The position numbers were made by a program, and so were the translations under genes. A stretch of 64,000 nt of DNA, from NCBI GenBank assembly GCA_024137785.1, contig JAHRHZ010000026.1:9974857-10038856 (forward strand), given 5' to 3'. Positions 1 through 64,000 of the stretch are shown piece after piece. A model generated the notes under the pieces. The model searched no databases, had not been told where the DNA came from, and saw only the letters and a list, made by a program, of their open reading frames with translations. Origin of the DNA: Ginglymostoma cirratum (lineage: Eukaryota). Within the stretch, counting starts at the first letter, position 1. Every line of letters starts with the position of its first letter.

Positions 1-1800
1 ATATCTATCTTACTCCTGTCTTTGTATTGTCAATGGTAGGCCAGCACTGGGGAGACAGAATGCGAGTTAGCTGTTGCAGAATTTGTAATTTTTGACCCAC
101 TCTTGTATCCATATTTATGTGATCAGTCTAGTCTCGTACTATTCAGTGATAACCCTTAGAATGTTGACAGGGGAAGATTGAAAGGCATTGCTGTTGCTGA
201 ATATCAAAGGAGTTGATCGTTGCCCGACGTTTGTGTGGTGTGAATGTTACTTGCTACTAATCAGCCCAAGGTTGAATCAGTGTTACCCAGAGTCTTGCAT
301 ATGGACAGGAGCTGTTTTATCATCCGAAGAGTCGCAAATGGTGCTGAGCATTGTGCAGTTGTCTGAAATGGAAATGTTTGCTGATCTTTGAGGAAGGGAA
401 GGTAGTTGAAACACCTGAGTCAGTTGGGCCCAGGATGCTAGTTTGATGAGCTACTGTGGTGATGTCTTGGGCCTGAGATAATTGACGTCCAACAACTACG
501 AGTATTTTCCTTTTGTGCTGGGTATAACTCCAGCCTTCAGAGAATGTTCGCATTCCCGTAACTCCAATTTTGCTAGGGTTTTTCCTATGCACAATCGGAC
601 CCTGACTTGGTATTGAGGGTAGTCACTCTGGTGTTCAGTTCTTTTGTTTATATTTGGACCAAGGCTTGAATGAACTCTAGCTTAGTGGCTCCAGTGGAAT
701 CCAAACTAAACATCAATGGGAAGGTTATTTCTTTATAAGTGTTGTTTGATAGCCCTGCTGATTATCCCTTTTGTCACTTTACTCATTGTGAGAATTGACC
801 AATTGGGTTGGATTTGTACTACTTGTTTGTGCACAGGATATACCTAGGTAGTTTGCCACATTATTTTGCAGATGCCACTGTTGAAACTGTCCTGGAACAT
901 CATGGTTAGGGCCAAGCATATTCTGGAGCGTGTCTTCCGTACTATTAACTGGGATGTTGCCAAGGCCCATACGCTTTTCAGTATCCGGTGTGGTTTCTTG
1001 ATATCGTAGTGTACTGAATTGAATTGGTTGAAGACTGGCATTTTTGATGTTGTGACCTTAAGAGACAGATGAATCATCCAATCTATACTTGTGATTGGAG
1101 ATGGATGCAAATAGATTTACAGTGATGTGCTGGGTTTCCTGTCATTGATAGGCATATTTGTGGGGCCCACTGCCTTGTTTCAGATGTTTAATCATCTGCC
1201 ACCATTCACATCTGGATGTAGTGAGGCTGCAGAGCTTCATCTGATCGGTAGGCTGTGGATAGCTGAGTCCTGTCTGGATGCTAGTTTTTTTTATTTTGGT
1301 GTACAAGTGGTGATGACCCAAAGTGATGCATGGGTGCCCAGGCTTGATCTGTTACATCTTTTTGAAGTCTACTATGTTTGGCCATGTGGTAGTGCCACAC
1401 GTTATGATGGAGGGTATCCTTAATGTGACGATCAGACTTTGTCTCTCAATGACAGTGTATGCTAAACTCTTCTATTGGTGTTGGTATTCCTACCTGCAAC
1501 AGGTAGACTTGTGAGGATGGGGTCAAACGGATATTTCCCTCATTCCATTCCACAGCCTAGTGTAACAGCTGTGTCCTTTAGAACTTACTCAGTACTGGTG
1601 CTACTGAGCCAGCCTAGTCTCCCACCCAGAGTGCATGCTGTCCCCTTACTGCTATTAGTGCTTGCTGTTGGTCACCGAAACGTTGTCCTTGCTCATTGGA
1701 TGCTATCTGACTCAGTGTTGAGAATGTTACCTGACTGTATGCCATGGTGCTGCCACCTTGGGTGGATTTCTTCTGATGGTATAGGGTCTACTCAGGGATG
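1..1800 (-). mobile_element. Decayed non-LTR retrotransposon (CR1/L2-group LINE), ORF2/reverse transcriptase region
   Basis: Minus-strand frameshifted remnants resemble KAMGPDNIP...VLK and WK.AQV.PVHK...KSNP.NY.PISL of LINE RT N-termini. Positions ~220-300 (gtggtgtgaatgttacttg) recur at ~28970-29035. Confidence 0.7.
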
Positions 1801-2124
1801 ATGACACGTGTGGGGTATCGTCTTTGGGTGTATTGGCCTTGATAAATTGGGGGTGGGGGTGGGGGGAGTGGTTTACAGGATGGGAGGCTGGGTCTGGGTG
1901 GGGTGCTGTTTTGGAGGATCAGTGCAGATTTGGTGGGTGGAATGACCTAGTGATCTGTTTCTGCCCTTAGGGATTATATGGTTCAATGATGTGCCTGGTA
2001 GTGAACATACCATTCAAGGTGTATTTGTAATCAGGAGAAAATGGTCACCTTGAAGTTACTGTGCTAAAAATCTCTAAATATTTCAATGTAATCCTAGTTT
2101 ACACACTATCTGTTTATCAGTAAT

Positions 2125-2266
2125 TCAGAACTCCAGTTCAGAAGAAGGATCAGTGGACCTGAAATGTTAGCTCTGCTTTCTGTCTACAGATGCTGCCAGA
2201 CATGGCGAGTTTCTCTAGCAGTTTGTTTTCCTGATTTCCAGCATCTGCAGTTTAGTTTTTTTAAAA
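2125..2266 (+). mobile_element. Hammerhead-bearing short element, subfamily B (mostly right arm)
   Basis: tcagaact-cc-agttcagaagaaggatcagtggacctgaaatgttagctctg...ccagcatctgcag. Flanked by near-direct repeats atctgtttatcagtaat (2108-2124) and atcagtttatcggtaat (2267-2283). Confidence 0.7.
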
Positions 2267-4540
2267 ATCAGTTTATCGGTAATGGCTGATGTGGAAGTTC
2301 ATGGCTTCTGGTAAAATTGTGAACTAAATTCTCTATTTTAGCCCATCCACTCTTGAGACAAATTATTCCAATCTACTGCACTCCTTTTTAGTAGTTAGTT
2401 CTCAGTGTCAACTTATTGAATCAAGAAGGAAGTAATACAGTAATGATTCACACTTCGATGAGATCAGTGTGCTACATTGATAGAACCTAGTGTATTTACA
2501 GAATGTACTTCTGCCAGAACATGATGCTGCACAGCTTTCAGTATCACACTCCTCTGTCCATTTCCTCATTTGGGTTTCTTATTTACATATAACAATGTGC
2601 TGCTTTCATATTGAGCAATGTACTGTGCCATAGCAGAGGACTGCAAATGGCAGTGTATGAACTTAATTCAAAATGATTTTATTAATTTGAGCAGGACAAA
2701 GCAACAAAATTTGCCTTCCTGCATTTTCTTTCTTTTAATAAGATTGACTTCCATAAAGTCTGGTTTTGTCTTTCTGCTCCTTGTACCCTTTTCCTGTAAC
2801 ATCAGTATCCAGACTTGTGAAATGTTATTCAGAACTAGTTTGAGAAATTTTGAACTTGATTTGTTGTTGAGCGATATAAATCATTGAGTCTTATCATTTG
2901 AGAATGCGACAACATTTAATTACAAAATTCCAATTGTACTTAATTTCCAAATGGCAAACATCAATGTCAAGTTCCCCAACTTGTGTGAATATGCTTCTGT
3001 TCACCTTCCATCCTCCACACTCCATGATTGTCTCACCCTTCTAATTGGATAGGGATGGTGGTGTCTGGCAAGTATGTTTGACAGTTTCACTCTCAGACTT
3101 TTGCTTGACTAGCCTGTGGGATAGTTCTCCCAATTTTGCATCAAGCCCCCTGATGTTTTTATGGATGACTCTGCGGAGTCAATAGGGCTGTGATTGTCAT
3201 TTCTAGAATACAGGTCAATTGCTGGGTTGCTAAAGGCAGTGTATAAATATCAGTTGTTGGCTGCTTTTATGCAAGTTTAATTTTTGATCACTCCAATTAG
3301 AGTTTTGAGAATATTGGGATGAACTAGTGTTAAAGGCGTTTACAATGAGTCTATTATGTTGCTTTCTTTATTTTCAAGCTGCCATCTTGAAGATACTTCC
3401 CAAATATTGTACCTGAAAGTTGAATAATTGGTTTAATTAATATGAGCATTATCTCCTGATAATCTTAGCAACTAATTTTATGAAGGATGGAAGATTAGTG
3501 TGTTCATCCTGTACCAAGTTCTGCTCAATCATAACGATTTAGATTGCCAAACTTCTCCAGTGCGACTCAACTAAAGTCAGCCTGGGTTTCAACTGCTGAA
3601 CAAAGTCCTGTTGATAAAATTATTCATTTGAGTTAGCCACTATCTCCTGTCCTTTTTCTGTGTCGGCTATCCACTCGTGCATTTGGCACACACCAATATT
3701 TGAATGGCTTGTTGAAGCACATGTACATAGGATGAACTACAGCCATTAAAGGCCACTGGTACAACCACAAAGACTGTTATTTCTTTGCTGGCACCTCTTG
3801 ATCTCGTTGGGTATGTTGGATACAACTGTCCCATGTTAAGCTGCATCCTTTCAGTTGCCTGTAGGGATACCTGTTTAACACACGGATCCATAACTTCACC
3901 CCATCCTCATCTGTCCAATTGTTGTCATGGACATATACATAAATGCTGCAGTGAACTTCATGTTTAGAATGCCTTTATGTCATCTTCATGTTTGAAAATT
4001 ATTGTAGACTTTGATTTTGTTCTACTCGGAATGTAGTCACTATGAATCTTGTAATTTTCTACTTTGTTCAAAAGTTTGCAGTCCACAGTTTGGCTTCTGG
4101 AATTATTGAAGTTCATCAATGAATTTCACTGTGATTTGATGGGCATACATGTTTTTGCTGTCTGTAGATGAATTGCTGGACACTGGTTAATTTCTGATTA
4201 CAGTTTTCAGCCGCAACCATAGATTGTTTCATTCCATAAAAAGGAGCTGAAATCTTTTTTGGCTTTGGTTTGATTTGGCGTACCTGAGTGCATTTATGCA
4301 CAGCGTTTCTGGTAATGATGTAGGCATTCTGATTTTTGAGGACCCATTCTGGTACATGTGTCACATGGCTGGCTTCTGTTGTGATAGCCAATTTAGTTTT
4401 GGCCATTTTCTTCAGAATGGCTACTTCATTCTAATCTGAATCACTTTTTCACAAACCTGGAATTCTTTTGCTTCAGCACTGTTATTTGAGTTAGTAAACA
4501 TTAAGAGCTTTTAACTTGGAAGCATCTTGTATTTCATTCA

Positions 4541-4763
4541 AAAAAACCAAAAGAACTGCAGATGCTGGAAATACAACAGCAAAAACAGTAATTATTTGAA
4601 AAACTCAGCATGTCTGGCAAATTCTGCAGAGAAAAAACAGGTAATGTTTTGGAGCCAATGACTTCTTTCTGACGAAGGGTTGCTGGCTCTGAAATGTTAA
4701 ATGTGTTTTCTCATCTCAAACGCTGCCAGGCATGCTGAGTTTTTCTAGCAATTTCTGTTTTTA
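4541..4763. mobile_element. Palindromic hammerhead-bearing element, subfamily B
   Basis: Inverted arms (aaaactcagcatgtctggca / tgccaggcatgctgagtttt) with core ctgacga-agggt...-gaaatgtt at 4669-4698. ttgtattt occurs on both flanks. Confidence 0.75.
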
Positions 4764-5541
4764 TTGTATTTTGTTTATTTTGCTAAAAGAACTATTCTGT
4801 TCATCACTTGCTTTTTCATGGTCTCCTCTGTCTGTGTGTGTGTCTGTCTTAAGCAATCGTCTTTGCAACAAGGCTCCTATCACCTGTTTGACCCCGTATG
4901 CTGATTTAGAGTGTGAGTCAAGTGCTGAAGAAATAGGGTTATCCTGTATGTCAAGTCAACTTGTGTACTGTGATCTACAGTTTTTCAGCTGACTGGTTTA
5001 GGACCCATGAGCTTCTTGCTCTTTTGTTATCATACATATTTGAATATCTGGTTTAAATCAAAGTAGATTGCACCCACAGTGGCAAACAAACTGGGCTGAT
5101 TCAGGTAGGCACCAGTCTGTTTCATGTAGATTTATAATCTAATTCGAGAGCGCCTGTTCAGCAGCCATGGATATCAGGCAGTGCTAATATTATAGAAGCT
5201 GGTGTCTTTAAACAATCAGCTTGGCTTCCTTTGCTGTGTGGCAAATCACATGACCATCTTTGTTTATTAGCAACCCAAGCCATCTGTTGACTCGTCATTA
5301 TCAGTCATCAGGCAGGAATCCAACTCCTAGGCAGGCAGCCCCTGATGCTAACCCTTCAGACAAGAAGTGGTGTGGCCTTGGTGTATGTAGATTAGCCATG
5401 TGCTATTCAATGGAAAGTGCAACAAGAAAGAGAGAAAGGGATCTCTTCCTTGCATTCATAAGAGGCAGGCAGCAGAGCAGTGTGAGTGAACCAGAGACTC
5501 CACTTGGAACAAGTGTGCAATGTGCTTCCCCACCCCCTCCT

Positions 5542-5549
5542 TGACGTCA
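5542..5549. promoter_or_regulatory. Palindromic CRE (TGACGTCA)
   Basis: Exact match within a repeat-free, motif-dense part of intron 1. Function is untested. Confidence 0.35.
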
Positions 5550-7129
5550 CATCATCACAAACCCTCCTGTCTTTTACTGAGTGTCATTCATTCATTGCCA
5601 AGACTGATGAAAAATTTACTTGGCAACAATTCAAACAGTGCACAGCTGTGAGGTTTTAGATTTTAGGCAGAGTGCCCTCAATTTAAAATGATTTATAAAT
5701 AGTGTGTTGGAGCCTTCCTTCCCACAGTTGGACCTGGCTTGCCATAAGGTACAGCAAATGGAATGATTGTGCCTAACAGTTCTTCATGCTATAGTGAGAT
5801 TTTTCACCAAGTTCCAAAAAATCTTTTTGATTTAATAAGTGGAAATATCTGCTGTAATGATGTCTATATAATCCTCTCAGGAGAAAAGGCGATGTCTTAA
5901 TCCAGTGGAGGGAAAAGGTGACTCCTCCTCTTGATGTAAGAAAGCTGGCTGAAAACACCACAGAGTTGAATTTCCTGTAGATTTGCTGATACTTATTTAG
6001 TTGGAGTATGTCAAAGTTACTTTACGTATCTTTAGGAAATGAGCACCCCCACAGAAAGGGAATGTTCATTTACAGACTAGATTAAAGACCTGTGGAAGTC
6101 CTTTATCCTGTATACAGTAAGTTGAGGCAGCCACAGGACATGAATTTACGTAGTGTTGCTAGGCTTTCAGTAAAGTCCGATGTTGGGTGTTTTGCAGTGT
6201 TAGTATTACTGGCTTGGAGCAGCAAACAACACCTACAGTACCGTTACAGAATTATGACTCCAAATTGAGTTGTCTGGAGGCAACATATTGAACAAATGTG
6301 ATGAAATCCTGGTGGTTTCATACTTGTGCCAATGCACTTCCCCCTTGTATTGAAACACAATTATTTCGTGTGAGGGCTGTTGTTGGCTTTGATTTGTTAC
6401 CTGAGAACTGGATAGTGAATTTGGAAACTTGATGTCTTCGTTGAGATAGAAATGGTGGGACTCTATTATTTTGCGATTGTCTAATTTTCAATCTTTGTAG
6501 TTGAGATCCAGGAGGGTGACCATTGTAAAGCACCAGAGCATTGTAAAATACAGCAGCTGACTGTGTTCAGAATATTTAAGAATAAAAAGTTTTAGGAAAA
6601 GGAAAATGGGCCCATATAGCATAACTACTTTTGGTTATTTCCCTTGTGCTTAAAAGCTGTACCTTCAGCTTTCTAGCCACACTTCCTGAAACGCACTTCC
6701 TAAAAAAAAAAAAGCCCTTAATTGCCCCAACCTCGTTCAGTCAGTTTATTGCCTACCTTCAAATCCATCTTTATCTAGCCTCTTAGTCTAACTTTCCTCT
6801 AAACCACCTCCTTTGCCTGCAAGTCCATTTAATCTGAACCTCTAAAGTGCCTTGAGGCAACTTTTTATATTGAAGATGCTGTGTTAATGCAATTTATTTT
6901 GATTGAATCACAGGAGAGCAATACTTTAATGTTTTCCTGGTTTGTATTATCATTGTCACTGATTAGGGACCAGTTAATTAATAAAAAGTAAAGAGGCCAT
7001 AGTCTTAATTGATCCGAGGTCATTTTGTAAAAAAAAAGCTTTTCTAAACTCTGCAGCTCTAATTGCTATCTGCTTCTTCCCCTACTAAAGAACCTTAGAA
7101 TGGAGGTCAGCTAATTTTATTCTTTGTAT

Positions 7130-8310
7130 ATGATAGGGAAGATGAAACAATCCAGAGAATTACAGACTGGCTTGTACAATGTCAGTTCAGGAATAGGTAA
7201 TGAAATTCTTACTCTGAAAAACATCTAGATACCTTTTAGTAGCTTAAAGAGTAGTCAGCATGGCTTGACCGCTTTTCCTGAACTTGAAGTTCCAGATTAG
7301 TGTATTAAATGCAACGTATTTGGAGTTTCCTTAGTCCTTTGAGGAAATGCACAGAATTATAACAAGATCTAAATTTGCAGATCCAGGACGCAGTATGGAG
7401 AGCAAGTCAGCTACAAAACAGAAGATCTAGAGTAATGATTGTCTAGTTACTCTGTCAAAACGTAGTGGTGCCCAGGAATTGAAAATAGTGCCAGTACCAA
7501 TGTATGTTAATATGTACAGTATTTGATAGGGAATAAATTTTAAATTTGTGGGCAACAAAGTTGAGAGTGGGGTGAGGGTTAGTGTTGGTATTGAACAAAG
7601 AGGAAGTTTGCAGCAAAATGTAGGGTAGTATAAATTTGCAGACTGGATGTGTAATTAATAAACGAAGTCCAGAATTGATAAGTGTGAGATGATTTTGTAG
7701 CAAAATCAATGTCCCAAATTACGTTGGAACCTAAAATCTGTTAGAGGGATATGGAGTTACATATGCGTGAATTAAAATTAGTCATATATGTTAATGTTAA
7801 GTTTGTCAAATCTTGGCGATGCCATAATTGAAATACTATGTACAGTTCAATCTAGATCAATGTTGTAAATAAATGATAGGCCTTTGAGAAGGTACAAAAA
7901 TGGTGTAAGAATAATACTGGATCTCTAGTTTCAGATATTTCTAGATTTGCACTGACATGGGCTCCTTTCTGTAGAGACAAGGCCGATGGATGATCTAATG
8001 GATGGCTTAAAATAAGATAAATGTTTTCTTTTTTATTTAGTGTTCACAAATATAAGATTATCATTACTAAATCCAATAAGAAAATCAGAAGAATTTTTTT
8101 TTACTTGAAGAGAAATTGGAATGGGGAAAGCACTACCACAAGGAGTAGTCAAGGGAATAACATAATTTCATTTAAGGATACTCTAGTGGTACTTGACAGA
8201 GGAAAGGACAGAATCATATGTTAATAGGGTTATTTGAAGTTGGATGGAAGGAGAACTGTGTGGACCACAAGCACCAGTGCAAGCAGTTGGGTCAAATGGC
8301 TCTTTTCTAT
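7130..8310 (+). mobile_element. Old, decayed CR1 LINE fragment
   Basis: Remnants of PENYR.VSL (ccagagaattacagact) and SQHG (agtcagcatggctt), plus a CR1-like 3' end (ttgggtcaaatggc). Confidence 0.6.
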
Positions 8311-9758
8311 GCCATTACTGACTTAGTTTTACTTTGCTTTTTAGTGCCAGGGTTAAAATACATTGTCCTGTTAATGGCAAGAGTTTCACTGTGACTGTCT
8401 TGCGATTGTGCCACTAACTCCAAAGTATTTTGGCACCTTTTACTAACAGTGGAGTACCTTTTTTTTTCAGTTTTGTTTATCATGGCAATGTTTAACAGTA
8501 CCAAATCTTGATCAGCTTCAATTACTTTTCCAGTTATTTTCCTGACAAAGCACCGAACTCTTCTGGTTTTTAATATTCTATTCTTGCCTGAATATAGTTA
8601 AAATTTAACTGTTTTTCTGTTGTTTACATGTCACATGCTTGCTAACTAGTTTCTCTTTTGATAAGGCTGGTCTTAAAATGCCTTCCTCCAACTCGGGCAA
8701 ATCATTTTATGTTGCATCTGTGAATTTCAACAACGTGAAGAATCAGAAAGCATTAAATAAGAATTTCTAAATTTTTACAGTTTAAATTGAAATATTATAA
8801 ATTAACAAACCACTTGTAAAGTCCCCATACTACTAAAAATGATCTAATTCCATACATACTACCTATTGGCAGGTGGGGTCAGTAAATGGGTTCACACAGC
8901 TTCATATATATCTCTGCACAACAGCTTCTGCTAAATTATTTCTTAATTTGCGCAGTTAATAACCGTGCATTTTATAGACTTCTCATTTACAATGTGTTAA
9001 GCACGTGAACAAGTAAATGACCTATGACTGCAAGTTAATGCTCAGATTGAGATTAACCAGGTTTCAGTGATTACTTGTATTAACTGTACTTGGATCAGAA
9101 AGTTTATGGATCAGAAAGACCACTTGAATGTAATTCTTAAATGCTGTCTTGACTAAATTAGAGGTCAATTTAACAATTTCTTTTTGCCACAACAGTGTAA
9201 AAGTTGCAACAATTGACAGTACTTCTGCAAATAGTTGTCACAGATACGAAGGGTTGAATGGCTTCTTTCTCTATGTTGAAACCTCCATGGATTTATGTGA
9301 CTAGGCATTCATTGCAATCTGTAAACCTAGGACATGAGGTTTAACTGGTAATCCAGTGTGAAATCTTCTCTTAATGGAAACCTGCTTGCGTTGTAACAAG
9401 TAGTGCCACAATATGATTGCAATCTGGAGGGCATTCATTGTCTTTGGAGATGATGGACTGCGCCCAGGGTGTGTCACTTCTGGATTGAATATCTCCTCGT
9501 TGCTATAGAGGTTGCGTCATGAGTGGCAAACCCTTCCACAGCTAGCCCAGATGAATAATATTGACCTGAGGTCAACATTATTCTTTCCATCTGGTGGCCC
9601 CTCTTCTGCTTTCTGGTCACCTCAAAGTTGAGAGGTTGAGTGTGGAACACCAGGAAACTAGGTGAAGGTACAAAGCTCTGTACCAGGTTTGTATTCTCAG
9701 CATTTTTCTTCATAGCTACAAAACATGAATAATTGCTGTCTGTCCCAGAATAGATTAT

Positions 9759-9885
9759 GATAACAAGGTGTAGAGCTGGATGAACAGCAGGCCGAGCAGG
9801 AAAGTTGACGTTTCGGGCCTAGACCCTTCTTCTCTACACCTTGTTATCTCAGATTTTCCAGCATCTGCAGTTCCTACTATGTCTG
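9759..9885. mobile_element. Internally deleted palindromic element, subfamily A
   Basis: gataacaaggtgtagag ... ctctacaccttgttatc inverted arms around gacgtttcgggcctagacccttcttc. Direct repeat gattatgataa at 9753-9763 and 9886-9896. Confidence 0.8.
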
Positions 9886-11129
9886 GATTATGATAATTCC
9901 TGGTCGAGGCATTTCTGCTGCTCCCATCCTGTCTGTTACGACTGTGTGTGAGGGAACCAAGTGTCACATTGGGTTCCTAAAATGGAAAGTTCTTTTGATC
10001 ATTTGTGTGATGTATGATGAGGTCACATTTGATAAAGAAAACTTTGACAATCATCCTTTGCTTGCTCGCAGTTTGGAAGTGGAAGTTGCCTGCTCTAAGG
10101 AGGTACAAAGATGAAGGTTTAACAAATTGAAATGGTGATTTTGAAAGATAGCTAAAATTGAGTGAATAGCACATAAAACGTGGTCATGTCCAGTAATTGA
10201 AGGGGCTAGAGCAAGGGGACGTTGAGTAAATTAAATGCAGAGGACCTTGGACAGAAAGCAAAAATTTTGGCCGACGTTGAAATGATCCTGTAGAACTCAC
10301 TGAAGTTGACAAAAGCAGAGACTGCGCCTCTGTTTAAGATTAGTTAAATATTTGAAAGAGAACATATTTGGGAGCGTTGAACTGGGAATTTATTTGTGGG
10401 GAGGATAAACTTTGATGCGGGTTGATTAGCCTCATACACTGTGTTCCATTATTGTACTTCATGTAAATCGAATAGCTCCATCTCTAACCATTGCCATGTT
10501 AATTATCCTTAGCGGCAGTGAAGTTGCTATAATTGGGTTCAAGATTCTAAATTTTTTGTAGAAAGTTAGTTGAGTTCCATTTGACATTTTATGCATTTCT
10601 GAAAGTGTTCTGATCAGTTACACTAAATTTTCTATTCAGCAAGCTAAGGATTTATATTCTCAATTTCTGTCTGCTGTCACGCCAAAAAACACAAAACCAG
10701 CCTTTGATGTCTGTTGGGCTGAACATGGAGATTTTTGAAACTTTTTTCTCCAAATGCCATGAACCAAATTCCTAACTGTCAACTCCATCTTTCTCCCTGA
10801 TTGCTGCCTTAGTTCACCCTGATTTGCAATTTTCACAAATATTTATCCATGCGCTGAGCTTCTGCCCCCATACAGTTATTTCTGCTATAATGAGTATTTC
10901 ATTAACGTGAATTGGCTGTAATGTGATTGAATAGTGGACGCTGTTTGGATAATGTGAACTTTCTGCCGTACACATATATAGCGATTTTTCTACAGTGAAT
11001 TCCTTAACTGATTTTATATCGTGCAAGATCACAAGAATGCAACAATTGCATTATAGGAGAACTATCTGTACACAGTTTCTATAAAGAATGCCTAATTCCA
11101 CCTTAATAACAACATCACTCACCCGCCTT

Positions 11130-11640
11130 TCCACTGCTGCCAAAACTATCATCCATGTCTTTTTCACCTTTGACTTAACAATCCTGATCAGCCTCCAACC
11201 TTCTGTCTTTTCATTATGAGCTCGTTTAAGACAAACATACATTAAATGTATGGATTAGAAGACAGCAATAACAATTTGATGCTTTGAGCCTGCTGTGTCA
11301 GGATTTTTCCTAATTTAGTACTAACTTGCACCAAGTCCTTTTCAGCCCTTGCCAGCATGCTCACTGACCAAAAATGACCTCCAGCATGCTTATGATACAT
11401 TTGGCATTGTTCTTTTTGTCTACTCGATCAACTCCACCATTGCAATGTTCGGAAATGTCTGCATATTGCAGTTCTAGTTCTTGCGCATCCCTAATGCCAA
11501 TGACTGATGCTGGAGGCTGTATTTTCTGCTGCCTAGGTCCCAGATTCTGAAATTGCCTGCCTAAAACAGCTCATACCCCACACCCTGATCTCCTCCTTCA
11601 GAAATCTACCTCTGTCACAAAGGTTTCGGCCTCCAATCTA
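11130..11640 (+). mobile_element. Very old L2-like LINE 3' remnant
   Basis: atccatgtctttttcacctttgactt resembles the L2 IHAFVTSRLDY motif, and the downstream ctaggtcccagattctgaaattgcctgcct resembles P.LWNSLP. Confidence 0.45.
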
Positions 11641-14009
11641 AATACTTCCTTTGTTAGTTGGTATTACACTGTGTTTGATAATACTGCTGTAAAGTACATC
11701 ATGATGCTTTACTGTGTAAAAAAGGACTATGTAGGTGCTAGTTATTGCTGGTATTTTGTTTGCATATGAGAGTGGGAGGAACGAATAACTGGACAGGATA
11801 ACAGCAATCTGTTTTAATTGCACGTGCATAGATACTGAACATGAGTATAAGAACTACATGCTAGAAATCCAACAGACACTTGTCGAGTATTCATATGAAT
11901 AAAGGGTAATTGGAGTGAGGTACTGGATGGCTGTTGAGAGGAAGAGCAATTTGTTAGCTAATGGTTGCCTGTATAGTGGTGATCACTAATTGTGGGCAAG
12001 AATGAATGAGGTCTTCATGGGAACCTAGTGTTTCCCTCTTTCTGACTGGTTCAGTTCTGCTCCTAATCAGCATGTGTAACCCTTAGTAAGGGAATTTGAA
12101 ACATCTTGGAGGACGTATTAAATGGTCTTTGAATAATATTCCAAGGTGTGAAAAGTGGTCCCTGTTCTCGGTGTACTTTCTAATTTTACTTTCTGGTTTA
12201 CTGAAAGATATCTGGCTAATTTTAGTTTGGATGATCAGTGCTGGACTGCTGGCAGCTTCACTTCTCTTTTTTTAAACTGTTTTGTGCTTTATGATATCCC
12301 CTCTGAAACAGTTTTGTTTTGCTTTTTATATGTCCCCCTGGGCCAGTTCTCGTTCTCTGCCCTCTTTTAGGTCTTAACTTCTGAGCATTGCTGGAATTGC
12401 TGTGAGATCTTAACGAAATGGTTAACGTGAGTCTACACGGTGGGTAGGCAGTAACTGCAAGCAAGTTTGCTGGGTGACCTCTGCACTTCCTGCATTTTTT
12501 GGTGGGGTATCACTGATTAGTTGATGCTGAATCCTGGTCCGTTTGACCTTTCCTCTTTCCTAGTTTTCTAAAATAAATCTGATTGAATCTCCTGCTTAAG
12601 TGTGTTTATTGTTGTGCGTATATGCATATTTTTAAAAGTGCTTGTGTAATCTGCAATTGAGGAAGTCCTATAATTTGCTCTGTCCAATGTTTATTTTCAT
12701 AGGACACTATATTTTAAATCTAATTGTTTTCAAACCGCACTAAAGTGATTTTAACTCTTATTCTCTGAATTATTGGTCAGGATTTCTGGCTGCCTTGTTA
12801 CAATCCCAATTTTTAATTTAGTTCTTCGCAAATATTTTACTACTGTGAAATTTAATTTTAATTTGTTGATCATTGAAAGTAATGGTTTATGTTTATTTCC
12901 GACAAATGTCAGAACCGTGCTAGGGTGAAAGGTGGACTCTAATTCTGCACTAGAAATAAGAAATTGTAGAATTGCATCATTGCCATTGGCCACACGTGTG
13001 GTATTCAAGTAGTTAATATAAATGACTAGACCTCCAGGGAACAGTCACATCAGAGGCCAGTGTTTTCATGGGTCTCTTAAACCACTGTTGGATTTTGAAG
13101 CCAAAAGCATTACAGTGAAAGTTGAAGGTCTTGGAGTAGGGCCAGGCAGGAAAGTAAGAGACAGCATGTGATGGAGGGCTGGTCTTTCGGGCACTCAATG
13201 CAATGTGAGATAAAGGACAACCTGCAATAGTTTTATTTCATGATAAACATTGAAATGCATTTGAAATGGCATTCTTTTTCTAATTAGAGAAGCAGGGAAG
13301 TGCTTAAGTAGGTGTTTAGAATCATTACGTGGTTACTTAAGGATGGAGACCAGAACCCGTAAGTTGAACAATACCATGTAGAAAACCGCAGGCCCATTTT
13401 GAAGTCAGCAGTTGGATCAAGAAAAGCTGGCTTGTACCTTGTTAACAATCTAGAATCTGATCATTTATGTGCATGATGTCCTCAACAAACAATGGATAAA
13501 TGAGGAAAAAGGTGATGGCCTAGGAAAGCTTCCATCAATATTTAGAGGAGTATGAACAGAACTCATTGCTGAAAATGCAGTGGCCTCAATTAGATACCCA
13601 GTCTTAGTGAAATGACTCGAAGGCGCTGAGGTAGATAATGAAGGAATAGTTAAAAGCAGCATATGGTGCGGTTAGCAGCATCAAAAGTTGCTGCCCCTAA
13701 GGCAGGTATCACTTGTGGCATTGATTAGAACCTTTTCAATCCTCCAGTAGGGCATATAGGCAGTGTGAGATTTAAACGTGGATTGGAAGAACCATGGTCG
13801 TGAATTTTGGCAATGGCATTGTATTCAAGATGTTGGAGATTGCATGGTGGTTGACTGTTGTGGAGAGGGGGCTGAGTATGTGCAAGTGCTTAAACATTTG
13901 GGGTTACATGAGAGGCAATTTGGAATTGGGGTAATCAGTTCAGATAAAATTGGTTTGAAGAAGCTTTAAGTGGGACTTGAACAAGATAGGTTTGGAGACG
14001 GTATGAGTG

Positions 14010-14275
14010 GAGACAGTGGTGTTGTGTTGATGTCACTGAACGCGTCATCCAGAGGTCCAAGCTAATTCTCTGAAGCTGGATTTCTATCTCACCATGACAG
14101 CTAGTGGAATTTACATCGTAAAACTAGTCTCAGTAATTGTGACCGTTAAACTACCAGTCACTGTTTAAAAAAAAAACAAAAAAATCCCACTTATTTCAAT
14201 CAGGAAAGGAAATTTGCCAGCCATACTTGATGTTGGCTACATGTGATCCTACACCCACAGCAATGTAATTGAATG
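14010..14275 (+). mobile_element. Decayed tRNA-derived SINE (same family as 31406 and 34758)
   Basis: Shared blocks: ccagag, caccatgacagctagtggaattt, tcaggaaaggaaatttgcc, cccacagcaatg. Confidence 0.6.
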
Positions 14276-15551
14276 TATTTTTGTTTACAGATTTGATTTA
14301 TACATTCCTTAAACTTTAATGCAAGAATGGAGGGGATCACTGAGCACTTATTCCCAGTTTTATATAGCCCCTAGCTTTTGAATTGTCCGGTAAGCTTAAA
14401 ATGACTGCTTGTTTGTATGATTAGTAGCATCTTAGGATTTTTTTAATGTAAAGACCACCATATAATTGTTGGTTCAGTTCAGAAACTGGAATGTCAGACT
14501 GAATAGCTGCAGTTATAGTAAGTGTGCAATGTCTGCATTAGTGTACTCCACAAAATGTCCACAGTAGTTCACAAAATGGCAGCCAACAGTGTAATATTGC
14601 CACCCTTTCAAAAATTGCTATTCTCCCCTCCTTGCATTAAAAGCCTTGATTTAAAGCTTATAATCACAGCACTGTATATATGTAAATATCATTCATGTGC
14701 GTAGATCAGTTTCTGATCAACAATAAAATATCTGGGAGATGGTAAAATTCTACACTAATGTTTTTAGTGACAGTTCTCTCTTGAAGGATTTTGATTCTTG
14801 ATTAGAGTGAAAGCGTCTGTTTCCTGATTAATTTGATGGGAAAATGGCACCGAGGTCAGTGACAGAAGAATGACATTCGTGTTTTAGTTTTTTAAAAACC
14901 AGTAAGCCAATGGATGATCTGTGTAACTAGGACCTAACAGAAGCAATGCTGCCCCCTTTGGTGAGTTGACTTAAAGGTTTGTTTGAAAGAGAATGCAACT
15001 GAGGGTTGCCAGAAAATGTAATATCTGACTTGGAAATTACATAGCACACTGCCTGTCATCCAGTCCTTGATCTTGGGTGGTATATTGGCTTCTCATCATC
15101 TGGACAGTAATACATGAAGTAAAGAAAGGGGTAAGTATATGAATATGTATCTTCCCCCTGTCCAGGATGAATATTGCTTACTACTTGGCTTGTGGGCCAA
15201 TCTATTGTATTAAAAGCCATGTACTGCCGTATAAACCAATAACCATTTTAAGAACTTCATTCTGTACATATGTATGCATCATTGCATGGATTAGGAATGC
15301 AACAAAGACTGCCAGAAATCTGCACCAAAAGTGATAATGGTTTGTGCAAGTTTTTGTACATTTGGAATTTGTTTAATCAAAATTGACTTAGTGTAGAACA
15401 ATCTCTTGATTGACTTCCTGATTTGAGAGTCTTTGGATTAGGTTCTAAATCTTGCTGTATGCTGTAGTGTCTTTCTGCTGTAATCATCTTTGTGACCTTT
15501 TTGACATCTCGCTCTTTGAATTAGCTTCCATCCAAAGTCATTTCAGCATTG

Positions 15552-15552
<1 letters not shown>

Positions 15553-15594
<42 letters not shown>

Positions 15595-15619
15595 NNNNNN
15601 NNNNCACACCCACACACAG
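15553..15619. repeat. (TG)21 microsatellite, 10-N gap (15595-15604), then a short CA tract
   Basis: Read directly from the sequence. Confidence 0.95.
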
Positions 15620-16060
15620 CTTTTCTTGCATTTTCTTAGTTAAATCCTCCTTTTATTCTTACCGTATGCTCTTCTCTCTCAAATGAGTGATGGGCTGGCT
15701 CGTCATTCAATAGTCACTTCAAGCAAAATTAGACCAGATGGGCTTGATGGCAGTGTTGCATATCATCAGATGTTTTAGAAAGTTTTGTGGGTAAATACCT
15801 TAAGCACCATTTTGATTAAGTGAATTGTCTTGTAATTATAATATGCATTTCTTGCTGATGGTATGTATCATACTTGAGGAAAAAGTACCTTTTAAAGGAG
15901 AAAGGTCTGATTTCTAGTCTTGTTAATACAACGGTTTAATTTTTTTCTCTGACTAAATACCAAACTTTGAAAAGCAAGCAGATCCTTTGGAAACAATATC
16001 AGCTGTTATGACAGTTATATTGTCGTCAATAACTAATCACTGATCAATTTCTTTTATCAG

Positions 16061-16267
16061 CCAACTAGCCCAATGGACCAGATGGGGATGAAAAGACCTC
16101 AGCCATATGGCGGCAGCAATAATCCATATGCACAGCAGGCACCACCGCAACAGAGCGGACCTTACCCAGGACAACCGTATGGACCTCCAGCGCCTCAGCG
16201 CTATCCCGTGGGTGTGCAGGGCCGGGCCCAAGGCACCATGGGTGGCGGGCTGCAGTACCCACAACAG
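16061..16267 (+). CDS. ARID1A: ARID1A coding exon (equivalent to human exon 2), 207 nt, phase 0-0
   Basis: Acceptor tttcttttatcag| with branch-like ctaat/ctgat upstream; donor CAG|gtgaga. Translation [26 protein letters not shown]...[24 protein letters not shown] matches recalled ARID1A [25 protein letters not shown]...[23 protein letters not shown]. Confidence 0.93.
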
Positions 16268-17799
16268 GTGAGAAATGTTTGGAAATCCACTTGAAATTGT
16301 ATATGATTGCATTTGTGCTGTAATTGTATTGCCTACTTGTAATATTGATGCAAGTGGTCTATTTTTCTGAGATCTGTTGGAGGCGCATTGTAATTATGTG
16401 CAGCCATGTATCTACAAGTTTTTCAGCAATGTCAGTTTGGTCACGGCTGTTTATTTAGCTATGTCTTAGCATCTGTTCCATGCTCACCTGCAAGAAATTT
16501 CTTTCTCTTCTTAGACTGCCCCAATTTTTGTTTAATTTTCCTGCAGCTGCTCTAAGATCCCTAATTGTTGCTAATGGGGCTGTAATGATTTTGTTAATAT
16601 ATACTTAAAATAATTTTAGGTGAGGTGCAAGCAGAAATAGTCAATTTGCAGTAGCCTGTGTACAATTCTTCATAGCTGTTCCCTTACTATTGTGCATGAA
16701 AATTAAATCATTCTAACTACTATTGAACTTCAGACTTTGTGCCCCAAACACAAGTTACCATTTTCCCCTGCACCTTTAATTAAAAGACATTGTTGCACAC
16801 TAGTGAATCACTGGAAGCAAAACTCCAGTGCAGTTGATCATGGAAGAGATTTAACTCCAGTTTTTGATTTCGTTTCTGTCTGTCCTTGTCACTGTGGTGA
16901 TTTGGAACTTCCCAATCTGTACTCTTCCTGAGCCTCTGTTTGAGGGTCGAAAGGTTTTTTTGGTTCTTTTACAATGATGTTTGTCTGGCCTGGCTGTGAT
17001 TAGGGATTTGCTCTGTGGAAATTTCCTGTGTCTCTCTGGATCATTCCTAGATCATTGATAAAACATTGTCAGCATTGCATTTAAAAGCGAGTATGCAACG
17101 ATGGAAACAGTCCAAAAAGCGGATGTTTCAAGCATCCAAATTAAAGATCAATGAGTAACCTATTGTTTCTTTAGTTGTGGTGTTTGACCAGTGGCCTGGA
17201 AACCTGAGCCATATAATTGACCACTTGAAATAAAGGTTTTGTTTGTATCATTTTGTCTCGCAATCCATGTTCTACTGTCCCAATAAATAATTGATACACC
17301 AACCTTTCCCTCCTATAATACACACTGCATGGCCTACAAGGGTAACAAGTAAAAAATGCAACATGTCATAAGTCCATAATTTTAAGCCTTTTAAGACTAT
17401 GCAAAATAATTAATTGGCTTCATCCTGGCAGTTTTTTGAGAATGATTTGTGCAGGTGTCTGTTCTGCACTTGAGAATCCTGACTTGGAGGATGGGGAGAG
17501 AGAGAGTGAGACTGCAGGTTCTGGATGTTTATGGTTCTTTGAGCTGTAGAGTGTTAACAAGCTGGAAGTGCCAATCAGAGGGCTGTTGTCAGGCCGACTT
17601 TCCTTGATTCTAAAGATTTTTGGAGCTCATTATCATCCACTCCCTTTACTTTCTTCCACAAAAGCAACATTACCATACAGCTCAATAATACACAACACTT
17701 GATTTTTAAGTTGCCAAACTCTCAGCCTTCTTAGCTAAAGCAGTTCAAATTCCATTTCAGTTTATACTTCCAAAGAAGTAAAAAAAATTTGGTCTCTTA

Positions 17800-18045
17800 T
17801 GACAAATGACCTTTCTGCATAACAACACATTCAAAATGAAGTTCATTCCACACATGAACCACCCTCTTGTGGAAAAATTTGTCTCGTTTTATTTTTTAAA
17901 TCTCTCTGCTGTAACTGTGAAAATGTGGCCCTTGGTGTTGAAATCCCCCATGCTAGGGAAAAGACAACTACCATTAACTCTATCTATATGCCTCATGATT
18001 TTACAAACTTCTATCAGGTCGCGCCTCAACCTCCTACACCCCATC
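17800..18045 (-). mobile_element. CR1 (HER1-like) LINE ORF2 C-terminal fragment
   Basis: ORF 17889..18113(-) contains RRLRRDLIEVCKIMRHIDRV...TKGH, the hallmark CR1 C-terminal RRLRGDLIEVYKI...TRGH motif. Confidence 0.85.
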
Positions 18046-18691
18046 ATCTCAATAACTTTCTTATGATCCCTACACCCACTTGCTGTGCTCATCCCATCTT
18101 GCCATGATGCCACCCTGTGTCTTGCTATGATCTTACTCCTTGCTTTTCTTGGCCTGTCCCAACTTGTTGTGATTGCACTTCTGATCTTCTCGGTTATCTC
18201 TGCTTAAGTCTCTTCCATGAAATAATCACAATCAATACCTGATTATGATTACTGAACCTACCTGATCTGCCTAGTTTTATACTTAGCAAAATTTGCGGCC
18301 TATCCCATAATGGGTTTCTAGGACGCAGCCAACGTTGGCATGAGAGGAAATATTCAAATCTTAAAAGGGATTGCCATTTGATGTTCAGAAAAGTCACAGG
18401 TGTCAACATTTTCCACAATAATCGGTCCTTACAAATGACACTGACTTGTCATGCTGCTAGTCCAGGTTTAAGTCCTGGGTGAGCAAAAATATTGTCCAAT
18501 TAAACATCGGGCCATTAGGTGTGAAATTTGTTCACTCAGCTTCATACAATGCAGACCTACTTCAATTCCCTGAAATATTTCTCTGCTTTTCAATTCTGTC
18601 TCTCCAGAAATGATTCCCACTGCTTTCTTTGGGTTTTATATATTCTCATTGCATGTCAGAATTTTGCCTAAAGATTTTTAAACATATAAAT

Positions 18692-19012
18692 GGGGCAGTA
18701 CGGTGGTACAGTGGTTAGCACTGCTGCCTCACAGCGTCGGGAACCTGGGTTCAATTCCACCCTCTGGCAACTGTCTGTGTGGAGTTTTCACAATCTCCCT
18801 GTGTCTGCGTGGGTTTCCTCTGGGTGCTCAGGTTTCCTTTAACTGTCCAAAGATGTGCAGGCTAGGTGGATCGACCATTCTAAAGTGCCCGCAGTGTTCA
18901 GGGATGTGTAGGTTAGGGGGATGGGTCTGAATTGGGATGCTCTGAGGGTCACTGTGGACTTGTTGGGCCGAAGGGCCTGTTGTCACACTGTAGGGATTCT
19001 GTGATCTATGAT
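18692..19012 (+). mobile_element. HE1-type V-SINE, full length
   Basis: Pol III A box TGGTACAGTGG (18704) and B box GGTTCAATTCC (18748); V-domain tgtgtggagttt...gtgtctgcgtgggtttcctc; CR1-like tail ttgggccgaagggcctgt...ctgtagggattct. Confidence 0.9.
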
Positions 19013-20084
19013 GTAATATTTATCCACTTCTAAAACTGAAATCTTTTCCCAACATACTTTCTGGTAGAATCATAAACTGAGCAGTGCTTCTTTTGTCTTG
19101 CACTGACGGTGTTTTTCTTCACTGATCCTCCAATACCCCACTATGTTGTGAGGCTGCCTGTCCATTGTTTGGTATTGGATGGATTGCACCTTCTTTCAGA
19201 GATGTTATTACATGCTTCTGAAGGCAGTGTGACCTTGAACACTGGTCTTCTGGCTCAGAGCCAGGGACACTACCACTGCGCTCCCATTACAACCACTAAC
19301 TAAATGCCCACATTGTAAAATATGGATGAATAGAAAGACTGAGTTTCCAATACATAGTTTTTCAAGTGTCAAAGTACCTAAACGATGCATAGCATTATGG
19401 GATCTTGATGGTAGTATCCATGTGAAGAAATATATTTGATTCAGATAATATAAACCGATGTTCATTAAACAGTGCAGAATCAACTGGCTGATTCCACAAG
19501 TTGGGAAATGGTGTTTAGAAAGTAGGATTTGAGTTACGGAAGAGCTTTAGTATAGGTTTTAAATAAGTAACTGGGGAAAGACTTTAGTTGGATTCGTTGG
19601 CGATCATTAAATGTGAGATAGTTGAGGTAGAGGGCATTCATTTCTTTGTAGCAAAATTTGAAGCAGGTGGACAGGTGGCTGTGGAAAGACATTGTAGGGT
19701 GCTGGGGTTTATCTGGTTTGTGGGAAAAGTGAACCAGTGCTGTCATGGCGTTTTTTTTAAAAAAAGAAATTTTGGGATCCTGATCCATCCATGTGATCAA
19801 TCTCTTGGGAATAAATGTTTGTAAAACATGAGTGCAAATTGAACTTACGTTCACTAGTTGACGAACACCAGGTTTATACCCAATACTGGCAACTGAACAT
19901 TTTCTTTTGTGGTGTTTGGCAACTCAAAATGTGCCTCATTTCAGGTCCAACTTTTAAATGTCATTGTCCTATCAGAAAGCAATTTTTAAACATTGACCTG
20001 GGCCCTATTACCCTGACAGTTCTTTCCCTGGTTCCAACATGTTCTCAAAACCTTTGTTCTTCATCTTAGCAGACAATCTTGTGT

Positions 20085-21161
20085 AAAACGATGCATAAAT
20101 ACAGAGGCCAGCTATTCAGTCCATGCCACTGTTTACATCCTATTTTCCCTCCTGTAAATATGCCAAATTAAGCATTTTCCCTTTCTTCCTAATATGCTTG
20201 TCTGACTTCCCCTCATAGCATCTGTGCTATTCACTTTAGCTATTCTTGTGGTAGAATGTTCAGCATTTCTATCATTCTTTTGATGAAATTTCTTTTGAAT
20301 TGCCTATTGGATTTCTTGGTGACTGTGGCTTCCAGTTATGCTGTTCCATAAGGAATTTTTTTATATACTGTATCAAAACTTGTAATTTTAAAATTTGTTA
20401 GGGCACCCCTCAACCATTTTTCAAGAGACGAGGCCTACCCTTTCCAATATTTTCCGGACATACAGGCCCGTCCATTTTTGGTATCATCTTTTATCTCCAA
20501 CTTCTTTGCACCCTGTCCAGTGTCTGTGTGACTTTTTATTGTATGGCAACTAGAACTGTCATCTAATCATCTATTCGATCTTAGCTATGAATAAAACCTG
20601 GTACTTTGCTTGTTTTATGTGAACTTGCTAATTTAGTGATTTTAAACCTTCAGTGATTAAAATGAGCATTTGTACTGAGATGTCTTTGTTGTTCTACTAC
20701 ACCTAGACTCTGACCCTTCAAGTAATGTGATCTTTTTTTCTACCAAAATGTACTGCCTCTGTTTATCCTGTTGAACTTCCTTTGGCAAGTATTTGCCTAT
20801 TACACAAGTTTAATAATGTCGCTGTCCTCAGTATTGACTACATCTTCTCTCTCCTCCCCACACCCCCCAAAAAAATGATATTGTCAGTAAATTTAAAACT
20901 TGTGATTCTGATGTTCAGTTGTTGTAATTTGTGAGCATTTAAAATGCTATTCTAAATAACCGTACTCTTTCGCAGTCTTCTTTCCGTCTGGAACTCAGCT
21001 GCTGTTAAACTGACAGCTGTGTAATTCCCTGGCTGTTTTATTTCCCCCTCCTTAAATGTAGGAATTACATTAGCCATCTACCAGTCTCCAGAAATACAAA
21101 TTTTTCTAACCATATTTACCAGAAGTAGTAATACCTCTACTGTCCCTCTGTGGAATAAATC
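20085..21161 (-). mobile_element. Old CR1 LINE fragment, interrupted at 21162 and resuming near 22261
   Basis: Minus-strand CR1-like blocks (gtatggcaactagaactg, tgtcagtaaattta, ctgttaaactgacag, ttagccatctaccagtc). Confidence 0.55.
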
Positions 21162-22254
21162 TACTACCATTACCACTTCCACGATGATCTTCAACACAGG
21201 TGCCCCACAAAGCTGCATGCTCAGTCCCATACGATACTCCTTATACACACATGGCTTTGTGGCCAAATTCCACACCAACTCCATTTACAAGTTTGCTGAC
21301 GACACCACTGTTTTGGGTCAGATCTCAAACAACAATTTGTAGCATAGGAAGGATATAGAATACTTAACAGCGTGGCGTGAAGACGACAATCTCTCCAACG
21401 TCAGCAAAATAAAGGAGCTGGTCATTGACTTCGGGGCACAGAGTGGAGGGCACCTACCTACTTGTGTTGAGGTGGAAATAGGGTCATACAGCATGGAAAG
21501 AGTGTCTTTGGTCCAACCAGTCCATGCCGACCGTAAACCCAAACTAAACTAGTCCCACCTGCCTGTGTGTGGCCCCATATCCCTCCGAACATATCTTATG
21601 CATGTACTTACCCAAATGTCTTTTGGAGAGCTCACCTATTCCTTGGAGTGGCAGTCTGTCCTGGTCCCCCCATCTTGATACTGCGATCAAGAAAACGCAG
21701 CAATGTTGCTACTTCCTGAGGAGGCTAAGGAGATTTGACATGTCCCTAAAGACACTTACAAATTTTTATAAATGCACCATTGAAAGCATCCTATCTGGAT
21801 GCATGACAGTAGGGTATGGCAACGTTCATTCCCAAGAGTGAAAGGAACGACAACGAGTTGTGAGCACAGCCCAGTTCACCATGCTAACCAGCCTCCTATC
21901 TATTGACTTCATCTGTACTTGCTACTGCTTCAGGAAGGCAACCAACAGAATCAAAGACCCATTCCACCCCAGTTATACTCTCTTCTATTCTCTTCCGTCC
22001 AGCAGATGGTTTAAAACAAAATGTTTATACAAAAGTTTGAACTGATTCAAGAACAGCTTCTTCCCCTCTTATCAGAATTTTGAATGGACCCCTCAAATGT
22101 TCATGTTGATCTGTCTGCATCTTCTCGGCAGCTGTAACATTGTATCCTGTACTCTGTTCTATTACCTTTGATGTTCTTGTATAGTGTGGCCTGCCTGTAA
22201 AGCATGTAAGACAACGCTTTTCGCTATACCTTGTGACAATAATTCAATTCAAAT
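21162..22254 (+). mobile_element. 5'-truncated Rex1/Babar-type LINE with a nested minus-strand CR1/SINE tail (~21480-21625)
   Basis: Encodes TGAPQSCMLSP...IYKFADDTTV (RT catalytic FADD) and YFLRRLRRF..TLTNFYKCTIESILSGC. Short (aattc)n tail; putative TSD taaatc at 21156-21161 and 22255-22260. Confidence 0.85.
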
Positions 22255-23785
22255 TAAATCCATCTAGATGAGGGATTTTTATCCTCTAGTTTTAGTTTAT
22301 TCAAACATTCCTTTTTGAATTCAAAATGTTTATTTTCGTTTTATTCGTTTTATCATTTGATATTATGTCTACCTTTTCTAATATCTTTGATAAATATTGA
22401 AGCACAATTGTTAATATTCTTACCATCTCTTTTTATTGTTAGCTGTGGTCTTTTCCCGTGTCTTCACTAATGGCCCTATTCCCATCATATGTTCCTTGGT
22501 AATTTTAGTTTTGTTGTTCCTCTTTGCTTTCTTAATTGTTTTTGACTTTTTCTATCCTATATCCTTTCTATCCAAGTATTTAATGTATGTCTCTTTCCTT
22601 GCCCTCAGTTGTTCTGTTGTATACTTTTATCCACAAATTCCCTCTGGTGTTTAGTTTGCTCTTTGCTTTACATTTAACCACCTGGTCTGTTTGAGCTGCT
22701 AATTTGCGCGTGGTGGGCCATGACGCCATCTCTTTCCGGTGTACTGTCCATTCTGTGTCAGATATCCCTTAGTCCTGGTAGAGGGGAGACATGACACTCC
22801 TTTGGGACTCTTGTTCATGACTGTCTGCCTCCTTTAATTAGAGGGTCCTCTATTGCTACCACAAATGCTGTTATACCCACTTCACAGTCCTCTGAGTCCT
22901 GGTGCATTGGCCTGCATTGTTCCCTGGCAGTCTTTACCTTTGACCTTTACGGGTAGTGAGTACATTGGTTGTATCGGTTGGATAGGGCTTATGTCTGCAT
23001 AATCGCCTTCTCAACTGCCCTGCTGCCTGATTCCTTTTCAGCCAAGTCTTCCCTTTGCTGAACCTAATTTTCCAAGGATTGTGACTACGTTCTGGTTAGA
23101 GCCGTCCAGAAATACCTCCCATACCCTGCCCCCGTCTCTCCTCCTTTGTGTTAAGTTTATGCTTTCAATGTAAGTTAGAGACTGTGGATGGAAGATGTAT
23201 GTGAAATGTTCTTGGGTAAATACCGCATCCACAAGTGGGGCAAATATTGAATGGGGAAGAAGTAAGTGCATTCACAAGATTCTAGGTATGTAACCTGTCT
23301 GATTGTACTATTTTGCAGAGACCACTTTTGCAATAAAAATGGTCTACAATATTCTAAAATTACCATTTCTTTATTCAAAGACAAGAGTGCCCTGTTGAGC
23401 CTAATGAGTGTTGCTTTGTAACATTGGATGTGCATTAAGCAGTTTCCAGCATAGAAAGTCAGTCCTGATTGGTGCTGCTGCATATTTCCAACACTGTGGT
23501 GCTTGCAGCTGCTTCCATTCCAATGACACTCTTCTGTGCCCGGCTGGAAGCACTGCTTTGCTACATGGTGCTTGTAACTCTGAAGAAACACATTTTTAAT
23601 GCTGTTCAATCAGTAACAGAATTTGGGTAACAATGCTCCTTCAAGTCGAATCAGTTAGGTTCTTCGTCAGTAGATTTTTGGAACACACTTGCATTTGTTT
23701 CTGAGTGTGAACTTGAAGTATATTTGTATAATCTATGATGGATTGTGAAGATCATATTTTCAAATGTTCTTTTCCCCCTGTGCAG

Positions 23786-23899
23786 ATGCCTCCATACAAC
23801 CAGCAGGGTGCAGCCGGTTACTGTCAGCAGGGCCAGACACCATATTACAACCAGCAACAGCCTTCCTATCCTCAACAACAACGGTTCCCAGTACAGCAA
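23786..23899 (+). CDS. ARID1A: ARID1A coding exon (equivalent to exon 3), 114 nt, phase 0-0
   Basis: Acceptor ttttccccctgtgcag|, donor CAA|gtatgt. [38 protein letters not shown] matches the ends of ARID1A exon 3 ([12 protein letters not shown]...QQRFPPPQ). Confidence 0.9.
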
Positions 23900-24418
23900 G
23901 TATGTTCTATGTTAGGCCTTGAAGAAAAACACTTTTCCAATGTCCCATATTTCCAATTCTCATCAGGCATTATTGTGTTGCTTTCACTAATCCACGTACA
24001 GAAGGTGAACTCGAAATTCAGCTGGATATTGCTTTTTATACAACTTATATTTTGATTGGCAGTGGTTTAACTGTCACATGTTCTTTCTTGGTTGCTGTAT
24101 TGTTATACTGTATTTTTTTGCTAGTTAAGAAATTGGTTGAGGTGTTCCTGCCATTCCAACTCACGTTAGCAGCCACTGAGATACTCATTGGAAGAAACAA
24201 ATAGCTAGAAATTATGTTATGGGTAGCCCCAAGATACTGGAAGTTCATCTGTATCTTATTGTAGCCTGCCTGCATCCCTCACCTCTGATACAGATGTAAT
24301 TAACTGACTTGTTACGAATCAAACTGGTTGAGTTCTGACTGTTAGCAATCAGTCCTGAATTTTTTTTGTACAATCCCAGAATGCTTAGATCTATATTTTT
24401 CTATCTTTCTTGTAGCAG

Positions 24419-24529
24419 GATTTGTCTCAGGAAGCATTTGCCACTCAGACTCCACAGGGGTTGACTTCCAACAAACCCAATCAGGAGGAGCTGACTCTCA
24501 TGCAGCAGGGACGTCCATCCAGCTTGCCG
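24419..24529 (+). CDS. ARID1A: ARID1A coding exon (equivalent to exon 4), 111 nt (114 nt if the upstream AG is used, start 24416), phase 0-0
   Basis: Acceptor ctttcttgtagcag|, donor CCG|gtgagt. DLSQEAFATQTPQGLTSNKPNQEELTLMQQGRPSSLP ends in the ARID1-family RPSSLP motif. Confidence 0.92.
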
Positions 24530-25829
24530 GTGAGTGCCACCGAGTTCTTGCATCGCTTGCTTGGACGTTCAGTTGATGGCAGGTATTTTAATAGATTGGT
24601 GCTAGAGTAAGAATTCTAGGTATTTTTGAGGGCAAGGGAAATGGCAACACTGCTGCAGTAAGGAAGATTGGAAGCTGCTGTTCTTCATCTTGTCAGGTTC
24701 TTTTCACATTGTTTCTCAAAAAAATCTGTTGAGGCATGGTGGTGTTTGGGATAAGCTGTTAAATGTGCTTCAGGTGGAAACTGTCGGTTTCATTTGGAGT
24801 GGACTTAGAGGATTGGGGTAGTTAGTTAGACAAGAATTCAGTTCACACTTCAAAGTCATACATTTTATCCTTTTTTTTAATATTGCCATTTCAAATTTCA
24901 CTAATTTAATTTATAATGGAGAATGTCTGTAGAAGAAAGTCACTTCATAATTTGTAGTTGTGCTGCTAATGTTGATGCTGCAGTCCCTTTACTGGATGGA
25001 AGACTCGATTACAATGTAATGAATTTGCATTGGCAATTTTCACATTAAATGTGGGCCTAGGAAGTTTGAACAGAAGTTGACATTTTACCCTGATGGGATG
25101 CTCTAGTGATCTCCTGTCATAGCTCGGTAATGGGCAGAATCCTCAGGACTGACACAAATGGCCAATTCTGCCACTTTCTGCCACAATTGGCAGCAGACTG
25201 CACAGAACCTTTGTCCCAAGACCTTAACTTTTATTTATTCTCTCATGGGATGTGTGTTCCTGGCAATTTGTTTTTATTTGATATGCAATATGAATTTTTC
25301 TGTGGTTGTGCGCAGTGCTTTGTGTTGTAACATTTCTCCATGAATAATTTTGTAGTGCTAAGGAAAATGTGATTGGTTGGTTGACAGCAATCTGAATGGG
25401 ACCTGGTCTTCCAGTTTTTTTTTTAGAAAGCTGGAATTACGATAACTTGGAGTTCCTTGAGTATTATAATGTGAGGTATAATGTACAGTTTTGAAGCTAA
25501 TGTTATTATTCAGTTCAGTATGCCTATTTGAGTCTTGGGTTGTCAGTTCTGTAAGATCAAACATGGTAAAAGGGTAAAGTTTTAAAAGGAGTAAAGGTGC
25601 AGAGAGCTTGTGCTTGAAAGACTCAGATCTTTGAAAGATGATGGACCACTTCAAAAAGCTGCTTTTTTTTTTCCGGAAAAAGGTAGTAGAGTTTAAATTT
25701 CTGGAGGGTGGGAGAATATAAATGTAGAGATAATATTAATCTTGCACAAACGTTAGTTAGACCAATGTGACAATAATGGCATAATCTGTTAAGTTACCAC
25801 CAGGCCATAGGAGGAGAAGTTAAAACAAG

Positions 25830-25970
25830 TGTCCAAACTCATGGGCTTAACCTGTTTTTCTAATCAAGCTGTTCAAAGATGTAATGACCTACCTCTGGAG
25901 TGATGGGACTTGAACCCAGGCCTCCTGCTCCAGAGGTGGGGACACTATCACTGTGCCACAAGAGGGCCCC
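25830..25970 (-). mobile_element. tRNA-derived SINE head (a related fragment lies at ~19200-19290)
   Basis: Reverse complement reads gtggcacagtgatagtgtccc...cctgggttcaagtccc (A and B boxes). Confidence 0.65.
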
Positions 25971-26479
25971 AATAATGGGCTTAAAATATGGGTTTTGAGG
26001 AGCACCTTTAAAGGAAAGGAGATGGGCTGAGACAGCTGTTGGGGGGAGGGGGTGGGGGAAACAGGATTCCAGAACTTAAAGCCAAGGCTGAAAGCATGGC
26101 CACTAATGGTCCAAAGGAGACTCTGAAAGAGGTCAACTGGAGGAGATTAATGGTGAGGAACAGCAAATTCATAGAGGAATTGTAACACAAGCATGAAAGT
26201 TTTAAAAACAGGATATTGTGATCTCGGCGTCGGTATGTGTGCAATGGATGAATGAATTTTTTATGAATTAAGATATGGGGAGCAGTCTTGGATGAGATCA
26301 CATTTGAGGAGGATAGGTGGTGGAGATCAGCTCAAAAATTGTTGGGATGTTTAGTTTGAAGATGACATGAGCCTATTTTCTGTTGCAGCTAAGCTGTGAT
26401 ATGATGGAAGATTTGACCAGTGTAATGGAAGTGGAAGTTAGAGAACTTCACCTCATTGGTGCTTCTCATGACCACCTGC

Positions 26480-26670
26480 CATTTCAAAATTCTTTGCATC
26501 TAATCAAATACATTTGAAGTGTAGTCACTGTCAGAATGAAGGAATCATGACAGGCAGTATGCTCACAAAACTGTCATGAATAACAATGTAATAATGACCA
26601 AATTGCTGTTTTTGATGTTAACTTGGGAGATGAATATTGACCAGGACACCAGGACCAGCTCTTCAAGAGT
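26480..26670 (-). mobile_element. Ancient DeuSINE-like (AmnSINE1/SacSINE1-type) remnant
   Basis: tttgaagtgtagtcactg...aacaatgtaataatgacca...gatgaatattgaccaggacacca resembles the recalled antisense consensus of this superfamily. Family assignment is from memory. Confidence 0.55.
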
Positions 26671-28240
26671 GGTAGCTCTCGTGATGGATAAGGTAGGTGG
26701 TTGGTAGCACAAATCATGATTAAAAAGGTGGCTGCGATTGCAGATTGGTCCAGTTCAGCTTCAGAAAGTGGCTAGGCAGAGTAATGGAATTGGTGACACT
26801 GGAAGATGGAGACTGAACATTGTAGTGCGAATGCTCTGGCCTTCAGACATCAGCAAAATGGTTGACTCTTGTCTGTCTTCTGGGACCTCCTTGCAAGACA
26901 TTGAGTTTTCTGTAGCTGTTTGATACAGTAATGATACTGGACAGCTATTTTGCATTGGATTCGGATTCAAGAAGACATGGCCTGCTAACTCAATCTGTGG
27001 CAAAATTGGAATTGCCATCTCTCGGACTAGTCAAGCAGTAATCTGATACAGGCAAAGTTTTTAATGAGGATGCCTGTTACGCAGTGTTGCTGACTCTCCC
27101 ACCATTCGCTATTGTGTATCTCCTGTCCTGTTCACAGGGCCTTGGTACTAAGTGAGACTTTAATTTCTGTTGAAAAGAGTAGCTGTGTTGCACCACCACT
27201 TATCAAACTGGCTGAGTGCTGGAAGACATGGCTACCATACTGGGCTTGTGGCAGGTGGTCAGAGCAATAATTGCAGAGGGAGATAGTGCAGCTGGGCAAT
27301 AATCGCTGACCTTGCTAAAATATCTAAATCCAGCAAATGAATGAATGAATACAAATGGAACTTGAGAAGGGAGGTGTGTGTATGCCAAAATAAGAGAATT
27401 AATCCTTGGGCGGGCATACTGTAAAAATGGGGAAGATGATTCATTGCAGGAGGTTCTCTTGCTATGACTGGATAGATAAGAATGGACCCAGGAGGTGCCC
27501 TGTCCAGTTGAACAATGAAAATGGGGTAATGGAGGTTAGTGTGACAAACTGCCAGAAGTTGGAGGTACAGAAGGGTCTGGGTGAAGTGTGTGCGTAGTAA
27601 AGCACGATCAGAGGAAATCTTAATTGTGTTTAAATTAATAGTTAAGGGGGTCTTACTGAAGAGACTATTTGCAGAAGTTTGCTTTCCCCATGGCTGAAGC
27701 CCTAAAAATACCACTGTACAGAAGGTGAGAGTCCCTCCTGTTGAGAGGTGTGATCTGGCACTATGCTTTGCTCTCTCAAACCTCTGCTACTTCTCATCTC
27801 TGTCATATTCTCTCTGTGAGAGGGTTTTACATCCGCCTCTGTTGCATTCCCTTCTCTGGGGCCCAAATGCTTTTCTTAATGTACTAGAACGTGGTAAGGT
27901 GGTTGCCCTGTTCCATGACTAAACTAGAAGGTTTGCTGTTGAAAGCTGGTCAGTAGTGATTTTCTGCTGACTTTTTTGAGTCCTGTAATCTAGAGATCAA
28001 AATTCAGTGATATCCCACAGATTCTTGTTGCTGTTGGGCGCATGTCTCTAATTTGTTGTTTAAGGTATTTATTCCACAATTACAATTGATTTTGCAACTG
28101 ATGATGTGAAACAACTTGCTAAAATGACATACCTCACTAATGTTTACTCCTCAACCTGCTGACATAATTTTGGCTCCCAAATTCTGCTTTTCAACTGTAG
28201 GATTGAGATAATGAGTTGGCAGTACTGACCGTGTATTCAA

Positions 28241-28923
28241 TTTTGAATTACTCTGCAGATGTTTCCAAATGCTGTGTACTTAAATAGTTCAATGAATGTG
28301 TAATTCTTGTGTTCACCTGTGGACATGGGTGTTGCTGGCTGGGCCAGCATTTATTGTTGTTCTCAAGGGAAACTAGGGAAGATGGTGAGTTGCCACCTTG
28401 AACCACTCCAGGCCTGGTATTATAGGTAGACACAGTGCCATTAGAGAGGCAAACACAGGATTTTGACTTGGCGATAGTGAAGGAAAGGCAGTATTTTCAA
28501 GTCAGGGTAGTGAGTGGCTTGGAGGGGATCTTGCAAGTGGTGGTGTTCCCATATATGTACTGCCCTTGTCCTTCTAGATGGAAATGGTTGTGGGTTTGGA
28601 AGGTGCTGTCTGAGGATCTTTGAATTTCTGCAGTGCATCTTGTTGGTAGTGCACACTTGCAGCTGAGCATTGGTGAAGAGACTGGATGTGGAGGCAGTCA
28701 AGTGAGCTGGATGGTGCCTTGAGTGATGTTGGAGCTGCATTCATCGACTTTGGGGAGTCAGGTGAGTTACTCCCTGAATAATTCCTAGCCTCTGACCTGT
28801 TCTTGTAGCTACTGTATTTATAACATAAACTGAAGTTTTGAATTACTCTGTAGATGTTTGCAAATGCTGTGTATTTAAATAGCTCAGTGAATGTATAATT
28901 CTTGTGTTCACCTGTGGACATGG
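28241..28923 (+). repeat. 88-bp direct duplication (28241-28328 and 28836-28923)
   Basis: ttttgaattactctg...gttcacctgtggacatgg in both copies, 6 substitutions counted by eye. Confidence 0.92.
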
Positions 28924-29040
28924 ACACTTAGATTGACTGACTGTTACTGGAGATAGTCATTGCCTGACATTTGTGGTGTGAATGTTACTTGTCACTTTTC
29001 AGACCAAGGTGGAATATTGTCCAGGTCTTGTTGCATTACT
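28329..29040 (-). mobile_element. 3' part of a CR1/L2-group LINE (same family as 1-1800 and 53760-54290)
   Basis: gctgggccagcatttattg...caggattttgac...cttctagatgg is shared with 53840-54290, and 28970-29035 matches 235-300. Confidence 0.7.
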
Positions 29041-30238
29041 GGACACAGCTTATTTTTAACTATCTAACAGTTGATTGTAATTCGAGTTTTTCCAGAGCTG
29101 CAGCCTAAGCTTTCCAATGAAAATGGATTGTGTTACTGCTTGTAAGTTGTTTGCTATAATCCAGCCTGTTTCCCAGGTACAACAATACAAAGGGGAGGGG
29201 AATTTAAAGTTTGTGTTTGCACTGTTCTGAAGGGGAATTCACACACTCTTGAGATTTCTGTTACTGCCTTTGCTGAACTAAAACTCTCGATTGAAACATT
29301 GGTGCAGAGTTTTATTCGATTTTACCAGACTCTCACCCATTTTAGAATTTAAATACTTTTGGTGGAGAAGCTGAGCTTTTTGGTTTAGTATCCTCTGCCT
29401 CAGTAATGTTGCTGAATTTGCAAGTGAAGAAAAATGTCTAGTTGTGGGGAAAAATGGTTTTGTATGTTTGAGGTGAAAATTATTTGCTGACTGGTGATTA
29501 GCAGGTACAGCACTATTTAGCATTTGAAAATAGGTGTGACGTAACTATTGCTGAGAGCTTATACATAGGTGTTGGAGGTGTATCTTTTTCTTTGTTACTG
29601 CAGGGTCGTCATGCGTAAATATTTAACTTTGAGATTTATTATAAGAGTTTGTGTCCCATAATTACCATTGTTCTTCAGTGGCTTCTGTATACAGAAATAT
29701 GAGATTGGAGGTAATGTTTATTTTGCTGTACGTTGTGTTGTGCACATCCGGTTTGTTCAAATATTTCTTGTATCTCAACGTAGTGAGTGCTGGTGTTTTT
29801 GGCAGATATTTGAATAAATGGTCCATAACCTGAGGCTGGTTTTACAGGGAATTCCTCACTTTTGGGGCTATTTCAGTAGATGCAGTCTCTGGCTAGAGAG
29901 GACAAGCCAACCAAATCCTGATTTGTAGTCTGCTTAGTGTATGCATTGTATAGTTTCATAGTTGTCTATACATTGAGCTGGGTGCTTGGTTGTAAATTGA
30001 CTGTGCATTGATACTTAGTGGGGGCCTGCTTCCTGTTACTATTCTAGTGACTTTGTTCAGGGCCTCGCTTCCTGTTTGTATTTGGTTATGCTGCATCAGG
30101 GCCCAAGCATCCTGTTTGTGTTATGCCTTGATGGGGCCCTGGTATCCTGTTTTACTGAGCTTAGTATTTATTTTCTGTTATACAGTTTAGAAAAAAAAAT
30201 TCAGTATGTTACCTATAGTGCAAATAATTTTTGTTACA

Positions 30239-30317
30239 GAGATAACAAGGTATGGGGCTGGATGAACACAGCAAGCCGAGCAGGAAAGCTTGACGTTTCG
30301 GGCCTAGACCCTTCATC
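30239..30317 (-). mobile_element. Half-copy of hammerhead-bearing element, subfamily A
   Basis: gagataacaagg...gacgtttcgggcctagacccttcatc flanked by TSD tgttaca (30232-30238 and 30318-30324). Confidence 0.8.
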
Positions 30318-30859
30318 TGTTACATCTACTTCAATCCAAAAGCTGCTGCTTTCAGGATATTGAGCACCTTCCAGTTGAGAACTTAGTGTTGTGTCAAAGG
30401 CTGTTTTAATAATTTTATACATTCTCACACAAGGCTGCGAGCCACTGATCTGTTGGACTGTTACCGTTCTGCCCATAACGTTCCTTGCATCAATAATTTA
30501 AAATATCAACAATTCAAGCCCAGCAGTCGATTGAGGCATTAAACCCTTGTTTGGGATTTTGGGGACTAGTTGCAGAGATCCCTTCAGGTTTTGGGGCAAG
30601 TGATTATTTTTATGATTTGACCTGCAAACAGTAAATGTTCTGTTGATTTTGGGATAGGGTAGAAGAGAAGGAAACCATCTTCAACCATTTATAACATTAG
30701 AATACAGCTCTTCACTTCTAAATGATGACCAAAGAGTGCCACCCATTTTTCTTTGTCCTGGTCTCTTGCTCAGACACCAATCCATAGGCCAGAGTGATTC
30801 CTCAACCAAATAGTCTTTCTTTCTGTATTGGCTAGCTGTTTAACTGGACGGTGGACTTG

Positions 30860-31157
30860 GAGTCATACGGCACGTAAACAGGCTGTTCAGTCCAACTCGT
30901 CTTCGCCAACAAGATAACCTAAACTGATCTAGTCTCACTTGCCACCAATTGGCCTGTATCCCTTTTAAACCCTTCCTATTTATGTACCCTTCCAGATACC
31001 TTTCAAAAGTTGTAATTGTACGTGCTACCACCACCTCTGGCAGCTCGTTCCATATAATTATCATCTGTGTGAAGACGTTGCCCCTCTCACCTTAAACCTA
31101 TGCCCTTAAGTTTCACACTGCCCTACCTTAGCTATTCACCCTATCCATGTCTCTTAT
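30860..31157 (-). mobile_element. CR1 LINE 3' end
   Basis: ORF 30840..31064(-) contains WNELPEVVV.A.TITTF.R.L..Y.NRKG, the CR1 ORF2 C-terminus. Confidence 0.85.
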
Positions 31158-31405
31158 AAAGTGTTTGTGAGCAGTTCACCCTTAATACAAGCTGGTTGGG
31201 TAATCATTTGTCTGGATGGTTGAAGGATAATTCACTGTTAGCATCTATTTCCATTGTGTAAATTTATTGATAGTTTTAAAACCCACATCCACTCTCGTGG
31301 AATCAACTTTTTTTCAGGCAATGAGGATGTTGATGTGAATGAATTCTTATGCCTATGGCAATGGTTCAAGTTGATTGGGGTATAGAATAAACCAAGTATC
31401 GGCGA

Positions 31406-31733
31406 GGGGAAGGCAATGGCCTAGTGGTATTAATGCTGGTTTTTTGAACCCAGAGACCTAGGTTTTTTTTTTTTGGAATCCAGGTTCGAATCCCACACAG
31501 CAGATGGTGGAATTTGAATTCTAAATATCTGGAATTAAGAATCTAGTGATGACCATGAATCCATTGTTGATTATCGGAAAAACCCATCTGGTTCACTATG
31601 GTCCTTACCTGGTGTGGCCAGCATGTGACTTCAAATCCTCAGCAATGTGGTTGACTCTCAACTGCCCTCTGGGCAATAAATCCAGCCTGGCCAGCGATGC
31701 CCTCATCCTGTGTTTGAATAAAGAAAAAAAAAT
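31406..31733 (+). mobile_element. tRNA-derived SINE
   Basis: A box TGGCCTAGTGG (31417), B box GGTTCGAATCC (31483), A-rich tail; homologous to 34758-35136. Confidence 0.85.
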
Positions 31734-32200
31734 GTAGGTGTATGCTTTGATGAAGATGAAATCTTGGAATAATAGTTTTCACTCTTGTATTTAGCTGTCT
31801 GTAGTATAGATATTCTGTTTTTTCTAGGTTTCTATGATTAAAAACTGTTGAAACTGAAAATAAAGGGTCAAAACTTCAACCATTTCCATTGAATAAAAAT
31901 GACCTTTTACTCTGTACTTTAAACTTGGGTGTAGGTCATGAGAATTGATGAAAATGCTGATGTGAAAAAACTAACAGTTCCATTGGAGGGAAAACTGTTT
32001 AAATGCACAAGTCGGGGACATTGGAAATGTGGGCTAGTGTGTGAGTGAGAGGTTTTGAAGGACGATTCACACATTGTGGGATCAAGATTGCCAAACAGTC
32101 TTGGAGTGATTAGTGGTGAGGAAGGAAGTAGGTGTTAAAGGATGTTTTTGGGCTTCCTGCAGCGTTAATGATCTCTTTCTGCAGTAATTGACTCTGCTGC

Positions 32201-32213
32201 TGACCTCTGACCT
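32201..32213 (-). promoter_or_regulatory. Perfect DR1 nuclear-receptor element (AGGTCA-G-AGGTCA)
   Basis: tgacctctgacct read directly. Function is untested. Confidence 0.45.
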
Positions 32214-33854
32214 CCCGTGAACAGCAAGGCATGTGCCACTGTCGACTGTGCAAAAAGTATGGTTGCCGTGGCAATTTGCTGAGCCAATTCGATGTGTCAC
32301 CTTTGAAAATGCATTGTTTTCGTTTAGTAAGAGCATTACCATGTCTGCAAGTCTCGGACTGTAACCATCAAGGGCAATTAAGTGTAAATTTGTACTGATA
32401 TTTTACTGTTCATTTTTGGGAAAATCCAAAGTATGAATTGAATGTTTGTGTCAGCAGTTCACCCTTTACCCACCCATTATCTTTTGTCTGGATGGTTGTA
32501 GGCTAATTCACTGTTAGCATCCATTTCACTTGTGTAAATTTATTAATGACCATTTTAAAACATACTTCCACTCTGCTTGAAAAAAGTTGATTCCATTCAT
32601 GTGGATGTTGATGTGGTTTAACCAAATACCTTAATTTCTGTTTTGCAAAGTCTGTTACTTCCTATAATGGCTTTTAATCTGCTTCAAAATTGTTAAATTT
32701 GATTGAGAAGTTCCACAGGGTTCTTTTACTGAATTGGGGCCTTCTGAGTTCATTTTGCTCTGACCAAATGTTGTGCCAGTTCTGGTCAGCTGCTGCTCAG
32801 AATATGTGTGCAGTTGCTGTATAGAATTAGATTTCTGCTATTTAAATTAAATTGTAAATGCTTGTTGTGGGTGTAACCAATGGTTAGGGTCAAATGGTGA
32901 TAGATTTTTTTCAAAACCAATTTTGTCCCAGGCTTACAGTTCCTCTGAAGTGTTGGTGTTTGTTCTGTATTGAAATGGATGGTAGGAGAATTCCATTTTT
33001 AGGAAATATTGCTAATGTTTCTTTAAATCTGTGCAGTCTCAAGCCTATCAAAAGCAATTCTTTGAGCTGAGTGATAGGCTTTTACATTCTTGTAAATGGC
33101 TGCTGTCCTATCCACAGCCAGCAAGGTACATTGATGTATTCCTCCATGCAAATGGTTAGTGTTATTAAGCTGTGAATTTGAGAAAAGCTTGAAATAAAAG
33201 GGGTTCTGAGCTGATTAATAGTTGTGTTGTAATGAGTATGCAGCTCGTGAACAAACACTTGACGATTCACATCCACCCAGCTGGTGTTTTTGAAGAGGAT
33301 TTGTTTGAGAAATTGTTTATTACAGAGCTTGATTTCCACTATACTACTCTATAACCACTTTTTCCTGTGTTTTTGAGGATTTATACCACAGACGTTAATC
33401 AGTTGTGAATTACAAATCTTGTCTCCACATCATTTTGTTATGATATAAATTTGTTGCCTTGTGGAGAGGCAAAAAGAAATAGGAAGACTTACATTCTTGA
33501 ATGATGTGAGGTGGTGACACAAATGAAAGCTCTTCATCGTATTTTGAAACTTTCACTGTTAAATTGTGCTGTACCTACTTCAACTAATGTGCATTCAGTT
33601 AGATGTCTACAATTAAGTTTGAGTTGCTGTCCACTGTGGAACCTGTTCCATCCTTGTCTTTCCTTTATCTGCGCTTTAGCTACAACATGAGCCATTTGTC
33701 TACACATATGATCCTGAGGTGTTAGTATGTGCCTAGGGGGTTATATTTGGGCTTTCACTGAAACTTCCAGGTTTGTGCTCCCATGCTTGAATTTTAATTG
33801 ATTTCACAGCCTGGGTCTGCGTTACTTTGCCATGCTAATTCCTTCTGTTAAAAA

Positions 33855-34740
33855 TTGTTAGAACATAAGAACAGAAGCTACATGATTTAGTCCTTGAAAC
33901 CTGTTGTGCCATTAATTTTCATTTTTGGTTGTGTGCTTAACTCCATTTAATCATTGTTGCTCTTAACATCTTTGTACAATAAATTTTTTGTCAATCTGAC
34001 TTGAAAATTTGCTTCCACTGTGATTTGAGGAAGTGTTTTAGATTTAGCAACTTGATTAAATCATTCCTCAATCATTTATAAACTCTAAGGAAGACAGGCC
34101 AACTTGCTTTGGCACAGCTATATTGCATCTGCTCCAAGGCCAACGTGGCCTTCCTGAGGTGGAGGTTACTGTACTATTACTCCAGAAAGTCTGTATAAAA
34201 CTGAATTATAATTTCCTCTCTAAATGTCAAAATCTTAGTAATTATTTGAGTATTGTTTAAATTTGTCAATGGCCATTTCTGTGTCACCAGTTAAATCAAT
34301 TTGCTGCTTCACAGGTCTTTTACCAGAAAAGAGAGACCCCACGTGAACTCCATCTGCCATATTTTTGCCCACACGTTTAGCCTCTTTGTTCTGTAGTGAC
34401 CTTTTGCCTAACATTCCACAATTTGCATTGGGTCCCATCTTGGGGTTATCTTCAGATATGGATATATTATCCCTCCATCTGAGTCAGGTGAACATCAGAG
34501 GCGCCAGTAGAGATCTTCATGGTTGAGATTCCCCTCTTCCCCCTCGCAAATAATGCAGTGATATTCACAAGTTTCCATCCAATGGCATAATTCCTGAAAC
34601 AGAATTTTGGAAGAATTGTGTCCAACATATGCCATTTCCTCAGCAATTTCGACTCATTGAGTTGGAAACCATTGCGTATATGGATTGATCTGTCTTATTT
34701 TCTCAGTTACCATCTTTAAAATAAATTCTTGCAGAGTTCC
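33855..34740 (-). mobile_element. Old CR1 LINE fragment
   Basis: Begins with agaacataagaacagaag (antisense CR1 tail), followed by decayed CR1-like blocks. Confidence 0.5.
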
Positions 34741-34757
34741 TTTTTAGATTACATTGT

Positions 34758-35136
34758 GGGGAGGCAGGGGAATATTGATAGTGTCACAGGACTAGTAACC
34801 TAGAGACCCATACTGTGGCTTTGGGGTCATGAGTTTGAATCCCGCCACAGCAGGTGGTAAAATTTGCATTCAACAAAAATCTGGAATGCCTAATGGTCAC
34901 CATGTAATCATGTAGGTTGTTTAAATCCATTCTGATTTCCCAGTGTTCTTTCAGGAAGGTAATCTGTTGTTCCTTTCCTTACATGCTCTATATAAGACCC
35001 ACAGCACTATGGTTGATTCTTAACAGTCCTCTGAAATGGCCCCTGCAAGCTACTGATTTCAAGGGGCAAATCGGTATGGGCAGTAATGCTGGTAGAGTCA
35101 GTGGTGGCCACATTCCACGAACAAATAGTAAAGAAA
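34758..35136 (+). mobile_element. tRNA-derived SINE
   Basis: B box-like gagtttgaatccc; body homologous to the 31406 copy. Confidence 0.75.
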
Positions 35137-36029
35137 TATTCCCTTGTGCTGCTGGTAATTTGTCTTCTCTCTAGTGTGAAAATTTATACTTATCATTAAT
35201 TTGCCAAATGTGTCATTTTCTTATAATCAACTATCATCTTTTTCATAGCTGAGAACTGGCTGATCTTTGTCCAGCACTGCAAGGTATGTCCGTGCAGCAT
35301 TTGTTTGGATGTTCAGCCATTAAATAGTTTGAAGTTACATGAATTACTTTGCCTTACCCAATTAATCTTGGTTTGATATGTTGGCTGATACACAAACACA
35401 TTTAAATGCTAATTTCTGAAATCTCAAATCCATACTTTGGATAACGTGCCATTTAATTCAGAAATAGTGCTTTTGCCACTTGCACTACAGGCTTTGCCAG
35501 TGTGATAAATTGGAGTTTACAGGATCCTTTGACACTGGTGTATATGGTTTAAATGAATGATAAATTCATTAAATTCTGATGACTGTTGGTAAATCATTAA
35601 ACAATTAGAAGTTATTTGAAGTGTTTCGATTTTCAGTAATTGCTTCACTTATTGTCCTGTGAGAAATTGATTTCTGACTCTGCAGGCTGAAGTCTGTGTA
35701 TAGTGAATGTACTGCAGCCTTGGAAGGAACATGGATATCCAGTGGAATCTATAGGTTGAAAAACTTTAGCCAGCGCAAGTGAGTCTGAATTATAGACGTT
35801 ACAATTGTACTGTGATTTCAATCACCTCAATGTGTAGCTAAAGTCACTTCCAATGATAACTAGATAAGGACAGTAAATACCTTCACCAAAGGTAATCGTG
35901 GACCTGAAATATAAAATTTCCAAAAACAACTACCCTACTTACTCTGTATCATCTCTCCATATTCGTGTCCTCTTTGTGCATCACTTCGGGCTTCCCTGTA
36001 TTGAATCCTACATCATGATTACTTTATTA

Positions 36030-36281
36030 AAAACAGAGTTAACGCTTCGCGTCTGCTGACCCCTCCATCCGACAGAAAACAGGTACTTGATGGAAGGCAC
36101 AAAGATAATTCTCCTCATCGCTCGTTATTCTAAACTCGATAGAGCACTGAAGAAGAATGGAGCATTTCTGAAGAAGGATCTAGGCCCGAAACGTCAGATT
36201 TCCTGCTCCTGTGAAGCTGCTTGGCCTGCTGCGTTCCTTCAGTTCTGCACCTTGATATCTTGAAACATTAACTCTGCTTTC
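36030..36281. mobile_element. Subfamily B element with a subfamily A half-copy (36165-36260) nested in its hammerhead-like core
   Basis: Outer arms cagagttaacg / cattaactctg; inner tttctgaagaaggatctaggcccgaaacgtc...caccttgatatct. Confidence 0.7.
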
Positions 36282-37071
36282 AAGATGGCGCTGATAGTAT
36301 CCGTAGTCCGTTTTGTTAATACAAAACAGTCACAACACATGTCACTATGTGCTGATCAGTGGCTTTAATGTTATTCTACTGCTTTCCTGGAGGAGCTGCT
36401 ATTTTTGCTTAGATTGCAGCTGTCTTATACCTCACCATAATATCTAATATTAGAGTATAGGTGGCTGATTTTACTGGTTTGAGGATGACAGGACACCAGT
36501 GTCCTGGCTTACGGTGTGTGCAAGTGTGATTTCTAGTAGAGATACTGACCAATGATCAAACAGCCTGGTTTCTCCTTTCCTAGGAATATGAAACTGACTA
36601 TAGTGCCCCTGCCACATGTCACTCTGAAGGCATATTTTTAATCAACTTAGACTGTATAAAATGTTTTCAACCCATGAGCAACTGCAAGGTCTGTGTAAGG
36701 TACTTGTGTGGATTGTTGTTTTTACATTAGCAGAAGGAAATAGCTTGTAGTAATAGTACAGAAAGTGCCTCCATCTTCTATCTTGAGAGAAGTGAAATAT
36801 CCTGGCCTATCTTTCCTGTTAGGTATATTCTCACATTCGAAATTATTTTTGTATTTACTTCAGTGTCTCTATACTCTATAAATATAGTAATTCAGAACTG
36901 CAGAATATTCCAAATTTGATGTCACCAAGGTTTAATGTAAGATTAATGCAACTTCTAGAGGAATAGAATTGCAAAGTAGAGAAGTGTAACTTAACATTAT
37001 AAATAAACAATAGAGCACTCAACCTTGCTTTGAACCATCCAGCAAACCACCAAAACACAAGTCAATGCTAG

Positions 37072-37285
37072 AGATAGTAGGAACTGCAGATGCTGGAGAA
37101 TCTGAGATAACAAGGTATCGAGCTGGATGAACACAGCTGGCCAAGCAGCATCAGAGGAGCAGGAAAGCTGACGTTTCGGGCCTAGACCCTCCCTCAGAAA
37201 TGATTTCTGAAGAAGGGTCTAGGCCCGAAACGTTAGCTTTCCTGCTCCTCTGATGCTGCTTCGCCTGATACACCTTGTTTTCTCT
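37072..37285. mobile_element. Best-preserved palindromic hammerhead-bearing element, subfamily A, with 11-bp TSD
   Basis: ~37140-37200 is nearly the exact reverse complement of 37204-37265 around a tga loop. TSD gtcaatgctag at 37061-37071 and 37286-37296. Confidence 0.9.
37207..37236 (+). ncRNA. Putative minimal type I hammerhead ribozyme motif
   Basis: CTGAAGA (37207-13), extra A, stem II GGGT-CTAG-GCCC (37215-26), GAAA (37227-30), CGT-T giving palindromic ACGT and a GUH triplet. Stem I is very weak and activity is untested. Confidence 0.6.
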
Positions 37286-37389
37286 GTCAATGCTAGCCTG
37301 TCTGGGCTACCACTTTCTGTGGCGTCTCCTCAAACTTCTTGCGTTAATCAAATGGGGGTTGTTAAAATTATGAAAAATTGAGAAACAAA

Positions 37390-38270
37390 GACAATGTGTA
37401 TTTATATTGCGTCTTTCGAATAGTAAAATTTTAAATGTCTGGGCATTTCACAGACAATTAAAAACGAATGATGATGCCAGGCTACATAAGGGGATTTTAG
37501 GGTAAGTAAATAAAAGTTTAGTCAAAGGAGGGAAATGAGGTTGAGGGGTGGTGAAACTTGGGGAGAAAATTTCAGAGCTTATAAAGGTTTGAGCTCAAAG
37601 GAAGATTTTAGAGCTTATGAAGTCTTAAGCAACTCAGCTTGCCACTTTTGATGCAGTTAAATTCAGTTGCTTGAGAAGTCAGAATTGGAGGAACACTGAA
37701 AAATCAAAGACTAGCAGGTTAGAGGAGGAACCTGGCGATGGAGAGGGGTTGAGCCATGGAACCATTTTGAAAAATGGTATGAATTTTAAAATGTTTCTAA
37801 TGAAGTACAAGTGTAGGTCACCAAGCACTGGGTGAATGAACAAGACTGGTCTGAGTTAGGACATGGGCAGCAGAATTTTATATGGCATTTTTATAGCGTA
37901 GACTGTGGAGGCTGACCATAAATAAGTCAAGAGGCAAGAAAGACATGTATGAGGATTTCAGCTGATAAATTGAGGCAAGAGTTGAGCCCAGTGATGATGT
38001 GGAGGTGGAAATGGGCCATCTTAGTGATGATGGATGAATGAGGTCACAGGCTTATCTTGGTCAAGTGTGACACTAAGGTTGTGAACAACTCGGTTCAGTT
38101 TCAGACAGTTACCAGCGGAGAGATGCTTTTGGTGGCTAAAGGGTGGAGTTTGCGGTGATGCCCAAAGGCACTGGCTGTGGTTTCCCCTTATTCATATGGA
38201 AGACCTTTCACTTAGCTGTTAGTGGATGTTGGGCAAGCGGTTCAACAATTCAGACGGGAAGAGGTGAGAT
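37390..38270 (-). mobile_element. Very old L2-like LINE remnant
   Basis: Purine-rich antisense L2-like sequence starting tttatattgcgtcttt, with gtgacactaaggttgtgaac and agtggatgttgggcaagc blocks. Confidence 0.45.
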
Positions 38271-39689
38271 GGTATTGGTTCTGCAACTAGAACCCTCTGG
38301 GACAGGAGGGTATGATTGAATAGGAAAACCAAAATGAGAGGGATTTGATTTTTTTTTTATTAATGCTGGTTTTTTACCTTCATTGTTCTTTCATTTTCAA
38401 ATACAGGCTATCTGATTATCCTCATTTGTGAACAGAGAGATCACATTGAGGGACTGCACATTGTAGCACCTAAGCCGACGTAACCAGTTGCTATCTTAGT
38501 CGGTACTTTCACAGTATTTCTATGCGTACAAGTGTACATTTATCCATATGTGGCTTTTAACTGTTGGGACTTTTTGTCTTAGCCTGAGTTGGTTTAAAAT
38601 CAGATTTGAGAAGCAGAAGTAGTGTACTTCATTACCTACTGTTGAGCTAGTATAGAATTTTTCAGTCAGGTATAATTGAGTGAGAAAGGAGAATATATTG
38701 CAGGATGGTGAAGTCCCTGAATGATTAAATTTAAATGGGCCTGTTGTTTGGTATCTTAGGCTGTATTTGGGACTGAAGGGGTTAATGAAGCTGGAAGTGG
38801 TGGCCATATAGGAATATTAATGAATCGATTGACACTTATTTTTGGAAATTCTCCTTGTGGAAGCATGTTGAAATAGACTAGGATTTGCTGTTCTTAGAAT
38901 TTTTGCATCAAGCCTGCTTTTTATGGCTTTGGTCATGCAGCTAGTTGTATCTTATGAGGAATGACCCTGGGAATGGAAATCCATTTGGGTTGCATCCACA
39001 TAGCTTATTGCACGCTAGTGTTTCAGGAAATTGATGCCAGGTCATGGTTTACCACAAGCACGACATGAGTCTTGCCCTCCAAGTTAGTGCGTGTTTATAA
39101 GCCCACTAAATTCTATTAGACTTTATTTTGAAATTAATGACCACCTCCTTGTGTGTTGAAAGGAACTGTTTTATTTGATAGTCTTAACATTGAGCCTGGA
39201 AGTCACAACTCAGTAATTGGTTTGAGCTTCGACTAATATCTTTGGATAGCCCGTGTAATAAAGCTGACTAGTTGTAATGTTTGAAGGTGGTCATCTACTC
39301 CTTTTCGTAAAAAAAAAAGTTGTATTTGTGAAGTATTTCTGGTAGGAAATGAGCCTAAATTGTCAGAGCAGAAGTGATGGACTCTGAATCCTGCATCCCT
39401 TTTGCAACCTTTGGATCATGTTAAGTGATCAATCAAAGAGAGGATAGTCAATCTGGCATTTTTGACAGAAGCTGAGTAATTTGGATTTTCTCAGTGTAAT
39501 GTTAAGCTGCAGGAAATCTTGACTCTTCGATTATTTAATTTCTAGAAGAATGGTGGTGGTAGTGAGTTGAAAGAAGTGTGGATAGATGAAGCTAGAAGCA
39601 GCGTGGTTATCTAGGTGATGTTACTGAAGGGTAGCCTGTAGATGGAAAAAATGGAGGCCAAGGATGAATACTTGCTAGAATTTAGCATA

Positions 39690-40250
39690 TGAAAGTACAG
39701 GAATCAGATTGTACTCTCTTTGAGCCAATTATGCCATTTATTTTGATCATGGCTGATATAAACATTGACTTGTTTATTCATTTTTGTTTCATAATGCTTG
39801 GTACTGTTACATAACAGGGATCTATTGTTCTTGGTCTTGAAATCTTAATTTGACCCCAGCATCCAGAACCTTTTGGAAGGAGAGAATTCACTGTTCCAAT
39901 GCTCCTTTTATGAAGCTATGCTTCCTGAATTGCATGACCTGAATATTTAAAATTGCCCTTGTTGCCTATGTCGTAGCAAATTGCTTTATGAATTTACCCT
40001 ATATAATTCTTCAATTTTTTAAAAAAGCTGATTGATCTCTTATCAATCTTCTCACCCTGGTCTGTGCACTCAGTCTTGTAACTTTAACCTTTCGGTCTTT
40101 GGTACTGTTCCAGTGAATCAGTGCGGTAATCCTCCAAAGTCAGTATATTCATCCTGGGGCATGACGTCCATGTTGAAAGAAATACACTTGTTGGGATCTG
40201 ACCAAAGTCCTGTTCAACTGGAACATTACATTTTTTTGTTCCAGCTGTCT
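39690..40250 (-). mobile_element. Old CR1 3' fragment
   Basis: Antisense CR1 tail (gatcatggctgat, gaccccagcatcc, gaccaaagtcctg). Confidence 0.5.
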
Positions 40251-40672
40251 TGAAATTACACCAACATTCCACAAGTCATTTCCATTTTTATCCTTTGGAA
40301 TCCCAATCTCTCTCCTCCTTTACACTTCTTTTCTCATCATTTAGAAATATTCCAGTTTATATTTTTATAATTTGGAAGCAAGTAACTTCACACTTTCTCT
40401 GCCACAGGTTTTCCTATTTATTCAGACTTGAGCGTTAGTTCAGAAAGTCGTTGACATGCAAATCAATTTACTTGATTCCTAAATGTGATATATTTAACAA
40501 TTCATATGAAGTATAGCAATTTGTTACAGTTCAATGAATTTAGTAATCTGCACTCCACTCTGAACATCCTGGTGTAACAGTTTTTATTGTATCTTGAGAG
40601 GATGCAGCTTGTCACTGAGCCCCTGTGTGGCCTAGAGTTTTGAAGTCTGTTTATATATTGGCTTAAAGTAAC

Positions 40673-40865
40673 ATACTGTGGATGCTGGAAAGCAAACACA
40701 ATGCTGGAGAAACTCAGCAGGTCTGACCGTTAATGTTTTGAGTCCAGTATGACTCCCCTTCAATTTCTCTGTAGAGTCATACTGGACTTGAAACCTCAAT
40801 TCTTGTTCCTCTCTCCATGGATGCTGACAAAACTCCTGAGTTTCTCCAACATTGTGTTTTGTTTT
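40673..40865. mobile_element. Palindromic element, subfamily B, degenerate core
   Basis: agtccagtatgactc / gagtcatactggact and cacaatgctggagaaactcag / ctgagtttctccaacattgtg inverted pairs. Confidence 0.8.
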
Positions 40866-41054
40866 ATATTTTGCATTTTGGGAGTTCAAGATAGGTTGCA
40901 ACTAATATCACAACTGGTGTGTGTATGCAAATTGCTGAATGTGACAGGACAAGTTGAGAAGACCATCCTTGGTGTCAAGTAGGGCTGCAGAGGTGGTTGT
41001 GCTAAAACTTGATAAAACACTGACTAGCCTGAGGCAGCTTGCATTTTATATTAA

Positions 41055-41190
41055 AGAAAAACAAAGTGCTGGATAGGTTTGAAACATTAACTCTTTTTCC
41101 TCTCTGCAGATGCTGCCAGATTTACTGAATTTCTGCAATGCCTTTGTTTTTGTTTCAGATCTCCAGCATCCTCAGTTCTTTGTTTTACTT
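41055..41190 (+). mobile_element. Subfamily B element, mostly right arm
   Basis: gaaacattaactct...cagatgctgccaga...ccagcatcctcagttcttt, homologous to 2161-2260. Confidence 0.7.
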
Positions 41191-42639
41191 TTGCATGTAT
41201 GTTATGTTATGTTGTTTTATGTAGTAGAATGTTCTCATTTCACAATTTGAAATTATAGGATTTAGTGAAAGATATCATGAGTTTCTGGCCCAGTATCATG
41301 GGACTACAGAACCATACATGTCAAAATGCTATGTTTGCAAGTGCTGTTAGTTTATTTATTTAATGCTGAGTTAAAATACATTCATGTTTATAGGCAGAGC
41401 CTTAATTTGTTAGAATATTTCATCGTTCTGTTGAAAGTGAAATTTTTCAGTTGTAGCGCATTCTTGCGCCAGATTCCACGAAGGATGGGAATAAATTTAA
41501 ACACCAAATATATAACGCAAAAAGTGACTGAATCAGGTTTTAATGTCACTGAGTCATATTTGGATTAAACATTAAAAATTTGGGCTACCAAGTTTGGAAC
41601 ATCTGAAAAGGCCGATAACAATACTTGATTCATGGGAGCCATTGACACTGAAATGCTAAGGGGTATTTTGAGTAAAAATGCACTAAGGCAGCTGGTCCTT
41701 TTCAGATGGCTCAAACTTCCTAGCTTGAATTTTTGATAGAGTTCAAATATGACTTGGTGACATTAAAATCCGATGGAGACACATTTTAATTTCTTTGTGT
41801 TATATGTTTGGTGTTTAAATTCATTCCCATCCTTCCTGGAATCTGCCTCTTGACCACAAGGTGCTTGATACTTACTGTTATGGTTCAGGCTTGGCCAGCC
41901 ATGAGAAGTGCCCTTTGTTTTGAGGGAATGTGTACGGTGAAATGGTTTTTGGCAATACAAGCTCACATGCTTAAGGTGAAAAGATTTGACTTTTCATTGC
42001 TGTTGCACCCACAATGTCTGGCAAACTCAAAAGACTTGAATTCGTAGATCTAAAATGAATGTGTATCATGTTGCCATTATGTGTTTTCAACGCTGTTGAT
42101 CTTCACATTCCCTGTTGTCACCAGCAGACCTTGTCCTTGAGAAAAAGTAGTGATGTCTGTTGTTAAAAGTATCTCCATTATGGCTCGGAAACCAGCTGAT
42201 CCATTGAATTTCCATATGATCGACCTCTGCAATCCCTCGTACATCTTTATTTCACCATCCTAGGGAACTATAAAAGTAAAGGTTGGTATGCTGTGCACGG
42301 TGATGATAAGAATCTGAGAAGGGCAGCTTAATAGGGGCAGTAGCCTACATGATTCAAGTTGTTTTTTTCCCCGTGAATACTGTGTGGCAGTGGTTGATGT
42401 TTTGGAGATGGGCATCATGTACAGAATGAATATCAAAATTTCTATTTATAAGCCCCTTAGTTGCATTTGTCTCTGAGCTGAAATAGATGCTGGCTTTAAT
42501 TCTTTAAGAAAGTTAAACACCAGGACTTAATTGAATTTAACTGGAATTGGTGTTCCAAATTTAGAGAGTTTTAATTTCAGAAGACCTTCTTTAATAACTA
42601 CACTCCTAAACACTTGCAGATTACAAGGAGCATTTTGAC

Positions 42640-43810
42640 AATCGTATCCATGTTCATCAACAAAGATCTGATTACTCTGCCATTTTTCAACTTCTGCCCC
42701 ATAGCCCTGGAGGCTGTGGCAATGCAAATGAATGTTTAAATACTATTTAACTGTTGAGAGTTTCTGACTTCAGGTGGAAATGTCCAGACTCCTTCCCACC
42801 CTGTGAAAAATAATTCTCAAGTCTCCTTTTAGCCTTCTGCCTTTTACCTTTAAACCCATGTCCCCTGATTGTTAAACTCCTCTACTGATGGAAACTGTGC
42901 CTTCTATCCACCCTAATTAATCCCCAATCAATCTTACACACCTGTTAGGTTCCCTCTCAACCTTTGCAGCTCCAAGCAAAACAACCTCAGCCTGTGCACA
43001 GTCAGATCCTTCCTATAGTGTAGAGACCAGAACTGCTGTCGGGTTAGCTCATAACTGGAATACCGTTTCAAACATTGCAGCATAACCACCTTGCTGTTGT
43101 GTTCGGTGCCTTGGCTAAAAATGGCTGGTGTTCCATTTGCCTCGTTAACCACATCTACCTGCCTTTGTCTGTGAATAAGCTTATCAAAGTCCTCCTGACC
43201 TTGAGTATTTTTCAGGATCTTGCCATTCATCGTGTAATCCCTTGCCTTGTTTGCACTGCACAAGGGCATTACCTCATTTTTCTGTGAATTCCTTTGTCAC
43301 TACTTGGTCCAGCTGACCAATCCATTGGCAAACTTCAGAAAGATATCAATGTTCTTGCTATTTATTTACCATCCTACCAATTTTATCATCTGTGAATTTA
43401 TCATTTCCACTACATTTTAAGTCCAGATCATTTCACTACACCCAGAGCCGGACCCTGCAAAACCCCAATGTGGAAGCTGACTTCCAGCCGCTCAACCAAT
43501 TTTATATCCACTGTGGCAAATTGACTTGAAGCCTGTGGGCTTTCTTGGCTGGTCTTCTATGAGCAGCTTCATTGAAAACCTTGCTAAAGTCCATGTGGAT
43601 AGGATTTACATGCATTGGTTCTCATTATCACTCCTGGTTATCTTCCTGTCTGACAATCCCTCACTGATCCATGCTGACTATCCCCCATTAATCTGTGTCT
43701 CCAAATGCAGCCATATTCTGCCCTTCAGAATTCTTTCGAATTACTTCACTACTGAAGTTAGCCTGGCCTGTAATTTCCTGGTCTATTTCTTCCTTCCCCT
43801 TTTTAGTTAT
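42640..43810 (-). mobile_element. CR1 LINE fragment
   Basis: ORF 42934..43269(-) retains QFWSLHYRKD...LRLFCLELQRLRGNL (CR1 QFWSPHYRKD / LFSLE.RRLRGDL). Confidence 0.8.
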
Positions 43811-45164
43811 GAGAAATCCTGAATGTTTTGTACTAAATTCTCCAAGGTCCAGGAACTGTATTCCAAGCTAGTAAAGCAAAGAATATGATCTGCTTATTTA
43901 TACATGCGTGGTGTTATACTTCACTGTGGTAATGCAGTGTTAATTGAGAGCCCCACTATTCCCAGGGTGATCCCAAAAAGTTAGATTTTAAAAAGAGCAG
44001 AATTCCTGAATTTTCCCCTGGACCAGCATAGACCATGTTTGTGTGTTTTAACAAGAATTTACTATTTATTACAAATAGTAACTATATAGATGAACATTGT
44101 TGAGGCATCGACACATAACTCTACTAGTTAAAATTCTGACCCACTTAGGCTGCCACTCAAGACACATACAGAACATAGAACATAATATAAATCAGGCCCT
44201 TCGGCCAACAGTGTCTGTACTGACCATGTGGCTATTCTAAACTAATCCCATCTGCTTGACACAACAGAAAAATGGATATTATGTAAGAGGGAAAGACTGG
44301 TTGTTCAATGGTCCCTGTCTACAGGGTTTGTTGAGATGATCTTTTTGCTGCTCAGCGCTGCTTCTCGATCATTTTTTCTTTCCGTCCCTTCCTTTTTTCT
44401 TTCTGTCCCCCTCCTGCTTGTACTTGTTTGCAGGATGAATGGGGTGATTGGCGTGCAGTTAATAAGGTTTCTGACTTATTAGTTAAAGACTACATTTGCT
44501 GATACCAGTGCATATGCACTATGCTTCACTTTAATTCTCACATGCTGTCCTGCTCCTCCCCACCCCCCAAAAATCCAGTCCTGTCCCTGTGTCCAAGGTA
44601 ACATGTATCCCTTCCCTGCACGTACCCTGTGCAAATGATGTAAATTTTGCATGATGATATATTGGAATGATGTTTTGTATACATGCTTGTTTCCAGGTTA
44701 GGGCACATATACAGTTGCAGGTGTCAGCAGACATGGCCTTGATTAAAGGCTTGCAGCAACTGACAAGGGAAAATAAACTACTTTAAGGCTTGAGATGCTT
44801 TTTACTGCAGGTAAAAAACAGATTCCTTTCCAAAGTTCTGATGGCTTACAACTTGTGTATTCACATTCCCAAGCTGCTCAGCCAGCTGGGAGCCAATCTC
44901 AGTCGTTGGCACGCAAGCACAAGGCCCCTGCCATTGATAACTGGTTATCATTTCACAGACCAGTCAGCTACTTGTTACTGGTTAGATCTCCATTTGTGCA
45001 GAGCACCCTCCTGGCTCCAGCTAGTTTGTAACTAGGCTTTCCCCACTGCCTGAACCAACTGCTTTGTAAACAGCATTTATAATAAGTGTTAGGTAACTTG
45101 CATTTTAAAAAGGGCAATAACGCTTCAGCAGTACTTGGCTTTCAAAACAGTTCTTTCCCATTTC

Positions 45165-46560
45165 AGTCGTAGAGTCAGTTGTACAGCATGGAAATAGACC
45201 CTTTGGTCCAACACATCCATGCTGACCAGATATCCAAAATTTATCTAGTCCCATTTGCCAGCATTTGGCCCATATCCCTCTCAACCCTTCGTATTCATAT
45301 TCCCATCCGGATGCCTTTTAAGTGTTGTAACTGTAACAGCCTTCACCACTTCCTCTGGCAGCTCATTCCATATTACACATCAGCCTCAGCATGAAAAAGT
45401 TCCCCCATGGTCCCTTTTTAAATCTTTCCCTCCTCACCTTAAACCTGTGCCCTCTAGTTTTGGACTCCCCCATCCCAGGAAATAGACCTTGGCTTTGGAC
45501 ATTATCCATGCCCCTCATGATTTGATAAACCTCTGTGATCACCCCTCTGCCTCCGACACTCCAGGGAAAATAATCCCAGCCTATTCACTCTTCTCCCTAT
45601 AGCTCAAACTCTCCAACCCTGGCAATATCCTTGTAAATTTTTTCTGCACCCTTTCAAGTTTAACAATATCCTTCCTGTAGTAGGGAGATAGGAAGCGAAC
45701 ACAGTATTCCAAAAGTGGTCTAACCAATGTCCTGCCCAGCTGCAACTTGACCTTCCAGCTCCTATACTCAATGCACTGACCAATAAAGGCACACACCGCT
45801 TTCACTATCCTGTCTACCTGTGACTCCACTTTCAAGGAACTGTGAACCTGTACTCCAAGGTCTGTTTGTTCAGCAACACTTCCTCAGACCTTACCATAAA
45901 GTGTATAAGTCCTGCCCTGATTTGCCTTTCCAGTATGCAGCACCTCACATTTATCTAAATTAAACTCCATCTGCCACTCCTAGGCCCATTGGCCCACCTG
46001 ATCAAGATCCCATTGTACTCTGAGGTAACCTTTGCTGTCCACTACAATTATTGGGTGTGACCTGCAAACTTACTAACCACAGCTCCTACGTTCACATCCA
46101 AAACACTATATAAATGACAAAAATCAGTGGACCCAGCACTGATCCTTGTGGGCACTGCTGATCACAGGTCTCCAGTCTGAAAAGCAACCCTCCATCACCA
46201 CCCGCTGTCTCCTATCTTCAAGCCAGTCCTGTATGCAAATGGCCAGTTCTCCCTGTATTCAATGTGATCTAACCTTGCCAACCAGCGTACCATGAGGAAC
46301 CTTGTTAAACGCCACATTGAAGTCCATATTTATCACTCCCACTGTTCTGCTTTCATTAATCCTATTTGTTACTACTTCAAAAAACTCAGTCAAGTTAATT
46401 AGACATGATTTCCTAAGCACAAAGCCATGTTGACTATCCCTAACCATCCTTGTCTTTCCAAATACATGTAAATCCTATCCCTCAGAATTCCCTCCAGCAT
46501 CTTCCCCACTACTGATGTCAGGCTTATGGATCTGTAATTCCCTGGCATTTTCTTACCTTA
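45165..46560 (-). mobile_element. Relatively young 5'-truncated CR1 (HER1-like) LINE
   Basis: ORF 46259..46447(-) SQHGFVLRKSCLINLTEFFE...DF..AF.KVPH and ORF 45581..45835(-) TLVRPLLEYCVRFLSPYYRKDIVKLERVQKKFTR. Confidence 0.92.
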
Positions 46561-47954
46561 CTACTTAAATAGTCCACAATCAAAAATACAGAAAACACGT
46601 AGATGTGGTCTTTGCAATGTCTGCATTGATACTTTAATGTGTGCATGCATGCAGCCATAGTAGATCAGTTAGATTGCTCCCTTGTCATGCATCTAAAGTG
46701 ATACGGAGTGTAAACTCTACTCTGAACTGGTACAAGTTGAATACATTGGAAAGTTTTTTGTTCTCTCTTTTCTTGGTGCCATGAGCATGGACGACTTCTG
46801 TTCCCTGCATTAATCGGAGATCTGTTGGAAGTTGTACTTCTCTGTGCATATGAACTTCTCATTTACATGTCTCGGCCATTGGTCACTCATCACCAAGGGG
46901 CAGATTATATGATTGGAGTACTTACACCATATGATCACACATAGGCACTATTGTATTGGAAATTGGCACAGCTGTTTCTGGCTATTGCAGCAATCATGTG
47001 AATGCCCCTAACTACCAGCGCAGGAGCACTGCCTTTTAAGTATTTCAAATTGTGCTGCAATTGTGGAAATGATCCTGCTGATCTGCTACAGCTGAGCTGC
47101 AGGTATAACATACTTTTAAAGATGAATACTCGTTATGTAACATTTGAATGCAGAGCAATGGTTTCAATTTCCTTGTTTCCCTCAATGTTTTACTTATTGA
47201 AAACAACTAAAAAGCTGCTGTGTAGAGAGCCATTGTTGGGTTCCTGCTGCACACAGGGTTTTGTAAAAAACGCATTGTTTTCTTTTTAAAAATACTCTAT
47301 TGTTCTTGTGGAGTAGTGAGCTGTAAATAGTTCGGCCCTTTCTCTTAAGGCACACATGCCTTGGAGACAGAGCAAATAGTCACTTTGTAATTATACTGGG
47401 GACAAGAACATTCACGTGTTGCTATCGTTTTGCTATTTTAAAATCCTTCTAGGTCAAAGTGCTTTTGAACTGCTTAGACTGCACAGTGTTTTCAGTTCCT
47501 CTATCAGAGGGTGACTAACTCATTCAGGATGCATGGGAATGTTCTGTAAAAAGTATGTTTATCTCCTCTTCAGCCTGGCTACCTACATCATAAATGGTGT
47601 TTGTTCAGTGGGGCTGTGAAACAACTGCTTGAGGCAGGGGGACACTGCCAAGGGGTTCACTGTTGACATATGGGTGGGTGAGGTAATGGATCTTTACTGA
47701 AACTAATTAGCTGCAAAGGTTTTGCAGTTTGCTGTCTTCATCCAGATAACGTTTTCACCAATGTTATACGTACAAACTTTGTGATTTGAGCATGGTGAGG
47801 AGTGAAGTATTTTAAGTGTTTTTCTTTGTAGGTGCTTTTTCATATATGCATTTTACTTTACAGATTCGGGGTTTTCTAAGGTCAACAGAATTGACACCTA
47901 GTAGAAATTGCAGTAGTGAATTAGCATTAGGCACTAAACTTGTAGTTTACCAAA

Positions 47955-49050
47955 TGAACAGGAGTAGGTCAATTGGCCCTTTGAGCCTACTCCTGCCACT
48001 CGATAAGATCATGGCTGATATTTTAACCTCGACTCTAAATTTCCCCAATAATCCTTCATCCCTTTTTGGTAATCAAGAATCTATCTACTGCTGCAAGAAA
48101 AAGTATGTTTAAAGGTTTATGCATTCACCGCTTTTTGGGGAAGTGAATTTCAATGCCACTCGACCCTCAAAACATTGTTCCTCCTCTGTCTTATATGGGC
48201 AACCCCTTATTTTTAAACTTGACCTCTAGTTCTAGATTCTCAAAAGGAAATATTCTTTCAGTATCTAATATGGTCAAGTCCCCGCAGGGTTGTATACGTT
48301 TCATTTAAGTCACCTCTGATTCTTCTGAGTTCTAGAGGATACAGGCCCAGCCTGTCCAGCCTTTCCTCATAAGGCAATCAGCTTATTCCTGGCTTTACTC
48401 CAGTAAACTCTCTCTGAACTGCTTCCAGCGTATTAATATTCTTCTGTGAGCACAGTGACCAGTACTACACAGTGCTGTAGATGCAGTTTTACTATGCCCT
48501 GTATTGATGAAACATAACCTACGTACTCTTGCATTCAATTCCCTTCTCAATAAGCCATTGCATCCTATTAGCTTTCCTGATTATTTACTGTTCCTGCATA
48601 TAACCACCTGCAATTCATGCATTAGGATATCCAGAGCTCTCTGCATCTGGTTGCAACCTCTAACCATTGAGATAACATGCTTTTTAAAATTCTTTCTGCC
48701 AAAATGGATAATTTCACATTTCCCCCACATTGTACTCCATTTGCCAGGTCTTTGCCTACTTGCTTAAGGAGCCTTTGGAGGGATATGGATCGGTTATGTC
48801 CTCCTCACAACTCATTTCCCTGCCTATCTTTGTATCATCAGCAAATTTAGCTGCCATGCATTTGGTCCCTTCATACAAGTCACTTATAAATTGTAAAGTT
48901 CAGGCCCTGGTAATGACCCCATGACACACCACTCGTGATGTACTGCTAGCCCATATATTCTTGCTAGCCATCTAGTACGCACACACGCACCCCTTTTATT
49001 TGCTACCATCTTTGAGGTATGTATCGGATGCCTTCTGGAAATTTCCATTG
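47955..49050 (-). mobile_element. CR1 LINE fragment
   Basis: Antisense tail aggagtaggtcaattggccct; tcatcagcaaattt is KFADD on the minus strand. Confidence 0.8.
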
Positions 49051-51379
49051 GTTTCCTTTGCACACGGCACAAGTTACTACTTGAAAGAAAGTTAGTTTTA
49101 TCAATGGGAAATCATGTTTAACTATGTTGGATCTGTCTCTTGTCTGGTTATGTTGATCAGGATCTCTGCAACGTAACATGGAAGTTGACCAAGAACTTCA
49201 CAGTAGACTCTGTCTTAACTATTGACAGCAACCTGAACCTACAGAGGAATTTGCTTTTAAGTTGAGCTACCTGAAATGATTCAACATATTAAGTGCTTTT
49301 GCAATAAAAGCTTCCCTTTTTTTTTGTAGCCTCAGTTTGTTCAGTTGCTAAAGAATATTATTGTCAAAGCACAAGTATTGAAGGTTACATGAAAGTTCTG
49401 AATATAAATAGATTATCAGAGTACACCTGTTACAAAAGTTCAGAGAAATGTCAAAATTCAAATGTTTTGTTTTTCTCTGCAAAGACTCTACGGAACTGAA
49501 TTAGAACCTTTATGCACTTGTCAATTATTTTTGAAAATAAAAAACCTTGTGCACTTCAGGAAGTGACATTTAGGATTTGTGCCCTGTTAGGCCATTGTTC
49601 ATTGAAGAACGTTGTATCATTTAGTTGTGTTGGGAGGGGATGGTTTTAATATTCTCAAATAGATGGGTCAACTTCAAAGTGAGAAGAAAGAATAGAGGTT
49701 GCAGAAAACGGCTGGCACCCTGCTTTTCGTCTAGTTTCCTTTGGCATGGAGTTTGCATTTGAAACACTAGCTCCATTTTTAAAATCACCAGACCACCACT
49801 TTGTGAAGCTTATGATCATTTGCAGTTTGTGGAGAGGAAAAAAATTCTATTCCATTTTCTGCAAAGACAGTGACTGATCTCCCAGCTGACAGCTTGTAGT
49901 TGCAAATCTGGGCCCTTCCACTTTTGCTGTTTGAAGCCCAATTCCCGTGGGAGAGTCGATCCGTTTAGGAGTCTTTGTCACAGTGTTGATGACGTTACAC
50001 ATGGTGATAACACATCAAGGCTGACTTGTTCCTTTTGAAAGTGATATCTTGGATTTAATTATTGTATTTCACACCTAATTCTCTTGTGTTCTGTTAATAA
50101 AAATTGTTTTGTTGTACTCGATGAGAGGTGTTGGTGTTAGGGAGGCAACACTTTCCATTTCAGGCAGTCAGTGTCTGCTTCAAATGCTTCGCAATGAGAT
50201 GCTGAATGAACCTTTCTGGGCTTAGATGTGAGTGCTGTCTGTTGTGCCATTCTGGCAGTTTAATCTGTTTCTCTGCACCAACCAACCTTTTTGTAGCTCT
50301 TTTGAGGACAAGATTGTCAGTTAGGAGCAGTATAATGCTGTAGGCCACCTCGACTGAACAGAGCCTGACATGTTGAAACTGGACTAAACTTGAGAAGCAA
50401 GCAATTGGCACTCAAACTATCAGACTGAAGAGAGAAGAGACAATATCTTGTAACTATATGTTCATATCAAATTCAAACTTCCTATCAGTTGGCCTCACTG
50501 ATCTGCATCCGTTTTTAATCAGATGGCTTTGTTAATCAAGGTTCAGTGGAATTGGGGTCAGGGAGGTGAGGGGGTGGGAGGTTATGGAGATATGGTCTTT
50601 ACACTGATACTGTGTAAAATTTGGGTGATGACGGCATATGAAGTTATTTATTGATGGAGATGCATTAAACCAGATTCATGAGTTGCTTTGTGTGATTTGC
50701 CAGCATACTGTATGCCTGGGTTAGGGTGGCAGCATTCACTTTTTACCTTCTGAGTTTGCAACAGTGGCAAGAGTGACCAAGTGCGTAGAACATGTCAGGG
50801 AGAAATGAGCACATTGTGACATCAGTTCAACACATTAGACTCCATGGAGTAATCAGCATTCATTCATCAGGTCAGAGCCTGAAATAAAACTGGGCAGGAT
50901 TTCAAAAGAAAGCTCAAGGCTTTTGTTCGGGAGCCAGCCAGGAGTGTGAGATTCAGTGTGAAATACTTGGACAGCTTCCAGTATTTTGATGGTAATGGCA
51001 GATGGGCAATAAATCGAAAGCACATGGAAAGCACGTGAGACAAACCAATCCTCTCATTCTGTTATTGTTTACAAATGTAAATATTGGCTGAGCTCTGAGC
51101 ACAGACAGGATGGGAATGCTAGCGTCTCATGAATAAGAAGCTCTTTGAGCTTGCACTGCAGTCACTACTGATCAGTATTGGGATTGGGTCACAGGAACAA
51201 TTCTAATTTTAATTGGGCATTTTACTGAACTGCAAGTATAGGAATTGTTTTCTCAAAGTCATTGGCTTTTGTTCAGTGATATAACTTGCGCATAATGGAA
51301 CATTTATGAATAGGGCTTATTAAATGATAGATTTCCTCCTTGCTCCTTTAAGTTCTATATCCTTTGACATGAATACCCT

Positions 51380-51561
51380 ATAAAAACTGAAAGAACTGTG
51401 GATGCTGTAGATCAGAAATAAAAACAAATTGCTGGAAAAGCTCAGCAGGTCTGATAGCTGTGAAGAGAAATCAAGGTTAACATTCCAGGTCACCGGAACT
51501 GATTTCTCTTCACAGGTGCCGTTGGATCTGCTGAGCTTTTCCAGCAATTTCAGTTTGTGAT
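51380..51561. mobile_element. Palindromic element, subfamily B, core deleted, with TSD
   Basis: aaattgctggaaaagctcagcag / ctgctgagcttttccagcaattt perfect inverted arms. TSD atgaataccct (51369-79) and atgaacaccct (51562-72). Confidence 0.85.
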
Positions 51562-53319
51562 ATGAACACCCTGACGGGTCCCCATCACCTTGACATCACT
51601 GTAGAAATTTAACATCTGTAAATCTAGGTGAATGCAGTCACTCCCATATTTTTTAAAGAGTAAAGATTAATGTAACAGTGATAATATTTTGCTGTAAAAT
51701 GGCAATAGAGCAACAGTATATGGGGATTGAAACTGCATGCATTAGCTGATTCCCAGTGTGCAGTATTAATCTTTGAGAGCACTCGCTGTTACTGCACTTG
51801 CAAAACTGTACTAATGCTGCTGAACCAAAGATGGGCAGTTCATTTCGATCACAGTATGCAATGGTTAAAATCTATGGTACTTTGTCACTAGAATAACCTA
51901 AACTGCTTGGGCAGGCATTCCCTATATGGAGAAGGCGGTTGAGACTGCCATTTTCTCTTGTTTAACCACCATTTTGTATGGTAATTAAGGAGTAGGAATC
52001 AATGTGTAAAACTGACCTGGTCGGTTCTTGTAAGCAAAAGTCTAAGATTGCTCAGAGTTACTGTGTCTGTTTTCTTATTAATACTGGGGTTGAGGACTGA
52101 ACAAGCAGACAGAGGTTCTGATTTTGAGTTTGTCCTGTAACTGGCTGAATGAATGGACTCAGCTACCTAGAATAATGTTGGAAAAGATAATTTGAAATGT
52201 TACCTGGATTTAAATTGGACTGCTGTTGGGCTTTCATTTTAGTATGCCTCATGCAGTGTCTAGGCAGAATTTATGTAAGATTAAAATGCAATGATTTGCA
52301 GAAAACTAAGGTGAGAGGCAAGTTCATTGCAAGATATTTCCTCTGATCTGGGGCAGGGTTTATAATGCGTTTAAATGAATTTTTGGGAACCTGTTTGGTT
52401 GAAATTGGTAAATTACAAAATCTGTGGTATGTGTATGGCCTAAAATGTGTGACTGGTGTATAAAGTTTAAGGGCTTTGATGCATCTCTACTTATCACACT
52501 AAGTGCAGTTATAAAGGGGAAATGAGTTTTTTGGCTGGAACAGTGTGCAGTCTTGGGTGGTGCAGTGTTTCAAGTAGGACTTGAACACAGGGAGATTTAA
52601 CAGTGAACCTTGTCCTGTCTCCAGCTGATAGCTAATTACTCGATTGTTGTCTAATGCTTAGAACACATTTTCAAAGAGCAAGAAAAAAGTAGTTCCAGTA
52701 ATTTAAATGTGATGATGTCATTGTGCATGAAAGGATGGTAATCCCAGACTGACTGGCTGTGCCAGCCAGGGCTATACTTAAAACATGGCAGGAGGAGGCA
52801 CAAATACCCGCTGTCCAACTTCTTCCATAGTTTACTGAAAGTTTTAAGTTTAGATTATCCTTGAGAGTTGGATTTTAAAAGATGTGCAGTGTGGCGTCAA
52901 CTGTCTAAGTTTTTGTTTGACTCTAACGAAATTCAGGATTGTTAATGTGGTATTTAAACCGTGATGCGCAGTAGATTAATTTAGCATTGTCTCCTCCTCT
53001 ACCCTTTTGCTAATTAGGCACAATGTAAATGCATTATAATAGCAATTTTCACATCAGATATATATTGTTTTCTGAAGTTGAAATAATTATTCCATGGTCA
53101 GTATGTATTGTGGCAGATTTTCTAGCTTGTATTATATGGCCTATTTTGCTGCTAGAAAATACATGACATGTTGGTGCACCAATATCAGACATTGTATGTG
53201 TGAAATGAACAGTTCCAGCTGAACTGTAGTTGGAACTTGCATTCAGTTTCCAGACCAAGATAAATAGAGGTTCTTGAAATTGCAAGAACATAAAGAATGC
53301 AAAAAATTAACATTAAAAT

Positions 53320-53679
53320 GGACGGCATTGTGGTACAGTGGTTAGCGCTGTTGTCTCTTGGTGCCAGGGACCTGGGTTCAGTTCCACCCTCCAGTGACTG
53401 CATGGTGTTTGCACATTCTTCCTGGGTCTGCATGGGCTTCCTCTGCTCTCGTTTCCTCCCACAGTCCGAAGATGTGCAGGTAAGTTGGATTGGCCATGCT
53501 AAATTGCCCAAAGTGTCCAGGGATGTTCAGGCTAGGTAGATTAGGCATGGGAAATGCAAGCCTTACAGGGATGAGTTTGAGGGGCGTGGTGGGTCTCTAG
53601 CGTGCTCCTCAGAGGGTCAGTGTGCCCTCGATGCACTGAATGGCCTGCTTTGACACTGTAAGGATTCTATGATTCTATC
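53320..53679 (+). mobile_element. HE1-type V-SINE, full length
   Basis: tggtacagtggttagc A box and gggttcagttcc B box; homologous to the 18692 copy; tail gattctatgattctat. Confidence 0.9.
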
Positions 53680-53759
53680 AATATTTTGTTGATTTGAGCT
53701 GAAAAGCTACTGATAAGTGGCAGGTAACAAAGACTTAGTCCTAATTTTTGTCATTCATA

Positions 53760-54290
53760 GGATGTGGGTGTGGTTGGCTGCACACAGTTGCATTGAAGTG
53801 GTCTCATCACATCTTGAATCAGTTCACTTTTTCTTCAGTAATGGGTCAGCATTTATTGCCGTCTCTAGTTGCCCTTGAAGGTGGTAATGAGCTGCTGCAT
53901 TGAACTTGGTTGCAAGTATAACGCTGGAGTTCCAGGATTTTGATCCAGCGACACTCCATGAACAGTGGTATATTTCCAAGTTAGGATGGTGAGTGGCTTT
54001 GAGGGGAATTTCAGGTGATGATATTCCAGGTGTCTGTTGCTCTCATTCTAGATGGTAGTGGTCTCAGGTTTAGAAGGTGCTGATTAAGGAACCTTAGTGA
54101 ATTTATTCAATGCACCTTGTAGGTAGTACAGACTACTGCTCTTGCGCAACAGTGGTAGAAGAAGTGAATGGCTCCATGTCCACAAACACTCAAACTGCCC
54201 TATCCTGGGTGGTTTTAAGCTTCTTGAGCAATGTTAAGCTGCATTCATCCTGGTGGGGAATACTCCATAGCAGTCCTGATTTGTTCCTTG
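53760..54290 (-). mobile_element. 3' end of CR1/L2-group LINE
   Basis: Homologous to 28329-28800. Confidence 0.7.
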
Positions 54291-57200
54291 ATACCAGATA
54301 AAACACTAGGAGAGAAAGAGAGCAGATACCAGACAAAACATTGTGAGAGAGTGTGGACGTCAGATAAAACACCAAGAGAAAGTGCAGAAAGCAGATAAAA
54401 CACTACAAGACAGCATGTGCTGGGATTAGAAGACACAGAGAGGGATAACACCCGACACTTCCACTACGCAGATAAGTTCAAACATAGTACTAACTTTATG
54501 TAGTATACACATCGGTAGTAAATAAGTGAATACTGTTTCTAAATGGTTAAAATTAAGAATGGCAGTTCAGCTGGCATACCAAAGTTGCAGTATGTCAGAA
54601 CTCATACCATTTGTGATCCAGGTCAAACATATCTGCAGTAAGTGTTTGAACTTTGAGCAGCTTTAGTTCAGTTAGAGCTAGAAGCTGAACTCCAGACGCT
54701 GCGATGCATTGAGGAGGAGGAATATTATTTGGATCCTTTGTGGTAGGAGTCATGCCTCTTGGAATAGGGTGTTCTGACTTGGGAAGATGTGGCTACAAAT
54801 GAGGCAGGTAAGAGGGTCCAGAGCATAGGAATGTCAGTCTCTGCAATTGTCCAACAGGTTTGAGGTCACTTCAGCTTGTTTGGAGTTGGGCTTGTAGGAT
54901 GAATGAGCTGAATAACTATATGGCACTGTGGTACAGGAACCCATTCAAGCAGGGGAGCCAAAAGAATGTAGTGGACAGCATTGTTGGGGGATTGGAGCTG
55001 TTCTCTGCAGTAAAGGAGAGCTCAAATGTGGTGTCTGCCCAGTGCCAGGGTTCAGGATACCTGCTCTGGATTGGAGAAGAACTTGGATTGGGAGAGGGAG
55101 GATCCATGTAGGCTCCAATGACATAGATAGGATTAAGAAGAGGTTCACATAGTTGGTATGAGGAGCTAGGCATCAAATTAAGAAGTAGAATCTCAAAGGT
55201 GATAATCTCTGAATTATTACCCAGTCACGTGCAAATTGGCATCGGGTAAACAAGGTTAGAGAGAGGAATGTGTGGCTGAAAGGCTGGTTTGGGAGAAGTG
55301 AGTTCTGGTCTGTGGGCACTGGCACCAAATAGGGGAAAGTGGAATCTGTACCATTAGAATGGTTTGCACCTGAACTGTACTGGACTGATGTTCTTATGAA
55401 CTGCATAATGAAGGAGTTAATGAATTTTTAAAGTAAATCGTAGGCGAGTTGTGATGAATTGGTGAGGCATGGGCAACCGAGTAATGAATTAATGTGGAAA
55501 AGGATGCACAGGCAGTGACAGGAAGATTGAGAATACAGATGAAAGCATGAAAGCAGAGCTAGTGAAAATGAACTGGTAGTTTAGGTTAAAGGATAGATTA
55601 GTAGAATGCAAGCATTTAAGGGGATGTTTCAGAAAACGCAGATACCTTCCAACAGATAAGTCTAAGGAATGGACCTGCCATCTGTGGCTAACATTTTTTT
55701 AAAAAGATGGAATTAAACTCCATGAAAAGACTTATAATTATGTAATAGGTGCTGGATTAGAAGATTGGACAGAATTTCTTTTTTTTTAAAAAAGAAAGCA
55801 AACACTAAAAGATTAATAAGGAGGGGAAAAATTAAGGGTATGACCGAAAGTTGGTCAAAATATAAAAACAGTTTCTTGAGCTATCTAAAGAAAACCAGAG
55901 TTAGACTGGTGGTTCTATAGGCAATATCTGGAGAATTAGCGTTGAAAGATAGATGGCAGACAAATTGAACAGATTTTGCCTTGATCTTCACCTGAGAGGG
56001 TATAAATAACCTCCTGATAATTCAGGAGCTGAGGGAGGGAGGAACTTGAGTATAATGGCCAAGGAAGTGGCATTAAGTTAGTAGTTGGGACTGCTAGTTG
56101 ACAAGTCCTTGTGTCCTGATGGATTTTATCTTGAGGTCTTAAAAGTAGCAGCTAGTGAGGTAATTGATGCATTTGTTTTAATTTACCAAAACTTATTAGA
56201 TTTAAAGAAAGTTGTGACAGATTTGTAAATTGTTTAAGTAACGCCTTTATTCAAAAGGGAGTAAGAAAGCCTGAACCTACAGGCCAGTTACTTTAACATC
56301 TGGCACAGGAAAAATGTTAGAAATTGCTATTAATGATGTTATAACAGAACGCTTGATTAAATTCAAGGTAATTAGGCAGAGACTTCGTTAATGGGAAAAT
56401 TATTTAACTAATTTATTATAATTCTTTGGAGTCATTTGTCCTGTGAACTTGTAACTAAGCGGGTGGGTTAGTGGAGCTGAGTCCATGAAAAGATCAACCA
56501 TGATCTTATTGAATGGCGGAGCAGGCTCAACAGGCCAGATGGCCTACTCCTTGTTCTTATGTGAATAAAGGGGAGCCGTTGGGTGTATTATACTTAAGTT
56601 TCAGAAGACATTTTATAAGGTGCCATATCAAAAGTTATTACAGAAAATTAAAGGGAATAGGGGTAACATTGACACAGAATATTGGCTTGCTCACATGAAT
56701 GGTCTTTTTCGGGCTGGCAGGGTGTCACAAGTGGTGTGTCATGGGTCAGTATCAGGGCCTTAACTTTACAAGTTATATAAATGATTTGAATGAAGGAACC
56801 AATGCTATAATAGCTAAATTTGCTGATGGCAAAGATAGGGAAATGAGTTGTGAAGAGGACATAAGTCTAATGTTACATGAGTGGGCAAAGACCTAGCCAA
56901 TAGAGTACAACATGGGAAAGTGCAGAATTTTCCATTTTTGGCAAAAAGTAAAAGAAAAGCATTATCTAAGTGGTGAAAGTTGCAAAGATCTGAGAGAGAT
57001 CTGGGTGTCCCAGTGCATGAATTGCAGAAGGTAAGTATGCAGGTATCACGAGTAATGAGGAAAGCTAGTGGAATATTGTTTTATTGCAAGGGGAATTGAA
57101 TGCAGGAGTAGGGAGATTATGCTTCAGTTATATAAGGCGTCGCTAAGATCACACCTGGAACACTATAGTGGTCACTGTACTGACAGAAGGATGTTAATGC

Positions 57201-57660
57201 ATTAAAAGCAGTTCAGAGAACGTTTACTGGAATAATAACTGGAAAGAGCAGATTACCTTGCGGAAAGGGTAGGCTGGGCCTGTTTCCTCTGGAATTTGGA
57301 AGAGTTAGCAGTGACCTAATTGAAACATAACATCCTGAACGAACTTGACCAAGTGGATGATAAAAGGATAGTTCCTCTTGTGTGAGTAGAAGTAGTTTTT
57401 TCAAAAAAAAAAGGGGGTCACCCACTTAAGCCAAATGAGGAAACATGCTTCAAGGGTTGGGAGTCTTTGGAATTCCCTTCCTCAAAAGGCAGAGGATGCA
57501 AATATTTAAATATTTTCATAGCATGGGAGGTAGATTTTTGATTACGATTTCATCAAGATAGTCAGTGAGCAGGAAAGTTGAGTTGAGGTTAAAATCAGAT
57601 CAGCCAAGATCTTACTGTTGGCTCGAAGGACTAAGTGGTCTACTCGTGTTCCTTGTTTGA
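54291..57660 (+). mobile_element. Decayed CR1 LINE retaining 5' region, ORF1 (Cys/coiled-coil plus SGNH esterase-like) and RT/3' end; nested short CR1 tail at ~56448-56559
   Basis: ICSKCL..ELEAELQTLR.IEE (~54630-54720); VPGFRI and IHVGSNDI (ORF 54928) match CR1 ORF1 LPGA..D / HVGTND; YRPV.LTS (~56278); F..YINDL...IAKFADG (ORF 56699). Confidence 0.85.
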
Positions 57661-58431
57661 ATGTTGTAGGTGGTGGATAGGCTTTTAGAGTTAAAGGATG
57701 TAAGTGACTCACTTGGATGACATCATTGAATGGTTGCAGGTGAGCGATGGTGGATGAGAGAGGATGGCACAGGTTGGCCAAATGTGGCAGCCATAACACG
57801 TCTTCTGGCAGGAGTGGCTACATGTGGGAGTGGAGTGAAAGTAGAGAGACGGAGAGAGATAGAAACATCGAAGAAAGGAACAGAAGTAGGCCATTTGGTC
57901 CTTCAAGCCAGTTCTGCTGTTCAGTATGATCATTGTTGTTCACATCCCATTGGCCCTCATCTGTTGATGTTAAAGAACTGTCTTTTCTTTAGTTGTTGAA
58001 CATAGAGCAGCGTTCGTTTGAGGGCAAGGTTGGAGGGGAATGTGGCAAGCACTCTGTTTTCTGGCACTTCTCTACCAGGTAGAGAGTACTCTCTGGAGCT
58101 TAGTGTAAAAGAAGAGCGTGAACTAGTAATTATAAAGTAGATGAATTTTGTTTGACTATTAAGATGATTCCTTCCAATCATGTATGAAGGAAGTTCTTTT
58201 ATGTTTTGCAATGTCTAACACATTGGGTCCTCCATAAGGCTATTCAGTACTCTCCCAGGCCTTGCAAATGTATGTACAACTAACTTGGGTCAATTTCTTG
58301 AAACAATTTTCACCATTTCAGTGCCTGTAGAAATGAGGTTTGAGACGTATTAGTGTACAGAAAAGCCTGACATAAATACCATTACTCATGAACAGTAGGC
58401 CAATCAATTGTGTTTTTTTTTGGGCTTGTAG

Positions 58432-58683
<252 letters not shown>

Positions 58684-59719
58684 TGAGTTTCATTTGTAAA
58701 TGTATCCTGCAGAAGGGTGTATCTGGCACGGCTCAATGATTTTTTTCAAAGGCTGTTCTTTAGATTTTCAAGAACTGTTTTCTGTGTGCAGGCACTCCTT
58801 TTTAGTTTCACTAAGTCCTTCAGTAGATGGTGCAGTCACTTAGTACCAATATCTTCAGTGATTTTGTTGATATGAAGGATTTAGACTTGCTTAAAAGCAG
58901 ACTAGGAGTAAATAATCAATATCCCTAGTAGTTATCACTGTTTATTAAGTGTGAAGCCACAACATACAAGCATTAATTAAGTATCACCATATAAATTGAC
59001 ACAAGGCAGCAGGCATAAGTTAGCAATAGATGCTTGTTTTAAGAAAAACACACTGCTACATTTAATGTCCTCATCCTGAACGTGTTTTTTTTTTGTGGAC
59101 TGCTGAGGTCACAGCTAACTGTTACATGTTTGTTCTAACTCTGTTGCTGGACTGCTTGCTCCTGGAGCTCCCTTGATGGCTTTGCACAGTATTCCAGTTT
59201 CCTCCAGCTTTTGTTGACTGTCACTCACACCACTGCTTGAATCACAGGCTGCTTCTGTCCTGCATTTGTTGTTATATTCATAGGGATCCTATCAGCATCA
59301 AGCATGGGAGAGAACCAGCCTATGGTTGAAGATGTGGTTCATCATCATTTCCTCCCATTCTGTTTGTGGGGGCAGCTTACCCCAGGTTGGCCTTGAGTAA
59401 CTTTTCTTGGGTGACCTGGGGAGGGTGTGAGGTGGGTGGATTCGCCTGGTGACCCCTGTTGTGAACCCTAGTACCTCGTCGGACTGAGAGAGAAGAATTT
59501 TTAAGGTTCTTCTTGTCTTGCTCTTTAGAGTTCATCTTTGCCAATAGTGGGTAGAAATTTGAGAGTTCAGGATTGTCAAAACTAAGGTATTATTTGGTGT
59601 GTTTGTAGCCTGGTTTAAAGAGACTGGGCGGAACCAGGCTCAGGATCTCACATGCAGTGTATCCTTGGAACTCAGCCCCTAAATTAGCTCTGTTTTACTG
59701 TGACCAGGTGAATGGTAAA

Positions 59720-61480
59720 ACATAGAAACTATGAGCAGGCCCTGTACACCTGCTCTGCCAATCAAATCATGGCTGATCCTTTATCCTCAACCATATTTTT
59801 GCTGTCTTCCCATATTCCTTGATGCCTTTAATATCTAAAAATGTATCTATTGCATCCTTGAATATATTCAATGATTTGGCCTCCACAGCGTTCCGTCGTA
59901 GAGAATTCCACAGGTTCACTACCCTTTGAAGACATTTTGCCTTGTTTCAGTCCTAAATGGTCTACCCCATATCCTGAGACCATGTACCCTGGTTGTAAAC
60001 TCCCCATCCCAAGAAAATGTCCTCCTTGCATCTAGTCTGTCCAGCCCTGTTAGAATTTACACATTTCAAACAGATCTCACTCATCCTTCTAAACTCGTGA
60101 ATACTGGCCCATTCAAACCAATTTCTCCTCAAGGTGTTCTGATATTCCAGGTATCAGCCTGTTGGACCTCTGCTACACGTTGTCTATTGCACGTATATTC
60201 ATTCTTAGGTAGGGAGACCAAAACTGCGTGCGTGCAGTCTCCAGGTGTGGTCTCAATCAGGCCTTTGAAAACCTGCCTGTATACTTTCATCAACTGGTAT
60301 GATAAGCGCACACACATCCCTTTGTACATTAACAATTACCAATATATCACTCTTTAAATAATACTTAAACCTCACACACCACGNNNNNNNNNNNNNNNNN
60401 NNNNNNNNNNNNNNNNNNNNNNNNNNNNNNNNNNNNNNNNNNNNNNNNNNNNNNNNNNNNNNNNNNNNNNNNNNNNNNNNNNNAAAACCAACCTAGGGTG
60501 AATAACCCCAGGTTTGGTATATTGAATTGTCTTTACTCCATGTTTGGCCACCTGCTCAACGTATCTAAATCACCTTGCAGTCTCTTTGCTGCATCCTCAC
60601 ACATCACAGTTCCACCTAGTTTTGTGTCATCAGCAAACTTGGAAATGTTGCTTTTGGTTCCTTCATTCAAATATGTTGCTGAGACCCAAGCACTGGTCTG
60701 ATCCTTGTGGTACCCATCTAGCCATTTCTTACCGCTTGAAAAAAGGCCTGTTTATTCAGTCTTTTCTCTCTCTCAATCAATTTTTGACCCATTGTCAAAT
60801 ATATAACCTCCAATCAATGTACTTTAACTTTGCCCTCTGAGATACCTTATCAAAAGGCTTCTGACTATCCAAATCTACTGGTTCTCCCTTATTAGTTCTA
60901 TTAAGTACGTCCTCAAAAAACTCCACTAAACTTATTTAGCAAATGATTTATCTTTTTGTAAACCGAGGTTGACTTTTTTTTGTCCAACCCCATTAATGCT
61001 TTCCAAATGTCTTATTACAAAATACATGATAAAAAATCTAGCGCTTTCCTCTCTACTAGTGTTAAGCTAACTCTTCTGTAATTCTGGTTTTTTTTTCCCC
61101 CCTCTCTCCCCTTTTAAAATAGTGGGGTTATTACGTTTGCCACCTTTCAATCTGTAGGAACTGCCGGAGAGCCTAACATTTTGGATTATGACCACCAGGT
61201 TTTCCTTTAGTATTGAGATGTAGATTCTTGTGCCCTGGTGATTTGTCACCTTTTAATTCCATTAATTTCAATTTTCTTACTAATACATATTTTCTTAAAT
61301 TAATTTTACGTGAGGTTATTTGCACCCCATTTTGTGATGACAGACCCAAAGTATGTGTCAATTCTTCTACCAACTGTAAGGAACCTTCATTTGTCTTCAT
61401 TAATCTTATCTTCACATTTATGAAGCTTTTTTGATCAGTTTCCATGTTCCCTACAGTTTTTCCCATACAGTTCGCTCCAA
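59720..61480 (-). mobile_element. CR1 LINE fragments spanning a 100-N assembly gap (60384-60483)
   Basis: Antisense CR1 tail at 59720; tcatcagcaaactt (KFADD) near 60627; ORF 61173(-) LMELKGDKSPG. Confidence 0.8.
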
Positions 61481-61921
61481 AACTGGGAAATAGAATAAAG
61501 TTTGTACTTGTAAGTTTCGAGAGCAGGAATTTGTCACTGGAATAAATCCTTTGGTATTTTTTTCATCCTCTGAGCTGAAATCTTAGATGTGTAAATGATA
61601 CTGCTTTACCAAAGTAGCCTCATAATAAAAGCTATGCGGGAGGACTACTGAAAACAGATGGAAAGCCCAGCCAGACCATACCTCGAGCACTGCATCGAAA
61701 ATTGATGCAGTTGAGCATCTGCCTTCCAAATGTGACGTGTGTGAGCTACATACCTACCTGTGCCTGTAGTATCAGCTGGTGTAACTGCTTCACTCAGCTC
61801 ACCTTGTTAGTTCTTTAAAGGGCTGAAGCTGTAATTTCCTATCCCCATGACTTCCTGCTGCCTTGTACTTTTCAGTTATAACAAATTCAACAAGTAACTA
61901 ATATAATTCTTTTCTCGCTAG

Positions 61922-62011
61922 GTAATCAAATGCCACCTCGCCCTCCAAGTGGCCAGTCCGATGGAATTCTGCACCCTTCCATGAATCCATCTGCTATGGG
62001 GCAGGACCGAG
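61922..62011 (+). CDS. ARID1A: ARID1A coding exon (equivalent to exon 6), 90 nt, phase 1-1; missed by the ORF track
   Basis: Acceptor ttcttttctcgctag|, donor CGAG|gtgagt. (G)[29 protein letters not shown](G) matches ARID1[32 protein letters not shown]. Confidence 0.95.
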
Positions 62012-62089
62012 GTGAGTTCTTGACCTAGATTTTGTAGCTGACGTGAAAGTTAGAATAGCAAACCATGTTTAGTTTGTTTACGCTTCTTA

Positions 62090-62345
62090 CAGAATCATAG
62101 TTATACAGCACGGAAACAGACCCTTTGGTCCAACTCTTCCATGCCGACCAGATACCTTAAATTAATCTAGAACTATTTACCAACATTTGGCCCATATCCC
62201 TGTAGACCCTTATGCATTTACCCATCCAAATACCTTTTAAATGTTGTAAATTGCACCAGCTTCAACCTCTTCCTCTGGTAGCTCATTCCATATGCACACC
62301 ATCCTCTACGTGAAAAACTTGCCCTTTACGTCCCTTTTATATCTT
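62090..62345 (-). mobile_element. CR1 3' end
   Basis: Homologous to 45165-45425 and 30860-31157. Confidence 0.85.
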
Positions 62346-63101
62346 GCTGACATTTCTCTCTTGTGTACGCAGGGACATATGGACTAGAGATGCTATACAT
62401 TCACCTTGCAATGCAACAGTTTTACAAATGTGTTGCGATTGGGCACATTTTCTGTCATTCATTCCCCATTTAGAAGGCATCAGTCTTGCTGTGATACACT
62501 TTGAGGGGCCACTCAGTTTGTTACCTGGCTAATTGGAGAACCCCATTTAGTTCTGCGCTGAAGTTTACAGAACAGCAGTAGGTCATTCAGGGTATCACAT
62601 CTCTGCTCTCTCCTTTGATTAGTCCAGAACTTAAATTCCCCTGACCTTTTTCTCCCACAGTCTTGTATCATTCTCAAGTATCAAATGAGCACCTCCCCTT
62701 TTAACATAAGCAGGCATTGAACCTGTAACATTTTTAGCTTGCCTGTATACCCCACAAACTGATTGCACTGCCTGGGTGGATGGTATAGGTTAGACACAGT
62801 GAGTATATGTGATTAAACTTGCAAGTGGGAGACTCCTAAAATTTTACTACAGATCTCTGTTGTCACTTGAATTTGCTCATTGTCGAAGGGCAATTAATTG
62901 GAGTTGTTTCCCTGAATTTAAGTTAATTAGGTTTAACAAATTTCCTTAGGAGAAATATTCCCTTTTTCTTAACAAACCTTTCTTATACAGGTAAGATGAA
63001 ACAAGCTGCTTTGCATAATGCATTACTTTTGCAGTGAATGATGTATTCTGTTGTTAAAGCAGTATCTGATGTTAATCGAACTGTCTTTTCCCTCCCTGCA
63101 G

Positions 63102-63269
63102 GCTACATGCAGAGACCCCCTCAGTTGCCACAGTACAGCTCCCCACAGACAGGGTCAGCATTGTCACCACGTCAGCCTTCTGGAGGTCAGATGCATGCTG
63201 GGATGAGCCCATATCAACAGAATAACTCCGGAAACTATGGGCCTCAAGGTGCCCAGTATGGACCTCAAG
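63102..63269 (+). CDS. ARID1A: ARID1A coding exon (equivalent to exon 7), 168 nt, phase 1-1
   Basis: Acceptor cttttccctccctgcag|, donor CAAG|gtgagt. (G)[55 protein letters not shown](G) matches ARID1A. Confidence 0.95.
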
Positions 63270-63519
63270 GTGAGTCTGATGGATTACTCAAAATTCACGA
63301 GGGCAGTGGGAAAATTTACCCCAAAAGCCCCAAAATACGAGCAAAAATTCAGTCACAGGGACGACTAATTAAAAGAGAGCCTGCACTTCAAAAGGACAGC
63401 CCACTACTTGGCAGCTCTTAAGGGCAACAATGGGTGGGTAACAAGTGTTGGCCTAGCCAGTGGTGCCCAAATCCCATGAATGACGAAATAAAAAGTTAGC
63501 TTAACGTGTGTTATTTGGA

Positions 63520-64000
63520 AAATATTAGCCAATTATAAAGGATGTGATAGCGGGACACTTAGAAGTGCAGAATATGATCAAGCTGAGTCAGCATTGCTAG
63601 AAGGGGAAGTAATACCTGACAATTTATTAGAATTTTTTGAGGAAGTAACAAACAGGAAAGGTGAAGGGGAAGCAGCAGGCATTATGTATGGATATTCAGA
63701 ACGCATTTGGTAGACTGAAGAGCCAGTGATGTCGAATGTAGTACATTACCATGGATTGATTGGCTAACTCAGAAGACAGAATTGGATAAGTGGGGCATTT
63801 TCAAGATGGCAACCTGTAACTAGTAGAGAGGCACTGGGATTGGTGCTGGGTTAACAGTTATTTACAATATATATATTAATGACCTGGTTGAGGGAAGTGA
63901 ATGTGCTATAGCCACATTTACAGGTCACTCAAAATAGGTGGAGACGAAGTGCTCAGGATGACCCAGAGTCTACAGAGGGATATAGGTAGGTTAAGCAAAT
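63520..64000 (+). mobile_element. CR1 RT fragment running off the window end, preceded by a SINE tail at ~63410-63495
   Basis: SQH...LTNLLEFFEEVT and FTIYINDL remnants. Confidence 0.75.

What the first reader, a model, noticed from the sequence alone, without database searches (positions are those of the whole stretch)
2108..51572. At least nine copies in two subfamilies conserve the hammerhead core while stem II differs; TSD lengths vary
Seen: subfamily A (9759, 30239, 36165, 37072) has stem II GGGT-ctag-GCCC and GAAACGTC. Subfamily B (2125, 4541, 36030, 40673, 41055, 51380) has different stem II sequences (ggatc-agt-ggacct, gagtc-atact-ggactt, gggtt-gct-ggctct) between CTGANGAA-like and GAAAYRTT motifs where the core survives. 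Both share the outer end gaactgcagatgctgga. In B, agtt before the core can pair with aact after GTT, giving a 4-bp stem I. Flanking direct repeats are ~7 bp (30232), 11 bp (9753, 37061, 51369) and ~17 bp (2108), and copies range from half-arms to full palindromes. Inference: sequence turnover with retained pairing implies selection on RNA structure in the source elements, and variable TSDs with asymmetric truncation fit target-primed reverse transcription rather than cut-and-paste. About one copy per 6-7 kb here suggests a very high genomic copy number of ribozyme-like motifs.
Basis: partly seen in the sequence, partly recalled or inferred. Interest (0 to 1): 0.72.

Follow-up and report, generated by a model that had tools for sequence, protein, structure and literature searches.

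The report
Mini Penelope retroelement ends with hammerheads
These short, often mirror-image repeats are most likely stump-sized insertions of the ribozyme-bearing end of a Penelope-like jumping gene; the kind is known and most copies are broken, but their lopsided ends suggest how such elements insert.

Summary
The repeats are real: ten loci, one homologous family in two age classes, with 7-17 bp flanking duplications. They match the published anatomy of endonuclease-bearing Penelope-like elements (PLEs): minimal hammerhead consensus, head-to-head inverted arms, and a 34-nt 'tail' on exactly one arm in 6 of 6 two-armed copies. Two claims fail. Only 3 sites keep the whole catalytic core, and covariation is not significant (474 of 500 shuffles score as high). 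In the palindromic copy the arm-arm hairpin abolishes the ribozyme fold. Contigs from four public runs pile up at three fixed boundaries: the tail end, a second end 33 nt inside, and a 5' end just upstream of the core. No pile is listed at the cleavage site. Best mechanism (inferred): both target nicks prime reverse transcription, at the two start sites, and the two cDNAs are joined head-to-head. No link to an RT/GIY-YIG gene and no empty site was obtained. This scan noted the same kind earlier in other shark-like genomes. New member of a known kind.

The parts
2108..2124 (+). Left target duplication of copy B2125 (partner 2267-2283; 17 bp with 2 mismatches, 13 bp with 1)
2125..2266 (+). Subfamily B single arm with tail; short hairpin at its 5' end; core 2139-2168 with U4>A; the only copy with a 4-bp helix I
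4545..4662 (-). B4541 left arm: tail present, cut inside stem II, no core
4665..4763 (+). B4541 right arm: complete core 4669-4698, no tail; weak 12-bp duplication 4527-4538 / 4764-4775
9753..9763 (+). Left target duplication of A9759 (exact partner 9886-9896); its last 5 bases equal the element's inner end (possible primer microhomology)
9764..9832 (-). A9759 left arm: hammerhead cut in the core, 14-nt internal deletion, no tail
9833..9885 (+). A9759 right arm: about 19 nt of body plus tail, no hammerhead
30239..30317 (-). A single arm, no tail, same 14-nt deletion as 9759; 7-bp duplication 30232-30238 / 30318-30324
36030..36072 (-). 43-nt B-type arm fragment (decayed core, stem II, cleavage triplet)
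36163..36260 (+). A single arm, complete core 36168-36195 with a stem II mismatch, no tail; lies between two pieces of a B-type arm (about 36147-36162 and 36261-36282), probably nested
37061..37071 (+). Left target duplication of A37072 (exact partner 37286-37296; last 2 bases overlap the tail end)
37070..37103 (-). 34-nt tail; outer boundary 37070 and inner boundary 37103 both recur in hundreds of contigs
   Evidence: (table 7)
37104..37202 (-). A37072 left arm body; core has A9>G; predicted cleavage between 37170 and 37169
37203..37285 (+). A37072 right arm, no tail; best-preserved minimal hammerhead (core from 37207, predicted cleavage after 37234); fixed 5' boundary at 37203-37204
40661..40862 (.). 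B40673 two-armed copy: tail on left arm only, both cores decayed, longer loop II; 11-bp duplication 40650-40660 / 40863-40873 (1 mismatch)
41047..41190 (.). B41055: short tail-less left arm (to about 41075) plus right arm with tail, cut in stem II; duplication uncertain
51380..51561 (.). B51380 two-armed copy: tail on left arm only, no core on either arm; 11-bp duplication 51369-51379 / 51562-51572 (1 mismatch)

Best explanation
The repeats are short insertions of the hammerhead-bearing terminal repeat (pLTR) of an endonuclease-positive Penelope-like retrotransposon, in a vertebrate genome (probably a shark or ray; taxon recalled from SINE likeness, not tested). Identity as PLE-derived: about 0.88. 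Mechanism, inferred (about 0.5 within that): the element's protein nicks both target strands a variable 7-17 nt apart. Each 3' end primes reverse transcription on pLTR RNA, one at the outer start site (tail end) and one at the inner start site about 33 nt in. The inner-primed cDNA often runs to a fixed RNA 5' end at the foot of the ribozyme, the other stops at a variable place, and the two are joined head-to-head. The result is a lopsided palindrome with one tail; one priming alone gives a single arm. The hammerhead is carried along from the source element, does not set the boundaries, and is dead or buried in most genomic copies. SHOWN: homology, motif, duplications, one-sided tail, recurrent boundaries, variable centres. 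INFERRED: PLE source, RNA template, double priming.
For: (1) The core at 37207 fits the published PLE minimal-hammerhead consensus: extra base after A9, G10.1-C11.1, palindromic 15.2-16.2 without loop (PMC4209133). (2) Head-to-head arms and a 34-nt extension on exactly one arm in 6 of 6 two-armed copies (1.6% if each arm had it independently at 50%). This is the PLE signature in PMC8557442 and PMC3846280. (3) Variable 7-17 bp duplications. (4) loose-end piles: 37070 (204/775/968/986 contigs in X1/X11/X4/X8); 37120, whose consensus reads to the 37103 end and then turns to unrelated A/T-rich sequence (66/276/314/310); 37204 (185/267/235 in X11/X4/X8). (5) 12 of the 15 joints shown go from the tail-side arm (37100-37172) to 37203-37212; 7 of the 12 leave at 37100-37116, at or near the inner start site. 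(6) In 9759 and 4541 each arm holds sequence the other lacks, so neither is a simple DNA fold-back copy of the other. (7) In vitro, an anole PLE protein cuts and extends both strands, starts at two adjacent sites that delimit the tail, and does not need hammerhead cleavage (PMC11167929). (8) Arms of one copy are 71, 77 and 84% alike against 56-74% between copies.
Against: No RT/GIY-YIG gene was linked to the family. None in 30 of 31 ORFs of 100 aa or more or in 150 of 157 ORFs of 66-99 aa (the one RVT_1 fragment at 21025 is not next to a copy). Protein searches with arm translations gave only short chimeric gene models or nothing. No empty site was seen. One search shows only 15 of 458 joints and 24 of 1564 loose-end rows, with 20-30 matching letters on the shorter side, from de Bruijn contigs that can be chimeric; a pile directly at 37103/37104 is not among the rows shown. 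In 41055 the tail arm is the longer one and in 51380 both arms are cut, so the pattern is not uniform. Later deletions or arm-to-arm conversion could mimic points 6 and 8. Target A/T-richness is not distinguishable from background.
Confidence: 0.82

Rival explanations
1. Same PLE origin, but the inverted arm arises by self-priming (fold-back) of the cDNA or of an antisense template, as proposed for rotifer PLEs.
For: Small hairpins at some centres (2125, 37072, 51380); within-copy arms are more alike than between-copy arms; model in PMC3846280.
Against: In 9759 and 4541 one arm has the ribozyme without tail and the other the tail without ribozyme. Several joints leave the tail arm at 37100-37102, so the inverted piece is almost only tail. 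A copy of the first cDNA cannot give either pattern unless later deletions are assumed.
Confidence: 0.3
2. A dedicated non-autonomous RNA element (SINE-like or monomeric retrozyme) with its own masters and a working, selected ribozyme, mobilised in trans by a PLE.
For: Fixed 5' boundary with unrelated upstream sequence in 185-267 contigs per run; two copies share a 14-nt deletion; a stem II variant that keeps pairing is seen in 160-214 contigs (37180 pile and 37181 C>T); retrozymes derive from pLTRs (10.64898/2026.07.22.740005).
Against: No head-to-tail tandem units, which define non-LTR retrozymes. No listed pile of ends at the cleavage site. Helix I of A is about 2 bp; covariation is not significant. 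In X1, 52 contigs carry a common pyrimidine-rich sequence upstream of 37203, so longer source elements exist.
Confidence: 0.25
3. A non-autonomous DNA transposon (MITE) whose terminal inverted repeats happen to resemble a hammerhead.
For: Strong palindrome (-142 kcal/mol, z -16), short, non-coding, high copy.
Against: The two ends differ by a 34-nt one-sided extension, duplications vary from 7 to 17 bp, single arms carry their own duplications (2125, 30239), centres differ between copies, and the core motif is above chance.
Confidence: 0.05

Closest known systems
Minimal hammerheads in pLTRs of metazoan Penelope-like elements (Cervera and De la Pena 2014, PMC4209133; read: main text parts 1-2 of 4, supplement parts 1-2 of 3)
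   Same: Core, extra base after A9, G-C closing pair, loop-less palindromic helix III, short helix I, many dispersed solo copies (about 4,000 in coelacanth, 9,000 in Xenopus). The coral Neptune-type entry in Fig. S3 has the same eight-base core end followed by the same next bases as subfamily A.
   Different: No cartilaginous fish is among the chordates in Fig. S3. Stem II is short (4-5 bp). Here the motif sits at the centre of 130-220 bp palindromes and no adjoining ORF was found.
EN+ PLE insertions with inverted pLTR and 30-40 bp tail (PMC8557442, passages; PMC3846280, passages and Discussion)
   Same: Head-to-head inverted copy, tail on one end only, 8-10 bp duplications in the rotifer examples, palindrome at the inverted junction, solo pLTRs.
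   Different: Reduced to the terminal repeat alone, with a sharply recurrent 5' boundary at the foot of the ribozyme; far more copies than in the rotifer.
Poseidon element of Anolis (PAc) in vitro (PMC11167929, main text parts 1-2 of 4)
   Same: Hammerhead upstream of two adjacent RT start sites that delimit the tail; both target strands cut and extended; cleavage not needed; no read ends at the cleavage site.
   Different: No sequence link tested. The PAc start region is AC-rich in the RNA, whereas the ends here are pyrimidine-rich on the hammerhead strand. PAc's ORF starts at stem II; no ORF start is established here. The parts read do not explain how inverted arms form.
Animal non-LTR retrozymes (10.64898/2026.07.22.740005, main text parts 1-3 of 5; supplements closed)
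   Same: pLTR-derived, non-coding, type I hammerhead, many monomers, reported in one chondrichthyan.
   Different: Retrozymes are head-to-tail tandems with a ribozyme per unit; these are head-to-head or single arms.
L1 twin priming (as summarised in PMC2246262 and PMC9148063, passages)
   Same: Both target ends prime on the RNA, giving an inverted junction inside a target duplication.
   Different: In L1 the second primer anneals at variable internal sites and (recalled) the pieces do not overlap; here both starts look fixed and the arms overlap from almost nothing to fully.

Membership tests
EN+ Penelope-like element | Single ORF with telomerase-like RT and GIY-YIG endonuclease linked to the terminal repeat | tested here: inconclusive
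   None in the window and no protein link. Stumps are not expected to carry it and no genome was available.
EN+ Penelope-like element | Minimal hammerhead consensus in the pLTR | tested here: met
   37207 fits all consensus features; 3 full cores against 0.23 expected.
EN+ Penelope-like element | Inverted, 5'-truncated copy adjoining head-to-head | tested here: met
   6 two-armed copies; 12 of 15 shown joints.
EN+ Penelope-like element | Optional 30-40 bp tail, usually at one end | tested here: met
   34 nt, on one arm in 6 of 6 two-armed copies and on 1 of 3 single arms examined; two recurrent ends.
EN+ Penelope-like element | Short target duplications of variable length | tested here: met
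   7-17 bp at 6 of the 10 boundary pairs tested with null at most 2% at 0-2 mismatches, plus a weak one at 4527.
EN+ Penelope-like element | Duplication present once at an empty orthologous site | not testable with these tools
   Runs of the second organism hardly cover the flanks (tables 2 and 8).
Active hammerhead ribozyme | Intact core with helices I-III able to form | tested here: not met
   For most copies the core is broken. For 37207 the helix pair probabilities are 0.0 in the whole copy and in the single arm; stem II forms (0.83-0.92) only in the isolated 43-nt core, helix I does not. No Rfam hammerhead hit at E<=5.
Active hammerhead ribozyme | Self-cleavage at the NUH site (as a dimer or protein-assisted) | not testable with these tools
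   Needs an assay; contigs cannot show RNA ends.
Active hammerhead ribozyme | Covariation in stems I and II | tested here: inconclusive
   Not above shuffles on 9 decayed arms; the sample is too small to exclude it in source elements; one pairing-preserving variant is common in contigs.
Non-LTR retrozyme | Head-to-tail tandem units each with a hammerhead | tested here: not met
   No tandem units among the ten loci.
MITE / non-autonomous DNA transposon | Matching terminal inverted repeats at both ends and fixed-length target duplication | tested here: not met
   One-sided tail, 7-17 bp duplications, single arms with duplications.

The most novel reading that the evidence does not exclude
The family records the PLE insertion reaction at very high copy number. 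The one-sided tail and the inverted pLTR, long-standing oddities of PLEs, would both come from twin priming at two fixed reverse-transcription start sites, with the inner cDNA running off the RNA's 5' end at the foot of the hammerhead (a strong-stop-like product). Ribozyme cleavage would play no part in setting ends. In subfamily B the cleavage site may also overlap the branch point of a 3' splice site (pyrimidine tract, then CAG in 5 of the 8 B-type arm pieces printed, ATG next in two), tying ribozyme folding to splicing. Three papers held 'Penelope' with 'twin priming'; in the passages read none applies it to PLEs.
Probability: 0.4. Interest if true: 0.6.

Novelty: new member of a known kind. 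Interest (0 to 1): 0.33.

Why it matters
As a ribozyme discovery it matters little: such motifs in Penelope-like elements are published, and most copies here cannot fold. Its value is as material. How PLEs make inverted terminal repeats and one-sided tails is open, and a family with thousands of dated insertions lets twin priming, fold-back and cleavage-defined ends be told apart by counting junctions. In practice the family looks like a MITE or a pre-miRNA (mir-761 hit, E 0.006, far below the family's cut-off) and gets built into predicted proteins (13 chimeric gene models), so it should be masked and labelled correctly. About 2.3% of this window consists of it.

Tried and rejected
No whole genome was held, so genome-wide consensi, duplication tables and R-scape-scale tests were not possible. 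Rfam: no hammerhead family at E<=5. Outside homologues: one pattern gave 4 viral loci that are chance matches; two more specific patterns gave 0 in viral contigs, 0 in metagenome contigs and one of them 0 in genome contigs; blastn on plasmids gave 0. Link to a coding element: three arm translations were searched. One gave 8 and 12 short gene models (13 distinct) with unrelated flanks and no RT or GIY-YIG domain; two gave nothing; ESM Atlas best score was 0.78, uninformative. The third frame of subfamily A was not searched. Empty sites: organism B is too distant in the flanks. Expression: no RNA holder listed on record; X1 is only guessed to be RNA. Summed depths are not copy numbers and were not used as such. 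One search used a mis-registered structure and was replaced. Five short motifs were found in no paper text. The whale-shark repeat library FASTA is not readable, so the Dfam/Repbase/RepeatModeler status of this family is unchecked and it may already be catalogued; the preprint's supplements were closed. Two isolated cores co-fold through the near-palindromic stem II rather than helix III; I gave this no weight because the common loop variant is not palindromic.
Full report
Setting. The window is 40% G+C non-coding DNA with no ORF above 175 aa. Pfam found one reverse-transcriptase fragment at 21025 and one PF09004 fragment at 21548, both away from the copies, in 30 of 31 ORFs of 100 aa or more and 150 of 157 ORFs of 66-99 aa. 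tRNA-like SINEs at 18687 and 53314 resemble, from recall, the HE1 SINE of sharks and rays; the taxon was not tested. No genome was held.

Observation. The ten loci are one family. Profiles of A and B cross-hit at E about 1e-9, and the joint profile finds no other copy below E 0.1. Oriented on the hammerhead strand, an arm runs from the core outward for about 100 nt and may continue for a further 34 nt (37070-37103). The copies cover about 1,470 bp, 2.3% of the window. The claim that nine copies conserve the core is too strong. A scan of both strands finds 3 complete cores (4669, 36168, 37207) against 0.23 expected in 60 first-order resamplings, and only 37207 has an unbroken stem II. On 9 core-bearing arms 82.5% of stem II cells pair, but covariation is no higher than in shuffles (474/500; one row is misaligned). 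The 4-bp stem I rests on copy 2125 alone.

What it is. The core at 37207 matches the consensus for minimal hammerheads of Penelope-like elements (PMC4209133), which occur by the thousand as solo motifs in fish, coelacanth and frog. Cartilaginous fishes are not in that paper's Fig. S3; a 2026 preprint reports tandem retrozymes and PLEs in one. Rfam has no matching hammerhead family, as expected for a motif without helix III. The decisive feature is the 'shared outer end'. It lies in the 34-nt extension, which is on 7 of 15 arms examined and on exactly one arm in each of the 6 two-armed copies (9759, 37072, 4541, 40673, 41055, 51380). An inverted 5'-truncated copy plus a 30-40 bp tail at one end is the described anatomy of endonuclease-bearing PLEs (PMC8557442; PMC3846280; PMC8969392). 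A DNA-transposon reading fails on unequal ends, variable duplications and single arms with their own duplications.

Beyond the window. Contigs of four runs were laid on 35800-37800 at 85% likeness. X1 holds the flanks with no difference, so it is probably the window's species; X11, X4 and X8 are a second organism whose flanks hardly align, so no empty site could be seen. 10,160, 54,312, 63,467 and 71,320 contigs were laid, nearly all on repeats; this is not a copy number, but 1,443-6,928 of them fit only partly, which points to thousands of loci. Of 1,564 loose-end rows 24 are shown. They pile at 37070 (204, 775, 968, 986 contigs), at 37120 (66, 276, 314, 310; the consensus is a variant that reads to the 37103 end and then becomes unrelated A/T-rich sequence) and at 37204 (185, 267, 235 in the second organism). 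In X1 the pile at 37203 (52 contigs) has a common pyrimidine-rich upstream sequence, so longer elements exist. No shown row marks truncation at the cleavage sites (after 37234; between 37170 and 37169); the 16 contigs at 37169 in X1 continue in the element after a one-base insertion. Of 458 joints 15 are shown; 12 run from the tail-side arm (37100-37172) to 37203-37212, and 7 of these leave at 37100-37116. A variant of stem II that keeps four pairs with another loop is common (160-214 contigs at 37180). Four of the 8 gene models also begin matching at the same 5' boundary with unrelated sequence before it.

Mechanism. Shown: two outer ends 33 nt apart, a recurrent 5' end at the foot of the ribozyme, variable centres, variable duplications. 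Known from the anole element in vitro (PMC11167929): the protein cuts and extends both strands, starts at two adjacent internal sites that delimit the tail, and does not need ribozyme cleavage. Inferred: each nick primes at one of the two sites and the two cDNAs are joined head-to-head. This explains one tail per copy, joints that cluster at the inner site, and copies such as 9759 and 4541, in which one arm has the ribozyme without tail and the other the tail without ribozyme. Fold-back (PMC3846280) cannot give that without later deletions, though hairpins at some centres and the closeness of within-copy arms (71, 77, 84% against 56-74%) fit it too. I put double priming at about 0.5 and fold-back at about 0.3. 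An earlier scan note (e1-7858806) said that the mirror half is built anew at each insertion; I saw it before framing this model and tested the idea only.

Ribozyme state. The whole 37072 copy folds as one hairpin (-142 kcal/mol, z -16), in which the hammerhead helices have probability 0.0; stem II forms only in the isolated core. With no helix III and one core per strand, palindromic copies cannot form a cis dimer. They are ribozyme-like motifs, mostly not ribozymes.

Against my reading. No RT/GIY-YIG partner was found, and no homologue in viral, metagenome, genome or plasmid collections. Membership therefore rests on non-coding anatomy. The contig tables are truncated and may hold assembly chimeras. 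41055 and 51380 do not show the long tail-less arm. Whether the source is a coding element or a short non-autonomous master is open; the 14-nt deletion shared by 9759 and 30239 could be either. Repeat-database status is unchecked.

Novelty. Hammerheads in PLE ends, inverted arms and tails are all in print, and this scan has noted the same kind in other shark-like genomes (e1-7858806, e1-7857333, e1-7858743; unchecked notes, and no sequence look-alike was returned). Ten literature searches gave no description of this family, and no use of twin priming for PLEs in the passages read; the library lacks most subscription papers. Verdict: new member of a known kind, interest 0.33, with a testable mechanistic lead.

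Noticed in passing
window 41470-41845: A separate 376-bp near-perfect palindrome (about -176 kcal/mol), MITE-like, with symmetric ends and no obvious long target duplication; unrelated to the hammerhead family.
   Followed up: partly
window 18687-19010 and 53314-53640; tRNA-like piece at 25901-25960 (- strand): tRNA-derived SINE copies, 75-78% alike; they resemble the elasmobranch HE1/V-SINE from recall only.
   Followed up: no
B-type arms, e.g. 2161-2200, 41081-41120, 51446-51486 (-): Just 3' of the cleavage triplet lie a branch-point-like pentamer, a pyrimidine tract and CAG (5 of 8 B-type arm pieces printed), followed by ATG in two; the three subfamily A arms printed lack CAG there. Possible 3' splice site overlapping the ribozyme.
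   Followed up: partly
joint 37070 to 37103, opposite strands: 5, 12 and 21 contigs in X11, X4 and X8 join a tail end to an inner end tail-to-tail with a few letters between; possibly double insertions at one site. Unexplained.
   Followed up: no
window 36030-36282: Composite: an A arm lies between two pieces of a B-type arm, splitting its stem II, with a B-type fragment 75 nt upstream on the other strand; no target duplication found.
   Followed up: partly
window 35871-36030: Another repeat family (depth in the hundreds to thousands in the second organism); one high-depth contig joins it to the 5' boundary of the hammerhead arm.
   Followed up: no
window 21025-21838, 30861-31055, 45177-45373, 48295-48952, 56488-57329, 60594-60672, 62099-62293: Decayed LINE fragments (RVT_1 at 21025, PF09004 at 21548; repeat families D1, D7, D10 and inverted pairs I2, I4, I8-I10).
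   Followed up: no
proteins P0001-P0013: Predicted eukaryotic gene models that have absorbed the repeat's translation, three of them joined to MIF, HAUS1 or plexin fragments; probably annotation artefacts, exonisation not excluded.
   Followed up: partly
window 36818-37095 and 37249-37800: Covered without differences by contigs of run X1 (guessed RNA, may be DNA); the host gene, if any, was not identified.
   Followed up: no

Follow-up and report, generated by a model that had tools for sequence, protein, structure and literature searches.

How did a short insert that folds back on itself, with a hammerhead-like motif on each strand, come to lie in an intron of the shark ARID1A gene, and is it likely to act as a ribozyme there? 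The window analysed here is a stretch of 64,000 nucleotides of Ginglymostoma cirratum DNA, and all positions refer to it. A preliminary description of the locus had interpreted the insert as two inverted termini of a Penelope-like element (PLE), retrotransposed rather than moved as a DNA-transposon MITE, and presenting a ribozyme motif whichever strand is transcribed. The anatomy reported below supports the origin proposed there, and the strongest sign of a PLE, a one-sided tail of 32 nt, had been missed; the availability of a ribozyme on both strands is not supported.

Layout of the insert and its host gene

The ~215-nt insert described between perfect gtcaatgctag repeats was confirmed, with a length of 214 nt. 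The chance of finding perfect 11-nt direct repeats at the element borders is, as a rough estimate, ~7e-5. Between them lie two head-to-head copies of one unit of ~135 nt, arranged asymmetrically, with a 3' extension on one copy only. The parts are:

37061..37071, no strand: left target-site duplication, of 9-11 bp, since the final 2 of its 11 nt are also found at the 3' end of the element
37072..37103, minus strand: one-sided 3' extension of 32 nt (PLE 'tail'), unpaired, spanning the interval from the inner to the outer 3' end site
37072..37202, minus strand: tailed arm, the complete unit, starting 5 nt before hammerhead C3
37202..37203, no strand: head-to-head junction; palindrome centre with one unpaired base
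37203..37285, plus strand: untailed arm, starting 4 nt before C3 and terminating at the inner 3' site
37286..37296, no strand: right target-site duplication, a perfect copy of the left 11-nt repeat

We use 'tail' as defined for PLE insertions (PMC8557442, PMC11167929); that of the focal insert is found again at 9852-9884. The inverted arms (37139-37201 and 37203-37265) are 94% complementary with 1 nt between them, and the computed folding energy of the insert is about -145 to -148 kcal/mol for either strand (z about -16; none of 200 shuffles was equally stable). The fold-back reported around 37201-37203 therefore stands as far as the hairpin arms are concerned. It is not symmetric, with 37072-37103 left unpartnered and the plus arm short of 16 nt, which were lost in an internal deletion after about 37268; this arm stops 32-34 nt before the 3' end of the tailed arm. 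Nine substitutions were counted in the two arms, none of them common to both, and five of the differences from the family majority lie in the tailed arm. The two A>G changes in the minus-strand hammerhead motif (see below) might recall A-to-I editing, but this origin is unsupported, A>G accounting for only 3 of 26 changes. Matches of the insert to miRNA families in Rfam were to generic hairpin/miRNA models, scored below the gathering thresholds and were rejected.

The placement in ARID1A pre-mRNA was also borne out. Mapping with a shark ARID1A-like protein gave plus-strand exons at 16073-16270, 23777-23899, 24416-24529, 58432-58674, 61930-62013 and 63071-63271, which flank the insert on both sides. 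One of them (58432-58674) corresponds to residues 641-721 of PDB chain 6lth_L, and another has its best named match in Heptranchias perlo, at 93%. The insert lies in the following intron:

24530..58431, plus strand: host intron of shark ARID1A, ~34 kb

Sense and antisense family arms are intermixed in this pre-mRNA; for example, the antisense arm 37104-37202 is preceded by a sense copy at 36163, ~850 nt away. It is possible that long-range duplexes form between such interspersed arms, as they do between inverted Alus.

One intact hammerhead core and one relic

Both motifs quoted in the preliminary description were located at the positions given there, and they differ in their state:

37205..37236, plus strand: minimal type I hammerhead motif, with an intact core (37207-37213), conforming to the published consensus (PMC4209133 Fig. 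S3)
37170..37197, minus strand: hammerhead relic, in which helix II and GUC are intact but two bases are changed, A9>G (37191) and A7>G (37193)

The plus-strand motif comprises a helix II of 4 bp (37215-37226), GAAA, a palindromic CG, a GUU triplet and a helix I of 2 bp, with a putative cut after 37234. The proposal of a minimal hammerhead with a palindromic ACGU thus holds for this motif. The loose pattern CTGANGA..GAAAC is by itself within chance (3 seen, mean 0.85, with 6 of 100 shuffles equally high), and we therefore adopted a full descriptor that follows the minimal consensus of PMC4209133, i.e. CUGANGA, a bulge, a helix II closed by G-C, GAAA, palindromic NN and UH. With this descriptor the plus-strand motif is the sole site in the 64 kb on both strands, and 300 dinucleotide resamples gave no match.

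The hammerhead core requires A9. On the minus strand the core reads CTGAGGG, in which A9>G breaks CUGANGA, and the full descriptor finds no site there. In the consensus line for minimal hammerheads in the available text of PMC4209133, A9 is likewise invariant. The claim that a ribozyme motif is presented whichever strand is transcribed is not supported by the minus core; moreover, a dimer needs two copies of the same sense and the focal motifs lie on opposite strands, so that they cannot dimerise with one another. In both focal arms helix I consists of A-U and G.U followed by a mismatch, i.e. two contiguous pairs, against four pairs in the copy at 36168. A covariance-model search, proposed earlier as a check, brought no help to the ribozyme assignment: Rfam searched with an 801-nt and a 53-nt stretch returned no hammerhead family at E<=10.

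Related insertions in the window

BLAST and nhmmer detected four loci of the focal family in the window (the focal insert and three others) and five loci of an older relative:

9753..9896, no strand: sister insertion, in which an untailed inverted arm lacking 14 nt is paired with a short tailed arm; a different junction; 11-nt duplication
30232..30324, minus strand: sister insertion consisting of one untailed arm, which shares the 14-nt deletion seen at 9753; 7-nt duplication
36163..36259, plus strand: sister insertion; single untailed arm; core and GUC intact, helix II mismatch; no duplication found
about 2133-2262, 4540-4765, 40665-40865, 41055-41190 and 51380-51560: older diverged family, similarly built: the 5' edge carries the hammerhead, helix II is longer and the tail is related

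These counts are small and come from a single 64-kb window; a weak older-family fragment at 36030-36072 (minus strand) was left out of the number of loci. The 14-nt internal deletion is identical in 9759-9832 and 30239-30317, which also have in common a G>A just after the cut site, and we therefore conclude that a deleted sub-lineage was amplified. Around the 36163 copy (36147-36285) the right flank resembles the GAAA-and-downstream part of the older unit (3 of 2000 random 36-mers were as good) and the left flank does so weakly (33% of the random 36-mers were as good); judging from these flanks, the copy may have been inserted inside an older-family hammerhead.

The ends of the arms follow a simple pattern. 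Among the six arms of the focal family the 3' ends fall at two sites only, four at the inner and two at the outer, 32-34 nt apart. The 5' ends lie at -5, -4, -5, +2, +2 and +78 relative to hammerhead C3, i.e. between -5 and +2 in five of six arms, and none coincides with the cut site (+28); the hammerheads are uncut in the family copies. All five inverted pairs in the window, both families included, have a tail on exactly one side, and three of the five older loci are such pairs. Target duplications at the four family loci measure 11, 11 and 7 nt, with none found at the fourth, and 2, 5 and 1 nt of them also match the element end, so that in this small sample the fixed length typical of a DNA transposon was not seen. 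For the older family, candidate duplications of 5-9 nt in the AT-rich flanks were not counted.

A fixed fold-back element, as proposed earlier, is hardly the mobile unit, since junctions vary by locus and single arms insert with a duplication of their own. The junction is at -5/-4 relative to C3 in the focal insert and at +2/+78 at 9753, where each arm contains sequence that is absent from its partner. The single-arm copies in the window have no sequence in common upstream of the hammerhead, and no tandem (head-to-tail) copies occur among the four family loci.

A decayed inverted repeat of ~375 nt at 41470-41845, with 69% arm identity, is unrelated to the focal family and is possibly an old MITE.

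Is the plus-strand motif active in ARID1A pre-mRNA?

In ARID1A pre-mRNA the antisense arm is transcribed first and captures the plus-strand motif in a duplex of 63 bp; the computed probability of the helix II closing pair is <=1e-15 at all five transcript lengths considered. A free single arm also favours other folds, with a helix II probability of 1e-4. Minimal PLE hammerheads were reported not to cleave as monomers and to be weak as dimers (PMC4209133), and at the focal locus the predicted folding argues against self-cleavage as a dimer. Helix II with its loop (37215-37226) is almost self-complementary, which would allow an intermolecular duplex of 12 bp (cofold -27 kcal/mol). Such a duplex could compete with the classical dimer and not build it.

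An active or co-opted intronic ribozyme or hairpin affecting ARID1A RNA, for example through pairing of the plus-strand motif with the same-sense copy at 36168, would fit the intact core on the transcribed strand, the presence of that copy 1,039 nt upstream, and the smaller share of changes in the core and helix II (2 of 91 cells against 24 of 358 in the rest of the arm). However, this difference falls short of significance (p = 0.13, or 0.34 for the core by itself), and the 13 arms examined show no more covariation than shuffles do. The double-hammerhead fold reaches -1.7 kcal/mol at best against -6.0 for each free monomer, values that are indicative only since nearest-neighbour energies omit core contacts. 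In addition, the 36168 copy has a mismatch in helix II, and eight of nine Xenopus dimers tested elsewhere failed to cleave (bioRxiv 10.64898/2026.07.22.740005). We regard a functional ribozyme of this kind as highly unlikely.

It had also been suggested that the long hairpin competes with ribozyme folding and makes the insert tolerable. The hairpin does sequester the motif, but it is an unconvincing source of tolerance: three of four single-arm copies lie in sense to ARID1A without a hairpin (taking the start of the window as intron 1), and such motifs are not cleaved as monomers (PMC4209133). On these predictions, cleavage of ARID1A pre-mRNA by the plus-strand motif is unlikely whether the hairpin is present or absent. 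Most likely, this hammerhead is a passenger inherited from the parent element and silent in the pre-mRNA, because the antisense arm comes first, the motif is held in the 63-bp duplex, the element offers no same-sense partner and helix I has only 2 bp.

Coding content and protein matches

One open frame of the arm (41 codons) matched six proteins among eight candidates and 11 in an exhaustive search, making 14 distinct proteins. Thirteen of these (P0001-P0012 and P0014) are gene models from unrelated loci in which the reading frame runs across the repeat, and three of them also contain pieces of MIF, HAUS1 or plexin; P0013 is unrelated and was dropped. As only gene-model read-throughs were matched, we rejected the frame as a sign of a coding role. 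Automatic gene models take up the open frame of the repeat together with MIF, HAUS1, plexin or LINE-like pieces, giving rise to spurious shark proteins.

The read-through models nevertheless inform on the family. Three of the 13 cross antisense-to-sense head-to-head junctions that differ from the focal one (P0003 on 5 residues, E 0.02). Decoding helix II pair 4 from the read-through peptides (GLGPK versus xxDPK) gave U.G in eight and U-A in five of the 13, with pairing kept throughout.

A reverse transcriptase (RT) or GIY-YIG domain was found in none of the 14 protein hits, a weak absence as the collections searched contain no shark genome. Pfam gave no GIY-YIG match in 150 of the 153 stop-free window frames of >=70 aa (the three ARID1A exon frames were left out), and the Atlas provided no lead from the second arm frame (37 codons) or to an RT/GIY-YIG partner of the unit. 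Sub-cutoff RVT_1 matches at 21025-21339 and 46262-46474 are both far from any arm. The regions around them contain LINE-like remnants: at 21025-21838 (plus strand) the RVT_1 fragment is followed by an ALKBH8_N/DUF1891-type match, and 46262-46474 (minus strand) is a second weak RVT_1 fragment. Further LINE-like remnants form a repeat pair of ~950 nt with 70% identity (47956-48952 and 56488-57614).

Origin of the insert

From its sequence features, the focal insert is very probably an ORF-less inverted-terminus insertion of a PLE, a membership that rests on anatomy because a linked RT/GIY-YIG ORF was not found. The inverted head-to-head terminus, the one-sided tail of 32-34 nt with its two 3' end sites, and the short variable duplication are all present. 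The two-arm layout, the two 3' end sites, the one-sided tail, the variable duplications and junctions, and the uncut hammerheads are read directly from the sequence. PLE insertions often contain an inverted 5'-truncated copy together with a 30-40-bp tail at one end (PMC8557442), the tail being described also in PMC11167929 and PMC3846280. In rotifer examples the pLTRs lie head to head, only one of the two bears a tail, of 31 bp, and the target-site duplications measure 8-10 bp (PMC3846280). The protein of an anole PLE, modelled as a dimer, cuts and extends both strands, starts reverse transcription from two internal sites lying at the limits of the tail, and works on uncleaved RNA without requiring the ribozyme to act (PMC11167929).

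With this in mind, we consider it probable that the insert was dead on arrival, generated in trans by an RT/GIY-YIG protein of Penelope-like type and consisting of two head-to-head 3' terminal units only. According to this model, the 3' terminal unit of the parent would comprise the hammerhead and the RT-initiation region, two copies making up the whole insert. The endonuclease would nick both strands ~11 bp apart; one nick would prime reverse transcription at the outer start site, giving the tailed arm, while the other would prime at the inner site, giving the untailed arm. Uncleaved RNA would be the template for both cDNAs, which would end near the 5' edge of the ribozyme and then be joined head to head. 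This two-nick scheme is our own; the available text of PMC11167929 offers no explanation of inversions. Besides the missing ORF and the small copy numbers, two observations speak against this origin: the tight clustering of 5' ends (five of six arms) differs from what random 5' truncation would give, and the palindromic focal junction is also compatible with self-priming.

Fold-back self-priming would likewise start from a PLE, but a single cDNA or antisense template would prime itself at a palindromic 5' end and be copied back to the inner site. The focal junction is indeed a perfect palindrome with a 1-nt centre, self-priming was already proposed for palindromic PLE junctions (PMC3846280), and an older pair also meets at the ribozyme edge (4667-4672). 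However, single arms with their own duplication exist, and none of the nine substitutions is common to both focal arms. The arms at 9753 contain different parts of the unit, which favours two primers over a simple fold-back unless a later deletion is assumed, and we hold self-priming to be improbable. Another possibility is a pre-formed, non-autonomous fold-back master that amplifies as a unit, the variable copies being deletion derivatives of an unstable palindrome. The proximity of the 5' ends and of several junctions to C3, within a few nt, agrees with such a master, as does the 14-nt deletion common to two copies, by which non-coding sub-lineages do amplify. Yet no junction is common to any two pairs (two window pairs and three read-throughs), the older, diverged family has the identical layout, and a 63-bp hairpin would presumably be a poor RT template, so that we find a master of this type quite improbable.

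A MITE moved by a DNA transposase, with an incidental likeness to a hammerhead, would explain the long inverted repeat, the similar 7-nt motif that starts both ends and the two duplications of 11 bp each. This reading is largely refuted, and we judge it very improbable, given inverted repeats that are non-terminal on one side, duplications of 11, 11 and 7, single 5'-truncated arms, and the lack of any full-descriptor hammerhead in 300 resamples.

Turning back to a PLE insertion made from two primers, one may speculate further on the mobile unit itself. It might be a dedicated non-autonomous PLE parasite of ~135 nt, with an RNA beginning at the hammerhead's 5' edge, and each of its very many head-to-head pairs in sharks would then record a two-primer integration with cDNAs from different RT sites. 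The start of this RNA would represent a transcript start or a splice boundary, neither random truncation nor self-cleavage. We put this forward tentatively and think it rather unlikely as it stands.

Significance

Taken alone the focal locus matters little. It is an ordinary and probably dead fragment of a transposable element of known type; the window contains at least nine related, decaying insertions including this one, and all of the anatomy of the insert has been published for PLEs. The sole unexplained feature is the clustering of 5' ends at the ribozyme's 5' edge, neither at random nor at the cut site. If this clustering holds genome-wide, it would point to a dedicated short parasite RNA, in which case thousands of natural shark insertions would be at hand to decide the origin of PLE inversions and tails and the use of the ribozyme. 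The residual value is thus mechanistic, as the ORF-less pairs are the simplest form of inverted PLE ends and combine one-sided tails, uncut hammerheads and clustered 5' ends. A caution for annotation also follows, since gene models incorporate the element, which also looks like a MITE or a miRNA hairpin.

Comparison with known systems

Our literature search yielded no paper on this shark family, which may well be present in Repbase or Dfam. The closest parallels are EN+ PLE insertions with inverted pLTRs and tails (Penelope/Poseidon, Neptune and Naiad; PMC8557442, PMC3846280), which have in common with the focal insert the head-to-head 5'-truncated terminus, a one-sided tail of 30-40 nt, a short variable target duplication and a palindromic junction. 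Unlike them, the focal insert contains no ORF or internal region, and both of its arms end at the 5' edge of the ribozyme.

The plus-strand motif shares CUGANGA, one bulged base, G10.1-C11.1, GAAA, the palindromic CG and NUH with the minimal type I hammerheads of metazoan PLEs (PMC4209133). Its helix I is at the weak end, with 2 bp including one G.U against 2-6 bp published (our own reading of PMC4209133 Fig. S3). Minimal hammerheads paired on opposite strands ~100-700 bp apart, and one located at a PLE's inverted 5' end, were already reported in 2014 (PMC4209133). In the focal insert one of the two cores is mutated, and the available text of Fig. S3 contains no chondrichthyan row.

In the Poseidon element of Anolis carolinensis (PAc; PMC11167929), as here, a hammerhead lies shortly upstream of two 3' end sites, which delimit the tail, and the uncut ribozyme is kept. 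Reverse transcription of PAc starts at 111-118 nt and the cut lies 26 nt into the ORF, i.e. 85-92 nt by our own subtraction; the values here are 66 and 98-100 nt. However, PAc is autonomous and its ORF begins in helix II, whereas the focal unit has no start codon there and no protein link was found.

Class II MITEs are also short and non-coding, with a strong hairpin and a flanking duplication, but the focal family differs from them in its asymmetric ends, variable duplications and junctions, and single-arm copies. Animal non-LTR retrozymes, which have been reported from one chondrichthyan genome, are similarly short, non-coding, PLE-derived and dispersed as monomers with a type I hammerhead (bioRxiv 10.64898/2026.07.22.740005). 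Retrozymes are defined there by head-to-tail tandem units able to dimerise, whereas the family copies described here are single or head-to-head.
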